Origin: Candidatus Hydrothermarchaeales archaeon
GTDB taxonomy: Archaea > Hydrothermarchaeota > Hydrothermarchaeia > Hydrothermarchaeales > JAZGAD01
Length of the DNA stretch: 64,000 bases
NCBI GenBank assembly: GCA_036444275.1
Contig: JAZGAD010000014.1
Span: forward strand, 1-64,000
Reading direction: 5' to 3'
In this document: in pieces, positions 1 through 64,000 of the stretch
Layout: each line of letters starts with the position of its first letter
Position numbering within the stretch: the stretch's first letter is position 1
Notes under the pieces: generated by a model
Databases searched by the model: none
What the model was told of the DNA's origin: nothing
Seen by the model: the letters and a program-made list of their open reading frames with translations, nothing else
Made by a program: the position numbers and the translations under genes

Positions 1-1
1 G

Positions 2-466
2 GTGGTGAATAAGGCCTTGGGTGCTTTGGAGAGCGTCCTGCAGGCTGTGAGGGGGTTGACTGGCAAGGTTGAGGCGATCTCTGGGTCAAGCCAGGAGCAG
101 AGTGCAGCGTGTGAGAAGGTCGTGGCTGTGATTGATGAGATAGCTGCTTTTGCTGAGGAGGCTGCGGCTGGTACTGAGGAGACCTCAGCGGCTGCTGAAG
201 AGCAGGCGGCAAGCATGGAGGAGTTGACGGCTACTGCCCAGGAGCTGTCAGGTCTTTCTGATCAGCTTCATGAATCGATAGGCAGATTTAGTATAAGAGA
301 GACTGTTATGGCCGAGATAGAACCAGAACCAGTAAACGTAAAAGAGAGGGAAGAGCCAGAGGCCCTTAATCCGGTTGATGGTGGGGAGGCTGGTGGGTCT
401 ACAGTTGAAGCGGCCGGGGTTAGAAAACGAGCTAATCCAAAATCTAGAAAAATAAAAAAAAGGTAA
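2..466 (+). CDS. Methyl-accepting chemotaxis protein, C-terminal part (5' end outside the window)
   Basis: MCP methylation-helix pattern (SQEQSAA...EEAAAGTEETSAAAEEQAASMEELTATAQELSGLSDQL...IGRF) followed by an acidic then basic tail; the frame is open to the window edge. Confidence 0.85.
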   Translation: MVNKALGALESVLQAVRGLTGKVEAISGSSQEQSAACEKVVAVIDEIAAFAEEAAAGTEETSAAAEEQAASMEELTATAQELSGLSDQLHESIGRFSIRETVMAEIEPEPVNVKEREEPEALNPVDGGEAGGSTVEAAGVRKRANPKSRKIKKR

Positions 467-574
467 AGTCGAAAGCCCGATGTTAAGATGTTTTTGGTAG
501 GGTATTACATGAACATATTCTTTCCGTAGCCCTATTAGGGTGAGCAGACGAGGTAACTAGACATTATTGCTTCT

Positions 575-1942
575 CTAACGGATCTCCCAAGGAAACCTGG
601 GATCAAAGTATTCTAATAAGTCTGGCAGAAACTCTTCGGTAAAGGCCTCCTCGTTAATCCTTACTTCAACTCCGCTTTGTAAAGCGCTAGCTACATAACT
701 AGGGATGCCTCTCTCTTCTAGGTCAGGCTGTCCTAAAAACCCCTCTAGGAATTTTAAAGCGTGCACATATCCCCTCCTTAGAAATACGCCCCATCTACCA
801 CCTAAGATGAAAGGCTCTGTCAATCTAGCTTTATTTGCTTCGTGCTTCTCCAGGAACCTTTTTTCGTGTTCAGAATTAACTCCTGGGCCAAGATGGAGTT
901 TGACAGGAGGTATCTCAAGGTCTTCAAGTTCCAGCAGGAGGCATGCCCTCTCTCTAACGAAGAAACTGGCTCCCACCACTCTGAAGTCACTTCTCCTCAA
1001 GAGCCTCTCTAAAGCTCCAAGGGCTTTTTTCATTTGTGGATGGAAGATATCCTCTACTATGTCCGGCTTTAGGAAGAACAGTGCCACGAGATCTGTACCT
1101 CGCTCCCTGAATCTATTCTTGATATCTCCTATTCTTATCTTTCTCTCCCTAGGAACGAAGAACTCCTTCCGCGGTGCCTTAAGGTATTCCTTGGCAGCAT
1201 ATACAAGCCTCCCAAACTTCTCCTCAGATAGTGCGCTGGCCACATTCCTATTGCTGTCTACCGGATCGATGAATATCAGCGGCGATGGAAACTTTTCCCT
1301 CAACTTCTCTGCCCCCTGTCGTGTAGATATCTGAAGCACCTCCCCAGGTTGCCACGATTGTACAGCCTTTAAAACATCCTCGAAGGAGCCGAACTTTATT
1401 ACTAGGAGTTCCGAGAGGTAACCCGAGACGCCTTCCACCTTTGCCTCTGCCCCATAGCAACCTATACCCTTCAAGAACTGCTTCAGGAGCCGCACCTCAT
1501 CCTCCTTTCCCGTGATGTGCTTCCCTACGAACTCCTCATGAAAGGGGGTCCTGTCTACGGCTGATAGTATCTTTGAGGCACTCTCTACAGCATAGCAGGG
1601 AACCAACTCTACATCATATCCCGCGTAGGTGCCCCGTATATAAGGGTGCTCTGCATAGCGCTTCTCAGCCTTCTCGAGGATGCTACCGGCGATATTAGTG
1701 ATTATCTTCTCCATCTCCTTTTTAGCATAGCCAGCCGGGAAAAAGAGGAAGATATCTAGGTCTTTCTCGCTGCGAAGCCAAGTACCCCTAGAAGAAGAGC
1801 CTACTAACCTGACTCGAATGCGCTCGTCTACCTCACTGGCTTTTTCCAAAGTCTTCTCTAGAATCTCTTGAGAAACGTACTGTAGCTCCTTTTCCTCCGT
1901 GGGTGAGGGCCTTACTATGTCTAGAATCCGCTTCATATCCAA
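575..1942 (-). CDS. cca: Archaeal class I CCA-adding enzyme (tRNA nucleotidyltransferase)
   Basis: Motifs LVGSSSRGTWLRSEKDLDIF, RYAEHPY, SAVDRTPFH, YGAEAKVEGVSGYLSELL, DPVDSNRNVASAL; 455 aa. Start is TTG 1942 or ATG 1936. Confidence 0.95.
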   Translation of the reverse strand: MDMKRILDIVRPSPTEEKELQYVSQEILEKTLEKASEVDERIRVRLVGSSSRGTWLRSEKDLDIFLFFPAGYAKKEMEKIITNIAGSILEKAEKRYAEHPYIRGTYAGYDVELVPCYAVESASKILSAVDRTPFHEEFVGKHITGKEDEVRLLKQFLKGIGCYGAEAKVEGVSGYLSELLVIKFGSFEDVLKAVQSWQPGEVLQISTRQGAEKLREKFPSPLIFIDPVDSNRNVASALSEEKFGRLVYAAKEYLKAPRKEFFVPRERKIRIGDIKNRFRERGTDLVALFFLKPDIVEDIFHPQMKKALGALERLLRRSDFRVVGASFFVRERACLLLELEDLEIPPVKLHLGPGVNSEHEKRFLEKHEANKARLTEPFILGGRWGVFLRRGYVHALKFLEGFLGQPDLEERGIPSYVASALQSGVEVRINEEAFTEEFLPDLLEYFDPRFPWEIR

Positions 1943-1986
1943 ATTCTAAGTTAAGTTTTATCTATTTAATACCTACACTATCCCAC

Positions 1987-2871
1987 ATGGAAGCTGAAGC
2001 CCTCAAAAAAATCTTGAAGGAAAAGGGCCCCTTGGTTGGCAAGGAGCTTTATCTTGCATCAGGAGCTCCGGTCTTTGAGCTATGGCGTCTCTCATACCTA
2101 GAGTTTTTAGTGAAAAAAGTTGGAACGCGGTACCTACGTTTTGATAAAAACGTCGATGATTATGCCAGGCTTTCTCCAGCAATAGAGCGGGAGTTCTTAA
2201 CATATTCGGTGGTGGGACTAGAGGAACAGGAAGATAGCCTGAAGGAAATGGCAAAGGCACTGGAGAATGGGATCAAGGAGATAAGCGAGAGGAAGATGAG
2301 ACTGGCGGAAAGGGTTGTGAAAGAGGTATCAGAGGGGCATGATTTGAAGAGCATGTGCTTTGTGTTGGGAGGGGATATCCCCTTGGGTATGGCGCACAGC
2401 GATCCCAGGCCGGAGCGTAGCACTGGCAAGATGGTAGCAGGCTCGGACTTAGATATCGTAGTTGTTGTGCGTGATAGATACCCTGAAGACAACTTGAAGG
2501 AACTTGATGAGGCTATGTATGCGGTGAAGTATTCCCTCCTACGGAGGCCGGTGCAGAAGGAGGAGCTGGACTATTTGGTGAAGAGTTTTTCGAAGGTGAA
2601 GGAACAGGCGAAATTTGACTCTTTTGAGGATATGATCGCCTGTAAGATTCTTCATGAAGGAAAATTACTCCTTGGTAGTAATGACCTTTACCAAGACATA
2701 GTGGAGCTACTGAGACTGAACGATATACCTCCAAAATTGAGCGCGCTGGAGAAGGAAGCAGCCAAAAAGCGAGCAGGAGCCGAAGAATACCTCTTGAAGA
2801 AAGGCGAGATAGGCCAAGAGGAATATATGAAGCTATTCACTACCACCGAGGAATTTGGCGAGATCTTCTAG
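1987..2871 (+). CDS. Uncharacterised Pol-beta-superfamily nucleotidyltransferase-domain protein
   Basis: FVLGGDIPLG...GSDLDIVVVV resembles the NTase G[GS]..DxD signature, with a candidate third Asp in EELDYLVK. ATG 1987 chosen because it avoids overlap with cca. Confidence 0.65.
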   Translation: MEAEALKKILKEKGPLVGKELYLASGAPVFELWRLSYLEFLVKKVGTRYLRFDKNVDDYARLSPAIEREFLTYSVVGLEEQEDSLKEMAKALENGIKEISERKMRLAERVVKEVSEGHDLKSMCFVLGGDIPLGMAHSDPRPERSTGKMVAGSDLDIVVVVRDRYPEDNLKELDEAMYAVKYSLLRRPVQKEELDYLVKSFSKVKEQAKFDSFEDMIACKILHEGKLLLGSNDLYQDIVELLRLNDIPPKLSALEKEAAKKRAGAEEYLLKKGEIGQEEYMKLFTTTEEFGEIF

Positions 2872-2927
2872 GATAGAATTCAATCCCTGTTTTTCTTCGC
2901 TATCAATCATTTATATTCTAACTTCTA

Positions 2928-3470
2928 CTACTCTAAGGTCACTTCCCGCAGGGTAGAATATATGGGCCCCTTGGGTGTGAGGACGCTCTTCTTTAACTCG
3001 ACTTTGCTTACGTGTAATACACCGAAGTTCACGTCCTTGTATTTCTCTAAGAGTGCCTGGAGTTCTTCTTTTCCACGTGGTGACTTAACCCTTGCAATAG
3101 TGAGGTGGGGATGAAACCTATACTCTCTTTTAAACCCCAGTCTCTCCAAATTTTCCTCTAGGTCACAATTCATCTGGATGAATTTATCTGCATTTTCCCT
3201 GAAGCCCACCCAGATCACCCTGATACGCTTGACGCTTGGAAACGCCCCCAGGCCATGTAAATCTACGTTGAAAGGTGAAGTTTTCAAGGAGTTCTTCATT
3301 ACATCATAAATGTCATCGATTTTCTCTTGGGGTATTTCTCCGAGGAAGTTCAGTGTCAAGTGAAGGTTTTCAGGCTTTACAACCTTCGTATCAGCCTTTA
3401 CTGCTCTAAGCTCCTCAAGCACATCCTGTATCTTCTCGTTTCTAAGTGCGACGGCTATGAAACTCCGCAT
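2928..3470 (-). CDS. thpR: RNA 2',3'-cyclic phosphodiesterase (2H phosphoesterase, 2'-5' RNA ligase family)
   Basis: Two HxT motifs (NLHLTLNFLGE, FHPHLTIARVK), GLGAFP, C-terminal SVLTPKGPIY. Confidence 0.93.
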   Translation of the reverse strand: MRSFIAVALRNEKIQDVLEELRAVKADTKVVKPENLHLTLNFLGEIPQEKIDDIYDVMKNSLKTSPFNVDLHGLGAFPSVKRIRVIWVGFRENADKFIQMNCDLEENLERLGFKREYRFHPHLTIARVKSPRGKEELQALLEKYKDVNFGVLHVSKVELKKSVLTPKGPIYSTLREVTLE

Positions 3471-3602
3471 GCATATGTATATCCCTTGTTTTCCCTCTTA
3501 TATTCTATGTGTGAGGATATACGTAATGTTGAGATGAGGTGGGATATACCAGACTATTCTTCCTCAGCAATATTTATCTATCATTGAGGCTTTAATTAGA
3601 CC

Positions 3603-3860
3603 ATGGCGGAGCCCTATTGCCCTAGGTGTGGGGGACGGATGTTCGGTGAGATGGGTATATGCTCCACGTGTGCCAGTGAGCTCAACGAGTCGGCTGCTAA
3701 GAGTAGGAAGAAGCTGAGTATCCTATTCACGATTGTAGCGGTCATCGTAGCGTATTTTGTTTTGAGTAGATGGGGTGCCGCTGGGGAGTTACCAAAAATT
3801 TTTAATACAGTAAGACTCTTAGCGATAAAAGCGGAGGAATCTCTATCCAAACTTTTCTAG
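3603..3860 (+). CDS. Small zinc-ribbon membrane protein
   Basis: CPRCGG...CSTC, then a basic patch and one hydrophobic helix (ILFTIVAVIVAYFVL); TTTATCTA box upstream. Confidence 0.6.
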   Translation: MAEPYCPRCGGRMFGEMGICSTCASELNESAAKSRKKLSILFTIVAVIVAYFVLSRWGAAGELPKIFNTVRLLAIKAEESLSKLF

Positions 3861-4114
3861 ATGAATGGGTTGCTACCCATGCTAAGGAATCCAAAAGAAG
3901 AGTCCGTGATTATGGTGAGGCGCGCCCTGCCAGGCTCGTAAGGCTCAGGCCAGCTGGATTTCCCTTCAAAGAGCACCACAGGAACCACCCTGTAAATGTC
4001 AAGGATGCGAAGCTTTTCGAGACCTATGCCAAAGAGCAATGGATAGGCACAGTAGTTGAGAAAGGCGACTATCTATTCGACCAGCGCGTTATCCCAGATT
4101 TCGCTTTCGAGGTT

Positions 4115-4963
4115 ATGAAGGTTCTACCAGCCTGCGAGGTCATGATCACTGAGGATACCGTGATCAGTATGGAGAAGTGGGATATCGAGAAGTTTTTCAG
4201 AAAAGAGGGCTATACCTTCGAGGACATCATAGGCCACAAGGAGGTGAAGCAGAAGTGCAAGATCGTCATGAAGTACCTAAAGGACCCTCAGAGTTTCGGG
4301 GATTGGGCTCCACGCAACTTCCTCTTCTACGGCCCCCCTGGAACCGGCAAGACAATGGCTGCAAAGGCTCTAGCAAACGAGACTGAGTCATTCTTGCATT
4401 TGGTGAGGGCTACAGATCTTATAGGCGAGTACGTTGGAGATGCTGCGAAGCGCATTCACGAGCTCTTTGCTACTGCAGTAGACCATGCTCCAAGTGTGAT
4501 CTTCATCGACGAGTTAGATGCAATAGGCCTGGATAGGTCGTTTCAATCCATTCGAGGGGATGTCTCAGAGGTAGTGAATGCCCTGCTTACTGAGCTTGAG
4601 GGCGTCCATGAGAATAGAGGTGTCGTTACTATAGCGGCTACGAATAACCCGAACATACTGGATGCAGCCCTTAGAAGCAGGTTCGAAGAAGAGATACAAT
4701 TCAAGCTGCCCGATAGAAGAGAGAGGCTTGCGATTTTGGAGGGCTATGCTAAGAAGCTGCCCATAAAGGTATCTACAAATTTCAAAGAATATGTGAATAA
4801 GACCGAGGGTTTTTCTGGCAGAGATTTGAAGGACAAACTCCTCAAAGTAGCGCTCCACAAGGCAATGTTAGAGGGTGCAGAAGAGCTGTCTAGGGTACAC
4901 TTGGACTCTGCATTGAAGGCTATACCCGGCAGGCCTAGACCGCCAAAAGAGATGTTTGGGTAG
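4115..4963 (+). CDS. Archaeal AAA+ ATPase (single AAA module); true N-terminus probably lies further upstream
   Basis: Walker A GPPGTGKT, Walker B VIFIDELD, second region of homology AATNNPNILDAALRSRF. The frame is open back to 3806 (see findings). Confidence 0.9.
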   Translation: MKVLPACEVMITEDTVISMEKWDIEKFFRKEGYTFEDIIGHKEVKQKCKIVMKYLKDPQSFGDWAPRNFLFYGPPGTGKTMAAKALANETESFLHLVRATDLIGEYVGDAAKRIHELFATAVDHAPSVIFIDELDAIGLDRSFQSIRGDVSEVVNALLTELEGVHENRGVVTIAATNNPNILDAALRSRFEEEIQFKLPDRRERLAILEGYAKKLPIKVSTNFKEYVNKTEGFSGRDLKDKLLKVALHKAMLEGAEELSRVHLDSALKAIPGRPRPPKEMFG

Positions 4964-4978
4964 GTAAGTAGATAAGAT

Positions 4979-4996
4979 AGGGGGATAGCTCCCCCT
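4979..4996. terminator. Short GC hairpin between convergent genes
   Basis: AGGGGG-ATAGCT-CCCCCT inverted repeat between the AAA ATPase and Lrp stop codons. Confidence 0.3.
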
Positions 4997-5462
4997 ACAT
5001 TACCAGGCTGACGTCTTCTTTAACGCAGTCGAATACTATGCTTGCCCTTATCTCGTTTATGCCCTTTATCCTGGTGAGCTGTTTCTCTACGATCTCTCTC
5101 AAGCTCTTGGTATCCTTGGTTCTTATCTTGATTATTATGTCGTATTCGCCCAAGGCCGTGTAGACCTCAGTCACATCCCGGATCTTGCTTAGAGCTCTTG
5201 CTATCTCGGAGGTTCTGCCAACCTCGCATCTCATAGCGATTAAGGCTGTGGTCTCCCTATCATATTCCTTTTGATATACTAGCACAGTGAAGGTCTTTAT
5301 GATTCCTTGCTCCAGCTTCTTTATGCGCTTATGGACTGCGACGTCAGAGATGTGGACATGTTTGGATATATCCTTATAGGGCGTCCTAGAATTCTTCTTC
5401 AAGACCTCGATGATCTTCTCATTGATTTCATCCATAATGCTTACCTTTGGTTTTGCTGCCAA
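4995..5462 (-). CDS. Lrp/AsnC family transcriptional regulator
   Basis: N-terminal HTH (DEINEKIIEVLKKNSRTPYKDISKHVHISDVAVHKRIKKL) plus RAM domain (VTEVYTALGEYDIIIKI). Start is TTG 5462 or ATG 5435; divergent from the RNR cluster. Confidence 0.92.
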   Translation of the reverse strand: MAAKPKVSIMDEINEKIIEVLKKNSRTPYKDISKHVHISDVAVHKRIKKLEQGIIKTFTVLVYQKEYDRETTALIAMRCEVGRTSEIARALSKIRDVTEVYTALGEYDIIIKIRTKDTKSLREIVEKQLTRIKGINEIRASIVFDCVKEDVSLVM

Positions 5463-5665
5463 ATATTCCTAGTCCTCGTGATTCAGCTTTCTAACTACTC
5501 GAATATAAAGTTTTTTATCTTAAGGTTTATTTGGTTCGTTATCCTATATATTTTGCACTAATAGGCTAAAAAACTCTTTTGAAAAGATTTATATAGCGTC
5601 AATTTTATCATCGTATTAACTTTTCAGGCGAACTTTTTTAGCTATTCGAAACAGGATGAAAGAGC

Positions 5666-7834
5666 ATGATCTGTGAGATTCGCAAGCGTGATGGCCGTAT
5701 CGTAGACTTTGATCAGAAGAAGATTGCCGATGCAATACATAAAGCAACTATAGCTGCAGACGATGGCGATGAATCCTTAGCATGGGACCTCTCTGACAGG
5801 GTTGCCGCTATCTTGGACGACAATTTTGATGGTGAGATACCCAGCGTTGAGGATGTACAGGATGTGGTGGAGGAAGTTTTGATTAAATCCGACTATGCTA
5901 AGGTGGCGAAGGCCTACATCTTATATCGTCAGAAGCGGAGCGATGAGAGGGATAAGAAGACCCTCTTGGGCGTAAAAGACGATCTCAAGCTCACATTGAA
6001 TGCAGCCAAAGTTCTGGAAAGAAGGTACCTGAAGAAAGATGAGGAGGGTAATGTGGTTGAGACTTCTAGTGAGATGTTCCGTCGTGTCGCTCGGAATATT
6101 GCGCAGGCAGACCTGCTATATGACCCTAATGCCGATATAGTTGCTACGGAGGAGGAGTTCTATGAACTCATGACCAGCCTATGTTTTATGCCGAATTCAC
6201 CTACCCTTATGAACGCCGGAACAGAGCTTCAGCAGCTCTCGGCGTGTTTTGTTCTCCCAGTCGAGGATTCTATGGAGGCGATATTTGACTCTATAAAACA
6301 CACCGCCCTTATCCATCAGACTGGAGGTGGCACCGGCTTCTCTTTCTCGCGGCTGAGACCCAAGAATGACGTGGTTAAGTCCACTGGTGGAGTAGCTTCT
6401 GGGCCGATATCCTTCATGAAAGTCTTTGATGCTGCTACCGAGGTTATTAAACAGGGTGGGCGTAGGAGAGGCGCCAACATGGGTATCCTCCGCGTTGATC
6501 ATCCCGATATCGAAGATTTCATAGTCGCCAAGGAACGCAACGATGTCCTCAACAACTTCAACATAAGCGTTGGCATCACTGAGATTTTCATGGACGCCGT
6601 AATCAACGATCAGGACTATGAACTCATAAACCCCAAGACCAAGAAATCTATGAAAAAGCTTAGTGCAAGGCACATATTCAACCTCATAGTTAACCGGGCA
6701 TGGAAGAACGGCGAACCCGGTATCATCTTTTTGGATCGTATTAATAACGACAACCCTACTCCGGCCTTGGGTGAGATCGAGAGCACTAATCCATGTGGCG
6801 AACAGCCTCTTTTGCCTTACGAGTCTTGTAATCTCGGCTCCATCAATCTAACGCGCATAGTAACCCATGGTGATGAAGGCAACGTAGCCATCGACTGGAA
6901 CAAGCTTCGCGACACCGTACACAAGGCAGTACACTTCCTAGATAATGTCATAGATATGAGTAAATTCCCGGTGGACAAAATAAGCGAAATGGTCAGTGGC
7001 AATCGTAAGGTTGGTTTGGGTGTTATGGGTTTTGCTGACCTTCTACTCCAGTTGGAAGTGCCCTACAATAGCGAGGAAGCAGTAGCAGTTGCCGATGAGG
7101 TTATGAGCTTCATTAACGAGGAGGCACACATCGCCTCCGTAGCTTTAGCCTGCGTCCGCGGCTCCTTCCCGAATTTCGAGGAAAGTATCTGGAAGAAAAA
7201 GGGCTTAGACGGAATCCGTAACGCCACCCTTACTACTATCGCACCCACAGGCACTATCAGCATCATTGCAGGCGCAAGCAGTGGCATCGAACCGCTATTC
7301 GCCATATCTTACATCCGCAATGTTATGGACGGCACTGAGCTTTTGGAGGCGAATCCCTACTTCGAGGAAGTGGCCAAGAAACGAGGATTCTACAGCAATG
7401 AACTGATGGTGAAGATCGCTCGCAACGGCTCCATCCAAGGCATCCAGGAGATACCAGAGGACGTCCGCCGGGTCTTTGTAACCTCTCATGATATTGCCCC
7501 CGAATGGCACATACACATACAAGCCGCCTTTCAACGCCATGTGGACAATGCAGTATCAAAAACAGTGAACTTCACTCATGACGCTACAACAAAAGATGTC
7601 GAGGAAGTGTACTTGCTCGCATATGAGCTGGGCTGCAAGGGCGTTACGATATATCGCGATGGTAGCAGGGAGGAACAGGTATTGAATATAGGTACTGTGA
7701 ACCATGCTGAGACTGTAGAGGTCAAGGAACCTAAGATTACAGAAGAGGAGGTGCCTTTGGTAACTTACGGAGAAGCATTAAAGGTTTCCCTAGAATACAG
7801 TGGCGGTTGCACCAAGGAATCCTGCAATCTCTAG
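5666..7834 (+). CDS. nrdJ: Class II (adenosylcobalamin-dependent) ribonucleotide reductase with N-terminal ATP cone, copy 1
   Basis: ATP cone (IRKRDGRIVDFD), PNSPTLMNAG, QLSACFV, QGGRRRGANM, STNPCGEQ, ESCNLGS, IAPTGTIS, C-terminal CTKESC. Confidence 0.95.
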   Translation: MICEIRKRDGRIVDFDQKKIADAIHKATIAADDGDESLAWDLSDRVAAILDDNFDGEIPSVEDVQDVVEEVLIKSDYAKVAKAYILYRQKRSDERDKKTLLGVKDDLKLTLNAAKVLERRYLKKDEEGNVVETSSEMFRRVARNIAQADLLYDPNADIVATEEEFYELMTSLCFMPNSPTLMNAGTELQQLSACFVLPVEDSMEAIFDSIKHTALIHQTGGGTGFSFSRLRPKNDVVKSTGGVASGPISFMKVFDAATEVIKQGGRRRGANMGILRVDHPDIEDFIVAKERNDVLNNFNISVGITEIFMDAVINDQDYELINPKTKKSMKKLSARHIFNLIVNRAWKNGEPGIIFLDRINNDNPTPALGEIESTNPCGEQPLLPYESCNLGSINLTRIVTHGDEGNVAIDWNKLRDTVHKAVHFLDNVIDMSKFPVDKISEMVSGNRKVGLGVMGFADLLLQLEVPYNSEEAVAVADEVMSFINEEAHIASVALACVRGSFPNFEESIWKKKGLDGIRNATLTTIAPTGTISIIAGASSGIEPLFAISYIRNVMDGTELLEANPYFEEVAKKRGFYSNELMVKIARNGSIQGIQEIPEDVRRVFVTSHDIAPEWHIHIQAAFQRHVDNAVSKTVNFTHDATTKDVEEVYLLAYELGCKGVTIYRDGSREEQVLNIGTVNHAETVEVKEPKITEEEVPLVTYGEALKVSLEYSGGCTKESCNL
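5978..6042 (+). repeat. 65-nt tract identical to 8401-8465 in the second nrdJ
   Basis: GACGATCTCAAGCTCACATTGAATGCAGCCAAAGTTCTGGAAAGAAGGTACCTGAAGAAAGATGA occurs in both genes. Confidence 0.9.
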
Positions 7835-8082
7835 TGGAAAACGATGAAGAAATTATCTAGAATGAGCTAGGTAGAGCAATGGGAGTTTCTCAAAAAAGAT
7901 AAATGAGTATACGATCTGGGAGTTCGAAGGTGAACACCTCCTAGAACTGAGAAAAATAAATGCTTTAGCGAAGTCAGGGGAAAAGACGTTTAGTTTTTCG
8001 TCGGAGCTAGATATTGAAGTGCTCCAGAATTATTAGTATGCTTTAAGTGAAATAAAAACTACATATCACTATATGGTGTAGT

Positions 8083-10182
8083 ATGCCTCAGATTAAAAAA
8101 ATTCAAAAGCGCGATGGCCGAGTGGCTACTTTCGAACCTAAGAAGATCACAAACGCCATCCATAAGGCCATAGTGGCGCTAAACGAAGGTGACGAAGAAC
8201 TATCGGAGCAGTTAACGAAAGAAGTGGTCGGGATAATAGAAAAGGACTACACCGGTAGAATACCAAGTGTCGAGGACGTCCAGGATATCGTGGAGGAGGC
8301 CTTGATAGAGTCTGGCCACGTTAAGGTGGCGAAGGCTTACATTATATACCGTCAAAAGCGAAGTGAGGAGAGGGACAAAAAGGCGCTCATGGGTATACGG
8401 GACGATCTCAAGCTCACATTGAATGCAGCCAAAGTTCTGGAAAGAAGGTACCTGAAGAAAGATGATAAGGCTAACACTATAGAGACTCCTAGTGAGATGT
8501 TTCGTCGTGTCGCTAGGAATGTTGCGCAGGCTGATTTACTCTATGATCCTGACGCGGACGTGGCTGTGACTGAAGAGGAGTTTTATCGTCTCATGTCCAG
8601 TCTTGACTTCCTGCCTAATTCTCCGACGCTAATGAACGCTGGTACTGAAATACAACAGCTTTCAGCATGCTTCGTCCTTCCAGTGGATGACTCAATGGAT
8701 GGAATATTCGGGGCTTTAAGGGCTATGGCCCTAATCCACCAGAGTGGTGGCGGTACCGGTTTCTCATTCTCGAAACTACGTCCAAAGGGGGATATCGTCA
8801 AATCTACTATGGGCGTTGCATCGGGCCCCCTTTCTTTTATGAGAATATTTGATGTTTCTACTGATGTGATAAAGCAGGGCGGCAGGAGGAGAGGTGCCAA
8901 CATGGGCATCCTCCGCGTGGATCACCCTGACATCCTAGAATTCATAGTATCCAAGGAGACAGAAGGCTTTCTGGCGAATTTTAACATATCTGTTGGAATA
9001 ACCGACGAATTCATAAAGGCTGTGCAGGAGGATCGAGAACTTGCCTTAGTGAACCCGAGGAACAGTAAGCAGATAAAGAAGCTCAGAGCCAAGGACGTTT
9101 TTGACCTCATAGCCACCATGGCTTGGCGTACAGGAGATCCGGGGATAATCTTTTTGGATCGTATTAACAGGGACAACCCTACTCCTGCTTTGGGTGAGAT
9201 CGAAAGTACTAATCCCTGTGGGGAATTGCCTCTTCTGCCCTACGAGTCCTGCAACCTCGGCTCTATCAATCTATCCAAGATGGTGACGGATGGAAAGGTC
9301 GATTGGGAAAAGTTAGAGAAGACAGTGCATTTGGCGGTCCATTTTCTTGATAATATCATAGACATGAACAAGTATCCCTTTCCGGAGATAAAGGAGATGA
9401 CTAAAGGTAATAGGAAGATCGGCCTTGGCGTTATGGGCTACGCGGACATGCTGGTCCAGCTGGGTATCTCCTACGGTACCGAGGAGGCCGTTGCCTTAGC
9501 TGGCGAAGTGATGCAGTTCATTAACGAAGAAGCAAGGAAGGCATCTGCCGAGCTGGCTAGAGTTCGAGGCTCTTTCCCGAATTTCGAGAAAAGTGTCTGG
9601 AGGAAGAGGGGCTACGAGGCAATGCGAAACGCAACCTTGACCACTGTTGCACCTACGGGTACTATCAGCATAATCGCCGGAATCAATAGTGGTATAGAAC
9701 CCTTGTTTGCCGTCTCCTTCATGCGCAGTGTCATGGGCACTCAACTCTTAGAGGTCAACCCATTTTTCGAAGAGGATGCCAAGAAAGGTGGTTTCTATTC
9801 GAAGGAGCTCATGATAAAGATCGCTCGATTGGGCTCTATCCAGGCTATAGCGGAGATACCTGAAGGTGTTAGGCGTGCGTTTGTAACTTCTCATGATATT
9901 GCTCCTGAGTGGCATGTCAGGATGCAGGCGGCTTTCCAAGAGCATGTTGACAATGCAGTCTCCAAGACGGTTAACCTGCCCAACAACGCTTCTATTGAGG
10001 ATGTTAGAATGATTTTCTTATTGGCGCATGAGCTAGGATGCAAGGGTATTACCGTATATAGATACGGGAGCAAGCCAGAGCAAGTCCTGAACATTGTCTC
10101 TACTCCAGAGAAGGGTGAAGAGCTAAGCGTGGATTCAGAGTTCGCGTCGGGGTGCCGCCCTGATGGGGTGTGCCCTTACTAG
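8083..10182 (+). CDS. nrdJ: Class II ribonucleotide reductase with N-terminal ATP cone, copy 2
   Basis: Same motif set (IQKRDGR, QLSACFV, STNPCGEL, ESCNLGS, VAPTGTIS), C-terminal CRPDGVC. Confidence 0.95.
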   Translation: MPQIKKIQKRDGRVATFEPKKITNAIHKAIVALNEGDEELSEQLTKEVVGIIEKDYTGRIPSVEDVQDIVEEALIESGHVKVAKAYIIYRQKRSEERDKKALMGIRDDLKLTLNAAKVLERRYLKKDDKANTIETPSEMFRRVARNVAQADLLYDPDADVAVTEEEFYRLMSSLDFLPNSPTLMNAGTEIQQLSACFVLPVDDSMDGIFGALRAMALIHQSGGGTGFSFSKLRPKGDIVKSTMGVASGPLSFMRIFDVSTDVIKQGGRRRGANMGILRVDHPDILEFIVSKETEGFLANFNISVGITDEFIKAVQEDRELALVNPRNSKQIKKLRAKDVFDLIATMAWRTGDPGIIFLDRINRDNPTPALGEIESTNPCGELPLLPYESCNLGSINLSKMVTDGKVDWEKLEKTVHLAVHFLDNIIDMNKYPFPEIKEMTKGNRKIGLGVMGYADMLVQLGISYGTEEAVALAGEVMQFINEEARKASAELARVRGSFPNFEKSVWRKRGYEAMRNATLTTVAPTGTISIIAGINSGIEPLFAVSFMRSVMGTQLLEVNPFFEEDAKKGGFYSKELMIKIARLGSIQAIAEIPEGVRRAFVTSHDIAPEWHVRMQAAFQEHVDNAVSKTVNLPNNASIEDVRMIFLLAHELGCKGITVYRYGSKPEQVLNIVSTPEKGEELSVDSEFASGCRPDGVCPY

Positions 10183-10412
10183 GCGTTTCAATCATATCTT
10201 CTAGCTTCCAATACTAACGCGTGTGTTCGAGTTGTTAAGGTTCTCTAACCATCATCTAAATTTCGGATAGGGGATAGAAACTTTAGTTGATTATTCTAAT
10301 TTTAGTGACTGTTTATATTAAAAAAATTCATTCGAAAGTTTTTTAAAAGGGATAATGGAGTAGGATTTTAATAGTTACTTATAGCAGCGTTAGATAATCA
10401 AAGGAGGTGTTC

Positions 10413-12374
10413 ATGGCTTCCAAGTCTGGGGTCAAGATAGTTAAATCGTCAGGAGACTTAGCGGTATTTGATCCAAATGTGATAACTACTGAGTGTGTGG
10501 AAGCCGGGATAGAATTCTGGACCGCTGCCGATGCGGCGCTGGCGGTATCCAAGGGCATCTACGACGGTATAAGCACCAAGGATATCCAAGAGCGCTTGGA
10601 GAAGGTTCTCTTAGAGACGAGCCCAGAGGCAGCTGAGCGCTATCGAAGGTTCCACAGCATGCTGGTGAGGACCTCCCGGAATACTATCGAGTCCTTTGAT
10701 AGGAAACGAATTGCTTCTTCCCTCATGAAAGAGACAAAGCTCCCCAAGGAGCTCGCTGAGAACGTTGCAAAAGAGAGCGAAGAGGAGCTGAGGCGGGTGA
10801 AGCTGGATTTCATATCAGCACCCTTGATAAGAGAAGTGGTGAATGTCAAGTTATTGGAGCACGGCTTCGAGGACGCCAGGGCTGACTATACTCGGCTTGG
10901 AATACCGGTCTTTGATGCCTCTCAACTTGTTGAAGCAGGTGCAGCCGGAGAGGGCAAGAGCCCCCAAGTCATGCACAAATTAATGGCTGACAACGTGCTT
11001 CGGGAATACACCCTACTAAAGGTTCTACCGCTCCACCAAGCGGATGCCCACATGCGTGGAGAGATACATATCCATGCCCTTGAATGCTTTGTCACCAAGC
11101 CATATAGCTTCTGCCACAACCTTAGATATTTCTTCCAAACAGGCTTAGTTAGCGACTCTCTAGAGGAACGAGTGACTACCGGTCCCGCTAAGAGGCCTGA
11201 GGTGGCCATCCTCCATGTAGCGCAGCTGTTGCAGGATGCGCAGTCGCATTTCTCGGGTCCACAGCGCATCGAGCATTTTAATTACTTCCTTGCTCCGTAT
11301 CTCGAGGGGTTGAAGCCAGAGGAGGTAATGCAGTTGGCTCAGAGCTTCGTTTATGAGATGAGCCAGAGGCGGGTGATGAGCGAAATATGCATAGATTACT
11401 TCTGCCCCGATAGTATAGGCGATCTTAAGGCAGTCAAAGCTGGGGGCACAGTAAAAGGTAAGTACCGGGATTATAAAGATGAAGCCAGAGCCTTTGCAGA
11501 TGCCCTCACTCAAGTATACCTGAAAGGGGATCATAAGGGTAGGGCGTTCCTATATCCAAAAGCGATATATTCGATTAAGAAAGAAGGTAAAGATGATAAG
11601 GCATTCATGAGTTTAGTTCACAAATTAGCCCTTAAATACGGCACGCCTACTTTTGCTGTTCTCGATGGTGAAGAGCCTAACCAAGGTACTCTACAGGCTG
11701 TAACCTTGAACATGCCCAGGATAGCATACGAATCTGGCGAGGAGGGTAAATTTTATGAGATACTGGATGACCGCTTGGCTATGGCCAGGGAAGTGATCAT
11801 GGTGAAAAGGGACGTAATCAAGCGGAGGCTTGAGCAGGGGATGCTTCCTTTCCTCAGTCAAACGATAGGGGACGCTCCCTACTATTCCCTGGATGAGGTG
11901 CTTCATACCATTGCCTTCCTCGGGATAAATGAGGCAGCCAAGGCACAAGTAGGTGCTGAACTCCACGAGAGTAACGATGCCTGGAGGTTTGGCTTGCAGG
12001 TGATGAGGCATATCTATAAAGTATTGCAAGAATGGACCGAAGAGACGCAGCTCAAATGGGCACTGACTGAGAGCAATGAGGACACAGCTAGACGCCTGGC
12101 CAAGCTTGATTATGGACAGTTCAGCGACAGATCCCTAATAGGAGACCCAGAGAATCCATCTTATACCGGTGCGTGCTTCCTTAGCAGCGAGGCAGAGCTG
12201 AGCCCCTTAAGAAAGCTCCAGGTCGAGGGGGCCTTCCATCCTTATTGTAGGGTCATTGCTCAAGCAGAGGTAACGGCAAAGTCTGCAAGTACTCTCTTCG
12301 ATTTCAGCAAGAAGATCCTTGAGGATACCGAAGTTAAGCGGTGGCGTTACTTAGCACGGGAAGTGAAAGCTTGA
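10413..12374 (+). CDS. NrdD-like (class III RNR-related) protein with two ATP cones, apparently lacking the catalytic Cys and glycyl-radical domain
   Basis: Two ATP cones (IVKSSGDLAVFD; VRTSRNTIESFD...ISAPLIREVVNVKLLEHG), GEIHIH, GPAKRPEVAILH, VTLNMPRIA. GGAGGTG RBS precedes ATG 10413. No C-terminal Zn ribbon or RxxGY motif. Confidence 0.8.
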   Translation: MASKSGVKIVKSSGDLAVFDPNVITTECVEAGIEFWTAADAALAVSKGIYDGISTKDIQERLEKVLLETSPEAAERYRRFHSMLVRTSRNTIESFDRKRIASSLMKETKLPKELAENVAKESEEELRRVKLDFISAPLIREVVNVKLLEHGFEDARADYTRLGIPVFDASQLVEAGAAGEGKSPQVMHKLMADNVLREYTLLKVLPLHQADAHMRGEIHIHALECFVTKPYSFCHNLRYFFQTGLVSDSLEERVTTGPAKRPEVAILHVAQLLQDAQSHFSGPQRIEHFNYFLAPYLEGLKPEEVMQLAQSFVYEMSQRRVMSEICIDYFCPDSIGDLKAVKAGGTVKGKYRDYKDEARAFADALTQVYLKGDHKGRAFLYPKAIYSIKKEGKDDKAFMSLVHKLALKYGTPTFAVLDGEEPNQGTLQAVTLNMPRIAYESGEEGKFYEILDDRLAMAREVIMVKRDVIKRRLEQGMLPFLSQTIGDAPYYSLDEVLHTIAFLGINEAAKAQVGAELHESNDAWRFGLQVMRHIYKVLQEWTEETQLKWALTESNEDTARRLAKLDYGQFSDRSLIGDPENPSYTGACFLSSEAELSPLRKLQVEGAFHPYCRVIAQAEVTAKSASTLFDFSKKILEDTEVKRWRYLAREVKA

Positions 12375-12538
12375 ACAAGAAGGAATTCATGGAATACAAG
12401 CGTGAAAGGCTGAAAGAGATCGCTGTGGTGATAAAGGAGAGTAGCGGACAGATGAACATGAATCCTCAGAAAATGGAGTTAGAAGATATGCAGGATAGGT
12501 TGGAGAAGTTGAAGAACTCCTACCCCTGGTTGAGATGA
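12371..12538 (+). CDS. Small helical hypothetical protein
   Basis: TTG overlaps the stop of the NrdD-like gene (TTGA), with an alternative ATG at 12389; charged helical sequence; operon-like spacing. Confidence 0.55.
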   Translation: MNKKEFMEYKRERLKEIAVVIKESSGQMNMNPQKMELEDMQDRLEKLKNSYPWLR

Positions 12539-12545
12539 GTGGGAA

Positions 12546-12872
12546 ATGCCAATAGACATAATCTTAGATGCCAACATACCCAAGAAGGTGAAGAACCTAA
12601 ATGACAATAGGAGAGTGCTTCACATAGGGGACGTAGATACTCACATGGTGGACGAAGACATCCTACACCTCGCTGGTAAGCTGGGCCACTGTCTCTTAGT
12701 GACCCACGATAGGGAGTTGGCCTTTCGGGCTTCGAAGAAGAGGAAAACTCTGTTTATACAAAAGAGCGTCAGCGCCGAGGATATAATCTATTGTATCGAG
12801 AAGAATAAGAAGTTGCTCAAGACCGCGAGCATCTTCTGCGAGAATGGTGTAAAATGTAAGAATTGCAAATGA
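12546..12872 (+). CDS. PIN-like (Mut7-C/DUF5615-type) domain protein with C-terminal Cys cluster
   Basis: IILDANIP...DEDILHLA...LLVTHDREL acidic-residue pattern; C-terminal CENGVKCKNC. Confidence 0.7.
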   Translation: MPIDIILDANIPKKVKNLNDNRRVLHIGDVDTHMVDEDILHLAGKLGHCLLVTHDRELAFRASKKRKTLFIQKSVSAEDIIYCIEKNKKLLKTASIFCENGVKCKNCK

Positions 12873-13006
12873 GGGAAAGAGGGCGAGGGCCTATTGACCA
12901 AACGGCGTCACCACCTCCTCTGCTGTTTTTTCATCCCTCGTCCTCCCCTTTCTTTGAGTCATATTGTGAACTAAAGGGGAAATCAAATAAAAACTAAATT
13001 AGAAAT

Positions 13007-13507
13007 TTATTTTGAGAATATATCTCTCCTATCTCGCATGGCGAGCATCCTCTCGTCGTCGCTCGCCTTAACCAGGAATTTGAAGAGGCACTTAGGAGCA
13101 CCCTTGGAGATGACCTCTGGTAATAACAATTCGCCCTCTGGAAAGGCCCCCGTAAAGAGGCTCTTCCAGGTGCCATAGTGGAAGCTGCAAGTAGCATACC
13201 TGTCTACCTTCATTATATCCTCAAAGGGGCACGTGTTAACCTTCATTATCACGCTATCTGCGCTTGCCTCGAATTCTACATCAGTACCCAGCTCTGAATG
13301 GACACCCTGCTTAACAGCTTCTATCCATCCCTCTATGGTCCATTCCTCTGGCTTACGTACCTTATCTTTGAAGATCTTTTGCCCTGCCTTCTCAGCGCTA
13401 ATCCTCGCGATCGTAGGATTCCTGGTCAGCTTCCAAGAGGTCTCAACTGATCTTATGAACCATCTACCATAGAGGTAGACCTTGAAGTCGTTGTTTGTTT
13501 TATCCAT
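13007..13507 (-). CDS. V4R-like / methanogen-output-domain-like small ligand-binding protein
   Basis: VNTCPF...TCSFHYG...VISKGAPKCLF three-Cys pattern typical of V4R-fold proteins. Confidence 0.65.
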   Translation of the reverse strand: MDKTNNDFKVYLYGRWFIRSVETSWKLTRNPTIARISAEKAGQKIFKDKVRKPEEWTIEGWIEAVKQGVHSELGTDVEFEASADSVIMKVNTCPFEDIMKVDRYATCSFHYGTWKSLFTGAFPEGELLLPEVISKGAPKCLFKFLVKASDDERMLAMRDRRDIFSK

Positions 13508-13550
13508 CTCTATCCTATCCTTTAGGGCTTAGCGACTATTCTTCATTCCC

Positions 13551-13910
13551 TCATAATAGTCCTTTTACCTTTTCACTGGCTTTCTCCATCTCCACCAATA
13601 TCAATCCAAGTCCAGCCTCAGGTGTCGTCATAACCACGAGCAGCGCCTTCGAGCCAGCACCCGTCGCTATCACCTTACCCTCTTTAGATTCAACTATCAC
13701 CCTATCTGGCACGCCCTTCTTCAACTCTGATATAGCGGTCTCTGCAGCACCGAGCATAGTAGCGCTCATAGCTGCAAAAGTCTCACCATGAATCCCACTC
13801 GGAATGTCCGATGCCATAAGCAAGCCATCCCTAGATACAACTGCACTAGCCTCAATATCCCCAACCCTCTTAATCTGCGCTAGAACCTTCTCCAAATCTT
13901 CTTTTAACAT
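13551..13910 (-). CDS. Roadblock/LC7 (MglB-like) domain protein
   Basis: IEASAVVSRDGLLMAS...FAAMSATMLGAAE...VIVES...LGLILVEM. Confidence 0.92.
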   Translation of the reverse strand: MLKEDLEKVLAQIKRVGDIEASAVVSRDGLLMASDIPSGIHGETFAAMSATMLGAAETAISELKKGVPDRVIVESKEGKVIATGAGSKALLVVMTTPEAGLGLILVEMEKASEKVKGLL

Positions 13911-13914
13911 TTTT

Positions 13915-15078
13915 TCAGGCCCCAACAACCATATTGACTATAGTTTCAAAGGCTTCTACTACACCTTTCTTTTCAGTAGCAACAACTGGAAGTATCTTTA
14001 TCTCTTCCCCTATCTGCATCTTCTCCCTTATCTCCTTTTCGCTGAGGGCTCCTTCTAAGTCCTGTTTATTCGCAACTATTATATAAGGCAATCCATGCAC
14101 TTTGATCAACTCCAGCATAGCCTTCGCCCTGGCGAAATCCTGGGGCTTCGTTGAGTCTATGACGACGAAGACCCCATACGCCTCTTTGCCCAGGAGCTTG
14201 AGAAGGGGATCGAAGCGCTCCTGCCCAGGTGTCCCGAAGAGGTCGACTGAGAAGCCCATGTGGTCTACGTGCCCATGATCTAGGGCTACCGTTGTGCCCA
14301 GTCTATCCACGGATACTGCCCTAGTTGAAAGTGAATGTATAAATGTCGACTTGCCTGCGTTGAAGGGCCCGGTAACAAGCAGCTTGGGTATGTATACTTT
14401 CACACCCCCTGGCTTGGTAACCCTGAAGAGGACGTATCTCTTTTCAGCTTCACACCAGTTCGCCCTTATTATGCCATAGTACTGTCCAAATAGAATTCTT
14501 CCGCCTACGCCTCCAATATCAACGACACAGTCGAAGAGTTCCTCCTTAATCTTCCTGAGGATCTCTTCAGGATAGGGCCAGGCTGTAAAGTTGTAGATGC
14601 CGATACTGTCGTTTAACATGATGTTCTTATTCCACTCCTTCAAGTATTCATCGATATTCTCTCCGCAGAGGTCCACGATCTGGGAGAGTGACCCATGGAC
14701 AACTCCGCCGTGTTCGAAGTCATCGATGGCCCTGCTGATAGTGTCGTTTAGGTTTTGAATATCGCCTGGGTCATCCACTACATATCGTTCATCGGATTGA
14801 ATCCCCATTAACCCAGAGAAGGCGTCTAGTATGGCAAACCTATCCCCATATCTCTCGATGTCCCAACCATAGTCCATGAACTCCTCCCTGACCATCGAGG
14901 GCTCTATAGTAGTGGTTATGAAGAGCCCCTTACCCCCCTGTTCTAAGTGGCTGATGAGGGTCTGCATCCCGAATACCTCGCCGGCGACACCAGGCTGTGT
15001 GTAGTAACATATGCTCTTTCCCTTTGGGATCCCTCCATGTAAATAATCGTCCAATTTCGGTATCCCTGTCTTTATCAT
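13915..15078 (-). CDS. Fusion of a degenerate KaiC/RAD55-like domain and an MglA-like small GTPase
   Basis: N-terminal IKTGIPKLDDYLHGGIPKG; C-terminal G1 GPFNAGKST, G2 TTVALDHG, G3 FGTPGQERF, G4 ANKQD. Confidence 0.88.
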   Translation of the reverse strand: MIKTGIPKLDDYLHGGIPKGKSICYYTQPGVAGEVFGMQTLISHLEQGGKGLFITTTIEPSMVREEFMDYGWDIERYGDRFAILDAFSGLMGIQSDERYVVDDPGDIQNLNDTISRAIDDFEHGGVVHGSLSQIVDLCGENIDEYLKEWNKNIMLNDSIGIYNFTAWPYPEEILRKIKEELFDCVVDIGGVGGRILFGQYYGIIRANWCEAEKRYVLFRVTKPGGVKVYIPKLLVTGPFNAGKSTFIHSLSTRAVSVDRLGTTVALDHGHVDHMGFSVDLFGTPGQERFDPLLKLLGKEAYGVFVVIDSTKPQDFARAKAMLELIKVHGLPYIIVANKQDLEGALSEKEIREKMQIGEEIKILPVVATEKKGVVEAFETIVNMVVGA

Positions 15079-15785
15079 TCTCGCACCTCCATGATTCTAC
15101 CCTCTTGGATTGCGTACTTGAAAATTGGATTTGATGCAGAGAGGCCGGAGACCCTTATATACTTGCCTCCGCTTTCTTGCTTCATTTCTATTAATCCTTG
15201 GCAGAGCTGTCTAACAGTGGCTAAAACTTCTGGGCCATGCATCCCCTCCTCCAAGGTGTAGATACCGACGCATCCAGCTGCCCTTATCCTGCCGCTGAAG
15301 ACATAGAGGAACCGGTATAGAATTTGGATGTTAGAGAACATGAGTAGGTTGGAGAGCGACTCAACAACCACAACCGTCTCTTTCAGGAGCAGTTCCTTGT
15401 AAAACCTTGTTAGAAATCGATTCAGGCCTATAGAGATGCCATTGAGGTCGACAGCGCTCGAAACCTGTACGACGTTTGAAGCGTGCTTTCCAGTGCTAAA
15501 ACCTAGGGTTCGTGATATGGAGTCTATGATCCCGATTCTATCTTCATGAGGCCTCATATCCATCCCATGGCTTGCAAACCAATCCTTAAGCTGGTCGGCA
15601 GTATCCTTTGTGGTGATATATATGCCGCCGCCGCCGCCCTTTAGGACCTCGTAGAAGAGATTCCTGACTAAAACGCCTTTCCCTACCATAGGGGGGCCGG
15701 AGAGCAGAATGTTCGATCTAGGAGCTACAGCTCCAATTTGCCTATCTAGGAAATCTATTCCAAAAGAATAGGTCACATTATACAC
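15075..15785 (-). CDS. KaiC/RAD55-family RecA-like ATPase (atypical Walker motifs)
   Basis: FGIDFLDRQIG, LLSGPPMVGKG, VVVESLS, QLCQGLIEM; GTG start; stop overlaps the next ATG (ATGA). Confidence 0.85.
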   Translation of the reverse strand: MYNVTYSFGIDFLDRQIGAVAPRSNILLSGPPMVGKGVLVRNLFYEVLKGGGGGIYITTKDTADQLKDWFASHGMDMRPHEDRIGIIDSISRTLGFSTGKHASNVVQVSSAVDLNGISIGLNRFLTRFYKELLLKETVVVVESLSNLLMFSNIQILYRFLYVFSGRIRAAGCVGIYTLEEGMHGPEVLATVRQLCQGLIEMKQESGGKYIRVSGLSASNPIFKYAIQEGRIMEVRE

Positions 15786-15847
15786 CTTTGTATTTATTCT
15801 ATCCCTTTCTCTTTCTCTTTAATCTATTAAATATTTTCTTATCGAGG

Positions 15848-16582
15848 TTATATGAAGACTTTCTCCTCTGGGAAGACGGTGATGCCATTGTCCTCGATGA
15901 TAAAAGGATGTGTCTCAAGGGAGTGCCTGCTTTGACGCATCTTCCGTACTGTTAGAGTCCTGACTACTCGTCCCTCAGCCAGTATCAAATCCATATGGAT
16001 AACGCCACGCAGTAGGAATTCCTCAACGCCGTATCGGCTTATCTTATTCGGTGCTAAGGTCTCAGTGGTCATGAGGGAGGTGCATCCCAGCTCAAGAAGG
16101 AGGGAGGAAAGCCTGAATATTGTTTTCCTTGTCTCTATGGCATTTTCCAGGCCGAATTCCAACGCCGGGAGTGTATCTACTACAACGCGTTGAGCATCGA
16201 TCCTCCCGACAGCAGCGGAGATAAGAGTCATCAACTTCTCTATGTCGTATCCAGGGCCTATGGCAAAGCCCTTGTTCACCTTTATAGGAATCTTTATGGT
16301 AGAGGCATCTATGATCATCAACTTCCTCTCGTCCTCAAGCTTTTGAAAGTCCCAGCCGAACTCTGCCATTTCAGCCTTTAGGTCCTGGGGCCTCTCCTCT
16401 AGGGAGACGAGTACTCCGTTCTCGTCGTATTGGGTTGCTCCGTTGTACAGGAACTGGGAGGAAAGAATGCTCTTCCCAGTGCCAGATTCTCCTGCTATCA
16501 ATATGCTTGAGCCCTTTGGAATACCTCCATTAAGGATTTCATCCAGTCCGGGTATTCCGGTCTTAGTCTTAGTTTTAGCCAT
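15848..16582 (-). CDS. Single-domain KaiC-like ATPase
   Basis: TGIPGLDEILNGGIP, Walker A GESGTGKS, SLEE, Walker B RVVVDT, EEFLLRGVI, VRKMR. ATG 16582 preferred as start. Confidence 0.92.
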   Translation of the reverse strand: MAKTKTKTGIPGLDEILNGGIPKGSSILIAGESGTGKSILSSQFLYNGATQYDENGVLVSLEERPQDLKAEMAEFGWDFQKLEDERKLMIIDASTIKIPIKVNKGFAIGPGYDIEKLMTLISAAVGRIDAQRVVVDTLPALEFGLENAIETRKTIFRLSSLLLELGCTSLMTTETLAPNKISRYGVEEFLLRGVIHMDLILAEGRVVRTLTVRKMRQSRHSLETHPFIIEDNGITVFPEEKVFI

Positions 16583-16731
16583 CTCCCAGCCTTCTCTATT
16601 GAATTGACCCTTATTATATATTATATGTATGTGTTTATTTTCTGTTTCATTTCCCCTTCCCCTTCCCATTTCATTTCTAATGCGGACTATTTTGACTGTG
16701 ACTGGTATCTTCTCTGAAAACTTCCTCAGCT

Positions 16732-19700
16732 CTATGGTAGCTTGGCGTCTATTTGGGATAGTCTCTCCTCGTTCTTCTTCGTGAGTTCCTCATATGGCTT
16801 GTCAGAGATTATACCCTTATCATGTTGCATTTTAATAGTCTCCAGCAGCTTCTTTATCTGCTCTCGCTTCCTCCTCAACTCATCCTCCCGTGAGAGCCTG
16901 ACTCTCTTCTCTGGCATTGCCCTTGCCCCACGCTTCCTCTCCCTCGATAGGACTTCTTTAGTTCCTATTAATGTTTCCAGTCTATGGGACCATCGCAGTG
17001 CGAAGTAGCCTACCATCAGCGCTAGTATGAATAAGGCGGCGATGATGCCGAAGAAGACCTCTCTTGGTATCAAAGGAGGCACTATGATAGTAGGTGTAGG
17101 GGGAAGAGTTGGCGGTAGTGTAGTTGGCGGTAGTGTAGTTGGCGGTAGTGTAGTTGGTGGAGTTATCACCGTCACTTCTACCATGGCTTTATCTATAAGG
17201 GAGCGGGCATCCCTCAGGTAAGTTCTGGCGCTCTCAAGAGCGGCGAGTGCATCATAGTATCTCTTATCTCTTATAAGATCCTCGGCTCTTCTTATCTCGC
17301 TTGTAGCATCTCTCAAGATGGTTAAAGCCTTGGTTACATTCTTACCTTCCTGAAGTGCTATGAAAGTCTTGTCTTCTACTTCAACTAAGTTTTCCTTGAC
17401 TTTATCTATCTCCCATTCCAGAAGATCCTCTATAGATTCGAATACTTTCAGGGTCAGGGATTTCTCGTCTGACGCTTCAATGGACGTGGAGATAAAGGTG
17501 ATGTTGAATTCCTGGGGGGTTATATTCTTAGGCACGTCGATCTCGATGACCTGAAGCAGGGTTTTCCCTTTAGCTAGAGTGTCTGCACTGCCCTTTACAA
17601 GCTGGAACCACGTAGCTGGTATCCCAATGAGTTCTGCCGAGACGTTATGTAGGAGTACGCCACCTGTGTTCTCAACTGTTACGGTTAGGTAGCCTGTTCC
17701 ACCTTTTTCTACGCTTATCTGAGACGGATAGAAGTCCGTTATGTTCAGTTGAGCTGGTGGTGCTGCCGGTGCTCCCGGTGCTCCCCCTGGGCCTCCTGGA
17801 GGGGCAGCAGCTTTTGCCTTTACCTCGAAGGTTGCACTTGCTGTGGCTGGAGGAGCGTTTGGGTCATAGATGACGCTGACATGCAACGTATAAATTCCGG
17901 GGGCAAGATCGATAGCTTTGTCGGTAGTCTTATTAAAGACATCAGGCACGCCGGTCTCCTTAACTGCCCTAGAGAATGAACTGTTGTATTTTTCTTCTCC
18001 AATGATTGTGTAACTAATTATAACATCTTCCTCGACGAACTCTCCCATGTTGGTCATATTTATGGTGAAGGTGAGATATTCTTCTTGGGCCACTGGATCC
18101 TTAATCCATTCAATGATCACATCGTAGGGCCCGGTTTTGAGTATCCTGAAGGCCTCCATGTCCCAAGACCCAGCCGACCCCTCCTTTGCCTCCAATACCG
18201 TTAGATACGAGCCGGTGAGTACTGAGCTCGAATCGACCTTCTCGGAATAGGTGTAGAAGCCAACTTGGGTGATATTGAAATCTGATTTCGAGAGGTCCCG
18301 CCACAGGTCAGGTGAATATCCTTCAGTGCGATAGATCTTTACATTTATCGCGTCCGAGTCTATACCGTCTCCTGTGGCTGGATTTATCGTTATTACCGAG
18401 ACGGTCATTATCTTGTCGAGGTACACGACCGATGGTATCATCACCTCTGCGAAGAGATCCACAGACACCACGAAGATATCGATGTCGTTGGCTTCATCAA
18501 GACCATAAGTCGCTTTTGCTGTCACCAAATATGCCCCAGTGGAGGCATTTGTATCCAGGGTGAAGTTGGCTTTGTATATGAGTCCTACGTCTAGGGTGGC
18601 ATTGATGTTCTCTTGGATAATGCTACCATTGGGGGCTGTGACGTTTATGCTCACGTTTGCACCGGGCAATAAGATGCCGTATCCATCCTTGACCACGGCA
18701 TATATTGTCACAGTTTCTCCGGGTTGATGCACATCGCCCGCATCTACATCTAGATACAGAGGTAATCCGGTAATTTCCTTGACAACTTTGAAGGAGTTGG
18801 ATGCTGAGGCATTCACCCATTTGTCCGCTTTATCATCGTAGTAGGTGACATTGGCAACCCAGTTATAATCTCCCAGAGTTGCCTTTGAATCCAGCTGGAA
18901 GGTTGGATCTGGTCTAGCTTTTCCATCAGCGCTTGTCGTTGCAGAGAAGTTCAGTATCAGCCAGTTATATGGGTCAATGAGCTGCAGGTTCACATCAGCG
19001 TCTCCAACAGGTTGGTCATTCGCATCACCGATATAAATTTTGAAGCTCCCAGTGTCGCCCTGCTCATAGGTATCAGCGAGGGTATAGATAGTGAGCTCGA
19101 GCTTTGCATAAACCGCGAATTTGCTCTCGTTTGTTCCCCAGCCGGTGGCGTTGTCGTTGGCATAGACTGTAACAGTATAGTTGCCTCTGAGCGAGGTGTT
19201 CGTTACATTGACGGCCCAGCTTGAGGAGCCTCCTAGTATGTTGGCGGTTATATTACTGAGTTCAAGTAGTTCGGATGTGTTGTCAGGCCGCGTTATGGTT
19301 GCCGTGACGTTTGTGATAAGATTCGAAGCCCTATCAGTGACGTTGACGATTATCATGGCACTGCGTTTCTGCTCGACGTATTGCGAGAGATACACTATTT
19401 GCACCGACGGCCCCAGGACTACCGTTATATTGGCTGGTATCCACTGGTAGTCTGGGATTGCATCTGCGTCGGTGGCATTAACTGTGTAGTTTGCGGTGTA
19501 CGTATTATCCACCGCGGCATTCGAGGTGTTGTAGTTAATCTGGAACCTGTATGCAGAAGTCTTGTTTACTGTAAAGTTGGTCTTATTCGCTAGAGTGAAG
19601 TTGCCAGATGCAGGGTTAATGCTTATGTTGAAGGATATGTTAACGTTCCCGGTGTTGTTTATCTCTACCTCGCATATATTGCCAGTGGCGTTCACCAGCA

Positions 19701-22260
19701 CCGTTTTGGAGCATGATTCGAGAATCTTCATATTCCAGTTCCTGGAGGTGGGCACCGTTATGTTCAAAGTAAGGTTATCCCATCCGCCGTTGACGGAGCT
19801 CACGTTTATTGTGCCGTTGTATTCCCCAGGTGGATAGCCCTCCGGCACACTTACATTGACAGAGATATTCGTCCAATTGCCGGCGTTTACGTAGGCAGTG
19901 AAGTTCGGGTAAAAGCTGACGGTGAAGTTGTCGCATACCTCACCGGAGCCGGAGATGCAGCTTGCAGTGACATTTTCGATTCGATAGTTACCAGTGGAGT
20001 TTGCAGTGAAGTTTCCTATCAACCCCTCGCTTCCCTCTACAACGGTTCCATCCAGCTGGGTCTCGAGTACCTCCAGAATTGGTTGTCTGACTATCTCTAT
20101 TACTGAAGGCAAATCTGTAGTAGAATTCGGAGGTGCATCATAGTTCGCCCAGTTCACGGTTGCATTTATCGTGTAGTTCCCAGCCGGCGTTCCAGCTAGC
20201 ACGGTTATATTGAAGTAGCTCACCCTGAATTGGTCCTTTTCTAGGTTATTAAGTAGGAAGGGGAAGGTGACATTGGCTTTGAAGGTTGATGGGAGCGATA
20301 GGGTTATATTAGGCGAGTAGGCGGTGCCATTTCTGATGTTGGACACATTCGTCATCATCAGGAAGCTCTGGTTGTCGCGTTGCGTCACGTTGTAGACTCT
20401 AACGGTGTCATTTGTGAGATTTATCTTGAGGGTGGTGTTAGTAGCTATTATGGTCCTGAAGTAGTCCTCTCCGTAGCCGGTGTTGTTGTATTTCGAGGCA
20501 TTGCAGGCAAGGATCCAGGGGTTATATACTATGGAGGGAGCTGTGAAGTTCACCGCATAGGTGCCATCATCGTTATCGGTTATGTTTTCAACTACCTTCG
20601 GGTCGGTCCCATTAGTATAGTTGCATGTTACGTTGGCGTTCGCTATCCATGTGGTGTTTATGTAGTTCTGAACTGATACGTTAGCCTTCACTAGGCCGTC
20701 TATGAGGACCACCTTGGAGGAAGGTTGTATTATCGAGACAGAAACGCTGTATCTGTCGGTGAGATTGAAGGTGGTGGAACTCAGGTTCAAGAGGTAGCCG
20801 TATTTGTCATATACCCTTATGGTGAGATTCCAGACACCGGTTTGGTTGGCGAGGCCGAAGGTGTAGTTAGCGGTATAGTTGCCGTTCCCTTGGTAGTAAA
20901 GGGGTAAGACTATGTCATCGCTAGGATCTGCAGGGGTGCCCATGTCCAAGGTGGCGTTTGCAGAGGCATTAAGAGTGTGGCTATCATTCGTGACTATGCC
21001 AGTTATGTTAACAGTTTCATTTAGGTTGTAGACGGGGTATTCGGTCTGGGCTTCTACGATGACCTGCCATGCATCTGGTGGACCGCGGGTTGTGATGACA
21101 TCCTCGTAGAGCCTGTCTTTTAGCTCCTCGACTGAGGCGTGAGCCAATGTATCGGTTGATTTGTTGTTGAAAGAGACGACGGCGGTCGCAGAAACTGAGT
21201 CTACACTAAACCCGTTAAACCATATGTATATCCCTTTTAGTCCGAGTCCTACCTCATACTTATTCCCCGGCGTTCCACTTTCATTTAGATCTATCACTCC
21301 TAGACCCAGATTCGAAGTAGGATTGTATGCGGAGGCATAATATTCAGACGGAACACTTCGAAATTCAACCGTCCCAAAACCTCTAACTGTATCTAACGCA
21401 GGGGCGGAGTCAGAGGACGCTCTAGTCTCACTACTACCGATCTTCGTGAGGTTGTGTTCGATCTTGATCCAAGGATTATTTTCATAAAAGGTATACCTCT
21501 TCTTCATTGCGTATTCGCCAGTTGATGTTGTTGTACCCCATATTTTCTCGTCTCCAATTTGCTCAACGATTTTCCTGATTGAACCATTAACGACTAGCGT
21601 ATAATTGTTCCCGAAGTCATACCAATAATAAGTGACAGCACCATCACTATACTTGATGTACTCCAGAGTATCTTGGTCGGATGGAATGTCAAATATCAGA
21701 TTTCCGTCCCTAAAGCTCGCATAGTATATACCCGAGGTATAATTCACGCTGCGATTAGTATCCACCCTAATCTCCAAGAGGGAATTATTCACCCAGAATT
21801 CGTCGCTACTATTTGTATAGGTCAGCTGTGTGTTGTAGGTGGGAGCTTCTTTAGCTCCGTTTTCTATGGTGTCGAAATAGATGTAGTAGGAATACCTCGT
21901 GTTCTCGGGCCTCGTCCCGTTTAGAAGCCAGACAACCTCGCCTACCGCATTAGATGTGGGTGAATAACCACTTCCCTGGTCGAATTGCGAGGGAATCTCG
22001 TACATGAGTTCCCCGGTGGATAAGTTGTATTCGAGGACCCTCGTCGAGTTCTCATCAAAGGTCCCGGTTACATTGAGTGCGGTAAAGTTTATCCAGTGCT
22101 CAATAGGCCAATCCGTCCTATTGTACGAAGAAGTATTCACTGTTACGTTAACGCGGTAATGCCAAGAGTTATTCCACCATTTAACAGGTATAGCACTAGC
22201 TACCCCTACGTTTAGTACCCAGACTAATATACCTACTACTAATAGGGCTTTTCTATTCAC
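16732..22260 (-). CDS. Large membrane-anchored surface glycoprotein (1,842 aa)
   Basis: Signal peptide (MNRKALLVVGILVWVLNVGVASA), WWNNSWHYR start of the mature part, many beta-rich segments with dense N-x-S/T sequons, Pro/Thr linkers, TM helix (VFFGIIAALFILALMVGYFAL), basic cytoplasmic helical tail. Confidence 0.88.
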   Translation of the reverse strand: MNRKALLVVGILVWVLNVGVASAIPVKWWNNSWHYRVNVTVNTSSYNRTDWPIEHWINFTALNVTGTFDENSTRVLEYNLSTGELMYEIPSQFDQGSGYSPTSNAVGEVVWLLNGTRPENTRYSYYIYFDTIENGAKEAPTYNTQLTYTNSSDEFWVNNSLLEIRVDTNRSVNYTSGIYYASFRDGNLIFDIPSDQDTLEYIKYSDGAVTYYWYDFGNNYTLVVNGSIRKIVEQIGDEKIWGTTTSTGEYAMKKRYTFYENNPWIKIEHNLTKIGSSETRASSDSAPALDTVRGFGTVEFRSVPSEYYASAYNPTSNLGLGVIDLNESGTPGNKYEVGLGLKGIYIWFNGFSVDSVSATAVVSFNNKSTDTLAHASVEELKDRLYEDVITTRGPPDAWQVIVEAQTEYPVYNLNETVNITGIVTNDSHTLNASANATLDMGTPADPSDDIVLPLYYQGNGNYTANYTFGLANQTGVWNLTIRVYDKYGYLLNLSSTTFNLTDRYSVSVSIIQPSSKVVLIDGLVKANVSVQNYINTTWIANANVTCNYTNGTDPKVVENITDNDDGTYAVNFTAPSIVYNPWILACNASKYNNTGYGEDYFRTIIATNTTLKINLTNDTVRVYNVTQRDNQSFLMMTNVSNIRNGTAYSPNITLSLPSTFKANVTFPFLLNNLEKDQFRVSYFNITVLAGTPAGNYTINATVNWANYDAPPNSTTDLPSVIEIVRQPILEVLETQLDGTVVEGSEGLIGNFTANSTGNYRIENVTASCISGSGEVCDNFTVSFYPNFTAYVNAGNWTNISVNVSVPEGYPPGEYNGTINVSSVNGGWDNLTLNITVPTSRNWNMKILESCSKTVLVNATGNICEVEINNTGNVNISFNISINPASGNFTLANKTNFTVNKTSAYRFQINYNTSNAAVDNTYTANYTVNATDADAIPDYQWIPANITVVLGPSVQIVYLSQYVEQKRSAMIIVNVTDRASNLITNVTATITRPDNTSELLELSNITANILGGSSSWAVNVTNTSLRGNYTVTVYANDNATGWGTNESKFAVYAKLELTIYTLADTYEQGDTGSFKIYIGDANDQPVGDADVNLQLIDPYNWLILNFSATTSADGKARPDPTFQLDSKATLGDYNWVANVTYYDDKADKWVNASASNSFKVVKEITGLPLYLDVDAGDVHQPGETVTIYAVVKDGYGILLPGANVSINVTAPNGSIIQENINATLDVGLIYKANFTLDTNASTGAYLVTAKATYGLDEANDIDIFVVSVDLFAEVMIPSVVYLDKIMTVSVITINPATGDGIDSDAINVKIYRTEGYSPDLWRDLSKSDFNITQVGFYTYSEKVDSSSVLTGSYLTVLEAKEGSAGSWDMEAFRILKTGPYDVIIEWIKDPVAQEEYLTFTINMTNMGEFVEEDVIISYTIIGEEKYNSSFSRAVKETGVPDVFNKTTDKAIDLAPGIYTLHVSVIYDPNAPPATASATFEVKAKAAAPPGGPGGAPGAPAAPPAQLNITDFYPSQISVEKGGTGYLTVTVENTGGVLLHNVSAELIGIPATWFQLVKGSADTLAKGKTLLQVIEIDVPKNITPQEFNITFISTSIEASDEKSLTLKVFESIEDLLEWEIDKVKENLVEVEDKTFIALQEGKNVTKALTILRDATSEIRRAEDLIRDKRYYDALAALESARTYLRDARSLIDKAMVEVTVITPPTTLPPTTLPPTTLPPTLPPTPTIIVPPLIPREVFFGIIAALFILALMVGYFALRWSHRLETLIGTKEVLSRERKRGARAMPEKRVRLSREDELRRKREQIKKLLETIKMQHDKGIISDKPYEELTKKNEERLSQIDAKLP
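17107..17157. repeat. 15-nt tandem repeat (3+ copies) encoding a (T)TLPP stalk
   Basis: AGTTGGCGGTAGTGT x3 plus a partial copy; encodes PPTTLPPTTLPPTTLPP just before the TM helix. Confidence 0.9.
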
Positions 22261-22296
22261 TTTCTCTGCCCCTGGGTCATTTGTTCCTCATCGGGT

Positions 22297-22338
22297 AATC
22301 CTAATGCGTTTACATAGACAATCCTAATGCGTTTACAT
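22297..22338. repeat. Perfect 19-bp direct repeat (23-bp period) upstream of the surface-protein gene
   Basis: AATCCTAATGCGTTTACAT at 22297-22315 and 22320-22338. Confidence 0.9.
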
Positions 22339-22347
22339 GGACGGTTC

Positions 22348-22554
22348 CTAAACTCCCTTACGACCCTTACTATGAAGCCCGCATATCCTCCTTATATATA
22401 CCTTATCACCCGGGGCTATATACCTGGGCCACGCATCCGGCTTCTCCAAAGCAGGGAATACGACGCTGTCCAGAACCGGTAAAGCCCCAGTTATTTGTAT
22501 CTGTGGATCAGATGAAGAACGGATTACATCCCCCATCTCTCCCTTTGGTCTCAT
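22348..22554 (-). CDS. Possible small hypothetical protein
   Basis: 68-aa ATG ORF that fills the gap on the same strand as its neighbours; no recognisable motif. Confidence 0.3.
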   Translation of the reverse strand: MRPKGEMGDVIRSSSDPQIQITGALPVLDSVVFPALEKPDAWPRYIAPGDKVYIRRICGLHSKGRKGV

Positions 22555-22677
22555 CTTTGTTTATTATATTCAACAAGGTTAGGCTTTAATTTTGGGTTAC
22601 AGTTACGTAAACAAAAGTTACAAAAAAGTTACAATAAAGGCACCAAGAGCGCTGCTTGCTTTAGCTTGGGGGAGGAC

Positions 22678-23400
22678 TCACTCGGCCTTCCTGCGGCGCT
22701 TTTTCAATTTCTGTAGGGCTTCTACCCGTTTCTCTAACTCGACCAGTTTCAGCTCTCTACTCAGGGTCCTCTTGGAAAGCTTCTCAAAGTCGAATGTCTT
22801 TTCTTGGAGCTCTTTCTCCAGAATCTTTATCTCGGTCGTGTCCTTACCTATGCACTGGATTTCCAAGAGCCTGCCGTCGCTCTTTATGGCTGCGAGCTTC
22901 AACTCCAAGATTTTCTTGCCATACACCGTGTTTATCTCGGCTTCATAAGGGGGAAGGAATTCTGTCTTGCCCAACTCACCCAGCTTATCGAAGAACGTTC
23001 TGATCCCTTCAGATGAGAGGAACATAGCAAATGATTTGCCAATGACTTCTTCTCTTTTGTACCCCGTGATCTTTTCGGCCTTTTTGTTGAAGGATATGAT
23101 CTTCCCCTCTATATCCAGTGTGAAAACAAAGTCTCCGGTGTTTTCAAGGAGCTCGCGGCGCTTTTCTCCAAGTTCTTTTAGGATCCTTTGCTCCTTGCTC
23201 ATACCCATGAATAACTTTCCCAGAAGCAAGCCGAATAAGAAGCCCAGAGCGATATGAAAAAAGATGCGCACCGATGGATCGAAATAGCCCCCTAAAAAGT
23301 ACCCCAGCACTTGGACAAGGACTGCTAAGGGGACGACGAGGAAGAACTTGCTCATGAGAGCCATTTTCTGCAGTTTCGTAAAGGTTTCTCTCAGCCCCAT
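22678..23400 (-). CDS. Membrane PAS-domain protein with C-terminal coiled coil
   Basis: Two TM helices; PAS S-box (LLENTGDFVFTLDIEGKIISFNKKAEKITGYKREEVIGKSF...CIGKDTTE); tail RELKLVELEKRVEAL; no kinase or other output domain. Confidence 0.85.
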   Translation of the reverse strand: MGLRETFTKLQKMALMSKFFLVVPLAVLVQVLGYFLGGYFDPSVRIFFHIALGFLFGLLLGKLFMGMSKEQRILKELGEKRRELLENTGDFVFTLDIEGKIISFNKKAEKITGYKREEVIGKSFAMFLSSEGIRTFFDKLGELGKTEFLPPYEAEINTVYGKKILELKLAAIKSDGRLLEIQCIGKDTTEIKILEKELQEKTFDFEKLSKRTLSRELKLVELEKRVEALQKLKKRRRKAE

Positions 23401-23451
23401 AAATAAGACATATCTCTGTTTGTTTATATCTTTGTCTACTTTCGTTTTGCA

Positions 23452-23509
23452 GTTGTGAAGCTTTCACAACAATTTTTGAGTAAGTTAAGTCTTACTTCTC
23501 TAGAGTAAG
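23452..23509. promoter_or_regulatory. Palindromic operator-like sites upstream of the TA operon
   Basis: GTTGTGAA-GCT-TTCACAAC (23452-23470) and overlapping AGTAAG-N6-CTTACT / CTTACT-N7-AGTAAG (23479-23509). Confidence 0.5.
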
Positions 23510-23528
23510 GATTATAAAAGGTGGTCAC

Positions 23529-23786
23529 ATGGCTGAAGTGGTAAGTGTTTCAAGCAAAGGGCAGATAGTAATCCCAAAAGAGATAAGGGACGCGATGGGA
23601 ATAGTGAAGGGTGAGAAATTCGCTGTAATAAGCGATAGAGATGCAATACTTCTGAAGAGGCTCAAAGATAGCGACTTAAAGAAGAGGATGTATAAGCTAC
23701 TAGACTATTTCTCAGACAAATTCGGAGAAGCAGGCATAACAAAAAGCGACATTGAGAAAGAGATTGCAGAAGCACGGCGACGCTAA
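23529..23786 (+). CDS. AbrB/MazE/SpoVT-family antitoxin (VapB-like)
   Basis: VSVSSKGQIVIPKEIRDAMGI motif; stop overlaps the toxin start (TAATG). Confidence 0.92.
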   Translation: MAEVVSVSSKGQIVIPKEIRDAMGIVKGEKFAVISDRDAILLKRLKDSDLKKRMYKLLDYFSDKFGEAGITKSDIEKEIAEARRR

Positions 23787-24193
23787 TGCTTAGAGTTGTT
23801 TTGGATACAAACGTTTTGATATCTGCTATTGGTTGGAGGGGACATCCCAGAAAGGTGCTCGCTCTCTGTATAGACGGAAAATTAACCCTCATGCAAACAC
23901 AAGAAATGTTGAAAGAGTTCGAAAGAGTTTTGCAAAGGGCGAGATTCACTTTTATACATGCAGAGAAGAAGCAAGAATTATTGCGATATTTAATAGACAT
24001 TTCAATTAAGGTAACGCCAAAGGAAAACGTAGAAGTAATCAAGGAAGACCCCGACGATAACAAATTCTTGGATTGTGCTGTAGCCGGAAAAGCAGATTAC
24101 ATAGTTTCTGGTGATCGGCATTTGTTGAAGTTGAAGGAACACAAAGGCATTAAAATTGTAACCGCCTCTGGATTACTTAAGGTTCTAATCTGA
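23786..24193 (+). CDS. PIN-domain toxin (VapC-like)
   Basis: RVVLDTNVLISA...DPDDNKFLDCAVAGKADYIVSGDRHLL. Confidence 0.93.
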   Translation: MLRVVLDTNVLISAIGWRGHPRKVLALCIDGKLTLMQTQEMLKEFERVLQRARFTFIHAEKKQELLRYLIDISIKVTPKENVEVIKEDPDDNKFLDCAVAGKADYIVSGDRHLLKLKEHKGIKIVTASGLLKVLI

Positions 24194-24359
24194 TAGTAGT
24201 GCATTGACGGTGAGGGTGAGAAAGGTAAAATACGGCTATCTGGCAAGTATATGTAATGTATAGCCCCTGAGGCTAAGTAGGCTAATTTGCACTTCTTCTT
24301 TGTATCTAAGATAAAGATTACATTACGCCATTTGGATTATCTAACGAATAAGAAATTTC

Positions 24360-24915
24360 GAAAGATATATAAAATTCTAGTATTAACTAATATACTATCT
24401 ATTTTTAAGCTTTTTTTAAATTCATTTTTAAAAATAGAATTAATTTTTATTATATATTGTAATTAAAGACAAAATAATATTCTATATAATCTAAAACATA
24501 TTTATTCTATCCCGATACTTGCATGCAGTGTTGCACTTTTCATGGCAGTGAATATTTATGCAATAGGTCTATGACAGAATTATATAGAGGACTTACAAAG
24601 TCCTCGGAATCCAATGTTGAAGGTTAAAGATTTAACACTTCATTATTAATACCGTAGTATACCACTGAATCTCTTGACAAACTCGAAGGAAAAGGATTTG
24701 AGGCTTATTCAGTTCATAGTGCTTGAGGGTAGTGGAAAGGGCACTAGTCATTATAAAAAACTTTAACTTAGCTTCCTCTGCGGATTATGCCCGGTAGATT
24801 GACCTTTTTTCCCACTTGAGCATTGGATCATTTGCCAGCTTTTTCCACCTCGCGATATGTTTACATTGACGTAAACCCTTTCACTGGATTCTCTTAGCAT
24901 TTTCCACTGGAAACA
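24360..24915. other. AT-rich non-coding region with palindromes and ORB-like motifs (regulatory region or candidate replication origin)
   Basis: Very AT-rich 24360-24510; GAGGACTT-ACA-AAGTCCTC (24587-24605); GTTTAC-N6-GTAAAC (24859-24876); TTTCCACTGGAAA (24901-24913). Confidence 0.4.
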
Positions 24916-25068
24916 TACCTTTTGGCCCCTATAAGTGCTTTCTCAGCTCGTTTTTGATCCCAGAAAACCATGTGCATATCTGCTCTAACGCGGTACGCTA
25001 GCGTAACTCTAAAAATATATACTTCCGGGACCAGAAGTATATCGAGATATTTGGAGCAGTTCGGTAAG

Positions 25069-25076
25069 TTATAAAT
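25069..25076 (+). promoter_or_regulatory. TATA box for the wHTH/giant-protein operon
   Basis: TTATAAAT about 25 nt upstream of ATG 25102, a spacing consistent with a leaderless archaeal transcript. Confidence 0.5.
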
Positions 25077-25101
25077 ATGCACCATGTGGGGGGCAAGAAG
25101 C

Positions 25102-25323
25102 ATGCAATTATCCCGAGTCGATAAACGCATCATAAGCGTTCTAGTAGAAAAGAAGCCCAAGTCCCGTTCTACCTATCAAATCGCCAAGAAGGCCGGGATT
25201 TCTTGGTCTACTGCTATAGCGCACTGCTACAAGCTCAAGGCAGATGGAATAATCGATGGAGAGACAGAGAAACCGAAATTTGGAAGCAGAGACACAATAG
25301 TTTGGAGGAAGAAGAAGGAATAG
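25102..25323 (+). CDS. Small winged helix-turn-helix DNA-binding protein
   Basis: DKRIISVL...STYQIAKKAGISWSTAIAHCYKLKADGII followed by a wing; first gene of the operon. Confidence 0.8.
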   Translation: MQLSRVDKRIISVLVEKKPKSRSTYQIAKKAGISWSTAIAHCYKLKADGIIDGETEKPKFGSRDTIVWRKKKE

Positions 25324-25352
25324 GAGACATTTTTGGAATCTAACGTGGGAAC

Positions 25353-28300
25353 ATGAAGTTTAAACCTCCCAGTAGGATATTGGCAGCATGGATATTACCA
25401 TTTATACTAGCTTTAGCTATCTTTAGTTCTTTATTACAACCTTCTAGTAGTATTACTATACTAAACCCTAATGCTCATCCAAAGCTAGGGGACAACTGGA
25501 GCATCCACTTTTCTACCACAGGCTCTGGTATTCTGGAGATCTACGACCACTCCTTCCCAGAGGAAGTCGAGTTCATCGGCTTGTACGCCGAGATAGACGA
25601 TGAGTACAAGAAGGTCCAGGTGAGCATCAAAGGAGACTTGATAACTGCTAACTGGCACTACTCCTCTGGTGAAGCGATCTTCAAGGTTCTAACACCTCAG
25701 GAGCATTCTCTCGAGTTCAGGTTTGGAGAGCAGGTGGTCTATGCATACAACTTCGCTGACCTGCTTATCAACCTGACTGCTCCGTCTCAAGTCGCCAGGG
25801 GGCAGGTTATTGAGATTGGCGGTGAGGCAAGGAATCACGACTTGGCAGATGTCTCCTTGATCTATGTCTTGCCACAGGGCTTCGAGGTTGTTTCAGGCGA
25901 GAAGGTGAAGCACTGTGGAACCGGTTATCTTTGCGAGAGCAGTTTGGTTGTGGATACCTCTAAGGCAAAGCTTGGAGAAGGCGTAATAAAGCTCCAGGGA
26001 TGTGCCTACGGCGTATGTGAGAGCGAGAGCATTAACATCTTTGTGGATCGGGTGCTGACTGAGAAGGGGGAGCCTGTGCAGGAAGAGGTAGAGGTAGGCA
26101 AGCCTGTGCGCTGGAGGCAGCACATCCAGGTTAGGAATCCCCTGCATGCTCCTGTTTTCAATTATTCTCTGCCCCTGCCAGAGGATGCGTCTGGTATTGC
26201 TGCGCCGGTTATTGAGGAAGTTAAGCCTGGACAGAAACTAGGCTTCGACGTGATATTCTACACCGGGCCAGTGGAAGTAGAAGAAGAAGATCGTAACATT
26301 TCCCTGCGTTCTCTGATTCCAAAGAATGCCTTGAACATAAAGATAGATGGGAAGGTAGCTGACGCGGGCGCTCTAGATATTGAAATACCTGCTAAATTGG
26401 TTCGAGTGAAACATAATGCTTCGTTGCACTACCGCGATATACCTGTAAGCATAGGCGTTTCAACGAAAGAGGTGACAGTATTCTATGATGCCAATGCCGG
26501 GGTGCTGGATGTTAACTCTGGTCAGCTAGAAGTTGTGGAGGGCGAGGTTTTGGGAGATCAGCTGACTTGGGTTGTGCCCAAGCTCTCTGAGAAGAGGTAT
26601 TGGATAGCGCAGGTTCAAAGGACTCAAGGTAAGGCAGAAGTGAATAAGACTGTTGGTTGGACTCTGAAAGCCGGCGGTACAGTTGTCGAGTACGAGACGC
26701 CTGCGCCTGTTATGGAGGAGATACCGGTAGAGAATGGCACCCAGATGAGGGTTAAGAGCGATGTAAAGTACTCCAATGTAACTGCAACGGCTAGTGTTCC
26801 AGAGGGAAAGAATCGCACGTTACGCGTAAATGGGAAAGGGGAGTTTAAGTTTGCAGATGTGCCGAGCTTTGAGGTTGAGGCTACTGAAACGGGCCATGCT
26901 CTCTATTGGCTCAATGGAAGTGTAGAGCTCTTCAACGAGAGCAGGGATGTAACTAGCGATTCCGCGCATTCAGTTAGCTTCTTTGACGCTAACGGCAATG
27001 GCGTAAATGACAGCGTAACTTGGAACATACCCACCCTTTTGGAGCAAAATTACCTATTACAAGAGACAGCAAAGGTAGCGGAGATTCGAGCACGAGTCGA
27101 GGATGCCAAGGGCTATAGATTGCCGGTTGCTCCTGAGATCAGGCTTGTCGACGGGAAGTATAAAGTAACGATCCCGCAGGGCAGGGGGGTAAAGCCTGGG
27201 TTATACAAGCTCGTCGTTGAATCGGAGGCTGGTGTAGAGGAGCTGTGGTTTAAGTGGGGACTGATATCGATAAACACCAAGAAGAGTATGTATCATCCTG
27301 GCGAAGAAGCTGAGATACTAATGGTTGTACTGGACAAGGAGGGCCATCTCGTCTCTAACGCGGACGTCTCTTTTGTAGTTACTAATCCGATTGGTGTGCC
27401 TACGTTCTTCACGACGGACGATGGTTCGATCGTTGAAACTCAAAGGGGAATATACGAAGCAAGCTATCTAACTTTTCTGGAAAGCAATTATTCGCTCTTT
27501 GCCACTGCTAGTGCAGATGGGGTGGCAAGCACTATCAATTCATATTTCACAGTCAAGGAGTACTACGAGTTCGATATCCTAAGGGATACACCAGTGACCA
27601 TTGATCCTCAAAGAGGACCCTTTGATTCCTCTATAAAGGTGGTTTCATATACCGATGCATCTACTTTCACCCTGAGGGAATACTTACCGGCAGAATTTTC
27701 GATAGTTGATGCGGGCGGAGCTAAAGTTACTGTCGTCAACGACACGAAAGTATTGGAATGGAGCGATATTACCAATGGTTCAAAGGTTAGCTACAAGTTC
27801 AACACTCCTTACATCTGGCCTTACCTCTACATGATGGGACCGGCGGAAGTGGAGTATGCTTCTGGCACGTTTATAGAGGCAAGGCCGTGGATGCTGGCGG
27901 TTGATCCCTCAACTTGTGAAGGTAATACGTGCTATGAATGGTTTGAGGATACGCCGGGATATAGTGCTTCTGATGGTAGTACAGAAACTTATGAATGGAC
28001 ACCTCAGTCGTGTCCTGGGACATTAAACTGTTATATCCAAAATATCACGGTTAAGTTTAGGTTTACGAATCCATTTTCAGCGATCCGAACTGGGTTCGAA
28101 ATCTATTTTAGCAACATGTCTGGGGGAACAACGTATTATTACCCAGCATATCATGGGGCACTAAGTGCAGGAGGCCAAGTTGGTCCACAGTGGGCGTGTA
28201 ACTATACTGACAGTGCACAACCCTCAGGGTATTTAAATAACACCTGCAACTTAGCGCCGAGTGACGGATTTAACAAAACTACCCATAATGTAACTCTTGT

Positions 28301-31300
28301 TGCGCCGGGTAAAACCTTAACAGATGTATTAAACATAAAATACAAATGGGTCTGGACTCCAGCAATGCCACAATTGAGCGATGTAACCGTCACGCCTTCT
28401 TCCGCTGGTTGGGGAGCCCTCCGGAACTTCTCAGCATTTTACACAGACCCACAAGGCGACGCAGGCAACGTGACATTGTTCGCGAAGACCTCAACTAGCG
28501 GCTCCTTCACCTCCAAAAATCTGACAGCCATCACAAACGGTACGACCGCGTCGATATTTTACCGTTTTGACATCACCGACTTCGAAGCGCTCGGCGTCGG
28601 GTGGGAGTACAGGCTTAACGCATCTGACAATAATACTCCACCAAACTCCTACCTGACCAGTTCCTACACATTCACTGTCACCAAGGATGCCACCACCTTC
28701 CAGAACACAGAAGGCGACGGTGCCGTAATCAACCGCAGTGACTCTCTTCCAAACAATACTGTCCCTCTCTGGTCTTACATCTACGATATGGAAAATGAGA
28801 GTCTCGCACGTGCTAATTCCGCCGCAGGAAAAATAGAGGGGAGAATATGGATTAACAAGAACGCCAGCGCCGGATACGTGGGCACGGATGCCCACAGCGC
28901 AGAGACCGACAGTGATGGTAAATTCAAGGGCACCACAGAACTCTTCAACGCAAGCGGTTATTTCAACCCTGGCTGCACTTACACCACGGGTCAGCACGTC
29001 TGGTACGCTGAGACGCTGGCCCACACAAACTACACCCAGAACGACACCCTAGCCATCAACAGCGGCAACAACTACACGCTTTACATCTGGGGGACCCTGA
29101 GCAACTCCATAACATCGCCAGATCCACCCGGCAAAGAATATACGGTAGGCGAAAACGTGCCTCTCTACGGCACAGTCTATGATGATTGCAGTGTCCTCGT
29201 AACAGATGCAAATGTTACCTTCCGCGTGTACAATGCTACCCTTGGAGTAGATGATAACCTAACTGCGAGCTACAACCCTCCCCAGAACCGCTACGAAGCT
29301 TCCTGGAATTCCACGGGAAATAGTACTGGCATCTACCAGGTGGAGATGATATCTAACAAGAGTTACCACCCCGTGGACACCGCCCAGACGAACTTCACAC
29401 TCGTGGAGCTGATAACACTGAACTGGACCGTGGTTCAGGGAAATGGCTCGATCAGCAACAGAACAGGTGAAGAGATTAACACCCTGGTAGTGAGGATAAC
29501 CGATGACGCCACAAATCCGGTAACGAATGAGAACGCAACCCTCTGGATCACCTACGATGGGACCAACTCTATACAGAAAATCACCAACGAATCAAACAGC
29601 TCCGGATATCTCGTATATGATTTTAATGCGACCTGCGACCTCGATGTGGGTGAGCAGGAATGGAAATTGGTTATGCAGGACACAACCGAGTTCCAAAATC
29701 CGAACTCTTGGGATGATGGAAATGAGTATTACACGGATATATGGGGAACCACAACCCTTGATTTTGCTTATCCAATTGCCGGAATCTATGATATGGGTGG
29801 CCTGATAAGGCATGAAGGCTACGTCTACGACGACTGTGGCAGCGAGCTTGACGGTGCGACGGTCAATTTCACCATTGTCGGGCCGTCAACCAGTCCATCT
29901 CCATATTACTGCGAAAACGTCGAGGCGCCTCTAGCAGGCTTATACAAATGTAACTCTACCGCGGGGGAAGGTTGGGACTCATCTGGAATGGACGAGGGAT
30001 GGTACAACTCGACGATAAATGTATCCAAGAGTTACCACTACAACAACAGCGTGATAAAGACCAATGGAACCCAGTCTCTCTTCAACCTCCGGCTTACACC
30101 ACCTGACCTGTTCGACGCGGATGTCCAACCCAGAAAAGACGGCTGGGGCAAAAACTACACCTTCGCGGTTAACATCACCTATGCGGCTGGAAAAAACGTT
30201 AGCGTACTCCTGTACTATCAGCCCCAGTTGATGGAAGAAGAGCTTCTTGCATCCACCGGAAACTTTACCCTACCCTCATATACATATGCTGTCAACTTCA
30301 CCGATCAGACCTTTAACTCGACTCTGGTTGATAAGACTGTCAAATTCAGGTATGAGATTAAATACTATCCACCCGGTCTGGGTGAACAGAGCGTCTGGAC
30401 GACAATAACCGAGACGGGAGACTACAACCAGTCTAATACTACGGGTGTGGATGACAACGAGTTCTATTTGGAGAAGGATGATGTTCTCCTGAATTATTCT
30501 GCTGGGAATGAGTCCACCGCAAGCCTCCAGGTAGAAGCGACTTTTGTACTCCGCATCTGGGATATAACTCGGGGTGTCTGGATTAACGCGACCTCTACTT
30601 CTGTGAAGTTCAACGTAACTAAGAACTGGCCGAGTTCTGAAAATGTGACGGTGAATACTACGACGACGAATGCGACTGGCTATGCTTTTACGGATTTCTT
30701 GCCTGACACGAGCTACAGCTCGGGATTGCAGAAATGGTTCGGATATATCCCGGATACTGATCCCTATTACAAATTCAATGTCTCTGATATCTTTGATGTT
30801 AATCTTTCTATTCATCCACCGCAGCTCGTCAATGCCTCGGTGGATAAGACGACGGCTGGTTGGGGTGTGAATCGCACCTTCAGTGTAGAGGTAACTGATA
30901 CTGTGGACAACGCCACCGTAAGCCTCTGGAAGACTGATACAAGTGGATTCGTAGCAGATACAAACTGGACTTTCATAGCTGCGAAGAATTATACGGATGT
31001 CGGCAACTGGACGCAGCTTAACTTCACCACTAGCTTTTCACCGTCGGATATTGGGGGCTGGTATTACAAGTTCAACGCGAGCGACATCGCTGGAAACACC
31101 AATTATACTAGCGAGTCTTCCTATACTTTCACCGTCGACAAGGACGATGTTATCTTGGAGTACGTCCAGGGAGATGATTCCCCAGCGAATAGGTCTGACA
31201 ATCAAATCGACCGCTTGATCGTAAAGGTGAAGGATGAGAATGGCTCGTACATCGGTAATCTTAGTGTGACTTTCAAGGTGACCTTTGATGGCTCTATCTA

Positions 31301-34300
31301 TGATACGGGTACGGCGAACAATACGAATACCTCCGGCTACGCGATCTACAACTTCAATCCCGGATGCAGTAGTCCAAAGTACGGGGTGGGTGTGCAGAAC
31401 TGGACCGCGGTGAGCTCGGAAACGAATGCCTATAAGTCCAATTCATCTTCTATTTACAACCTCACAATATGGGGTGATAACGTCATCACTTTCGATAGGC
31501 CTGCCCCGTATCCGACTGGCTATTACGCTGTAGGTGATAGGGTGCCCTTCCGGGTCCTCATTAAGGATGAATGCGGCGATGAATTAGGGAAAAATGAAGA
31601 CTCGGATAAGGAGGTGAAGTTTTATGCTATAGGCCCGGATACTTCGCCGCAGACATATGACTGTGGAACTGTCTCCTCTAGTCTTACCGGTCTCTATGAA
31701 TGTGAGAGCGCTGCTGGCGGTTGGAACACTACAGGAAAGTCTGCGGGAGACTATAATGCTACTGCGGACGTATCTCTCGCTTATTACTACATCAACAACT
31801 CGATAAACAATAGGATCGTACCGGAACGTGATAACCTCACTCTGGCATCTGGTTCCGGTTGGTTCAGGCTTTATGTTCCATCTCAGCCCCCTGATCTCAC
31901 CGCTGCGGACGTTAACCCTAGGAAGGACGGTTGGGGCAAAAATCGAACCTTCTCGGTGAATGTGACAAGCCCCAAGAGCGGGAAGAACATAACTGTGGTT
32001 CTCGAGGTGAAGAAGAGCGGAGAAGATTATGCTCAGATCGGCGATGCCCAAAACTGGACTTCAGGCGGTACCGGTAGTTCTAAGATCCTTGAATGGAATG
32101 TCTCCTTTTATCCGGCGAATGTCTCTGTCTTACCCTACAAATTCAAGTTCACTGCGACCGATGAGGATTTGGAAGAAGATGTGACCAACATCCCGGCCGA
32201 GTATACGAATACTACACCCCTTGAAGGCATAGACGAGAACGAATTCAAAATCGAGAAGGACGATGTTCTCCTGAATTACACCGCTGGAAACGGGTCCCTC
32301 GTAAATCTTCAGGTAGAAGCGACTTTTGTGCTCCGTATTTGGGATATAACTCGGGGTGTCTGGGTCAACACGACCTCTGCCTCTGTGAAGTTCAATGTGA
32401 CCAAGAACTGGCCGAGTTCTGAAAATGTGACGGTGAATACCACGGCGACGAATGCGACTGGGCATGCTTTTACGGATTTCCTGCCTGACACGAGCTATAG
32501 CTCGGGATTGCAGAAATGGTTCGGATATATCTCGGATACTGATCCCTATTACAAATTCAATGTCTCTGATATCTTTGATGTTAATCTTTCTATTCATCCA
32601 CCGCAGCTCGTCAATGCCTCGGTGGATAAAGAGACGGCTGGTTGGGGTGTGAATCGCACCTTTAGTATAGAGGTGAGAGATACAGTGGATAACGCCACAT
32701 TGAGCCTCTGGAGGTCAAGCCAGATTGTTGGCCAACCTTGGTATCTCATAGCTGAGAAGAATTATACTGATGTGGGAAATTGGGTTCAACTGAACTTCAC
32801 CACCAGCTTTTCACCGTCCCTTATAGATACGTGGTATTACAAGTTCAACGCGAGCGACATCGCAGGAAACACCAACAGCACGGATGTTGTATCCACGCGT
32901 AACTTCACTATCGATAAGGACGACGTCATCTTGGAGTATGTTCAGGGAGATGATTCTACAGCGAATAGGTCTGGCAATCAAATCGATCCCTTGATTGTGA
33001 AGGTGCGGGATGAGAATGGCTCTTATGTCGGTAATCTTAGTGTGACTTTCAAGGTGACTTATGATGGCTCTAACTACGATAGTGGTACGCCGAAGGATAC
33101 AAATGGCTCTGGATATGCGATCTACAACTTTGACCCTGTTTGCACTCCAACAAAGTATCAGGTGGGTGTGCAGAACTGGACAGCGGAAGTCTTAGAGACG
33201 AATGCCTACAAGTCGAACTCGTCTTCTATCTACAATCTCACTGTGAGGGCTGAGTTCAACAACACCATTACTAAGCCGCCGGGAAATGAGAACTATACTT
33301 TGGGTGATACCCTTACCTTCCAAGCAGTTATCAGGGATGACTGCAACGATAACCTTGACGGGGTAACAGCCAACTTCTATGCCTCCAATGCCACCGTTGA
33401 GTATGACTGCGGCAATGTAACACTCATCCTCTCGGGAACGGGTATATACGAATGTACGTGGGCATCTGGTTTAGCAGAGGAGGGATGGTACAATGTAACA
33501 TTGAACACTACCTTGGGCAACTACCACTACTACAGCGATACCACGAAGTACGATCAACCCGGTCTCTTCTACCTGTTGTTTAAGGAACAACCCCCTGATC
33601 TAAACTCGGCTAATGTTACTCCTAGGAAGGATGGCTGGAGTCTCAACAGGACTTTCACGGTCAACGTAACAAGCCCCAAGAACGGGAAGAACGTCACCGT
33701 ATGGCTAGAGTTGAAGAAGGGCGGAGGCTCCTACAACCCCGAGGGTGACGAGCAGAACTGGACTTCAGGCGGTCCCGGTAGTTTCAGCATCCTCGAATGG
33801 AACATTTCCTTCTCCTCAACTGATGTTGACCTCTGGTTCTTCAAATTCCAGGCTAAGGATGCGGATGGGGTGACGGATACTACCTCTTTGACCGAGTCTG
33901 GCGATTATGTCAATGATACTAACGAGTTCAACGTCGAGAAGGACGATGTGAATATATCCTACATCTATGGAAACGAAACCGAGATCGCGACCTTATCCAA
34001 CCCGTCTACCTTCATACTTAAGATTTGCGACGAGGACGCAAACACATGCAACCTGACACCCAGTGCGAAGGTCAAGTTCAACGTGACCAAAGATGGTATT
34101 GGAACCGATTACTACGCCGCACGTGGTACGGATGGGAACGATTATAACTACACCAACGGCACTGGACATGTGGTCTTCGAGTTCCTTCCAGATACTAGCT
34201 GGAATTCGACTAAGCAGAGCTGGATCGGCTATGTTGTTGATGACTACTACAACTTCACCACGTCAGGCACCTACAATGTCACAGTGGATTTGAATAAGAA

Positions 34301-37300
34301 TCCGGACATCCTAAACGAGACCGTGAACGGTGTAACAGAGGATGCTAAACAGGGATGGGGATTCGTCTTCAACTTCTCGGTCATGGTCAAGGACGACAAG
34401 AACACCAATACAACCGTCGAGCTGTGGGTGGATACTGCCAACACCACTGGTAGTACATACAAGAAGGTGAACGAGACCCTATGCGAGAGCTGTGGCTCTG
34501 ATTGGAAAGAGATCAATCTCACCGTCAGGTTCAACAGCAGTGACATCGGTCCTGCATCCTACTACTTCAAGGCCATCGATAATACCTCGAACCCGAACCA
34601 GACTACCTCCCACGCCTTCACCATAGAAGAAGACGAGGTAACATTCGAGGTAAGCCCAGGTAGCAATGGGACGAATGTTATAGTCAACAGGAGCGCTGCC
34701 CAGGGGAACCTCCGATTGGCCGTCAGATTAAGGGATGAGAACACCAGCTACGTCGGCGCCAACGCTTCTACAACGCTCTACGTAACCACCTCCGGCTCTA
34801 CCTTTGATTCCGGACGCGACATAGACACGAACGCCTCTGGATATGTAAACTATGATTTCCTGCCCACATGCAGCAACCCAGAATACGAAGTCGGACTGCA
34901 CAACTGGTACGTCAAGGTAAAGGATAGTGATTCCCTTTATCAGCCCAATCAATCAGAGTACTACGTCTTCAGAGTGATAGGTACTCTCAGCAACACCATA
35001 ACCGAGCCCTTGGGCAGCCCCACCTACAACCAGTGGCAGACGATACTTCTCGAAGGCAATGTGTATAACTACTGCGGAGAGGGCATAGAGATCAACAACA
35101 CTTTGGCAGGCGAGAACCTCACCTTCACCCTCATCAACGGCACAAACAACTATACGTGCACAGACATCGTTAAAAGCGGTGTCAATACCTACAAGTGCTA
35201 CTGGGCTCCCTTCGCTTCCAATGCCATCCGCGGATGGTACAACCTGAACATGTTCTCCAACAAGTCAGGTTACTACGCCAACGAGACGACTCGGCTCAAC
35301 TCTTTCTACCTGCAGACACCGCCAAAGCTAGAGGATGCAAAGGTAGACCCAACGGATGAGGGCTGGGGCTACACCTTCAACTTCTCGGTTAATGTAACTG
35401 ATAACATCGACGACAACGTAACAGTAACGTTCTACGACAAGCGATCAGGGGATGAATCTTGGACCCTAGTAAGTGAGCAGAACTGGACAGCGGATGGAAC
35501 TACAGGAAGGCTGTACTGGAACAAGAGCTATGCCTCCACATATGCCGGCGAAACAATGTATTTCAAATTCGACGCAGACGATACAGAGGGCTTCGACGAC
35601 ACCATAGGAGGCGTGGGTGAATCTTGGGAGTTCAAACTCAGAAAGGATGATGTCGAGCTATTGTACATTCAGGGCAACGAGAGTGTGGTGGACCGCTTAG
35701 GTGCCCAGACAACTAGGTTCATACTGTATGCGAATGACACTGATCGCGCTGCACAGGCATATCCTCCGGCTGCTACGGTCTACTTCAACGTAACAAAGGA
35801 TTGGGAAAACTATACCGCTGCCACCAATCTAACCGGGCAAAACTACAACTACACTAATGCCTCTGGCTACGTAACCCTCGACTTCAATGCGACCTGCGAG
35901 CAAAACGTGGGCAAGCAGAAGTGGATAGGCTATATCCTCAACGACGACGCCTACAAGGACAATGTTTCAGCTGAATTCAACGTCACTGTAGTCGGCGACT
36001 TAATCAACAACATCACCCAACCGGATGGAGAAGAATACAACCAGACGGATCCCGTGCCGCTAAGGGGTAGGGTTACTGACGAGTGCGGCAATTCCATCCT
36101 CGGAATAAACGACACGGTCACCTTCACTGTGTCCAACGGCACCGCGAACTATCTCTGCACCCCCGTGGAGGACCAGGGCAATGGCTACTACAACTGCACC
36201 TTCGACACAAACCTCAGCATGGCCCCGGGCTGGTACAACATCACCATGAACTCATCGGCCGGAGATAACTACAACAACGCCACTCTTACCAAGCAGGCCT
36301 TCAGGCTCACCCCCGGGAACGTAGAACCCTACCTGAGCGATGCCCAAGTAACCCCTGCCAGCGAGGGATGGGGGATCACCAGGAACTTCAGCGTGGAGGT
36401 TATGGACCTTAACAGTGACGACGTCAACGTTATATTGTTCCTTTCGCCGGACGGCACAAACTGGGTTGAAATAGGAAACGACACGTGCCCGGGCTGCAGC
36501 AACTGGCAGACGCTGACCTTCCCCTACAGCTTCTCGAGGGAAAACTACTCCACCAACAACACTTGGCAGTTCAGGTTCAACGCAAGCGACGGGAATGTAA
36601 CCGTAACCCTGTCGAACACAACGGGCGCGATCCTTGAGAGGGACAACGTGAGCGTAGTCCTCGATCAGGGAGACGGGGCGATAGTGAACAGGTCGGGAGA
36701 TCAAACGGTAAGCCCAATCCTGAGACTCCAGGTGGTGGACAACGACAACTCCAGCATCACTGTGGCCGCCGATGTGACCGGGCGGTTCTACGTAACAGTG
36801 GACAATTCCAGCTGGGGCTCCGCCATCAACAAAAACACCACTACAGGAGGGAACCTGAGCCTCGACTTCAACCCGAACTGTACCTCTCCAAAGTACTATA
36901 CCGGCGTCCAGCAGTGGAGGGGGGAGACGAATGGAGATTTCTACTACGACGACAACTCCTCCATCAATTATACTTTGTATATATACGGGGAGCTCATCGC
37001 CACCATCGACCAGCCCAACGGGACACAGACCTACGCCCCGGGGCAGAACGTGACGATGGAGTTCAACGTGGTAGACGAATGCGGCGACAACGTTACGGGC
37101 ATGACTCCCCAAAACTTCACCGTTAACCTGACCCACAGCAACTACAGTGACCTCTGTACAAACATCCAAGTAGTAGGGAACGGCTCGTACAACTGCACAT
37201 GGAACTCCAGTGGTGCCGTCGGCGGGAACTACACCATCGCTATCGACCTAGGGAAGGACTACTACAACTCCAACTCAACTACGAGGCAGGACGCCTTCTC

Positions 37301-40300
37301 CATCAACGTTGCCCCTACTCTGGAGAACGTGGGCGTTGATCCCACCTCCAACTACTGGGGAACCACCTTCACCTTTAACGTCACCGTCACCGACGAGGAT
37401 GATACCGTTACCCTAAAGCTCTGGCATCGCTGCATATCCTCTTTGGGAACGAGCGACAGCTGCGACAGCATTAGAGACTGGACCCAGGTGGATACGACCG
37501 AGACCTGCCCTGACTGCACAGCTGAGCTAAGGCAGTTTACAAACACAACGGGCGACACATCTGTCGGCATATGGGAGTGGTTCATAAACGCAACCGACCA
37601 GGACGGGAATGAGGTAAACACCACTCCAGAGAACTACACCGTGACCAAGAGGGGCGTGATCATTTCTTACAACAATAAAGGAAACAATTCGTGGGTCAAC
37701 AGGTCCGACAACAACGTGACCGTTCTCGAGGTGAGGATGAGGGATGCAGAAAACCCGACAGGATGGTTGACATCCTCAGATGGAAACGGCTTTTACAGGG
37801 TGACTACCAATGGCTCGAATTGGGGTCCGAATATGACAGGCGCACAGCTCGACTCGCAAGGACGCCTCAAGGGCCCGGGTGGCGCTGACTTCGAGTTCGA
37901 CCCAACTTGCACCTCACCCACGTACCAGACAGGCGAGCAGAAGTGGTCCGCCGTGTTCAATGGGACCAAGAAGTACTACTACAACGAGTCTGCCAATTAC
38001 ACCCTGTATATACGGGATTATCTGATTAATAATATCACCTATCCCGACGGGGAGCCCTTTGATAAAAACACATATATGGACCTGAACGGCACGGTTGTGG
38101 ACTCCTGCGGCGGGGTGGACAACTCCACGGCCAACGTGGTCTTTGGCTTCATCCGGAACTTAACAGGCGCATCAGTACCACCTTCCTGCGGGGCTCCGAC
38201 CAATCCGAGCGGCGGCAATTATACCTGCAACGAGTCTCTCGCCAACGATAATTTCGGCTACTATCACGTCTGGATGAACACCACCGTTAACGACTACCCG
38301 TACCATCCAAATATCACCCTCTATAGGGAATTTGTCTTCAAAGTAGCGGCCACACCCGAGCTCAAAGACCCTGTAGTTGCCCCGACCCTTCAAGGCTGGG
38401 GGTACAACTTTGCCTTCAACGTGAGCTACAGGGATAACGAAGACCTTTCAGGGGAGAACAACAATATATCCCTCTACAAGGCCTACAACCAGAGCGGACC
38501 CTGGTACCTCATAGAAACTAAGAACGAGGACTACTGGACCACCACCTTTAAAAACATCACCTACTACTCCACCTTCAACAAGAGCGACCTCGATAATGCA
38601 ACGGCGGCAGATGGGGTCATATACTTCTTCTTCAACGCAACGGATACCAACAGCTTCACCGACAACACCACCGTAAAGAATTTCACCATCGAGAGGGACA
38701 ACGTCACCGTAGTTGCCACAAGCGGTGAAGGGGAGAACGTGACGAGGCTCGGTTCGGGTACCATCCTCCTACAGGTTCAGATAAACGATAATGACACCGC
38801 GGGTCAGCCGGCTGTGGCAGGCGCTAATGGCAGTATCTTCATAATCGGAGTAAATAAAACCACAAACATTACCGATGCAAGCGGCTACCTCTCTTACAAC
38901 CTGAATCCAGGATGCTCCCCGCTTTATCCGGCAGGTCTCAATTACTGGACGGGCGGAATAGACGGAGATGCGTATTACTTCGACAGAAATTCATCGCCAA
39001 ACTCCAACTTCACAGTGATCGGCCAGCTCTACAACAACCTCACCGAGCCCTTACAACCCACTTACAACGTCACAGAGAATATAACAATAAAGTTCTACGT
39101 CACCACCGACTGCTCTGGCGAAGGGAATCAGACGGTAAGCGGAAGGACGATAACCCTCATCCACAACCAGTCAGGCGCCAATAGTTCCTGCGGCACCATA
39201 AACTACAACCCTGCAGACGCGACATACAACTGCACATGGGATCCCACGGGAAAGCCCGAGGGCAACTACACCATAATAATCAACACCTCCAACCAGTCCT
39301 TCAACAGTGTCTCTGCTACATGGACCAATAGGTTTGAGCTTATAAACCAGCCCCCTGTTGTGGATGCAGTAAACCTCACGGTTGACCCGGATGAGGGTGG
39401 CTGGGGCGCTACCTACCTCTACAAGGTCTTCGTGGAGGATCCTGAGGGTGACGATGTGACATGCACCCTCTACGTTAACACCACTGGCTCTTGGGTCGAG
39501 AAGGGCTCTAACACTACTACAGGTGGGGTGGGTAACTGTTCCGTCACTGTGGATGGCTTTAACAAGTCGGACTACGACTACAATGTCACCCAGGCAAATC
39601 CCATCTCGTTCATGTTCGAGATAAACGACACCGGTTCCAATGAGCCCTTCAACACTTCGGATACCGTTGGGCAGGTATATCAGCCGGCCTTGCAGGAAGA
39701 CAACATCCAGATAATCCATATACAGGGTAATAATTCCGAGGTGAATCGTTCAGGCGTGCAGGCTACGACCTTCATCCTCCTCGTGAATGACTTGGATAAG
39801 GGCACCTATCTATCGAACCCCAATGTCACGGTGAAGTTCAACATCACCACCGACGGAAGCAACTACCAGCTTGATGGGAGCAACTTTACCAACTCTACCG
39901 GATACGCGATATACAACTTCGACCCCAATGGCACTTATGACGTGGGAGTGCAGAACTGGACCGCCTTCGTTGAGGGCGATACCTACTACGCCAACAATGC
40001 GTCCGCGGTCTTCAACGTAACCATCTACGGAATCTTCGAAACCCTAGATGCGGGTCCCTTCAACTTCTCCTCAAACACCTTTGACAAGACCTATCCCAGG
40101 GGAGAGAACGTCACCATAAGAGGGAACGTCACCGACGACAATAGCACCCTCGTGAGCGGGGCGACGGTCAACTTTACCCTCGTCAGAAACGGGGTATATT
40201 ATGGCTGTATGCCACCCATCGCAAATGGAGAGGGGAACGGGAGCTACAACTGCACCTTCGAGACAGGGGGAAAGCCCGCGGGATGGTACAACCTCTCTAT

Positions 40301-43300
40301 GAATGTCACGAAGGGTGACTTCTACTACGAGAACACCACAATCTTCGAGGAATTCCTCTTCGTGGAGACAAGTCCGGTACTGACGAATCCGCAGCTCAAC
40401 ACGTCAAAGAACGGAGACAACATCGGTGGCTGGGGCGAGAAGTTCAACTTCTCGGTGGTCGTGACAGATGAGGATGGGGACACTGTCTACGCAGTCCTGT
40501 GGACGCGCCGGAATGCTTCATACTCGTGGACCGAGATCGAAAACAAATCCTGCACCAACTGTAACAACACAGTGGTGTATCATGAAGAAACCGGAGCTTA
40601 CTCGTGTAATAAATTTGATGATAGCGATCTAGGTACTTGGGAGTTCAAGTGGAATGCCACCGATGTCGCGAGTTATCCCTCCACAGGGGACGGAGATGTA
40701 TACACCAATGAAACAGTAAACGAGAGCTACACCGTGGAGAAGGACAACGTATCAGTAACCCTCGTTTCAGGAAACAACGAAACCGTCTGGAGAAACGGTT
40801 CGGATTCTGAGACCTTAACGGTGCTAGTCTATGATATTGACAAGGAAGAGAATCCCACAACTCAAGCAAAGGGAGCGATATGGGTTACAACCACTACATT
40901 CAACGGCTCCCTGGAGGGCACATCCTACGTCTCGGTCTTCAATGATTATGCAAATCCCAGTGGCCAATTAACTAAAAACTTCGACCCCAGCTGTTCATAC
41001 GAAGTTGGCTGGCAGCATTGGATCGGTGGCACATACGGCAGTGAATGCTACATGGATGCCAATTCCACTCAGGGTCCGTTCAACCTAACCATGAAGTCCT
41101 ACCTCGAGGGCGTGGTCCAGAATGTCAACCAGACCCCACCTTACTACGAAGTGAGTGAAAAGATCAACATAACATTCTACGTGAATGACGATTGCGAGGG
41201 TACCTATGGCGGTATGGGTGGGGCGGATGTCATCAAGCTCAATCTCTCCAGTGGCGGATGGAGTAATGAATATACAACGGGCTTCATAGACTATGGAAAC
41301 GGCACTTATGTCTACGAGTGGGACTCTGCGGTAGGGGTGTACGGATGGTACAACACATCTTTAGAGCTGAACCAGAGCTACTACTATAACAAGACCGGCG
41401 GAGACGACAACGTAACCTTCGACAGGGAAGAGCTCTTCTACCTCGATACTAGGCCTCTATTACAGACTGCGGCAGTTAATCAAACTGACAACGGCTGGGG
41501 AGAGACTTGGAAATTCACTGTGGAGTGTAAGGACTCAGACGGGGATCCCGCCAATCTGACCCTCTGGAAGCGTCTGCAGGACTCTCCCGCGTCGGAATGG
41601 GAATATGTAGACTCTCAAACATGTTCCAACACTGGTTTTGAACTCAAAACCTTTATAGAAACCTTCAACTATACCGATATCACCCCGGCGGGGAACGTCA
41701 CCAACTATAAGTTCAATATCTCCGATCCTTATGATTATGGATCTGAGTTGATAGGTCCGGAGGATATTACAGTTGAACCCGACGACATAGGATACACCAC
41801 GGTCGTAGGGGATGAAGAAGGTGTAGACAGGCTCGGCAACGACACAGTCCGCCTCGCAATTCTGGTGGTAGACCAAGATAGAGGAAACACACCCGTATTG
41901 GAGGGAACAGGAATGACCTTCAATATAACTTCAGATTACGTCACCTATGACACTATATATCCGGCCACAGTCAACTCCACTGGATGGATGAATCTGGACT
42001 TCAATGCCACATGCACTCACCTAGCAGGGCAGCAGAAGTGGATAGGTGACGAGGCAGATTATAGATATAAAGGTATTCCCTTTGGAGCCTTCGACGTCTT
42101 TGTGACGGGTCAGCTCTATACGGACCTCATAACTCCTCCAGACGGACAACCCTACAACGTATCCGACCCGGTTCCTACAAACCTCAGCGTGTTCACGGAC
42201 TGCGCACCAGAAGGAAATGTAACAGGGGCCACCGTCACCATCGGCTTCAGCCCCAACGAGACCAGCTGGGAGAACTTTACAGCCACAGACGGTGGGGACG
42301 GATACTACAACGTCACCTGGGATTCTACAGGCAATATCGAGGCCAACTGGAGCATAATAGCAAATGCATCCCTTTCGAATTACACCGACAACGTGACCAA
42401 GTGGTCGAGCAGGTTCGAACTTATAAACCAGCCCCCGGTTGTAGACGCGGTAAACCTCACGGTGGACCCGGAAGAGGAAGGCTGGGGTGCTACCTACATC
42501 TATACGGTCTTCGTGGATGATCCTGAGGGGGACGATGTAACATGCACCCTCTACGTTAACACCACTGGCTCTTGGGTTGAGAAAGGCTCTAACACTACTA
42601 CAGGCGGGGTGGGCAACTGCTCTGTCACTGTCAGCGGCTTCAATAAGTCGGACTACGACTATAACCTGTCGAACCCGATCTCGTTCATGTTCGAGATAAA
42701 CGACACAGGTTCCGGTGAGCCCTTCAACACCTCGGATAAAGTCGGAGCGATATATGCCCCGTCCTTCCAGGAAGATAATGTATCGATAACCTATTACGGC
42801 GGAGATAACGGCACCACCATCACCAGAAAGCTCCAGAGCGCAACCTTCATATTCAATACCACGGACACCGACAGCGGAGGCGTGGCCTACAATGCGAGCG
42901 GCGCGGTATGGGTCACCAAGACCGGTAGCAGTGACTGGGACAGCGGCACATCCGACACGACCAACGCTTCAGGATATCTCATTGTCGAGATTGCCCCTGG
43001 CTGCGACTATGACACAGGCGTGCGGAACGTAATGGGAGGAATAAACGACACGTATTACGAGGACGTCAACACCACAGAATCCCTTATGATAACCCTTACG
43101 GGCGGCATGAGCCTTCAGGCATGGAGCCAGAATGAATCCGATGACCAGGACCAAACCATCTATAGAGATGATAACCTCACCATAAAGGCCAACATTACAG
43201 ACGAGTGTGGTGCGCAAGTTGATGGCGTGAATGTAACCTTCACCCTTTCGAACGGGAGCCAGAACTTCACATGCAGCGTCAACAACGAATCAAACGGCAT

Positions 43301-46300
43301 CTACAACTGCACCATAGAGACCAACAGCACAATGTCTGCCGGCTGGTACAACATGACCTTGAACTCTACCAAACAGAACTTTGCACCCAATACCACATTA
43401 TTTAAGAACTTCCTGTTCATCGAGACCGAGCCTGTACTGACGGGAGCGGTGGTAAATTCATCCCAGAACGGCGACAACACCGGCGGCTGGGGCGAGACCT
43501 TCACCTTCAATGTTACTGCCTCGGACGAGGATGGCGACAATATGACGGTATGTCTATATCTAAGTAAAAACGGAGAGAGTTTCTGGCAAGAGTACTGTAA
43601 CAGCACCGTAAACGGTATCAATCAGCTCGTCAGCCGTGATAGGATCTTCCCCGATGATAGCTGGATGGGTAACTGGGAGTTCAAGTGGAACGTCACGGAT
43701 GATGGAGACGATCCCATTACAGGCGACACCAAATATAATGACACCACTTTGAACATCTCATTCATCGTCGAGAGGGATGACCTATCCATCCTGGAAGAGG
43801 ACGGCGATGAAGCCACCGTTTCCAGACTCGGAGATAACAAAACGTTACTCAATGTCAGCATACGGGATATTGACAAACTGGAGAACGTATCTGGTTTCCA
43901 AGATCTCCTTACAAAAGCCTACGTCACTTTGGACAACTACACGTGGGACTGGGGCAAGACCAAAAGCGTCTCGGGCGACTATCGCTACATTGAATTCAAT
44001 CCCAACTGCTCATACAGCGTCGGTGAGCAGAAGTGGAAGTTCGTTACAGGGGACATCACTGAGTATAAACCGACGGAGTCCGATAATTACACCTTGTATA
44101 TAACGTCTATATTGGTTCCCAACCTGACAGAGCCGCAGGGAGGCATCTATATTAAGGACAGCCAAGACGTCATTATAAATGCAACGGTAGAAGATTACGA
44201 CACTGACTGCGATCCAGTAGACGATTCAACAGTGAATTTCACCTTCACCAATCTTGATGGCACCAAGTATTATGCAGAAACAACAACTCCGACAGTTACC
44301 TCTCTTGGGGAGGGCAACTACACCTACAACTTAACTGCCGCAAGAAATGACGGCATGAAGTACGGGTGGTACAACGTCACGGTGCACGCAAACAGGAGCT
44401 ACTACAGTAATGACGAGGTCGTAAATTATACCGTTTACAAGGCATTCAAGCTGACCTCAATACCTAAATTTGACCCAGAAGATATTGTTTTTACCGTTCC
44501 TTCTGGTAGTGGATATTATTGGGGAGAACCCTGGACCATCAGTGTCAATATCCGTGACTACGACAACGACAACGTTAACGTGACATTGTATAAGAGGAAA
44601 GTAGGGGAAACTAGCTGGGATTATCTCAACGATAGTCTCTGCGACAACGACTGCCAGAATACCAAAACCATATCATTCGTACAAAACTTCTCCTGCGCCG
44701 ACCGCGGAGACATCGAGTGGAACGTGACCCTGACGGACCTCAACAACTTCACGGTCAGCACGACAGAAAATCAGTCGATAAATAAAGACCTTTCATATGT
44801 CACTCATGAGTTTGGAGGCGGAGAAACAGTAAACAGGACAGGGTTAAACAAATTGCCTATGATAGTCAGGGTGGCGGACAAGACAAGAGGCTATGTGCTT
44901 GTAGGCTCCGGAGTAAACGGGAGCTTTTACATTACTAACGGTACTGACAACGTGTGGGCGGAAAGATACACCAACCAGACCAATACATCTTCGCGTTTGA
45001 CGCTCTTCTTTGACCCAACTGAAAACTACACCCTTGGAAACCAGTACTGGGATGGAGGGGTAGAAGGAGACAACTGCTATACGAATAAAAATATCAGCAC
45101 TGGCAATCAGACCTTTAACATAAAAGGACAGCTCCTCATCAACATGGAACAGCCGACAACCAATGTCACCCCTGTCATTGTGAACGACAACGTGACCATC
45201 CGGTTCAATGTCACCACGGATGCCGCCTGGGAAGGATACCAAAATGAAACAACCAGTGTAGACGTTCAGCTGTCCCGCGATGGATCCTCAGTAGCCTGCA
45301 CCTACGGGCCGTATAACGAAGGAAACGGCTCCTACAACTGTACATGGGTGACGGTGACCCTTGATGGTGGCATGTGGAACATGACGATAACCGTCTCCAA
45401 ATCTCCGAACTACAATACAAATGTCACCCTCTTCGAGAACTGGTTCAACCTCTCAAATACAAAGCCCAACGCTACCGACATAAATGTCACTCCGTCCACG
45501 GGCGGCTGGGGCAGGAACTTTACCTACCGGGTATTTGTAAACGATAGCCAGCAGGCCAACGTCACCTGCGCCCTCTACACCAACACCACCGGCGACTTCG
45601 TATATAAGGGCAATGATACAGTAGCTGGAGGACTTGGAAACTGCACAATAAACGTCACCTTTTCCCCTGATGACATCACACCTTCTGCGGAGTTCTACTT
45701 CGTAATAGACGACGGGACAGAAGGAAACAAGTTCAATACATCCACACAGACAGGCCCCATCATAGAGCGGGACAACATTACAATTGCCTTTGTGTATAAC
45801 AGCACCGACGAAGTCAATAGGTCTGGCACCAACTCCATCACTTTCATTTTCTTTGTTAATGATACGGATAGGCAGGAGGGGGCCTATACTCCGAATGCCA
45901 CGGTAGGCCTCTATGTCACCACGGATGGCGAGAACTATAGCCTTGCCAATACCAGTTATACCAACTCCTCAGGCTACGTGACCTTCGTCTTCGACCCGGA
46001 CGATACCTACAATGCAGGGGTGCAAGATTGGAAGGCGAACGTCACCGGTGACTATGCGTATAAGGATGCTAGTACTGGTGTCTTTAACGTTAGGATATGG
46101 GGCGACTTGGGCTACCAGTTTGAGCAGCCCCTTGGCGAGAGGATCATGAGGGGGCAGAACGTGACTGTCAGGCTTAACGTCACAGACGAGAGGGCAACTC
46201 CGGTGCTGATCTCGAACGCCTCAGTGGAAATCCTCTTGACTTCCAACAGAACAGGGGACGATTTCACGTGTCAGGTGGAAAACGAGACATCCCCCGCTGG

Positions 46301-49300
46301 CATCTACAACTGCACCTTCCTGACTAACAGCTCTGTGCCCACCGGGGCGTATAATATCACTCTTACGGCTAAGAAGTCCTACTACAACAACATCTCTACA
46401 GATATAGAATACGTCTTTGGTGTAAGTTCCTTCTTCTTGGAGACCAAGCCCGCTCTTGAGAGCCCGACCGTGGTTTCTAGGATGGCGAATGGCTCCATAG
46501 GGGATGGTGGTTGGGGTGAGGACTGGACTTTCAGCGTGAACGTGACGGATATTGACCTTGATAATGTGACGGTGAAGCTTTGGCTTAATCTGACTGGCAC
46601 GTGGTCCGACGAGGGGACTGCCTATGTAGTGGGGGAGAACCAGACCGTCAGCTTCACGTTCAACGATACTGACAATGTCATTACTTCGTCTCATATTGGG
46701 AACAGGAGTTTCAAGTTCAATATTACTGATTCTAGATTTGCCAATGAGACAGATATCGTGAATTTCACTGTGTATAGGGACGATGTAGGCTTTGCGGTAG
46801 TGAGTGGGAATGGCTCGGCGAATAGGAGTAGTCGGCCTTCTTTCCTCTTGAGGGTTCAAATGTGGGATGCAGATACTGGAGACCCCGTAGGTACATTCAG
46901 GAATGCCCGTTTCTATTATACAAAGGATGGAAATACGAGTAATTATTATACTTACTCGACTAATACTGGCCCTGGTGGGGAATATGCAGAGAATACATTA
47001 GATCTATCAAGTATCGTAAAAAGCTGTGCTTATACGATAGGTCCTCAGTACTGGTTTGTGGATTACAATTACGACTTGGCGAGTGACAGTGAGTTGAAAG
47101 AGACTAACTCCACCCTTTATAACTGGACGCTCATTACTGATCCCTTGGTTGTCTCTATAGTGAGCCCTGTAGATGAGGAATCCCGTTTGAAGGGGGTAGA
47201 TTCTGTGAATCTTACGGGGAGGGTTACAGATGACTGTGTTTCTGAGCTCGGGGGAGTTGAAAACGCGACGGTGGTCTTTAAGATTGTGGGTTTATCGACA
47301 ACAGATACGTTCACCGATGTAACTAACGGATCAGATGGCTGGTATAATTATACTATCAATGATACCAGCGGTTATCAATACGGGAAATACAATGTCACCA
47401 TGAATGTGAGCAAGCAGTATTATAATAGTACTGTGGAGGTTGAAGTGGATGCGTTTGCTTTGGCATCCGTGCCTGAAGTTTCAGGTCTGGATGCAGAAGA
47501 CGATCCAAGCGTAAATTCTTATGCGACCGAGAGCAGTTGGGGAGAAGTCTGGGTGTTCTCTGCTACTGTAAAGGATGCCGATTATGGTAATGGTAACGTA
47601 ACGTTATGGGTAAACAATTCCGGTTCGTGGATACCTCAGAATTCTACACTTCGAAGTTTTACCTCTGCAGGAATAGGTGTAAGCTTTAAAGAATATAGCC
47701 TCTTCACCGGTGATGATGTCGGTGTCCAGTACTTCAAGTTCAACGCGACGGATAATTATAATTACACGGATGAGAAGATGGCCAATGTTACTGTTAACCC
47801 TGATGATCTGTACATTGATTATGTCTCGGGGGGCGGTGATACGGTTAACAGAGAGGGCAGTGGTACTGTTAGGTTCATTGTTACTGCTTATGATAAGGAT
47901 AGGATCATGTATCTGGGAGCTGGTAGGAACGGGAGCTTCTGGGTCACTACCACTGGCGTTGTTAGCGGGCCGCGGGATTCGGGGACGGTTAACTATACCA
48001 ACGGCTCTGGTTATTTGATACTGGACTTTGATCCGGATTCCAATGTCCATGGTGTTGGGACTCAGTACTTGGATGGAGGGATATATGGTGATTCGTGGTA
48101 TGTCGATAGGAATCTTTCCCAGGACGATGTCACGAATTATCCGGTAACTATTGTAGGCCAGCTCAAGGTCAACTTGGAGCAGCCCTATGATCCTTCGGGT
48201 CAGTATGAAGCGATTGTCACTGACAATATAACCATCAGGTTTAATGTTTCCACCGACAATACCTCCATGGGACCGGCTTCAGACCTGCAGGCCGATGCAA
48301 CCACTTCTGTTGAGATAATTGACTTCGATGGAAATGTCCTGCCATCCGCCTGTAGTAGTGCAGGCGAGGGGAATGGCTGGTATAACTGCACGTGGGATAC
48401 GAGCATAGGCGGGTTGCTTGAAGGAAACTACAGCATAAGGATAAACTCCTCTTTCACCCCCAATTACAACCCCAACTCCACTACTTACATTAACCTGACG
48501 AGGCTTATAAACACCGAGCCCAATGGGACCATCGCAAACACCACCCTCAACGTCACTCCCCCCGCTGGCGGCTGGGGCGAGAACTTTACCTTCACAGTGA
48601 ACGTAAGCGATACCCAGGGCGACAACGTCACCTGCATCCTATTCGTAACAACGGACAATGGCACAACCTGGATGACGAAGGGGGAGAAGTTAATCACGGA
48701 CACCAAGCCCGAAAATAAAAAGATATGCGAGATAAATACCACCTTCACCAGCGACGATATAACCTACTCAAATAACGCCACCTTCAAGTTCCAGCTGAAC
48801 GATAGCACCGAGGGCAACATCTACAACACCACGAACGGGAGTGGACCGGTGATAGAGCCGGATAATGTCACGGTTTCATATGTCTTCGGCGGGTTGCGAG
48901 TGAATAGAACCTCTGATGGGAGTAGCAGTGTGCCGTTGATTTTGAGGATCTATGACAACGATACTGAGGGATACGTACCTCAAGGCGTAAACGGAACCAT
49001 CTGGATAACCGTGAACGGTAGCGATTACGATCCAGGTAACAGCAATCTTACGAATGACTCCGGCTACTTGATCTACAACTTCACTCCATCATGCTCCAAC
49101 TATGACCTAGGCGTACAGTATTGGATTGGCGGGGCCACGGATCCAGCCTATGAACGGAAAAACACGACGCAGAACTTCACCTTTGAGATACAGGGAGTTT
49201 TGGAGACTGCCATTACAGCACCAACCGGACAGCCAAGGTACCTGAAAGGCAGTCAGAATGCAACCCTCAAGGGGACCGTAAAGGAGTGCAGTGCCGACCC

Positions 49301-52300
49301 AAATGTGGACGATGCCAACGTTACCTTCAAACTAACCGCAAAACTAACCAACCAGACCTACCAGTGCACGGGTACTCTCCTATCCACGGGTACATATAAA
49401 TGCGACTTGGACTTCGCAGCTATGGATGCCGGCTGGTACGATGTCAAAATGAATTCCTCCAAGGCGTATAATTACAATGACAGCGTAACCAGTACCGATG
49501 TATTTTTTGTGGTTTCAAAGCCCGAGCTGAGCGACGCCAACGTGACGAATAGAACAGGCGGCTGGGGCGAGAGGTTCACCTTCACAGTGAACCTGACAGA
49601 TGAAGATGAGGACAACGTTACGGTTGGGTTATACCTCAACAAAGATGAAAGCTGGGAACTGAAGAATTCCACGAGCGTGATTGGAAACGGAAGTAATCAA
49701 ACCGTCACCCTGACCTACGCTGGTTTTACCTTATCCGATATGGGTGTCTGGGAGTTCTATTTAAATGCAACCGATAATAGCACATGTTCGCCATTTTGCC
49801 CAAATACAGTGACGACACCGGTTGATAACTTTACCGTGGAGGAAGATGACGTTCGATTCGAAGTAGTTGCCGGCGATGGAGAGATGGTATGGAGAAATGG
49901 ATCGGCCAGTGCAACAAGAACACTAGAGGTCCAAGTTTTCGACGATGATAGGAATGTGAGCATAGACGGACCTAAACTCAACTTCTGGATTACGGTAAAT
50001 GGCACAGATTGGAGACTCGAACAAGGTGGGGAAGGAGGTGATAGTAACGGTTACGTGGACATCAACTTCAAGCCAACATGTGCCAATGGCTACCAGGTGG
50101 GGATACAAGACTGGAAGGTCGAAACCACTGGTACCACGTTAGATTATTATAAGGCAGTCAATTCTACAAATTACTCCATAAAGGTTCAAGGGGAGCTGAA
50201 CTTAAGTATCCTGATTCCCAAGTATCCATCATCTTACCTTGCGGGGACTTCTGTTCCGCTATCAGGCAAAGTGATAGATGACTGCGGTGCAGATATGGAT
50301 AATACCTCCACCTCAGTGACTTATACCTTCAAGAGGGGAGGTAGCGAATATTCGAACAGCACCACCATCTATGTTGGAAATGGTACCTATAACTCCAGCT
50401 GGGACAACCCGCCAACAGTATACGGTTATTATAACCTTACGATGACTGTGAGCAAAAGTTATTACGGGATTAACAGCACCAAGGAATTGAATGCGACATT
50501 TATATCATCTAAACCTTGGTTAGATGATGATACTGCAGACCTAGACTTCGAGAGTGGGGGAGATGGTGGCTGGGGAGAAGACTTTACCTTTAGCGTACAG
50601 GTCTTTGACAATGATCTGAACGAAGTAAATGTAAGCCTTTGGAAGAGGCAGCAACTCGAGGACGGTAATTGGAGTAACTGGAGCCTGATAGACTCTGCGA
50701 TGAAAAATGATACACAGTGGACATATTTCACGACATCCTTTACATCGAGCGACATGGGCCTCAACTCTTGGAAGTTCATCGCCGTCGATACGTGGAACTA
50801 TACCAACGAGACCACTGTGAAGAACTTCACAATACTTCCAAATGATATAGAAATCAAACAGTATGCCGAGCCGGGAGCTGTAGGGCGACTCTTATCCCCG
50901 CAAACTTTAGGGGTCAAATTTAAGGATTCAGACAGAAACGAATATACCAACGGGATCAATGGGACGATATATATAACCGAAAAAGGCTATGACACAGACC
51001 ACAACTGGACTTATGAATGCGTAAGTGAAAACGTGGGTATTTTTAATGGAGTCTGCGCGGTTGAATATCCTCCGAATTGTACCTCAACTATAGGCATACA
51101 GAACTGGATAGTCGAGCTCACGGATCCCAGATACAAGACCCCGATCAATTACACTAAGAACATCACGGTGAAGGGACAACTCAACACCACCATATTGACC
51201 CCCAGTGAGGATAATACCAGCGTAAATCGGAACACATCAGTTGTGCTCAAAGTAAATGTATCCGATGAGTGCAAAAACACCATAGACACTGCCCAGGTAA
51301 GTTGGAAAAACGAGACAGAAGATGAGATAGCAATAAACGACACCAAAGACGGGATCAATGGGACGTACATCGCGACTTGGAATATCTCGGGCACCTACAA
51401 GCTTGGTCCAGAGACTATTTATGCCACTGCTTCCAGCGTAGACAACTATTACGATGCCAATTTTGATACTAATTATTCAGATAATATCGGCGTCTTGGTG
51501 TACGGCTGGAGCTACATAAAGACCATGTCTCCAGCTAATGGCACAGAAGTTCGAGCCGGGAACAATCAACAAGTAACCTGCACTGTCTACGACAATAGCA
51601 CTGGTCAATCCATATCCGACTACAATGTGAGCTTCTACGTGGACGGCGTATACCGGAATAGCACAACAACGGTTGGTGCTACTGCGACTTGGACATGGTA
51701 CGTCAACACAAGTCACGGTAACAAGAACGTATCCTGCGACATAACCGACGACTCGGAGTTGTATTATAACATCACAAGCCCCAACGAGAACAGCACAATA
51801 ATAAAGGTCGATAGACCACTCCTTATAGACAGCATCTCAGTCAGCCCCGACTCCATTTGGAGGAACGACTCCTTCTGGCCGACCAAGCCTATAGAAACCA
51901 CCATCACGGTACACGTCTGGGACGCCGACCTTGGTAATGCTGTAAATGCAACGGTCTGGTTCAACATTTCGGACGAGATAAACAACATATCTTGGAGTCA
52001 GACGAACTCCACTGGCTATGCGAATATAACCTACAACCCACCTTACAACCTGACACCCGGTATGCACCCAATACGTATCAATGCGACGCCAGCTAATGAA
52101 AGTCTCATAGCGGCTTCAGCCACGAACCTAACAGAGGTGCAGGTCAGGGGAGTGTTGAACGTGAACATAACCGCTCCTCCCGATCCTCTACTCGAGTTCT
52201 CTTTCAAGAAGTCAGAAACGATTTGGCTCAATGCTACTGTTACCTCTGAAAACGGCGATGTCGTGAATGCCACGGTAAAATGGTTCAACGTAAGCACTGT

Positions 52301-55300
52301 CAACATCGGCCTGAACGACACTAACGAGACCATGTGGGATCCTGACTTATTGGCGCAACAGGATACCGGGGAGGACCTCCTCATCAATGCTACAGCCTAC
52401 AAGGACTACTACGACACGAATTCCGGCTACCTTTTTATAAATATAACCGGCACAGCCAACGTCTCCTGGGTCTCGCCAACACAGGGACAACAATATCCAA
52501 ATCCCTTCAACCTTACCTGCAACGTCACAGACAGTGTCTCAGGAGCAATCATCTCTGGATACAATGTTTCCTTCTGGTACAAATATCCAAATGAAAACTT
52601 CACCTACAATGGTACCATACCCACAGATTCCGAAGGAAATGCCACCTATATATGGACGCCTCCAAAACCAGGGGAACCCTATATGACCTTTATGTGCAAT
52701 ATAAGCGACTACACCGAGGAGAACTACAAGGCCTCCGACGACAAGAACTCCTCCTCCATGAACATTCCGGTAACAGATATGACGCCGCCCTTCTTCGACA
52801 CCTTCCTAGTCACGCCCAACGAGAGCATAGAGGCATGGGAGACGATAAACATAACGGTGAATGTTACAGACGACAAGGGGATAAATGTAGTCTATGTCCA
52901 GATCGGGGAATACAATGGCACCCTTCAGAACTACACAATGAATAACCTCACACCAGTTGAGCCAGACGAGCCAGCTATATACTTCTACAACTATACGCCC
53001 GAGTGGGGCGGAGACTACAACGCCACGATATACGCCGAGGACACGTCTGCGAGGAACAACGGCAACTGGTCGCATACTGAGTACTTCACTATATGGGGCA
53101 AGGCAGATGGAGTTACAGATAATACACCTCCACCTCCATCCCAAGTGGCACTCTATAACATATACTACGACCGCGGGCAGACCTTCAATTTGACCATAAA
53201 CTTCACAAACAATGGTGATGGCACAGCATATGCTGTCAACCTCACGATCTACGATAACCAGCCTACTTTAGTCATCAACTATACACCTAACTATAAGTAT
53301 CCTAACTATATGCAGCTGTATGACGTAAATGCAGGCGTTACGAACCTAACGGAGGTTAATGTCACGATACCAGCTGCAACTACAGCAAGAACTATTTATA
53401 TCTATGGAAACGTGACCTGGAGAAATCCTGATAAGACAATTAACTCGAGCATAGCGCAGACAGTCGTGCTGGTATATGAGAACCCGGTGCTAAACGTTAC
53501 CGACGACTCCTATCAGCCAGAGTTGCAACTGGAAGACGTCCGCCATGGAGATAAGAAGGAGGGCACAGTAATAGTGCAGTCCATCGGGAACGCGAACATC
53601 AGGAATATCAACATATCAAGGGACGATGGAGCGCTGGACAACCTCGGTACCGATTGTCCGTACTGCAATGTAACCTTCAACGACGATACTGTATACAGCA
53701 TCCCCAGCCTACCCTTAGGCGTAACCTCTACGGTTACAGTAGTCGTGGATGTGCCTTTCGGTCAGGCTCCAATGTCGTACACAAGCCACATAAAAACAAT
53801 ATCAGAGAATGCAGCGGCAAAGACCATTCTTATGAATGTTACTGTGGCAGGGAATGCAACGTGGTATGCTGAAACGTCGTATGCCGACCCCAGTACACTC
53901 GGCAATATAACCGCCTTCCACCCCAATCAAAGCGGGTACACCAAAGGCACTATGGGCAAGATCACTCTTACAAATATAGGCAACGTGAGGATATCCTATG
54001 CGATTACAGTCCCGCATAAAAACACCGAGATGAATGGAACCACGATAGAGGTTAATGGCCAGTATCCACCGGATCCAGTCTCGATCCCTGAGCCCTACCT
54101 ACAGCCTGCTGGAACGAAGCGTACGCTGGAGATAAACTACACCATCCCAACTACTGCCGATAGAGGGCTGTACTGCAAGAATATAATGATAGATGTAACT
54201 AAGGCAGAGCCCGTAAAGGTTGAAGACGCGAAGCCGTTTTCACTCAATATTCCCTTCTGCCTTGAGGTAACTGACCCGAAGTACAACTGGAGCCATTCCA
54301 AGACAAACATCTCCATGGAGGTCATACAGGGCACAGACGGCTTCCTCGGCACCTTGAACATAACCAACCTCGGGAATGTCGAATTTTACTTGGAGGTGAA
54401 CAAATCCGTCGAGATCATAGCTGTCTCCAATCTCACCCTAGGCCTAGGTGTTAACAAGACCCAAGAGGTATCCTTGAACTACTCAGCTCCAGTAACTCAT
54501 GAGCTAAAGAACTATACGTATTACTTCAAGACCGTGAATGCATCAGGAGAGCCAACTGAGAGGATAACGTACATCAACCTAACGGTCCAGCCCTACTTCA
54601 TAAACATAACCCAACCCACAAAAGACGCTCAGAAGAAGGGCGTGTTCGGTGGCGATGAGATTCTTATCAGGGTGAACGTGACCTATAATGGTACAGCGGT
54701 AAACGACACGGGCGATATGAACTGGATTGTAACGCTGTTCAACAGCACCTACTCGAAGGACTATACTCCATCTGCTCCGCTTGATGAAGTTTACGACAAT
54801 GTAACTGAGCAATTCAACCTCACCATACTTGTCCCCAATATAGCCCAGAGGGCCTATGATTTGAAGGTAACAGCCACTTACTCACCAAAGAACCTTGTGC
54901 TCGCTGATGTCGAGAATGATGCCATAGTCTATAATGATACTATCGACCCAGTGCTTAACCTGGTGGTGCCAGGAGAGGTAACCGTGGGACAGTCCGTGGA
55001 AATCCTCCTGAACGTGACAGACGCTGGATCGATAAATGAGTCGACGGTAAGCGCGAACATAACGGATCCCAATCAAATCACCTTCGATCTGAACATGAGC
55101 TCTATCGACAAACAGGGCGATACTTACCGGTACAACAACGTATCCATCCCAACCCTGGAGGGCACCTACACCATAGATGTCACGGCCTGCGACGTAAGCG
55201 GACGTTGCGCGTCCAACAGCACGTCCTTCAACGCCTACATAAAGGTAGACATCAATGGCACTGCTAAGGATTCAACTAGTCAACTCGCGGAGGTCAGCTT

Positions 55301-58300
55301 CAAATTCTATGACAACGGCACCACTAATCTCGCCCCGAATGGTAGCTTCAGCAATAACGTGACTGAAGGATACTCCCGCACCTTCTACGCAAGGTTCTAT
55401 GACCTTGAGATAAGTGCGTTTGGCCATGTCATAAAATTCGAGAACCTGAATGTGAGTGACCACTTGAACGATCCAATACGCCTCGACGAGTTCAAGGAGG
55501 GCGATATCTCAGAGAACAACTTGAATCTACCTCTCGGAAGAAGGCTTCTGAAAGGCATTGGGGTTAAGACCAACTTTACGAATCTGACTACGGAGAAGGT
55601 GACTTTGATCCTCAACTACTCCGGTACAGTGCCAAATGATGAGGACTCGATAAAGATATACAGGTGCCCTGGCTCAAGCTGGACCTTCGAGCCAGATAGC
55701 GCGAGGGGATGCACAAACTGGGAGGAACTCGGAGGTACCCCATACAAGCCGGCGCAGACCATACAATTTGAGGTTGAAAACTTCTCAGCCTACGCTATCA
55801 CCGAGGAAAAGCCAACAGTGCCTCAGATAACTCTTACCGCTCCAACGGGCGGCGAGACATGGGCCGACAATCAGAGCATTACCTATACCTACTATGATCC
55901 AAACGGCAACAACCTGGATGTCTACATATGGTATAGCAACGACTCCGGTGCGACATGGAACTATATATATAATAAGACTTACACCGACACTGGTACTCAG
56001 AAGACAGGTTCCTATTCTTGGGATACTACAAGCAGACCAGATGGAAGCTACCTGATCAACATCACCGTCACAGATACAGATGGAATGACGAATGAAGACA
56101 TCTCTGGAGCTTCCTTCACCATAGACAATATCGACGATGATCCACCTACGGTAACCCTCACAAAGGAGCCCTCGGATTCGACGTGTTCCCAAGACCTATT
56201 CTTTGAGGGAAAGGCAATCGATGCGAGATCAAACATCAGCGCAGTAGAATACCGGGTGGACGGCGGCAGTTGGATAAACGCTACTCCAATAGATGGTGCC
56301 TTCGATTCCCTAGAAGAAGAGTTCAACTTCACCACAGGTACCCTATCCTTCGAGAGCCATGCCATCGAGATCAGGGCTAACGACAGTTCTGGCACATCTG
56401 GGTATTCAACACCCCTCTACAAACCCAAAGAGGTTACGAGGGCCTGCCAGGAGATAAAAATACCCTCCGGCGGAGGTGGCGGTGGAGGTGGCGGTGGAGG
56501 CATCTCCCCCACCTGCGGTAACGGCATTTGCCAGCCAGGTGAGAACAGTGAGAACTGCCCACTGGACTGCGCACCCACAAACGCGACGAACGCATCAGTG
56601 ATCATGCAGAGGGAGATAGAGCGCCTACGTGAACAGCTCGAAGAGATCAGGCAGACGATAAGTGATACCGCGAATGAAACCGCTGAGAGGGTAAGGACGA
56701 TGCCTACGATTTCTCCCTTCACGATACAGACGAATCTCGCTGAGGTAGAGCTTCATCCAGGAGAAGAGAAGTGGTATTCCATCTGGATAAGCAACCACTT
56801 GAGCAGGGACCAGAAGGCAAGGCTCTCAGCCATGGGCGTTGGAGCGCAGTTCATCGAGATGTACGTAGATAGTGTCAAACTCTTCACCGAGGCGACTGTC
56901 ACCCTAAAGCCGGAGAGCACGCAGCACATAAAGGTCAGGGTCTATTCCCTGCCGACAACGATACCAAGCATATACACTGCCGATATCCTTCTGAGGGTAA
57001 ACGGCCAGAACCATACCATACCTGTGACCATAACTATAACGCCTGAGAGAGAAGCCCTGCTCGATGTCAAGGTAGAGGCGCTGACCAAGAGGCTCACTCC
57101 AGGGAAGCTCATCAAATATCACGTCTCGCTTTACAATCTCGGCTTCAAGAAGAAGTTCGATGTGCACATGGTATACAAGATAAAGGACGTCGAAACAGAG
57201 AAACTCATCGACTGGTACGAAGAGGAGCTAGCCCTAGAGACGACGCTCTCCTTCGTGAAAACATATCCAATGGAGAACCTCACCCTCTCAATCGGCAGTT
57301 ACTTCATTGAGATAGAGGCGATATACGAGAAAAATAGGACCGCTTCTGCAGCTGATATATTCGAGATAGTGCAGCCGTTCTGGAATAGAACGAGGAGGCT
57401 GGGTGTTCTAGCTCTCATCCTGCTCATTACTGCCAGCGCAGCTGGATATAGAGCTAGAAAATGGTACTTAGCCCAGAAACTCGCGAAGGCCAGATACCTG
57501 TTCCCAGTCGCGGAGGATAAGCTCCCCAAGGGCGAGCTCTGGCTCGGCAAGATAGCTGAGACAGACATCAAGGCAACCTTCGATATGGACGACCTCATGG
57601 TGCACTGTATCACTGCTGGTGCAACCGGCTCTGGAAAGAGCGTCTCGGCCATGGTAATAGTTGAGGAGGTATTGAAGCAGAATATACCGGTAATAGTCTT
57701 CGATCCAACCGCGCAGTGGACAGGCTTCGTTAGGCCGTGTAGAGCAGAAAAGATGCTTGCTTTCTATCCCAACTTTGGGTTGAAGGAGACTGACGCTAGG
57801 CCCTTCAAGGGTATGATCTTCGAAGTGACTGATCCCTTCGAGATGGCTGATATAGACTACCGCAAGTACATGAATCCAGGCGAGGTAACAATATTCGCCT
57901 TGGACAAGCTCGAGCCGCAGGAGTTCGACAAGGCGGTAAAGAACATCATTGACGCGCTTTTCAAGATATCCTGGGAGGAGTCGCCTCACCTCAAGGTCCT
58001 TATAGTGATGGACGAGGTCCATAGGCTGCTTGAGAAATACCTGTCGATGGGCGGCATAGTCTCGGAACTGGAGGGCTATAAGTCCATCGAAAAGGCATGC
58101 AGAGAGTTCAGGAAGTGGGGTATAGGAATAATCATGGCCTCCCAGATATTGTCTGATTTCAAGGAGACACTTAGAGGAAACGTCATGACTGAGATACAGC
58201 TCTTTACAAAGGCAGAGGAGGACCGGCAGAGGGTAGCTGACAAGTACGGCGCAGAGTACGCCCAGAGGATAACCAAACAGGAGGTGGGCGTTGCACTCGT

Positions 58301-58589
58301 GCAGAATCCGAAGTACAACGATGGTAAGCCCTACTTCGTCAACTTCAGGCCTTTGTTGCATTCGCCCCACAAGATCCCTGAAGCGGAGCTCGAGACATAC
58401 AAGAAATATGATGCGAGGTTACGAAAATGCGAGCTAATAATAGATGATATGAAAGCGAAAGGGATAGATACTTTCGACCTCGACCTCGAACTCAAGCTCG
58501 CGAATGACAAGCTCAAGCAGGGTGCGTTTAGGATGGCCGAGATCTACGTGGAGTCATTGGAGGGCAACGTGGAAAGGCAGATGAGGTAA
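25353..58589 (+). CDS. Giant 11,078-aa surface protein: signal sequence, repetitive extracellular beta-rich region, TM helix and cytoplasmic HerA/FtsK/VirB4-like (DUF87-type) ATPase
   Basis: Uninterrupted 33.2-kb ORF. N-terminal hydrophobic segment (ILAAWILPFILALAIFSSLL); repeated GWG / DDCG / GxQxW modules; poly-Gly plus CGNGICQPGENSENCPLDC; TM LGVLALILLITASAAGY (about 57400-57450); HCITAGATGSGKS, PVIVFDP, LIVMDEVH, REFRKWGIGIIMASQ. Confidence 0.92.
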   Translation: MKFKPPSRILAAWILPFILALAIFSSLLQPSSSITILNPNAHPKLGDNWSIHFSTTGSGILEIYDHSFPEEVEFIGLYAEIDDEYKKVQVSIKGDLITANWHYSSGEAIFKVLTPQEHSLEFRFGEQVVYAYNFADLLINLTAPSQVARGQVIEIGGEARNHDLADVSLIYVLPQGFEVVSGEKVKHCGTGYLCESSLVVDTSKAKLGEGVIKLQGCAYGVCESESINIFVDRVLTEKGEPVQEEVEVGKPVRWRQHIQVRNPLHAPVFNYSLPLPEDASGIAAPVIEEVKPGQKLGFDVIFYTGPVEVEEEDRNISLRSLIPKNALNIKIDGKVADAGALDIEIPAKLVRVKHNASLHYRDIPVSIGVSTKEVTVFYDANAGVLDVNSGQLEVVEGEVLGDQLTWVVPKLSEKRYWIAQVQRTQGKAEVNKTVGWTLKAGGTVVEYETPAPVMEEIPVENGTQMRVKSDVKYSNVTATASVPEGKNRTLRVNGKGEFKFADVPSFEVEATETGHALYWLNGSVELFNESRDVTSDSAHSVSFFDANGNGVNDSVTWNIPTLLEQNYLLQETAKVAEIRARVEDAKGYRLPVAPEIRLVDGKYKVTIPQGRGVKPGLYKLVVESEAGVEELWFKWGLISINTKKSMYHPGEEAEILMVVLDKEGHLVSNADVSFVVTNPIGVPTFFTTDDGSIVETQRGIYEASYLTFLESNYSLFATASADGVASTINSYFTVKEYYEFDILRDTPVTIDPQRGPFDSSIKVVSYTDASTFTLREYLPAEFSIVDAGGAKVTVVNDTKVLEWSDITNGSKVSYKFNTPYIWPYLYMMGPAEVEYASGTFIEARPWMLAVDPSTCEGNTCYEWFEDTPGYSASDGSTETYEWTPQSCPGTLNCYIQNITVKFRFTNPFSAIRTGFEIYFSNMSGGTTYYYPAYHGALSAGGQVGPQWACNYTDSAQPSGYLNNTCNLAPSDGFNKTTHNVTLVAPGKTLTDVLNIKYKWVWTPAMPQLSDVTVTPSSAGWGALRNFSAFYTDPQGDAGNVTLFAKTSTSGSFTSKNLTAITNGTTASIFYRFDITDFEALGVGWEYRLNASDNNTPPNSYLTSSYTFTVTKDATTFQNTEGDGAVINRSDSLPNNTVPLWSYIYDMENESLARANSAAGKIEGRIWINKNASAGYVGTDAHSAETDSDGKFKGTTELFNASGYFNPGCTYTTGQHVWYAETLAHTNYTQNDTLAINSGNNYTLYIWGTLSNSITSPDPPGKEYTVGENVPLYGTVYDDCSVLVTDANVTFRVYNATLGVDDNLTASYNPPQNRYEASWNSTGNSTGIYQVEMISNKSYHPVDTAQTNFTLVELITLNWTVVQGNGSISNRTGEEINTLVVRITDDATNPVTNENATLWITYDGTNSIQKITNESNSSGYLVYDFNATCDLDVGEQEWKLVMQDTTEFQNPNSWDDGNEYYTDIWGTTTLDFAYPIAGIYDMGGLIRHEGYVYDDCGSELDGATVNFTIVGPSTSPSPYYCENVEAPLAGLYKCNSTAGEGWDSSGMDEGWYNSTINVSKSYHYNNSVIKTNGTQSLFNLRLTPPDLFDADVQPRKDGWGKNYTFAVNITYAAGKNVSVLLYYQPQLMEEELLASTGNFTLPSYTYAVNFTDQTFNSTLVDKTVKFRYEIKYYPPGLGEQSVWTTITETGDYNQSNTTGVDDNEFYLEKDDVLLNYSAGNESTASLQVEATFVLRIWDITRGVWINATSTSVKFNVTKNWPSSENVTVNTTTTNATGYAFTDFLPDTSYSSGLQKWFGYIPDTDPYYKFNVSDIFDVNLSIHPPQLVNASVDKTTAGWGVNRTFSVEVTDTVDNATVSLWKTDTSGFVADTNWTFIAAKNYTDVGNWTQLNFTTSFSPSDIGGWYYKFNASDIAGNTNYTSESSYTFTVDKDDVILEYVQGDDSPANRSDNQIDRLIVKVKDENGSYIGNLSVTFKVTFDGSIYDTGTANNTNTSGYAIYNFNPGCSSPKYGVGVQNWTAVSSETNAYKSNSSSIYNLTIWGDNVITFDRPAPYPTGYYAVGDRVPFRVLIKDECGDELGKNEDSDKEVKFYAIGPDTSPQTYDCGTVSSSLTGLYECESAAGGWNTTGKSAGDYNATADVSLAYYYINNSINNRIVPERDNLTLASGSGWFRLYVPSQPPDLTAADVNPRKDGWGKNRTFSVNVTSPKSGKNITVVLEVKKSGEDYAQIGDAQNWTSGGTGSSKILEWNVSFYPANVSVLPYKFKFTATDEDLEEDVTNIPAEYTNTTPLEGIDENEFKIEKDDVLLNYTAGNGSLVNLQVEATFVLRIWDITRGVWVNTTSASVKFNVTKNWPSSENVTVNTTATNATGHAFTDFLPDTSYSSGLQKWFGYISDTDPYYKFNVSDIFDVNLSIHPPQLVNASVDKETAGWGVNRTFSIEVRDTVDNATLSLWRSSQIVGQPWYLIAEKNYTDVGNWVQLNFTTSFSPSLIDTWYYKFNASDIAGNTNSTDVVSTRNFTIDKDDVILEYVQGDDSTANRSGNQIDPLIVKVRDENGSYVGNLSVTFKVTYDGSNYDSGTPKDTNGSGYAIYNFDPVCTPTKYQVGVQNWTAEVLETNAYKSNSSSIYNLTVRAEFNNTITKPPGNENYTLGDTLTFQAVIRDDCNDNLDGVTANFYASNATVEYDCGNVTLILSGTGIYECTWASGLAEEGWYNVTLNTTLGNYHYYSDTTKYDQPGLFYLLFKEQPPDLNSANVTPRKDGWSLNRTFTVNVTSPKNGKNVTVWLELKKGGGSYNPEGDEQNWTSGGPGSFSILEWNISFSSTDVDLWFFKFQAKDADGVTDTTSLTESGDYVNDTNEFNVEKDDVNISYIYGNETEIATLSNPSTFILKICDEDANTCNLTPSAKVKFNVTKDGIGTDYYAARGTDGNDYNYTNGTGHVVFEFLPDTSWNSTKQSWIGYVVDDYYNFTTSGTYNVTVDLNKNPDILNETVNGVTEDAKQGWGFVFNFSVMVKDDKNTNTTVELWVDTANTTGSTYKKVNETLCESCGSDWKEINLTVRFNSSDIGPASYYFKAIDNTSNPNQTTSHAFTIEEDEVTFEVSPGSNGTNVIVNRSAAQGNLRLAVRLRDENTSYVGANASTTLYVTTSGSTFDSGRDIDTNASGYVNYDFLPTCSNPEYEVGLHNWYVKVKDSDSLYQPNQSEYYVFRVIGTLSNTITEPLGSPTYNQWQTILLEGNVYNYCGEGIEINNTLAGENLTFTLINGTNNYTCTDIVKSGVNTYKCYWAPFASNAIRGWYNLNMFSNKSGYYANETTRLNSFYLQTPPKLEDAKVDPTDEGWGYTFNFSVNVTDNIDDNVTVTFYDKRSGDESWTLVSEQNWTADGTTGRLYWNKSYASTYAGETMYFKFDADDTEGFDDTIGGVGESWEFKLRKDDVELLYIQGNESVVDRLGAQTTRFILYANDTDRAAQAYPPAATVYFNVTKDWENYTAATNLTGQNYNYTNASGYVTLDFNATCEQNVGKQKWIGYILNDDAYKDNVSAEFNVTVVGDLINNITQPDGEEYNQTDPVPLRGRVTDECGNSILGINDTVTFTVSNGTANYLCTPVEDQGNGYYNCTFDTNLSMAPGWYNITMNSSAGDNYNNATLTKQAFRLTPGNVEPYLSDAQVTPASEGWGITRNFSVEVMDLNSDDVNVILFLSPDGTNWVEIGNDTCPGCSNWQTLTFPYSFSRENYSTNNTWQFRFNASDGNVTVTLSNTTGAILERDNVSVVLDQGDGAIVNRSGDQTVSPILRLQVVDNDNSSITVAADVTGRFYVTVDNSSWGSAINKNTTTGGNLSLDFNPNCTSPKYYTGVQQWRGETNGDFYYDDNSSINYTLYIYGELIATIDQPNGTQTYAPGQNVTMEFNVVDECGDNVTGMTPQNFTVNLTHSNYSDLCTNIQVVGNGSYNCTWNSSGAVGGNYTIAIDLGKDYYNSNSTTRQDAFSINVAPTLENVGVDPTSNYWGTTFTFNVTVTDEDDTVTLKLWHRCISSLGTSDSCDSIRDWTQVDTTETCPDCTAELRQFTNTTGDTSVGIWEWFINATDQDGNEVNTTPENYTVTKRGVIISYNNKGNNSWVNRSDNNVTVLEVRMRDAENPTGWLTSSDGNGFYRVTTNGSNWGPNMTGAQLDSQGRLKGPGGADFEFDPTCTSPTYQTGEQKWSAVFNGTKKYYYNESANYTLYIRDYLINNITYPDGEPFDKNTYMDLNGTVVDSCGGVDNSTANVVFGFIRNLTGASVPPSCGAPTNPSGGNYTCNESLANDNFGYYHVWMNTTVNDYPYHPNITLYREFVFKVAATPELKDPVVAPTLQGWGYNFAFNVSYRDNEDLSGENNNISLYKAYNQSGPWYLIETKNEDYWTTTFKNITYYSTFNKSDLDNATAADGVIYFFFNATDTNSFTDNTTVKNFTIERDNVTVVATSGEGENVTRLGSGTILLQVQINDNDTAGQPAVAGANGSIFIIGVNKTTNITDASGYLSYNLNPGCSPLYPAGLNYWTGGIDGDAYYFDRNSSPNSNFTVIGQLYNNLTEPLQPTYNVTENITIKFYVTTDCSGEGNQTVSGRTITLIHNQSGANSSCGTINYNPADATYNCTWDPTGKPEGNYTIIINTSNQSFNSVSATWTNRFELINQPPVVDAVNLTVDPDEGGWGATYLYKVFVEDPEGDDVTCTLYVNTTGSWVEKGSNTTTGGVGNCSVTVDGFNKSDYDYNVTQANPISFMFEINDTGSNEPFNTSDTVGQVYQPALQEDNIQIIHIQGNNSEVNRSGVQATTFILLVNDLDKGTYLSNPNVTVKFNITTDGSNYQLDGSNFTNSTGYAIYNFDPNGTYDVGVQNWTAFVEGDTYYANNASAVFNVTIYGIFETLDAGPFNFSSNTFDKTYPRGENVTIRGNVTDDNSTLVSGATVNFTLVRNGVYYGCMPPIANGEGNGSYNCTFETGGKPAGWYNLSMNVTKGDFYYENTTIFEEFLFVETSPVLTNPQLNTSKNGDNIGGWGEKFNFSVVVTDEDGDTVYAVLWTRRNASYSWTEIENKSCTNCNNTVVYHEETGAYSCNKFDDSDLGTWEFKWNATDVASYPSTGDGDVYTNETVNESYTVEKDNVSVTLVSGNNETVWRNGSDSETLTVLVYDIDKEENPTTQAKGAIWVTTTTFNGSLEGTSYVSVFNDYANPSGQLTKNFDPSCSYEVGWQHWIGGTYGSECYMDANSTQGPFNLTMKSYLEGVVQNVNQTPPYYEVSEKINITFYVNDDCEGTYGGMGGADVIKLNLSSGGWSNEYTTGFIDYGNGTYVYEWDSAVGVYGWYNTSLELNQSYYYNKTGGDDNVTFDREELFYLDTRPLLQTAAVNQTDNGWGETWKFTVECKDSDGDPANLTLWKRLQDSPASEWEYVDSQTCSNTGFELKTFIETFNYTDITPAGNVTNYKFNISDPYDYGSELIGPEDITVEPDDIGYTTVVGDEEGVDRLGNDTVRLAILVVDQDRGNTPVLEGTGMTFNITSDYVTYDTIYPATVNSTGWMNLDFNATCTHLAGQQKWIGDEADYRYKGIPFGAFDVFVTGQLYTDLITPPDGQPYNVSDPVPTNLSVFTDCAPEGNVTGATVTIGFSPNETSWENFTATDGGDGYYNVTWDSTGNIEANWSIIANASLSNYTDNVTKWSSRFELINQPPVVDAVNLTVDPEEEGWGATYIYTVFVDDPEGDDVTCTLYVNTTGSWVEKGSNTTTGGVGNCSVTVSGFNKSDYDYNLSNPISFMFEINDTGSGEPFNTSDKVGAIYAPSFQEDNVSITYYGGDNGTTITRKLQSATFIFNTTDTDSGGVAYNASGAVWVTKTGSSDWDSGTSDTTNASGYLIVEIAPGCDYDTGVRNVMGGINDTYYEDVNTTESLMITLTGGMSLQAWSQNESDDQDQTIYRDDNLTIKANITDECGAQVDGVNVTFTLSNGSQNFTCSVNNESNGIYNCTIETNSTMSAGWYNMTLNSTKQNFAPNTTLFKNFLFIETEPVLTGAVVNSSQNGDNTGGWGETFTFNVTASDEDGDNMTVCLYLSKNGESFWQEYCNSTVNGINQLVSRDRIFPDDSWMGNWEFKWNVTDDGDDPITGDTKYNDTTLNISFIVERDDLSILEEDGDEATVSRLGDNKTLLNVSIRDIDKLENVSGFQDLLTKAYVTLDNYTWDWGKTKSVSGDYRYIEFNPNCSYSVGEQKWKFVTGDITEYKPTESDNYTLYITSILVPNLTEPQGGIYIKDSQDVIINATVEDYDTDCDPVDDSTVNFTFTNLDGTKYYAETTTPTVTSLGEGNYTYNLTAARNDGMKYGWYNVTVHANRSYYSNDEVVNYTVYKAFKLTSIPKFDPEDIVFTVPSGSGYYWGEPWTISVNIRDYDNDNVNVTLYKRKVGETSWDYLNDSLCDNDCQNTKTISFVQNFSCADRGDIEWNVTLTDLNNFTVSTTENQSINKDLSYVTHEFGGGETVNRTGLNKLPMIVRVADKTRGYVLVGSGVNGSFYITNGTDNVWAERYTNQTNTSSRLTLFFDPTENYTLGNQYWDGGVEGDNCYTNKNISTGNQTFNIKGQLLINMEQPTTNVTPVIVNDNVTIRFNVTTDAAWEGYQNETTSVDVQLSRDGSSVACTYGPYNEGNGSYNCTWVTVTLDGGMWNMTITVSKSPNYNTNVTLFENWFNLSNTKPNATDINVTPSTGGWGRNFTYRVFVNDSQQANVTCALYTNTTGDFVYKGNDTVAGGLGNCTINVTFSPDDITPSAEFYFVIDDGTEGNKFNTSTQTGPIIERDNITIAFVYNSTDEVNRSGTNSITFIFFVNDTDRQEGAYTPNATVGLYVTTDGENYSLANTSYTNSSGYVTFVFDPDDTYNAGVQDWKANVTGDYAYKDASTGVFNVRIWGDLGYQFEQPLGERIMRGQNVTVRLNVTDERATPVLISNASVEILLTSNRTGDDFTCQVENETSPAGIYNCTFLTNSSVPTGAYNITLTAKKSYYNNISTDIEYVFGVSSFFLETKPALESPTVVSRMANGSIGDGGWGEDWTFSVNVTDIDLDNVTVKLWLNLTGTWSDEGTAYVVGENQTVSFTFNDTDNVITSSHIGNRSFKFNITDSRFANETDIVNFTVYRDDVGFAVVSGNGSANRSSRPSFLLRVQMWDADTGDPVGTFRNARFYYTKDGNTSNYYTYSTNTGPGGEYAENTLDLSSIVKSCAYTIGPQYWFVDYNYDLASDSELKETNSTLYNWTLITDPLVVSIVSPVDEESRLKGVDSVNLTGRVTDDCVSELGGVENATVVFKIVGLSTTDTFTDVTNGSDGWYNYTINDTSGYQYGKYNVTMNVSKQYYNSTVEVEVDAFALASVPEVSGLDAEDDPSVNSYATESSWGEVWVFSATVKDADYGNGNVTLWVNNSGSWIPQNSTLRSFTSAGIGVSFKEYSLFTGDDVGVQYFKFNATDNYNYTDEKMANVTVNPDDLYIDYVSGGGDTVNREGSGTVRFIVTAYDKDRIMYLGAGRNGSFWVTTTGVVSGPRDSGTVNYTNGSGYLILDFDPDSNVHGVGTQYLDGGIYGDSWYVDRNLSQDDVTNYPVTIVGQLKVNLEQPYDPSGQYEAIVTDNITIRFNVSTDNTSMGPASDLQADATTSVEIIDFDGNVLPSACSSAGEGNGWYNCTWDTSIGGLLEGNYSIRINSSFTPNYNPNSTTYINLTRLINTEPNGTIANTTLNVTPPAGGWGENFTFTVNVSDTQGDNVTCILFVTTDNGTTWMTKGEKLITDTKPENKKICEINTTFTSDDITYSNNATFKFQLNDSTEGNIYNTTNGSGPVIEPDNVTVSYVFGGLRVNRTSDGSSSVPLILRIYDNDTEGYVPQGVNGTIWITVNGSDYDPGNSNLTNDSGYLIYNFTPSCSNYDLGVQYWIGGATDPAYERKNTTQNFTFEIQGVLETAITAPTGQPRYLKGSQNATLKGTVKECSADPNVDDANVTFKLTAKLTNQTYQCTGTLLSTGTYKCDLDFAAMDAGWYDVKMNSSKAYNYNDSVTSTDVFFVVSKPELSDANVTNRTGGWGERFTFTVNLTDEDEDNVTVGLYLNKDESWELKNSTSVIGNGSNQTVTLTYAGFTLSDMGVWEFYLNATDNSTCSPFCPNTVTTPVDNFTVEEDDVRFEVVAGDGEMVWRNGSASATRTLEVQVFDDDRNVSIDGPKLNFWITVNGTDWRLEQGGEGGDSNGYVDINFKPTCANGYQVGIQDWKVETTGTTLDYYKAVNSTNYSIKVQGELNLSILIPKYPSSYLAGTSVPLSGKVIDDCGADMDNTSTSVTYTFKRGGSEYSNSTTIYVGNGTYNSSWDNPPTVYGYYNLTMTVSKSYYGINSTKELNATFISSKPWLDDDTADLDFESGGDGGWGEDFTFSVQVFDNDLNEVNVSLWKRQQLEDGNWSNWSLIDSAMKNDTQWTYFTTSFTSSDMGLNSWKFIAVDTWNYTNETTVKNFTILPNDIEIKQYAEPGAVGRLLSPQTLGVKFKDSDRNEYTNGINGTIYITEKGYDTDHNWTYECVSENVGIFNGVCAVEYPPNCTSTIGIQNWIVELTDPRYKTPINYTKNITVKGQLNTTILTPSEDNTSVNRNTSVVLKVNVSDECKNTIDTAQVSWKNETEDEIAINDTKDGINGTYIATWNISGTYKLGPETIYATASSVDNYYDANFDTNYSDNIGVLVYGWSYIKTMSPANGTEVRAGNNQQVTCTVYDNSTGQSISDYNVSFYVDGVYRNSTTTVGATATWTWYVNTSHGNKNVSCDITDDSELYYNITSPNENSTIIKVDRPLLIDSISVSPDSIWRNDSFWPTKPIETTITVHVWDADLGNAVNATVWFNISDEINNISWSQTNSTGYANITYNPPYNLTPGMHPIRINATPANESLIAASATNLTEVQVRGVLNVNITAPPDPLLEFSFKKSETIWLNATVTSENGDVVNATVKWFNVSTVNIGLNDTNETMWDPDLLAQQDTGEDLLINATAYKDYYDTNSGYLFINITGTANVSWVSPTQGQQYPNPFNLTCNVTDSVSGAIISGYNVSFWYKYPNENFTYNGTIPTDSEGNATYIWTPPKPGEPYMTFMCNISDYTEENYKASDDKNSSSMNIPVTDMTPPFFDTFLVTPNESIEAWETINITVNVTDDKGINVVYVQIGEYNGTLQNYTMNNLTPVEPDEPAIYFYNYTPEWGGDYNATIYAEDTSARNNGNWSHTEYFTIWGKADGVTDNTPPPPSQVALYNIYYDRGQTFNLTINFTNNGDGTAYAVNLTIYDNQPTLVINYTPNYKYPNYMQLYDVNAGVTNLTEVNVTIPAATTARTIYIYGNVTWRNPDKTINSSIAQTVVLVYENPVLNVTDDSYQPELQLEDVRHGDKKEGTVIVQSIGNANIRNINISRDDGALDNLGTDCPYCNVTFNDDTVYSIPSLPLGVTSTVTVVVDVPFGQAPMSYTSHIKTISENAAAKTILMNVTVAGNATWYAETSYADPSTLGNITAFHPNQSGYTKGTMGKITLTNIGNVRISYAITVPHKNTEMNGTTIEVNGQYPPDPVSIPEPYLQPAGTKRTLEINYTIPTTADRGLYCKNIMIDVTKAEPVKVEDAKPFSLNIPFCLEVTDPKYNWSHSKTNISMEVIQGTDGFLGTLNITNLGNVEFYLEVNKSVEIIAVSNLTLGLGVNKTQEVSLNYSAPVTHELKNYTYYFKTVNASGEPTERITYINLTVQPYFINITQPTKDAQKKGVFGGDEILIRVNVTYNGTAVNDTGDMNWIVTLFNSTYSKDYTPSAPLDEVYDNVTEQFNLTILVPNIAQRAYDLKVTATYSPKNLVLADVENDAIVYNDTIDPVLNLVVPGEVTVGQSVEILLNVTDAGSINESTVSANITDPNQITFDLNMSSIDKQGDTYRYNNVSIPTLEGTYTIDVTACDVSGRCASNSTSFNAYIKVDINGTAKDSTSQLAEVSFKFYDNGTTNLAPNGSFSNNVTEGYSRTFYARFYDLEISAFGHVIKFENLNVSDHLNDPIRLDEFKEGDISENNLNLPLGRRLLKGIGVKTNFTNLTTEKVTLILNYSGTVPNDEDSIKIYRCPGSSWTFEPDSARGCTNWEELGGTPYKPAQTIQFEVENFSAYAITEEKPTVPQITLTAPTGGETWADNQSITYTYYDPNGNNLDVYIWYSNDSGATWNYIYNKTYTDTGTQKTGSYSWDTTSRPDGSYLINITVTDTDGMTNEDISGASFTIDNIDDDPPTVTLTKEPSDSTCSQDLFFEGKAIDARSNISAVEYRVDGGSWINATPIDGAFDSLEEEFNFTTGTLSFESHAIEIRANDSSGTSGYSTPLYKPKEVTRACQEIKIPSGGGGGGGGGGGISPTCGNGICQPGENSENCPLDCAPTNATNASVIMQREIERLREQLEEIRQTISDTANETAERVRTMPTISPFTIQTNLAEVELHPGEEKWYSIWISNHLSRDQKARLSAMGVGAQFIEMYVDSVKLFTEATVTLKPESTQHIKVRVYSLPTTIPSIYTADILLRVNGQNHTIPVTITITPEREALLDVKVEALTKRLTPGKLIKYHVSLYNLGFKKKFDVHMVYKIKDVETEKLIDWYEEELALETTLSFVKTYPMENLTLSIGSYFIEIEAIYEKNRTASAADIFEIVQPFWNRTRRLGVLALILLITASAAGYRARKWYLAQKLAKARYLFPVAEDKLPKGELWLGKIAETDIKATFDMDDLMVHCITAGATGSGKSVSAMVIVEEVLKQNIPVIVFDPTAQWTGFVRPCRAEKMLAFYPNFGLKETDARPFKGMIFEVTDPFEMADIDYRKYMNPGEVTIFALDKLEPQEFDKAVKNIIDALFKISWEESPHLKVLIVMDEVHRLLEKYLSMGGIVSELEGYKSIEKACREFRKWGIGIIMASQILSDFKETLRGNVMTEIQLFTKAEEDRQRVADKYGAEYAQRITKQEVGVALVQNPKYNDGKPYFVNFRPLLHSPHKIPEAELETYKKYDARLRKCELIIDDMKAKGIDTFDLDLELKLANDKLKQGAFRMAEIYVESLEGNVERQMR
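30471..33250 (+). repeat. Intragenic duplication with 1,782-nt offset
   Basis: About 30471-31470 recurs at about 32253-33250 with long near-identical tracts (e.g. GATCCCTATTACAAATTCAATGTCTCTGATATCTTTGATGTTAATCTTTCTATTCATCCACCGCAGCTCGTCAATGCCTCGGTGGATAA). Confidence 0.9.
39335..42740 (+). repeat. Intragenic duplication of about 330 nt with 3,081-nt offset
   Basis: ELINQPPVVDAVNLTVDP...CTLYVNTTGSWVEKGSNTTTGGVGNCSVTV...ISFMFEINDTGS is encoded at about 39335-39660 and again at about 42416-42740 with high nucleotide identity. Confidence 0.85.
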
Positions 58590-58610
58590 TTAAAGAAACA
58601 GGTGCGTGCT

Positions 58611-60266
58611 ATGGCTGACGAAGAGAGGGACCCGACATTACAGGAGATCTTACTCAAGCTTGAGAAGATAGATGGAAAGCTGGAGATAGTGGATAGATTC
58701 AGAGAAACCACTGACGAGAGATCCTCCAGGCTGTCTGAGCAGATAGGCGAACTGCGCACCATGCTCCTGGAGAGGGAGCGGACCTCGCGGAACATGGAGA
58801 TGGACTTCGAGAAGATAAAAGTCCTGGTGAAAGAACTAGATCCAATGGCCCTTGTAAAGGAGTCAGAAAAGAAAGAGAAGAAGATCATCGAGAACAAGGT
58901 CAAGGTAGAGAAACTTGAGAACATGATCGCAAAGCTCGGTGAGGAGGTCGGAGCTTTCAGAGATGTGATGGAGAAGATAAAGAGCTTTGAGAACCTCGTG
59001 GAGATGGCCAAGGATGTGAAGAAGAAGATCTCAGATATAGAGGACAGTAAGAGATACACAGATAGGCTTGCTGGGAAGGTGGAGAGCATCTTCTCAGAGC
59101 TGAACGAGAAGATCCTAGAGCTGGAGGAGTACAAGGGGAAGATAACGAAGGCAGACGAGCTGACCAAGGAGCTTGTGAAATCGACGGACAGGCTCGAATT
59201 AAAGCTCGGCGACGTAGCAGAAAGGACAGATAGGCTTCCCACAGTTGTTGAATTCGAGGACAAGATCGAGGGTCTCGCTGCCTCGATGCGTTTCCTGACA
59301 AAGAAGATCAGAATGCAGGAGCTGGATGAGGTAAGCAGCGACCTGGGCAGAAGGATGAAGGAACTCAGCACAGGGATGCCTGAGCTGGAGAGGGTGAGGG
59401 AGCTTGCAGGGGAGAGGAGGAGAATCATGGAGCTCATGATGAGTGTTGATGAGGACTACAAAAAAGAATTAATTTCCAAGGAGAGCTACGAAGAGGTGAA
59501 GCGGAAGAACGAGGAGATGCTCAAAGGCATCAAAGAGTCTATAAAGACAGATCTGGGCCACCTGGTGAGCTCTCTAGAAGTGGAAGTCGAGCAGGAACTG
59601 GAGAAGTTTGCTGAGACTATGCCCACCGAGGAAGAATTGGAGGCAGAGATAGAGGTGCCTGAGCCTCTGATTCCAGCTCCAGAGGAATTCAAAGCAGAAG
59701 CACCTGCGTTTGAGGCACCGCCACTAGAAATAGGGGCAGAAAAAGGAGAATTTGAGAAAGCCTTTGAGAGGCAGGCAGAGGCTTTCCCAGAATTTAAACC
59801 GATTCCGCCGCCCGCTGGAGTAGAGCCCGAACCGAAAGTAGTTAAGCCAGAGCTTAAGGTGGAGCCTAGGGTGGAGCCTGTGAAGCCGAGGATAGAACCA
59901 AAAGTAGAGCCTAGGATAGAGCCGAAGGTAGAAGCGAGAGTAGTTAAACCAGAGCCTCCGACGCCTGTGAAAGTACCGGTTGCCGCAGAGCAAGCGGTAA
60001 AGCCAGAAGCAGTAACTGTTAAGGCAGAAGCACCTACCCCAAAACCATCGTTGGCGCTTGAAAAATTAGATGCCGCTTCTATCGAGAATAAATTGAATGT
60101 AATAGAGACCGAGAGGGGGGTGGTTCAGAACCTCCTTGATGGTCTTTCCGCTGAATTGGATTATAGAAAACGAGAGCAAATGGAAAAGAGATATGGGGAT
60201 AGGCTAGAGAAGATATCTCAGACTCAAGCTGAGTTAAAGAAGCTGAAAGAGAGGGCAGCGCCCTGA
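58611..60266 (+). CDS. Coiled-coil protein with Pro/Glu/Lys-rich linker
   Basis: Long E/K-rich heptad region, (V/I)EP(K/R) repeats, C-terminal helical hairpin; starts 21 nt after the giant ORF stop (alternative GTG start at 58602). Confidence 0.85.
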   Translation: MADEERDPTLQEILLKLEKIDGKLEIVDRFRETTDERSSRLSEQIGELRTMLLERERTSRNMEMDFEKIKVLVKELDPMALVKESEKKEKKIIENKVKVEKLENMIAKLGEEVGAFRDVMEKIKSFENLVEMAKDVKKKISDIEDSKRYTDRLAGKVESIFSELNEKILELEEYKGKITKADELTKELVKSTDRLELKLGDVAERTDRLPTVVEFEDKIEGLAASMRFLTKKIRMQELDEVSSDLGRRMKELSTGMPELERVRELAGERRRIMELMMSVDEDYKKELISKESYEEVKRKNEEMLKGIKESIKTDLGHLVSSLEVEVEQELEKFAETMPTEEELEAEIEVPEPLIPAPEEFKAEAPAFEAPPLEIGAEKGEFEKAFERQAEAFPEFKPIPPPAGVEPEPKVVKPELKVEPRVEPVKPRIEPKVEPRIEPKVEARVVKPEPPTPVKVPVAAEQAVKPEAVTVKAEAPTPKPSLALEKLDAASIENKLNVIETERGVVQNLLDGLSAELDYRKREQMEKRYGDRLEKISQTQAELKKLKERAAP

Positions 60267-60276
60267 TGTGATTAAA

Positions 60277-62334
60277 ATGGTTCGACTAAAGGAAAAGATC
60301 AGATCTGTCATCCGCCGCAAGGAAAAGGACTATGGGGAACCATATATCGAGGAGGACTACGGCCTTCCACCCGGATTCGAGGATGATGTAGGGATCGAGG
60401 AGTCGGAAGGCGAATATGTGCTCTTAAAGATCTTTGAAAGAGAGAGCCCTGATATTGGATTCTCATACGCTGCAAACAAGATCGAGGAGTTAAAAAAGGA
60501 TATATCCGCTCTTAAGGCAGAAGCGGATTCACTATCAGGGGTAAACGCCACGCTGAGGGTGGATCTGGAGAGGCTTCTCCCCCTAAAGGGGGCGCTGGAC
60601 GAGCTGAGAAAAGACATAGAAGAGAAGGACGATGTAATCTTTGCGAAGAACCTAGACATAAAGAAAGTGAATAAAGCCCTCGATCGCATGCAGGTAGAAG
60701 TAAGCGAACTAAGGAGGGAGTTGAAAGATAGGGAGCGGTTGCTGGAGAGGGGTAATAAACGGCTGAAGCAGATGGAGGATACGACTCGGCTGGATGAGTT
60801 GGAGGCAGAGCTCAGCGAGCTCAGGGTGACTGTTACGGAGCAGAAGGATACCCTCGCTATAAAGAGTTCTCAGGCAGAGGAATTCAAGCAGATGGCAGCT
60901 GCCCAAGATGAGGAGCTGAACACCATAAAGGCTACTTGGTGGCAGCAGGGCAAGGAATTAAAGAAGATGAAGATAGAGCTGGAGGAGAAGACGGGCATCC
61001 TATCCTCGAAGGAGGGCTTGATAGAGGAGTTGACAAAGAAAACTACGTCCCTCAACGAGGTATTGGAGAGTATGCGGCAAGATGTGGCTGATAGAGAAAA
61101 GAGGCTCTCTACGTTTGGGGACCACATATCCGATGCAGAGAACCAGCAGAAGAGGCTGGAGAAAGAGCTTCGAGAAAAGGAGGAGGTTATAGGTAAAATC
61201 ACTAACAATTTAGGCAGAGCTGAGTCTCGGGTAGATGATTTGAGGAGCCAGCTAGAGGAGAGGGATTTGCAGCTGCAAGGGACTACGAAGAGGGTCAGAG
61301 AGCTTGAGGATACGGATAGATTCGAGGATTTAGAGGCCGAGCTTAGCAAGTTGAAGGTGACTGTTGAGGGGCAGAAGGATACCCTATCTTTAAAGACTTC
61401 GGAGGTTGAAGACTTGAAGCAGGCTGCAGCTGCCCAGGAGGACGAGCTGAGCACCATAAAGGCTACTTGGTGGCAGCAGGGCAAGGAATCAAAGAAGATG
61501 AAGATAGAGCTGGAGGAAAAGACGAGTATCCTCTCTTCAAAGGAGGCATTGGTAGAAGAGTTGAAGAAGAAATCTGCGTCCCTCAGCGAGCTCTTGGAGA
61601 GTATGAAGAGGGATGTAACTAACAAAGAGGACAGGGTAGAGGAATACGAGGATAGGATCGGCCGTCTACACGGTAAAATAGGCGCCTTAAGGTCAGCTAT
61701 AGGTATCGAAGAAGGGCAAAGAAAGAGCTTGAGTAAGAGATTATTTGGTGGTAAGAAGGAACTCACATTGGAGGACGAGTTAGACCTCCTGACAGAGGAT
61801 ATAACCGTAAATCAGGGCAGGGTCGTCGGCTATGACAAGAAGGTATCAGACTTAGAGATCCAGGTAGAGAGACAGAAAAAAGCCTTGGAGGAAAAGGAGG
61901 GGACCATCTCTGCAAAGACCAGCGAGATAGAAAAACTCTTGGATGTTTCCTCCTCCCTGAAGCAGGAATTAAGAGAATTAAGGGAGAAGACACCTGTGGA
62001 AGGTACCAAAGAGGTAGACGCGAAGGAGGCGGCCTCCCTAAGGCTAGCAAAATTGAAAAGAACAGTTGAGGGCGGACCCGAGGAAATAATCGAGGAAAAA
62101 CCTGTAATGGGGGAAAGGGAAAGACTAGAGGAAGCTGAAAAGGAAGCGGAGAAGTTAAAGATCAAAAAAGAATTAAGAATGCTGGAAATTGAGAAGAAAT
62201 CGACCGAAAAATTATTGGAGAGGCTTCCAACTGCTAGTTTTGATGAAACAGAACGCAGTATGAGGGAAGCGAGCTATACGGAGAAGCTGACGAATATATC
62301 CCGCAGTATCGAGGAATTGAGAGAAAGGCTGTGA
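60277..62334 (+). CDS. Long coiled-coil protein with an internal 177-aa repeat
   Basis: Heptad-rich throughout; TIKATWWQQGKE.KKMKIELEEKT occurs twice, 531 nt apart; no Walker A, so not a full SMC protein. Confidence 0.85.
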   Translation: MVRLKEKIRSVIRRKEKDYGEPYIEEDYGLPPGFEDDVGIEESEGEYVLLKIFERESPDIGFSYAANKIEELKKDISALKAEADSLSGVNATLRVDLERLLPLKGALDELRKDIEEKDDVIFAKNLDIKKVNKALDRMQVEVSELRRELKDRERLLERGNKRLKQMEDTTRLDELEAELSELRVTVTEQKDTLAIKSSQAEEFKQMAAAQDEELNTIKATWWQQGKELKKMKIELEEKTGILSSKEGLIEELTKKTTSLNEVLESMRQDVADREKRLSTFGDHISDAENQQKRLEKELREKEEVIGKITNNLGRAESRVDDLRSQLEERDLQLQGTTKRVRELEDTDRFEDLEAELSKLKVTVEGQKDTLSLKTSEVEDLKQAAAAQEDELSTIKATWWQQGKESKKMKIELEEKTSILSSKEALVEELKKKSASLSELLESMKRDVTNKEDRVEEYEDRIGRLHGKIGALRSAIGIEEGQRKSLSKRLFGGKKELTLEDELDLLTEDITVNQGRVVGYDKKVSDLEIQVERQKKALEEKEGTISAKTSEIEKLLDVSSSLKQELRELREKTPVEGTKEVDAKEAASLRLAKLKRTVEGGPEEIIEEKPVMGERERLEEAEKEAEKLKIKKELRMLEIEKKSTEKLLERLPTASFDETERSMREASYTEKLTNISRSIEELRERL

Positions 62335-62489
62335 AGCTAACTGACACCGTATTGTTGGCACTTTTTTAGGGTCTAAGTCTAATGAGGGTACGGGGGAAGT
62401 ACATAGCATGCATTCTACTTTACTTACTACCTCGTCTCCCCTAGGTCAGAGCTTTCGAATTGAATCGAAGACTAAGACGCTTCAAATTC

Positions 62490-62882
62490 TTAGCTTATAT
62501 ACTCTGGGGCTGCGTTTCGCTGTGTCCAACCCAAGGTCAGCGTTTTGAATTCTTCCCTCTTCTCCTGTAGTTTCTGCCGTATCTCTATCTCTAGTTGGTC
62601 TAAGGCGTCGCTGTCAAGCCTCATAATCTCTTGGATCTCCGGGCCAGCAGTTTCTGGGAGTTCTAGGTCCAATTTCTTCGCAAGCGTTTTGAATTCTTCC
62701 CTCTTTCCTTGTAGTTTTTGCCGGATCTCTACTTGTAGGTCGTCTAGTGCGTCGCTGTCAAGCCTCCTAGCTCTAGATATACTTTGGTCCCTCAGTCCTA
62801 GGTCTCCTCTATCGAAGGCAAAGAGGTCACCAGTTTTTCCCTGGTAGAGCAAGCCTTCTCCAAAGTTTCCAAACTCTATCAT
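62490..62882 (-). CDS. Hypothetical protein with a 48-aa internal repeat
   Basis: RLDSDALD.L..EIRQKLQ.KREEFKTL occurs twice (144-nt offset); start overlaps the upstream stop (ATGA). Confidence 0.65.
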   Translation of the reverse strand: MIEFGNFGEGLLYQGKTGDLFAFDRGDLGLRDQSISRARRLDSDALDDLQVEIRQKLQGKREEFKTLAKKLDLELPETAGPEIQEIMRLDSDALDQLEIEIRQKLQEKREEFKTLTLGWTQRNAAPEYIS

Positions 62883-63034
62883 TTCTCGTCCTCCTTTAAT
62901 TTTTTCGTATACGCTTCTAATGCCGCATCTACCACCATTCTTTGGGTAACAGTCTTGCCGGTTCGCAGTTGCATCTTCCCTACCAATCTCCTGATGGTTT
63001 CCGCTGTCCGTGTGCCGATCGTAATCGTAGTCAT
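62879..63034 (-). CDS. Small putative ribbon-helix-helix-like DNA-binding protein
   Basis: MTTITIGTRTAETIRRL...VTQRMVVDAALEAY strand-helix-helix pattern; alternative start at 63067. Confidence 0.55.
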   Translation of the reverse strand: MTTITIGTRTAETIRRLVGKMQLRTGKTVTQRMVVDAALEAYTKKLKEDEK

Positions 63035-63276
63035 CGGCTCTCGATGCGGTCCTGTTAAGACTTTCATGTTCCAGCCTCTAAATGTATTAAATTAATTTAA
63101 TTAAAGAGGGCATCAAGGGTGCTTATATATAGCTTATGGTCCAGCCGGCCGGCTAGTTTGGTACATTGTAGCTCACTCCAATTGCGACAAAATAAAACCA
63201 ACACTAATACAGCAATTCGAACAGTAGAGCGACAAGTAAAGGTATAGGCCAACAACACAGAAGGTGTCCTCAAAAT

Positions 63277-63570
63277 TTGGGGGTGTATAATAAAAAAGAT
63301 GAGAGTATAAAAGCATTCAAACGAAATCAAGTTTTCGTTGCCATTCCGTACGGCAAACGATGGGGTATCGAGACCAGCCTGCATGAAGAAGTGGCTCAAG
63401 ACAAGGACGGCCCTAAAGAACTATCAGGTACGCCTATTTTTTTCCCCTTCTCAGTCGTTTTGTATAATTTGTGGGTGCTAATTAATGCATTTGTAGAGGC
63501 ATTCATATTCAAAAGGGCGCTAAGGAAGCCATGTCTCACTGCTACGATGTTTGAGGATGATCCTGATTAG
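63277..63570 (+). pseudogene. Transposase remnant (IS4 superfamily, ISH3-like C-terminal part)
   Basis: YGKRWGIETS (Y-2-R-3-E, YREK-like motif) followed by FSVVLYNLWVLIN; far too short for a complete transposase. Confidence 0.65.
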
Positions 63571-63612
63571 CTCTGGTTTCTACATTGATGATAGTGGATG
63601 GTAAAAATTAAT

Positions 63613-63999
63613 TTAGATTTCGAGTTGAGGGTATTTTTCCTTGAACTTCTGTTTCAACTCTTTCGCCTTATCGAGTTTATTCTGATTAGTGTAAATCTCT
63701 AAGGCATAGGGTAAATCAATCTTGATTACATCCAAAAATCCATTGGGGTATGCAAGTTCCAGTGATTTCTCGTACCATTGTATTGCTTTGTCGGGTTCGC
63801 CTTTTATACTGTAGAGGTTTCCTAGGTTGGTGTAGTCTTTTGCGATGCTTTCTTTTCTTTCTAGTTCTTCATTGATTTTTAGTGATTTCTCGTACCATTG
63901 TATTGCTTTGTCTAAGTTATCTGTTATTCTGTAGAGGTTTCCTAGGTTGGTGTAGTCTTTTGCGATGCTTTCTTTTCTTTCTAGTTCTTCATTGATCAT
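63613..63999 (-). CDS. Tetratricopeptide-repeat protein, C-terminal part (5' end outside the window)
   Basis: AKDYTNLGNLY...DKAIQWYEKSL repeats; near-identical 120-nt direct repeat (63761 onward vs 63881 onward). Confidence 0.9.
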   Translation of the reverse strand: MINEELERKESIAKDYTNLGNLYRITDNLDKAIQWYEKSLKINEELERKESIAKDYTNLGNLYSIKGEPDKAIQWYEKSLELAYPNGFLDVIKIDLPYALEIYTNQNKLDKAKELKQKFKEKYPQLEI

Positions 64000-64000
64000 T

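Follow-up and report, generated by a model that had tools for sequence, protein, structure and literature searches.

ATPases of the HerA, FtsK/SpoIIIE, TraB and VirD4 types are membrane-associated hexameric translocases, and the FtsK/SpoIIIE/TraB pumps, T4SS coupling proteins and Ced ATPases serve as polymer pumps at membranes. SPEARE proteins, known from tiny symbiotic archaea of the DPANN group, Nanohaloarchaeota among them (Hamm, 2019, PMC6642349; Reva, 2023, PMC10266531), are described as very long, mostly extracytoplasmic proteins with a signal peptide, tandem Ig-like adhesion domains, a transmembrane (TM) helix near the C-terminus and, behind it, a conserved cytoplasmic P-loop ATPase and a coiled coil. 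According to Hamm (2019; PMC6642349), every SPEARE ectodomain holds a laminin-G domain, and a 3,105-aa protein of isolate KA24 has also been termed SPEARE (PMC8470020). Giant surface genes are described in bacteria as well, and many of those in the literature drawn on here come from small-genome or contact-dependent (predatory or epibiotic) organisms.

Here, we analyzed a 64-kb stretch of contig JAZGAD010000014.1 from a Candidatus Hydrothermarchaeales archaeon, referred to below as the window, in which an earlier note had proposed an undescribed surface machine built around a giant surface protein-ATPase. We hold with high confidence that the giant protein belongs to the SPEARE family and forms a three-part module with two other products of the locus, CC1 and S-like.

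Organization of the locus

The window contains two divergent gene sets separated by an AT-rich spacer of ~0.9 kb, which the earlier note had not mentioned. An ORF call over the 64 kb recovered every ORF that the earlier note had listed, with identical coordinates, and added one pair of genes (AbrB/MazE-PIN) absent from that list; the label V4R, given to the last leftward ORF, was not borne out. The genes are as follows.

13007–13507, minus strand: last leftward ORF, formerly labelled V4R; its one Pfam match, to MetOD1, stays sub-threshold (E 4.9e-4)
13551–13928, minus strand: Roadblock protein (Pfam and NCBIfam matches)
13915–15078, minus strand: KaiC N-terminal half fused to a small GTPase (KaiC-GTPase; Pfam and NCBIfam matches)
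15075–15785, minus strand: KaiC-like/DUF7504 protein (KaiC2; Pfam and NCBIfam matches)
15848–16669, minus strand: KaiC1, 273 aa (KaiC, E 3e-76)
16732–22260, minus strand: S-like surface protein, 1,842 aa (signal peptide, MG2/NEW3 ectodomain, TM helix, short tail)
22678–23400, minus strand: PAS protein with two TM helices, part of the leftward set
23529–24193, plus strand: AbrB/MazE-PIN pair
25084–25323, plus strand: winged-helix (wHTH)-like ORF, 79 aa (weak HTH_24, ArsR and AsnC matches)
25353–58589, plus strand: giant SPEARE-family gene, 11,078 aa (ORF; Pfam DUF87/HerA; weak Ig-like, MG2 and NEW3 matches; homologues)
58602–60266, plus strand: CC1, coiled-coil partner (homologues at SPEARE loci; helical model)
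60268–62334, plus strand: CC2, second coiled-coil protein (SMC/Rad50-type coiled-coil matches only)

The intergenic gaps of the rightward set, from the wHTH-like ORF through the giant gene and CC1 to CC2, measure 29, 12 and 1 nt, all under 30 nt as previously noted. The reported lack of pilin, archaellin, PilB/VirB11, relaxase, integrase and capsid families also held among the scanned window ORFs of at least 100 aa, and no substrate-handling genes (relaxase, nuclease or effector) were recognized in the window.

The giant surface protein

The 11,078-aa product begins with a signal peptide and a beta-sandwich ectodomain of ~10,650 aa; a single TM helix then leads to the HerA/FtsK-type ATPase, which is followed by a helical tail. 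Its features, all on the plus strand, are listed below.

25377–25433, plus strand: N-terminal hydrophobic segment, aa 9–27 (Kyte-Doolittle scan, score 2.41)
28050–51602, plus strand: super-repeat array, ~23 copies of ~335 aa, aa ~900–8750 (self-comparison; weak Big_1, Big_7, MG2 and PITM hits)
56469–56567, plus strand: run of 11 Gly, then a short Cys-rich motif, aa 10373–10405 (sequence read)
56640–57398, plus strand: membrane-proximal ecto module, aa ~10430–10682 (ECTO query; alignment A1)
57399–57452, plus strand: single TM helix, aa 10683–10700 (sequon drop across the helix)
57453–58382, plus strand: HerA/FtsK-superfamily P-loop ATPase (Pfam DUF87, E 4e-9; PDB search; Foldseek)
57618–57641, plus strand: Walker A motif, aa 10756
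57999–58022, plus strand: Walker B motif, aa 10883
58383–58586, plus strand: C-terminal helical tail of three helices, model residues 310–377 (AF2 secondary structure; alignment A3 consensus)

Residues 9–27 are taken as a signal peptide or anchor. The ectodomain carries 655 N-X-S/T sequons versus 188 expected from composition, and their density falls from 6.15 per 100 aa before the TM helix to zero in the 378-aa cytoplasmic part. With one TM helix per giant-protein subunit, there is no obvious channel. Each 250-aa chunk between aa 1001 and 8501 matches 13–31 other sites at 20–52% identity (two at 81–82%), and each ~335-aa super-repeat probably comprises three beta-sandwich domains. Only beta-sandwich/Ig-like repeats were recognized in the ectodomain, with no enzyme or pore domain, and Pfam detected no laminin-G, protease-like, toxin-like or beta-propeller domain in the giant protein. 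The Gly-run and Cys-rich stretch is likely a hinge before the membrane-proximal module; contigs from other sequencing runs break at 56468 and 56500. The membrane-proximal module occurs in every family member, including short forms of 650–730 aa (80/80 loci with the ECTO query), and free-standing paralogues of ~270 aa are present in two genomes (G005 and G020).

The cytoplasmic ATPase

The AF2 model of the ATPase region (pLDDT 91.8) retrieved Sulfolobus HerA first in Foldseek (PDB 4d2i, E 6e-14, TMq 0.54), followed by bacterial HerA, STIV B204, TcpA and FtsK, and HerA was also the best match in a PDB sequence search; sequence identity to HerA is only 12–20%. Profile hits to TraD, TraC, TrwB, VirB4 and CedB/CedD-type proteins are weak, and the partial NCBIfam HerA/CedD-type hits fall far below their cut-offs (e.g., 47.7 bits versus 600 for CedD). 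The VirB4 N-terminal domain (PF03135) was not found in the genomes G000, G001 and G005. Across an alignment of 49 sequences, neither the two Walker motifs nor an EFRKWG motif vary, and the ATPase is the best-conserved part of the whole SPEARE family, at 50–64% identity across phyla versus 20–50% for the ectodomain.

Family size and relation to SPEARE

At E<=1e-30, the family comprises 418 representative clusters, in which the ATPase is nearly always C-terminal, and at least 568 SPEARE-type loci occur in species-representative genomes. Relatives vary widely in length, with 403 of 356–1,136 aa, 427 of 1,137–3,245 aa and 27 of 5,500–7,883 aa; an open frame of 14,695 aa was seen in G043, and the 650–730-aa forms keep the motor with almost no fibre. 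DPANN records dominate the family. The 3,105-aa frame of KA24 (locus L070) is 42% identical to the C-terminal module of the window protein; it is this protein that serves for sequence comparison, while for Ca. Nanohaloarchaeum antarcticus, whose SPEARE founded the family, the likeness is to the published description. Given the published architecture and this identity to a named SPEARE (PMC8470020), the giant gene is not undescribed, contrary to what had been proposed.

Partner genes and a shared hairpin motif

CC1, for which three long helices are predicted, has ~220 N-terminal residues conserved family-wide, a helical-hairpin motif at aa ~285–310 and a related motif at its C-terminus. A homologue is present at 71/80 SPEARE loci. 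Of the 46 loci whose downstream sequence extends for 8 kb or more, 42 have it, in most cases no more than 100 nt away from the giant gene. S-like, whose glycosylated MG2/NEW3 ectodomain is preceded by a signal peptide and followed by a TM helix at aa ~1735 and a cytoplasmic tail of ~90 aa bearing the hairpin motif, is a separate gene at 19 of the same 46 loci. CC2 carries an internal duplication, and its profile matches are confined to SMC/Rad50-type coiled coils; homologues were found only in the Hydrothermarchaeales relatives G001, G005 and G013, and the 1/80 SPEARE loci with a match is that of G005 itself.

The co-occurrence of the ATPase, CC1 and S-like was counted in a sample of 81 genomes from one DPANN phylum. 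The ATPase is present in 41 of them and CC1 in all 41, with six further weak CC1 hits (E 1e-11 to 1e-18) in the sample. All 28 strong S-like matches lie within ATPase-positive genomes, and in the 40 genomes that lack the ATPase neither CC1 nor S-like is strongly matched. S-like may be optional, as 13/41 ATPase-positive genomes have no strong match to it. Among 41 genomes of the host's own kin, strong matches to the ATPase (4), CC1 (6) and S-like (5) are confined to two families (f1 and f5), with S-like relatives only in G005, G013, G020 and G024. In G005 the genes run from S-like through the giant gene to CC1 and CC2; its giant product, of 10,835 aa, is 37% identical to that of the window over 6,302 aa. 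G001 keeps the same order from the giant gene to CC2. The genomes G013 (78% complete) and G024 (62%) yielded no SPEARE ATPase; there, CC1 is preceded by pyruvate-carboxylase genes instead of a giant gene, and in G013 it is followed by CC2.

The earlier note had suggested that proteins of both arms share a cytoplasmic hairpin. This stands for the S-like tail and CC1, which match at 35% identity over 78 aa (E 9e-10; BLAST, small local database), and does not extend to the giant protein's own tail, which gave no significant match in the same database. The motif has no Pfam family assignment. It is kept in 21/21 aligned S-like tails and is present in CC1 of G001, G005, G013, L025 and L026; since a strict pattern matched only 1/71 CC1 homologues and a second pattern three locus CC1s, the link between CC1 and the hairpin is limited to certain lineages.

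Overall, the giant protein, CC1 and S-like travel together, and the view of a multi-gene, envelope-associated system that draws parts from both arms is upheld by their co-occurrence elsewhere. CC1 and S-like seem to be partner genes not described before.

Limits of the module, host lineage and assembly

The remaining genes do not follow the module. The trio of KaiC2, KaiC-GTPase and Roadblock is a unit of its own, conserved independently of the SPEARE set: its genes are kept together, away from SPEARE and S-like genes, in G003, G010, G013, G020, G025 and G038. Full-length KaiC-GTPase orthologues (G003, G010, G013, G025 and G038, with fragments in G024) are always accompanied by KaiC2 and Roadblock, amid unrelated neighbours. 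KaiC1 starts 62 nt downstream of the S-like gene and has a homologue near the trio in G010; it may belong to the trio or else fill a slot for a small P-loop ATPase in the SPEARE module. The wHTH-like ORF (HTH_24, E 2.6e-4, just under cut-off), with a homologue at only 1/80 loci, does not travel with the module and probably acts as a local regulator, and the AbrB/PIN pair is a toxin-antitoxin-type insert rather than a conserved neighbour. A PAS homologue lies next to SPEARE at only 3/80 loci.

The proposal that the whole 49 kb (13007–62334) is one apparatus, with the KaiC paralogues, KaiC-GTPase, Roadblock and the V4R-like ORF as its switch, is thus very improbable. In its favour, S-like and all ORFs down to the last leftward one lie on one strand with gaps of at most 62 nt or overlaps and could be co-transcribed, and KaiC genes also adjoin S-like genes in G005 and L066. 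Against this, no strong SPEARE ATPase match was found in six trio-bearing relatives (G003, G010, G013, G024 with fragments, G025 and G038), the fusion was not found in G005 (97% complete), which carries the SPEARE set, G020 has its trio and SPEARE gene on separate contigs, and KaiC-like genes occur at 3/80 SPEARE loci. With the trio self-standing, the PAS and wHTH genes not conserved as neighbours and the AbrB/PIN pair inserted, the stretch is composite, and a GTPase/KaiC switch has no comparative support. A still more remote alternative is an artefact or foreign DNA, through misassembly of the repeat array or through a DPANN contig binned into this genome by mistake. The family does consist mostly of DPANN records, and mis-binning does occur in it, as judged from a Heimdallarchaeota-labelled member on a 3.4-kb contig that stands beside Aenigmatarchaeota sequence in the tree. 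However, the window's contig bears housekeeping genes (a CCA-adding enzyme, three ribonucleotide reductases and an AAA ATPase) and is syntenic with G001 on its reductase side, and GC is 0.46–0.55 across the giant gene versus 0.45–0.48 in the flanks. Misassembly does not account for the giant frame, since its repeats are divergent (20–52% identity apart from the one 81–82% pair), same-order G005 has its 10,835-aa orthologue on a 1.9-Mb contig, and a contig from another public run bridges 56527–59915, which joins the last part of the giant gene to CC1. The host belongs to the same order as a Candidatus Hydrothermarchaeum record and hence lies outside DPANN, in a non-symbiont lineage.

A proposed mechanism

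The best overall explanation, to which we assign a probability of roughly 0.6, is a SPEARE fibre on a motor, with CC1 and S-like as partners, outside DPANN. The giant product is a type-I membrane protein with a Sec-type signal and a heavily N-glycosylated ectodomain. Its ATPase domains, by analogy with HerA and FtsK relatives, probably form a ring beneath the membrane, over which several ectodomains could combine into one long fibre, while CC1 and CC2 may scaffold the cytoplasmic face and couple S-like through the common hairpin motif. The fibre would attach to another cell or a surface, and ATP hydrolysis might then either move a polymer (DNA or protein) across where contact is made or remodel the fibre mechanically. 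The apparatus would thus be a fibre set on a ring motor and would serve contact-dependent transfer or adhesion. Transfer, attachment and movement, the roles put forward in the earlier note, are putative; transport of macromolecules, rather than adhesion or mechanics only, is conceivable at somewhat less than even odds.

A purely adhesive role is the less probable reading, although it has several points in its favour. The giant protein and S-like would then be glycosylated adhesin or sheath fibres binding minerals, biofilm or cells, and the ATPase and coiled coils would only anchor, position or turn them over, without any transport. The ectodomain made of beta-sandwich/Ig-like repeats alone, the single TM helix and the lack of recognized substrate genes in the window fit this view, as do ParA/MinD-like positioning ATPases at 18/80 SPEARE loci and the common use of giant adhesins among bacteria in the literature consulted. 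By contrast, the conservation of the cytoplasmic ATPase with all its catalytic motifs, together with short forms that retain the motor and almost no fibre, argues that the motor, and not adhesion, is the core function. Rather unlikely, too, is a T4SS/conjugation-like “straw”, in which a VirB4/VirD4-equivalent ATPase injects effectors or DNA through a hollow fibre. A Sec-exported beta-sandwich chain is not known to act as a conduit, which counts against it. Such a straw was proposed for nanohaloarchaeal SVXNc_0300 (Reva, 2023; PMC10266531), and cytoplasmic bridges of up to 11 nm were reported in the consortium that contains it (PMC11001535); the weak TraD, TraC, TrwB, VirB4 and CedB/CedD-type hits and the fold match to the coupling protein TcpA point the same way. 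However, the best sequence and fold matches are to HerA rather than VirB4/VirD4, the NCBIfam scores are far below cut-offs, the VirB4 N-terminal domain was not found in the three genomes searched, and no relaxase or pilin was found among the scanned ORFs.

Comparison with known systems

HerA (Sulfolobus, PDB 4d2i, and the bacterial SIR2-HerA and DUF4297-HerA defence systems) offers the closest ATPase core in fold and sequence, with Walker A and B. Unlike HerA, the window protein has no HAS-barrel N-domain, in place of which stand a TM helix and a giant ectodomain, and the surroundings of the giant gene showed no NurA, SIR2 or nuclease partner. The FtsK/SpoIIIE/TraB, TrwB/TcpA and CedB/“CedD” (an NCBIfam name) ATPases share its superfamily and the layout of an N-terminal membrane anchor on a cytoplasmic motor, and they are reached by weak profile hits and, for TcpA and FtsK, by fold. 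They differ in having 2–4 TM helices rather than one and no huge ectodomain, and no relaxase, pilin or VirB4 was found with the giant gene. The left arm recalls GTPase and Roadblock/MglB-type modules and archaeal KaiC-like ATPases in its Ras/Arf-like GTPase, Roadblock/LC7 and KaiC domains; unlike these modules, it has a KaiC N-terminal half fused to the GTPase and forms its own unit with the DUF7504 KaiC-like protein, with no link to SPEARE. Giant bacterial adhesins and giant genes (LapA, Embp, Omnitrophota) likewise display multi-thousand-residue surface arrays of beta-sandwich domains, but are secreted or wall-anchored, and the abstracts describe no fused cytoplasmic motor ATPase in them.

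The architecture as a whole is that of the DPANN/Nanohaloarchaeota SPEARE as published. At 11,078 aa, the window protein is longer than published nanohaloarchaeal SPEARE proteins (up to 9,409 aa) but does not reach the 12,127 aa given for KA27 or the 14,695 aa of the open frame in G043. It differs from the published descriptions in the absence of detected laminin-G, protease-like, toxin-like and beta-propeller domains, in being followed by coiled-coil genes rather than by the VirB4-type ATPase reported for nanohaloarchaea, and in its host, which belongs to the Hydrothermarchaeum-containing order. What is new here is therefore a member of a known gene family in a non-DPANN order, along with partner genes that seem undescribed.

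Gene Content of the Locus

The window occupies contig C14 of a 1.49-Mb genome that is 81% complete. Our ORF listing and the Pfam and NCBIfam scans match the gene list of the earlier note, including the gaps of less than 30 nt in the rightward arm (29, 12, and 1 nt between the wHTH ORF, the giant ORF, and the coiled-coil genes CC1 and CC2). The V4R label given there to the last leftward ORF (166 aa) was not retained, as the sole match of this ORF is to MetOD1 and falls below threshold. That list also lacks two features located between the divergent arms, an AbrB/MazE-PIN pair and an AT-rich spacer. The features are as follows.

13551-15785, reverse strand: KaiC-like/DUF7504 gene, gene for a small GTPase fused to the N-terminal half of KaiC, and Roadblock gene
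15848-16669, reverse strand: KaiC gene (KaiC1)
16732-22260, reverse strand: surface protein of 1,842 aa (S-like)
Other leftward genes, reverse strand: PAS protein with two transmembrane (TM) helices; ORF of 166 aa
23529-24193, forward strand: VapBC-type pair of overlapping ORFs, one antitoxin-like of AbrB/MazE type (85 aa), the other with a PIN domain (135 aa)
25084-25323, forward strand: wHTH ORF of 79 aa (weak match)
25353-58589, forward strand: giant ORF of 11,078 aa
58602-60266, forward strand: coiled-coil protein CC1
60268-62334, forward strand: coiled-coil protein CC2

Rfam and tRNA scans of the window gave no match. No public RNA runs were listed for 52500-62400, and DNA contigs of four runs cover parts of the locus only.

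The Giant Protein Is a Member of the SPEARE Family

The giant protein begins with a hydrophobic segment (aa 9-27), behind which aa ~900-8750 are built from roughly 23 divergent super-repeats with a spacing of ~335 aa, so that each 250-aa chunk matches 13-31 other sites at 20-52% identity. One pair of repeat blocks (aa ~1694-2000 and ~2251-2592; nt about 30432-31352 and 32103-33128, forward strand) stands apart from the others at 81-82% identity, which by sequence comparison appears to be a recent internal duplication. Pfam returned weak Ig-like, MG2, PITM, and NEW3 matches on the ectodomain, and no enzyme domain. N-X-S/T sequons number 655 in aa 28-10682 vs. 188 expected from composition, and none occurs in the cytoplasmic 378 aa. 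The stalk carries a run of 11 glycines followed by a Cys-rich motif, CGNGxC...C..DC (aa 10373-10405; nt 56469-56567, forward strand), and near this stretch, at 56468-56501, contigs from four further public runs have breaks or loose ends. A membrane-proximal module of ~250 aa follows the motif and precedes a single TM helix (aa 10683-10700).

The cytoplasmic part shares 50-64% identity with 48 relatives, and its Walker A (GATGSGKS) and Walker B motifs lie at aa 10756 and 10883, respectively. Its AF2 model (pLDDT 91.8), together with the alignment, has three conserved helices closing the C-terminus. Among fold relatives of the ATPase, the hexameric translocase HerA of Sulfolobus is the best (E 6e-14), in the company of bacterial HerA, the STIV B204 packaging ATPase, TcpA, and FtsK; Pfam gave partial DUF87/HerA, ResIII, FtsK, and TrwB matches in the same region.

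This architecture has a counterpart in the literature. According to the available text of Hamm 2019 (PMC6642349), SPEARE proteins reach 8,553 aa and are mostly extracytoplasmic; the TM helix lies close to the C-terminus, and the intracellular part is conserved. The same text has the protein detected by proteomics and similar sequences in Altiarchaeales as well as in Woese-, Aenigm-, and Micrarchaeota. The cytoplasmic region was at first interpreted as a type III restriction helicase, and a VirB4/TraG-like reading came later: in Reva 2023 (PMC10266531), about 75 Ig-like domains precede an intracellular part made of a VirB4/TraG-like ATPase and then a coiled coil. SPEARE proteins of 12,127 aa in the MAG KA27 and of 8,146 and 3,105 aa in KA24 are mentioned in the available text of PMC8470020. 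The giant protein is likewise very long, carries an N-terminal signal, and has most of its length on the extracellular side; close to its C-terminus, a TM helix leads into a conserved cytoplasmic region, which comprises a P-loop ATPase of HerA-like fold and three C-terminal helices. In addition, on a KA24 contig (L070) we found an ATPase-bearing frame of 3,105 aa that is 42% identical to the window module over query residues 4-646.

Two differences from the published examples are worth noting. Laminin-G, present in all examples in the available text of Hamm 2019 (PMC6642349), is missing from the giant protein, in which Pfam detected none in the whole protein or in 27 overlapping 500-aa pieces. 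However, laminin-G-type domains (PF13385 or PF02210) are present in other family members, and the available text of Reva 2023 (PMC10266531) does not treat laminin-G as defining SPEARE. The other difference is the host: published hosts are DPANN symbionts, whereas Hydrothermarchaeales lie outside DPANN, which is a trait of the organism and not of the protein. Architecture and sequence match place the giant protein in the SPEARE family. Its gene, the center of what the earlier note had listed as a candidate undescribed machine, is thus of a known kind, and judging from its sequence it is a previously unreported non-DPANN SPEARE, the comparison being by sequence with the KA24 protein and by description with the founding protein of Nha. 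antarcticus. Neither SPEARE in Hydrothermarchaeota nor a CC1 or S-like partner was the subject of any paper that our literature search returned, and the SPEARE/CC1/S-like set was not found in the available main texts of the literature on "SPEARE protein."

Size and Range of the Family

With the C-terminal 649 aa as query, we found 403 proteins of 356-1,136 aa, 427 of 1,137-3,245 aa, and 27 of 5,500-7,883 aa, annotated solely as DUF87, DUF853, or HerA-like. Aenigmarchaeota are the most frequent source name, with Nanohaloarchaea, Woesearchaeota, Pacearchaeota, Parvarchaeota, Altiarchaeota, Nanopusillaceae, Heimdallarchaeaceae, Thermococcus, and Hydrothermarchaeaceae also represented. A profile search recovered 418 representative clusters (E<=1e-30), in which the ATPase is nearly always C-terminal. 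Relatives are encoded at at least 568 loci in species-representative genomes; in the best 80 of these, frames with the ATPase have lengths between 551 aa and over 3,900 aa, and at 23 of the 80 the frame stays open through the entire 10-kb upstream flank.

The longest frames with the family ATPase measure 14,695, 13,519, 13,314, 13,242, and 12,056 aa (G043:C1, G103:C2, G071:C2, G041:C1, and G042:C3, respectively), counted as open frames from starts as read and not from curated starts, and the window protein is therefore not the family's largest. The genomes concerned are 0.7-1.2 Mb in size, such that a single gene makes up as much as about 5% of the genome. At the other extreme, a second locus in G001, a genome of the same family as the window's (L018, G001:C115), encodes two tandem paralogs of ~670 aa, each with ecto module, TM helix, and ATPase, followed by a CC1-like gene; these paralogs are 36-37% identical to the window sequence and sit on long branches in the tree. 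The ATPase of a 3.4-kb contig titled Heimdallarchaeota (L029) is sister to an Aenigmatarchaeota sequence (SH-aLRT 98) with very short branches. This contig may be mis-binned, and non-DPANN labels in the SPEARE family therefore need checking.

CC1 and S-like Proteins as Conserved Partners

Neighbors were counted at the 80 best of the at least 568 loci. CC1 homologs are encoded at 71 of the 80 (57/61 with at least 3 kb downstream and 42/46 with at least 8 kb); their usual distance from the giant gene is less than 100 nt, or about 0.9 kb where a small TM protein intervenes. S-like proteins as separate ORFs (E<1e-20) occur at 21/80 loci and, where the downstream flank is long, at 19 of 46, and the usual order is SPEARE, CC1, S-like. 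Homologs of the other neighbors are few: CC2 at 1/80 (the same-order genome G005), KaiC at 3/80, PAS at 3/80, and wHTH at 1/80.

Whole genomes give a similar picture. Among 41 kin genomes, a strong ATPase match was found in G000 (the window's genome), G001, G005, and G020; CC1 in these four and in G013 and G024; and S-like in G000, G005, G013, G020, and G024. All three are confined to families f1 and f5, with none of the other 35 genomes carrying any. In a sample of 81 genomes of the phylum to which G041, a record titled Aenigmatarchaeota, belongs, the ATPase is present in 41, and CC1 in every one of these 41, with six further weak matches (E 1e-11 to 1e-18). The 28 strong S-like matches in this sample all come from ATPase-positive genomes; of three other hits, two lie inside a SPEARE frame and one is a partial domain in an ATPase-negative genome. 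Since kin are not independent, these counts are descriptive and do not serve as a test. The co-occurrence of components across genomes, which the earlier note had put forward as a check, thus holds for the ATPase, CC1, and S-like, but not for KaiC, PAS, and wHTH.

The conserved part of CC1 is an N-terminal three-helix region of ~220 aa, modeled as three long helices (pLDDT 84.5, pTM 0.33). Foldseek found no match to this fold in the PDB, and in the Atlas only hypothetical archaeal clusters with scores of at most 0.89. Complex prediction with the ATPase (alignment A3) and the CC1 N-terminal region (alignment A2) gave an ipSAE of 0.00 in two runs in which the controls did not fold, and so speaks neither for nor against an interaction.

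CC1 and S-like proteins also have a cytoplasmic motif in common. S-like proteins measure ~1,900 aa and have a C-terminal TM helix, behind which lies the short tail with this motif. The S-like cytoplasmic tail is 35% identical to CC1 aa 237-310 (E 9e-10 in a small local database), and the match consists of a hydrophobic helix, the rough core [QE][HY]xxG[LIM]ISxxxYxE[LI][KR], and a second helix. This motif is present in 21/21 aligned S-like tails, whether their loci are of Hydrothermarchaeales or of DPANN, and in CC1 of the window, G001, G005, G013, L025, and L026. Most CC1 homologs are without it, and the strict pattern matches 1 of 71. The hairpin is reminiscent of a SHOCT domain; Pfam gave no SHOCT match in the S-like tail or the CC1 motif region at E<=10, although a weak match of very small length may be lost to the HMMER filters, and nothing meaningful for the motif as a whole.

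Several smaller features accompany these genes. CC2 has an internal duplication, with two segments of ~110 aa sharing "...IKATWWQQGKE.KKMKIELEEKT...", and a 130-aa ORF downstream of it (62490-62882, reverse strand) has two copies of "RLDSDALD.L..EIRQKLQ.KREEFKTL". A small gene lies between the giant gene and CC1 at L015 (about 52850-53665, G005 region, joined numbering), L019 (2197-2982), L024, L058, and L081; in G005 and G020 it encodes a free-standing membrane-proximal ecto module of ~265 aa with a TM helix and no ATPase, and it is absent from the window. In addition, a ParA/MinD-type P-loop ATPase (~250 aa) is encoded less than 10 kb from the SPEARE gene at 18/80 loci, often directly after CC1 or S-like (L027, L035, L042-L044, L059, L067, L074, L080, L082, L086, L087, L089, L091, L092, L097, and others); the window and the surroundings of the G005 locus have none.

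The KaiC-GTPase-Roadblock Genes Form a Separate Module

The earlier note had assigned the leftward KaiC, GTPase, and Roadblock genes to the machine, with a GTPase/KaiC switch. Full-length orthologs of the KaiC-GTPase fusion, whose small GTPase part is Ras/Arf-like, are present at 46-77% identity in at least 8 of the 40 other kin genomes (among them G001, G003, G010, G013 with two copies, G020, G025, and G038, the last placed only in the same domain as the window genome), and G024 has fragments only. Where flanks are visible, the fusion is accompanied by KaiC-like/DUF7504 and Roadblock genes amid unrelated genes; the three-gene unit is also seen at L110-L116. The fusion is present, and SPEARE, CC1, and S-like are absent, in G003, G010, G025, and G038 (86-99% complete); conversely, G005 (97% complete) has SPEARE, CC1, and S-like without the fusion. 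We therefore reject the switch and regard the trio as a separate module, which looks like an uncharacterized GTPase/Roadblock signaling module with KaiC input, as far as gene content can tell.

The order of ribonucleotide reductases, V4R-like ORF, Roadblock, and KaiC-GTPase in G001 is that of the window. Since G001 matches the window on the reductase side, the adjacency of trio and SPEARE is a family-level accident of synteny. The reductases themselves are three in a row at 5666-12374 (forward strand): two are large subunits of ATP-cone class I/II type (722 and 699 aa), the third is an anaerobic enzyme of NrdD type (655 aa). In G001, too, they adjoin the Roadblock/KaiC-GTPase genes. KaiC1 could belong to either module: in G005 and L066, too, S-like genes have KaiC genes beside them, and ParA/MinD-type ATPases hold a similar place at the 18 loci that have them.

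Host Order and Possible Origin

A quick ML tree groups the window with G001 (SH-aLRT 99) and G005 with G020 and two Methanobacteriota-labeled MAGs (99), in one polytomy with Aenigmatarchaeota. Neither this tree nor an NJ tree resolves the two Hydrothermarchaeales clades as sisters, and vertical descent and transfer are not separable. G005 is placed in the same order as the window genome, and because synteny is common to the order and CC2 is specific to it, we favor one acquisition within the order. An InsA/DDE transposase fragment (L013, 19339-19878, reverse strand) separates the KaiC gene from the giant gene in G005, a sign that the divergent promoter region may have been rearranged locally. 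The available text of a paper on the window's phylum (PMC6775978) mentions neither giant genes nor adhesion.

Possible Function and Implications

The locus and its relatives combine a defined topology, an intact and highly conserved HerA-type motor, conserved partners, and a common cytoplasmic motif. The ATPase domains may assemble as a ring, as we presume from the behavior of their family; several ectodomains would then form a multi-stranded fiber, CC1 and CC2 might provide a scaffold, and the whole could serve contact-dependent transfer.

Published ideas on SPEARE, in the texts available, are host adhesion or invasion and a T4SS-like "straw," and the protein is presented there as a hallmark of nanohaloarchaeal/DPANN symbionts, a tool for host attachment, invasion, or effector injection. 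Short forms of 650-730 aa keep the motor with almost no fiber, and the motor is far better conserved than the ectodomain, which argues for motor function as central. The invariant part of SPEARE is the motor with the membrane-proximal module, not the fiber. We tentatively propose, at a probability of about 0.3, that SPEARE are not stand-alone DPANN adhesins but the core of an unrecognized, archaea-wide envelope machine, also present in metabolically complete lineages such as Hydrothermarchaeales, that would combine a fiber-bearing HerA-type ring motor, an obligatory CC1, an S-like protein coupled by the hairpin motif, and often a ParA/MinD- or KaiC-type ATPase. Such a machine, if real, would define a new class of conduit between cells or of DNA/protein transfer system. 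The envelope machine of the earlier note survives here in the conserved SPEARE/CC1/S-like set, but without the KaiC/GTPase/Roadblock switch, a false lead that is now removed.

Since the family extends outside DPANN with versions of more than 10,000 aa, "symbiont hallmark" is too narrow a term, unless close cell contact is part of the life of these archaea as well. New here are the conserved SPEARE/CC1/S-like set, CC2 in the window, and the ParA/MinD-like ATPases in many DPANN loci. CC1 and S-like, co-occurring at the genome level and with a motif in common, are concrete partner candidates for cultured nanohaloarchaeal systems.

Comparison with T4SS, Ced, and HerA

All NCBIfam matches of the ATPase to transfer systems are far under their cut-offs: CedD 47.7 vs. 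600 bits, TraD 25.7 vs. 366, CedB 19.9 vs. 700, TraC 15 vs. 567, and VirB4 likewise. The VirB4 N-domain CagE_TrbE_VirB (PF03135) was not found in G000 (81% complete), G001 (80%), or G005 (97%), with control genomes positive, and Pfam detected no relaxase, pilins, or mating-pore scaffold among the scanned ORFs of at least 100 aa. With HerA as the nearest relative and no VirB4 N-domain in these three genomes, the T4SS label for SPEARE appears weakly founded here. The NCBIfam HerA models also score below cut-off on the ATPase (31.4 vs. 800 and 16.8 vs. 970 bits). The giant protein resembles the bona fide, NurA-associated HerA helicase in its RecA-like core, Walker A and B motifs, and HerA-like fold, but it differs in having no N-terminal HAS-barrel and, N-terminal to the core, a TM helix and an ectodomain.

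Follow-up and report, generated by a model that had tools for sequence, protein, structure and literature searches.

Organization of the locus

Analysis of the window (the whole stretch of 64,000 nucleotides of DNA that was analysed, containing no N) revealed an open reading frame on the + strand at 25353..58589, comprising 11,078 codons plus a stop codon with no internal stop on translation. The encoded giant protein has a calculated mass of 1,225.5 kDa, a pI of 4.3 and 128 cysteines across its length. Two further genes, cc1 and cc2, follow in the same orientation and complete a co-oriented trio, after which the strand flips. The features are listed below with amino acid (aa) positions of the giant protein.

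25353..25451, + strand: signal peptide (about aa 1-33), with basic residues K2, K4 and R8, a core at aa 9-27 and SSS before the mature end
25452..28352, + strand: non-repetitive, distal 'head' (about aa 34-1000), with no internal repeats in self-BLAST
28353..51302, + strand: stalk of repeats (about aa 1001-8650), the super-repeat unit measuring about 335-340 aa in chunk self-BLAST
51303..56468, + strand: non-repetitive proximal stalk (aa 8651-10372), beta-sandwich, with Big_7, Big_13, NEW3 and filamin-like matches
56469..56501, + strand: 11 consecutive glycines (aa 10373-10383), linking the stalk to the conserved core module as a hinge
56514..56570, + strand: Cys motif CGNGICQPGENSENCPLDC, first element of the core module
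56715..57368, + strand: two membrane-proximal beta-sandwiches (aa 10455-10562 and 10570-10672), from the AF2 model
57387..57488, + strand: transmembrane (TM) helix (model aa 10679-10712, hydrophobic core 10683-10701), from hydropathy and the AF2 model
57537..58352, + strand: RecA-like ATPase of the HerA/VirB4 clade (aa 10729-11000), predicted cytoplasmic, from DUF87, invariant motifs and fold
57618-57641, + strand: Walker A, GATGSGKS
57690-57707, + strand: VIVFDP
57999-58022, + strand: Walker B, LIVMDEVH
58107-58121, + strand: FRKWG
58134-58145, + strand: (M)ASQ
58380..58583, + strand: C-terminal helical tail of three helices (aa 11010-11077), from the AF2 model
58602..60266, + strand: cc1, 554-aa predicted cytoplasmic coiled-coil protein, with a likelier start at ATG 58611
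60268..62334, + strand: cc2, 688-aa coiled-coil protein, its start abutting the cc1 stop; last gene of the trio

Elsewhere in the window, a ribonucleotide reductase gene is located at 8083..10182, with matches that mix bacterial and archaeal proteins; it was uninformative for taxonomy, and aEF-2 served for the placement instead. No Rfam match was found at E<=0.1 over positions 22000-26000, and no RNA data covering 55800-59800 were listed.

Integrity of the giant gene

An open frame of 33 kb cannot have a chance origin. The original prediction described a single 33.2-kb open reading frame with an export signal and about 10,650 aa of outside-type sequence, and our analysis likewise found a signal peptide and an ectodomain of 10,655 aa. 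The fusion of ectodomain and ATPase in one reading frame, also claimed there, agrees with two further sequences that run across the junction. A collinear ortholog of 10,846 aa is located within a 1.9-Mb contig (C9) of genome G005, a relative from the same order and another family; its identity to the giant protein is 36-42% in the ectodomain and 56% in the last 643 aa. A 3,387-nt contig from another public run spans 56527-59800 at 97.5% identity (82 differences) and covers ectodomain, TM helix, ATPase and stop codon, its sole indel (2 nt, at 58592) lying past the stop codon. Because the ortholog lies in a 1.9-Mb contig and the junction is spanned by an independent contig, the fusion is no assembly artefact.

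That a misassembly joined the ATPase to a surface protein, that the repeat region was mis-sized or that the gene is dead is extremely improbable. The genome is a draft of 61 contigs that is 81% complete, and the stalk repeats reach 86% identity, a situation in which short-read assemblies can collapse or expand repeats; against this stand the two contigs described above, the 33 kb without a stop and the occurrence of the fusion in nanohaloarchaeal genomes and in most of the 150 listed relatives. An artefact at the ectodomain-ATPase junction is largely refuted, and the exact repeat number is less secure. The 11,078-residue archaeal gene with a surface region fused to an ATPase is real.

Signal peptide, ectodomain and stalk

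Hydropathy analysis (Kyte-Doolittle, 19-aa window, threshold 1.7) identified only two hydrophobic segments in the 11,078 aa, one at aa 9-27 and the other at aa 10683-10701. The predicted topology is an outside ectodomain, a single TM helix and a cytoplasmic ATPase. The ectodomain had been described as sequon-rich, and N-x-S/T sequons indeed occur 655 times in it compared with about 188 expected from composition. The 377 cytoplasmic residues contain none compared with 0.7 expected, a zero that alone is not significant. From ectodomain to cytoplasmic part, asparagine decreases from 9.5% to 2.7% and serine plus threonine from 19.2% to 7.2%.

Comparison with G005 revealed the head to be the most conserved part of the ectodomain (42% across aa 9-1350, BLAST). 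Pfam returned only a weak MG2 match for the head, and no usable match to aa 28-1000 was found among the named clusters of the Atlas. In the stalk, self-BLAST offsets peak at 330, 670, 1010 and 1350 aa, the youngest copies are 72-86% identical, and Pfam matches are to MG2, Big_1 and PITM1-3. Pfam searches with the whole protein (E<=0.01) and with 10 pieces of it (E<=0.05) listed only beta-sandwich families across the ectodomain; domains of the laminin-G, protease or toxin-like kinds were not among the matches. The 11-glycine stretch alone is matched by many unrelated contigs.

Core module and ATPase

The Cys motif CGNGICQPGENSENCPLDC that opens the core module also appears, in the alignment consensus, behind the N-terminus of short family members (about 620-730 aa). 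AF2 prediction of the last 412 aa from the single sequence reached a pLDDT of 42.4, and a model built from a 70-sequence alignment (m506936e170af, pLDDT 90.8) was used instead. This model contains two beta-sandwiches, the TM helix, a RecA-like domain and a helical tail. The hydrophobic core of the TM helix lies at nt 57399-57455, with NRTRR as outside flank and YRARKW..KLAKAR as inside flank, in agreement with the one TM helix with basic flanks predicted near 57400-57450. The 377 aa that follow the TM helix match the predicted ATPase part of about 380 aa, and all ATPase motifs listed in the original prediction are intact and lie exactly where it placed or implied them. In the 70 aligned sequences, Walker A (with lysine K10762), Walker B (DE), the arginine of FRKWG (R10920) and SQ are invariant.

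Membership of the FtsK/HerA/VirB4/TrwB group had been proposed together with two checks, a domain search of the C-terminal region expecting DUF87 and the presence of a RecA-like fold, and our results bear out all of these. Pfam identified DUF87, the HerA central domain, at E 2.1e-10 (41.5 bits vs a cut-off of 23.2), the match being restricted to profile positions 3-61 of 220. The RecA-like core has fold neighbours at Z 17-27 among HerA, VirB4, TrwB, FtsK, TcpA and EssC; the best solved fold is HerA (4d2i, Z 26.6, rmsd 2.8 over 253 residues), followed by the C-terminal ATPase of VirB4 (4ag6, Z 23.3, 238 residues aligned), TrwB (19.0) and FtsK (17.9). In the model only about 17 residues separate the TM helix (model residues 244-277) from the first RecA-like strand (294), and the claim that a HAS barrel is lacking holds.

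Comparison with HerA, Ced, VirD4/TrwB and VirB4 proteins

HerA is a hexameric ATPase of archaea and bacteria that acts in DNA-end resection or anti-phage defence. Like HerA, the giant's ATPase possesses Walker A and B, the arginine finger and a motif where HerA has FDxHGEY. Unlike HerA, it carries a TM helix in place of the HAS barrel, and neither NurA/Mre11/Rad50 neighbours nor a Sir2/DUF4297 partner were found among the scanned ORFs. The HerA equivalog models score far below their cut-offs (NF040937 30.6 vs 800, NF040819 16 vs 970 and NF042944 20.4 vs 850 bits), and the original claim that the protein is distinct from the repair HerA is supported. An ordinary 515-aa HerA-like gene is present elsewhere in the same genome, on contig C33.

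CedD/CedB and VirD4/TrwB likewise have a membrane anchor, at the N-terminus, and behind it a cytoplasmic ATPase of the FtsK-HerA superfamily, but those proteins are without an ectodomain, and no Ced or T4SS partner genes occur near the giant gene. CedD, a membrane-bound HerA-FtsK ATPase with an N-terminal TM that is described as essential for DNA import (PMC11823120), is the top NCBIfam match at E 1.7e-12, with 46.8 bits vs a cut-off of 600 and mainly in the P-loop region; CedB scored 19.2 vs 700 and TraD 25.5 vs 366 bits. Pfam TrwB_AAD_bind is borderline (20.7 bits vs 20.5) and T4SS-DNA_transf fails (16 vs 20.1). The likeness to VirB4 lies in the C-terminal ATPase fold, but the VirB4 N-terminal domain is missing and there is no room for it between the TM helix and the RecA-like domain. 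VirB4-type models scored 18.6 vs 590 (NF045975), 15 vs 325 (NF045971) and 14.3 vs 567 bits (TIGR02746).

Neighbouring genes cc1 and cc2

The N-terminal part of cc1 (about 200 aa) is conserved with an invariant GELR, and the middle of the protein contains a Pro/Glu/Val/Lys-rich repeat. In 19 of the 24 testable loci, and likewise in G005, a cc1 homolog immediately follows the last ATPase gene on its 3' side. An ortholog of cc2 (35-37% identity) occupies the same place in G005; BLAST found none in 27 other loci. Pfam assigned cc1 to no family at E<=0.001, a PDB profile search matched generic coiled coils only (best E 0.002), and its Atlas matches are unnamed clusters only, with Nanobdellota and Woesearchaeota as the commonest taxa. 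Complex prediction for ATPase aa 10713-11078 with cc1 residues 1-215 gave a score of 0.00, which is evidence neither way.

The possibility that cc1 corresponds to the C-terminal tail of fused relatives was rejected, with 0 of the 150 listed relatives supporting it (BLAST at 1e-4; HMM of the cc1 N-terminus). Since the tails of the relatives are without detectable cc1 homology, no fusion ties cc1 to the ATPase. The absence of nurA, mre11 and rad50 from the neighbourhood, as originally claimed, holds for the window ORFs scanned, small ORFs being partly covered; cc1 and cc2 match Rad50/SMC models through their coiled coils only (17-56 bits vs cut-offs of 567-1087). No substrate, channel or pilin gene was found in the giant-cc1-cc2 operon.

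Distribution of the family

At E<=1e-30, a HMMER search against 1.84 billion representatives identified 354 proteins. The 150 matches listed range in length from 356 to 7,878 aa; in 87 of them no more than 60 aa follow the ATPase, and the other 63 carry charged, P/E/K-rich or coiled tails behind it. The family is present in four of 38 Hydrothermarchaeota genomes. Judged from the sequences, the core module also stands alone as short family members, and the giants appear as the same core with an ectodomain added at the N-terminal side. In three of the four genomes with both forms in the tree, the long and short paralogs of one genome are sisters; in this quick-search tree, the four Hydrothermarchaeota sequences were resolved neither as one clade nor by origin.

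Comparison with the SPEARE proteins of Nanohaloarchaeota

Novelty of the architecture, as the original prediction implied, is not upheld. This architecture was already published in 2019 for the SPEARE proteins of Nanohaloarchaeota, tiny symbiotic archaea (Hamm 2019, PMC6642349), and these were re-read in 2023 as a signal peptide, Ig-like repeats, a TM, a cytosolic VirB4/TraG-like ATPase and a coiled coil (Reva 2023, PMC10266531). The ATPase of the giant is 46-50% identical to the C-terminal ATPase of nanohaloarchaeal open frames of 7,869 to 9,433 aa, namely 49% over 406 residues to the end of the 7,869-aa frame and 46-50% to the ends of those of 8,315-9,433 aa, the aligned sequences being open frames of nanohaloarchaeal genomes rather than the published SPEARE accessions (NAR1_1133, SVXNc_0300, BNXNv_0298 and AOV94740.1). 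For SPEARE, Hamm 2019 (PMC6642349) observed stalk and core in gel fractions of different size. Both share a Sec signal, thousands of Ig-like ectodomain residues, a single C-proximal TM and a P-loop ATPase, and short paralogs of about 620-720 aa are a further likeness. The giant is mostly extracytoplasmic behind its signal peptide, with a C-proximal TM and a homologous cytoplasmic domain. Laminin-G, serine-protease and toxin-like parts, listed for SPEARE ectodomains by Hamm 2019 (PMC6642349) and disputed by Reva 2023 (PMC10266531), were not detected in the giant by Pfam.

Several differences are evident. At 11,078 aa the giant is longer than the 9,409, 8,880 and 8,553 aa given in Hamm 2019 and Reva 2023 (PMC6642349, PMC10266531), its host is a member of Hydrothermarchaeota and not of DPANN, and, unlike for SPEARE, no adjacent short paralog was found in its 81%-complete genome. 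The coiled coil is encoded by the separate genes cc1 and cc2, in contrast to the fused tip in Reva's description of SPEARE. Relatives in other phyla, possibly in lineages beyond DPANN, are indicated in Table S3 and Fig. S17 of Hamm 2019 (PMC6642349). No such protein in Hydrothermarchaeota is reported among the top-ranked literature matches, and no literature linking DUF87 with Nanohaloarchaeota was found. Three aspects are possibly new: a length above those given in the two papers, a host in Hydrothermarchaeota, and a cc1 gene behind the ATPase gene.

Proposed mechanism and alternative explanations

The giant is likely a SPEARE-type archaeal surface protein with the identity and anatomy described here. 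A Sec signal would direct about 10,650 residues out of the cell, built as N-glycosylated beta-sandwich repeats: a unique head comes first, then about 22 super-repeats, each of about 340 aa, and then a proximal stalk that is again unique. A poly-Gly hinge would then lead to the core of about 640 aa, with the Cys motif, two beta-sandwiches, TM helix, HerA-clade ATPase and helical tail. By analogy with the FtsK-HerA superfamily, the ATPase may form a hexameric ring under the membrane, and with such a ring several fibres would share one base, as the original prediction also supposed. ATP hydrolysis might move a polymer (DNA or protein) or rearrange the base once a fibre is attached to its target, be it a cell or a surface, and cc1 and cc2 might tie the ring to a cytoplasmic scaffold. 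Contact-linked translocation is put forward only tentatively as the motor's job; a single TM helix in each subunit offers little from which to build a pore, which counts against it. The nanohaloarchaeal reading as a grip on a host cell may not transfer, because the family is scarce in the phylum and host attachment is not known there.

A purely mechanical role, in which the ring bundles or holds fibres on an elastic cc1/cc2 scaffold and ATP assembles, tensions or releases them without transport, appears somewhat unlikely. It fits conserved partners that are long coiled coils, one with the Pro/Glu/Val/Lys-rich middle repeat, the charged, P/E/K-rich or coiled tails of 63 of the 150 listed relatives, an operon without a channel-forming or substrate gene, and an ectodomain made only of beta-sandwich domains typical of adhesins. 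Against it, the best solved relatives (HerA, DndH, VirB4, TrwB and FtsK) are translocases or assembly motors whose substrates are DNA or protein. The strict conservation of catalytic and arginine-finger residues shows that hydrolysis matters, and it fits transport as well as anchorage. The motor could alternatively import DNA from a bound cell as a membrane-anchored ring, like CedB/CedD in Sulfolobales, but this is unlikely. CedD is the best NCBIfam match and essential for DNA import (PMC11823120), and DNA handling by the cytoplasmic part is also suggested by Hamm 2019 (PMC6642349); however, the CedD score is far below its cut-off and mainly confined to the P-loop region, no CedA- or CedA1-like genes were found among the scanned neighbours, and no DNA-binding domain was detected by Pfam.

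An injector resembling type IV secretion, with the fibre as a straw through which a VirB4/TraG-like ATPase pushes effectors into a host cell, has been proposed for nanohaloarchaea by Reva et al. 2023 (PMC10266531). The close fold of the VirB4 C-terminal domain and the borderline TrwB_AAD_bind match are in its favour. Nevertheless, HerA exceeds both VirB4 and TrwB in fold similarity, the TM helix directly precedes the RecA-like domain in place of a VirB4 N-terminal domain, VirB4- and TraC-type NCBIfam models reach only 14-19 bits vs cut-offs of 325-590, and VirB6, VirB8 and pilin-like genes were not found among the larger ORFs of the window (Pfam and NCBIfam). Strings of Ig-like domains are not known to form conduits, and no host is known for the phylum. 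For the giant, such an injector is very unlikely.

Significance of the SPEARE design in Hydrothermarchaeota

In cultivated nanohaloarchaea, the genes for SPEARE-type proteins are more conspicuous than any others, and opinion on what these proteins do is divided between an invasion tool and a secretion straw. The giant gene extends this design beyond DPANN to a phylum for which published genome work deals with carbon use and element cycling; with the design in a non-DPANN phylum, an explanation must work without a host-parasite setting. Its length exceeds that of the archaeal proteins called largest in PMC6642349 and PMC10266531 (9,409 aa, and halomucin with about 9,000 aa). The constant core of about 640 aa is separable from a freely expandable ectodomain, and cc1 is a conserved cytoplasmic partner open to biochemical testing. 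As a rather doubtful proposal, core and cc1 could constitute an unrecognised archaeal cell-envelope machine, extending beyond DPANN symbionts, whose rings would carry one to six fibres of any length and couple fibre contact to an ATP-driven event inside the cell, be it the import or export of DNA or protein, or the application of force to an elastic scaffold. If true, the presence of such a machine in Hydrothermarchaeota, with synteny across two families, would point to general cell-cell or cell-mineral contact and not to parasitism.

Reading frame and composition of the giant protein

The ORF listing of the window contains one open reading frame at 25353..58589 (+), encoding 11,078 amino acids. 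No internal stop interrupts the translated frame, and N is absent from the window. The window represents the first 64 kb of contig C14 (84,069 nt), which belongs to an archaeal draft genome of 1.486 Mb in 61 contigs (81% complete). The original prediction described a single giant ORF with an export signal, a sequon-rich ectodomain, a transmembrane (TM) helix near 57400-57450 and intact ATPase motifs. Our analysis agreed with all of these features, and every named motif was located in the translated ORF.

ATPase motifs in the translated giant ORF
57618-57641, +, GATGSGKS motif
57690-57707, +, VIVFDP motif
57999-58022, +, LIVMDEVH motif
58107-58121, +, FRKWG motif
58137-58145, +, ASQ motif

Hydropathy analysis revealed only two hydrophobic segments in the 11,078 amino acids: amino acids 9-27, a predicted signal peptide, and amino acids 10683-10701 (nt 57399-57455). 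N-x-S/T sequons occur 655 times in the ectodomain vs about 188 expected from composition. None occurs in the 377 cytoplasmic residues, a zero that alone carries little information because only 0.7 is expected there. Asparagine drops markedly from 9.5% in the ectodomain to 2.7% in the cytoplasmic part, and serine plus threonine from 19.2% to 7.2%. The calculated mass is 1,225.5 kDa and the pI 4.3.

Fusion of the ectodomain and the ATPase

The fusion of ectodomain and ATPase is real and is supported by four independent lines of evidence. Among 40 relatives is a genome from another family of the same order (G005; 20 contigs, 97% completeness). Its contig C9 (1,917,514 nt) carries at 1094312..1126852 an open frame of 10,846 aa, whose terminal ATPase shares 61% identity with that of the window. 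BLAST found the two giants to be collinear end to end, with identities of 42% at amino acids 9-1350, 36-37% in the stalk and 56% in the last 643 amino acids. Synteny is conserved downstream, where G005 has orthologs of the coiled-coil protein genes cc1 (44% identity) and cc2 (35-37%). A 3,387-nt Logan contig from another public run spans 56527-59800 with 82 differences, its sole indel being 2 nt at 58592, directly after the stop codon; thus a different strain has the proximal ectodomain, TM helix, ATPase, stop codon and cc1 in one piece. The junction to the ATPase, where a stop or misjoin had been considered, is therefore continuous both in this independent contig and in the 1.9-Mb contig of G005. 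A HMMER search of 1.84 billion representatives with the last 412 amino acids found 986 relatives (354 at E<=1e-30); the 150 listed range from 356 to 7,878 aa and match at or near the C-terminal end. The exact number of stalk repeats is uncertain, since stalk copies are as alike as 72-86%.

Anatomy of the ectodomain and the conserved core

Self-comparison of the ectodomain in 200-aa chunks divided it into three parts, and a glycine run lies upstream of the conserved core.

Parts of the ectodomain
aa 1 to ~1000, unique head (self-comparison)
~aa 1000-8650, repetitive stalk (self-comparison)
aa 8650-10372, unique proximal part (self-comparison)
aa 10373-10383, run of 11 glycines upstream of the motif CGNGICQPGENSENCPLDC

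Offset peaks in the stalk at about 330, 670, 1010 and 1350 aa indicate a super-repeat of about 335-340 aa. Pfam matches in the ectodomain are to beta-sandwich families only (MG2, Big_1, Big_7, Big_13, PITM1-3, NEW3 and filamin), and no enzyme domain was detected there with Pfam.

The best-conserved part in comparison with G005 is the stretch of about 640 aa from the motif CGNGICQPGENSENCPLDC to the C-terminus. The window core was aligned with 69 relatives, many of them short proteins of 620-730 aa that start with the same Cys motif. Invariant positions in this alignment are the Walker A residues, D349/P350, E453/H455/R456, R482/E483/R485 (FRKWG region) and S495/Q496; an AlphaFold2 model built on it reached a pLDDT of 90.8 and a pTM of 0.67.

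Elements of the AlphaFold2 model (model residues)
20-127 and 135-237, two beta-sandwiches
244-277, long TM helix
294-565, RecA-like alpha/beta domain
575-642, three C-terminal helices

The RecA-like fold, the absence of which would have spoken against the predicted ATPase, is thus present in the model. The model leaves no space for anything like a HAS barrel between its TM helix and RecA-like core, as the original prediction had it.

Class of the ATPase

Pfam matched the ATPase to the DUF87/HerA central domain (E 2.1e-10), the result anticipated for the C-terminal domain, and more weakly to HerA_C, FtsK_SpoIIIE and TrwB_AAD_bind. The best NCBIfam match is CedD (46.8 bits vs a cut-off of 600); the HerA, CedB, VirB4, TraD and TraC models all score far under their cut-offs. 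HerA 4d2i was found in the PDB sequence search (E 1.1e-4), and Foldseek ranked S. solfataricus HerA at the top (E 1.2e-14). VIA-align gave Z 26.6 for HerA 4d2i (253 aligned, rmsd 2.8), 25.1 for T. kodakarensis HerA, 20-25 for anti-phage HerAs, 24.1 for DndH-C, 23.3 for VirB4 4ag6, 19.0 for TrwB, 17.9 for FtsK, 17.7 for TcpA and 17.4 for EssC. These sequence and fold scores place the ATPase in the FtsK/HerA/VirB4/TrwB superfamily, as predicted, and therefore define a separate family within its HerA/VirB4 part. By model comparison HerA is nominally nearest, with VirB4 about 3 Z units lower; the protein does not satisfy the curated definition of HerA, VirB4, CedB/CedD or VirD4. An ordinary 515-aa HerA-like gene is located elsewhere in the genome, on contig C33.

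Relationship to the SPEARE family

Relatives from named genomes are mostly DPANN MAGs (Aenigmarchaeota, Woesearchaeota, Pacearchaeota, Nanohaloarchaeota, Nanopusillaceae and Micrarchaeia); a few are labelled Hadarchaeota, Heimdallarchaeaceae, Thermococcus, Methanosarcinales or Hydrothermarchaeaceae. Their annotations are DUF87, DUF853 and 'helicase HerA-like'. In the available parts of Hamm et al. 2019 (PMC6642349), nanohaloarchaeal SPEARE proteins reach 8,553 aa, are mostly extracytoplasmic with a TM near the C-terminus, and have their most conserved part in the cytoplasm, read there as a restriction enzyme. The same parts describe versions of 655 and 717 aa, relatives in Woese-, Aenigm- and Micrarchaeota and Altiarchaeales, and detection by proteomics, with ectodomain peptides peaking in gel fractions >315 kDa and TM and cytoplasmic peptides only in fractions <315 kDa. 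As far as the available text of Reva et al. 2023 (PMC10266531) goes, two giants (9,409 and 8,880 aa) were reinterpreted as starting with a Sec signal and some 75 Ig-like domains, followed by a TM, a VirB4/TraG-like ATPase in the cytosol and a coiled-coil tip; a second ATPase gene is adjacent, and a T4SS-like 'straw' was proposed.

The family was found in 27 of 70 Nanohaloarchaeota genomes, with open frames including 9,433, 8,891, 8,592 and 8,315 aa, all of which have a paralog of 623-677 aa next to them. In a genome with the record title Nanohaloarchaea, an open frame of 7,869 aa, its terminal ATPase 49% identical to that of the window, is followed by a 637-aa paralog. These frames show the size class and long-short arrangement described in the available parts of the SPEARE papers, and the window giant is therefore a member of an already known family: a new, very large SPEARE-type member from a lineage outside DPANN.

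Lineage, size and modular evolution

The aEF-2 of the window genome is 83% identical to one labelled Hydrothermarchaeaceae; further matches are labelled Hydrothermarchaeales, and the next are Methanobacteria at 63-66%. One ORF of genome G020 is identical letter for letter to a protein labelled Hydrothermarchaeaceae. The family occurs in four of 38 genomes of the phylum (both of the window's family and two of four in family f5) and was not found in the other 34 with the same query. In a quick tree G000 with G001 and G005 with G020 form two fully supported pairs, their order relative to DPANN clades being without resolution. The Hydrothermarchaeota lineage of the giant may be a novel point. So may its size, since 11,078 aa exceeds the lengths in the available parts of the two SPEARE papers, the maximum among the 150 representatives listed (7,878 aa) and the nanohaloarchaeal maximum among 70 genomes (9,433 aa).

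Tandem long and short paralogs are present at six of 27 loci, and also at G001:C115 and in nanohaloarchaea. Where one genome has both a long and a short copy, the quick tree joins the two as sisters in G041, L022 and L027 and not in L037. These pairs and placements indicate that ectodomain length is labile on a constant core, and this modular evolution may also be novel. G001, from the window's family, carries two tandem short paralogs at C115:783-4008 (L018; open frames of 673 and 687 aa, ATPases 43% and 47% identical) and a contig-cut long copy on C36 (76% identical). No short copy was found in the window genome at 81% completeness.

Coiled-coil genes and other neighbours

A cc1 homolog follows the last ATPase gene in 19 of 27 loci from named genome records. 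It is absent in five loci with downstream sequence (L021, L022, L030, L031, L032), and three leave no room downstream (L025, L044, L045). Conservation is confined to roughly the first 200-270 aa (26-41% identity); this N-terminal part has an invariant GELR motif in 21 sequences and no match to a known family in Pfam, PDB profile and Atlas searches. A Pro/Glu/Val/Lys-rich repeat (window 59800..60020, about aa 400-470; units such as VEPK and IEPK) separates this coiled coil from a short C-terminal helix that is also conserved; it is reminiscent of the elastic PEVK segments in titin of muscle. A cc2 ortholog was found only in G005. The role of cc1 as conserved partner of the ATPase family may be a novel point.

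A second large surface protein (16732..22260, -; 1,842 aa) is divergent from the giant gene. Behind a signal peptide it is very densely set with N-x-S/T sequons and has MG2 and NEW3 domains and a Pro/Thr linker, then a C-terminal TM and a coiled tail that is short and basic; an ortholog with 40% identity (open frame of 1,731 aa) has the same position beside the G005 giant. A 79-aa ORF (25084..25323, +) stops 30 nt before the giant gene, and in G005 a 55%-identical copy precedes the giant by about 1.7 kb; winged-helix-like by eye, it may be a candidate operon regulator. Two small genes with abutting ends (23529..24193, +) lie in the 1,952-nt AT-rich gap that precedes the giant gene, an 85-aa ORF with an AbrB/SpoVT-like start and a 135-aa PIN-like ORF; by eye the pair looks like a VapBC-type toxin-antitoxin, and the 50-kb region of G005 yielded no copy of it. 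Three consecutive KaiC-family genes, one of which (387 aa) also encodes a small Ras/Arf-like GTPase domain, and a gene for a PAS-domain protein (13915..16669, - and 22678..23400, -) stand between ribonucleotide reductase genes and the surface-protein island. The former (5666..12374, +) comprise two paralogous large-subunit genes with ATP-cone domains (722 and 699 aa) and, after them, a gene for an anaerobic NrdD-type reductase (655 aa). Bacterial and archaeal sequences are mixed among the closest genome-record matches of the 699-aa product, suggesting past transfer.

Possible functions

Contact-linked translocation of DNA or protein is a tentative reading overall, held at less than an even chance. 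Within it, Ced-like import of DNA is unlikely and a T4SS-like injector quite improbable; these transport readings are weakened because the operon has no channel, pilin or substrate gene. A mechanical anchor-and-scaffold role, rather doubtful in itself, draws support from the coiled coils, the Pro/Glu/Val/Lys-rich repeat of cc1 and the charged tails in 63 of the 150 relatives among the matches listed.

Hydropathy, Pfam and fold comparison uphold the anatomy and class originally proposed, an ectodomain, one TM helix and an ATPase of the HerA/VirB4 part. The protein combines a predicted secreted, glycosylation-ready fibre with one TM helix and a cytoplasmic ATPase with conserved catalytic residues, beside a conserved coiled-coil neighbour. 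By analogy with its superfamily, the ATPase would form a ring, which would hold more than one fibre, or long and short subunits together, on one common base and may use ATP to act on a polymer or on its own assembly.
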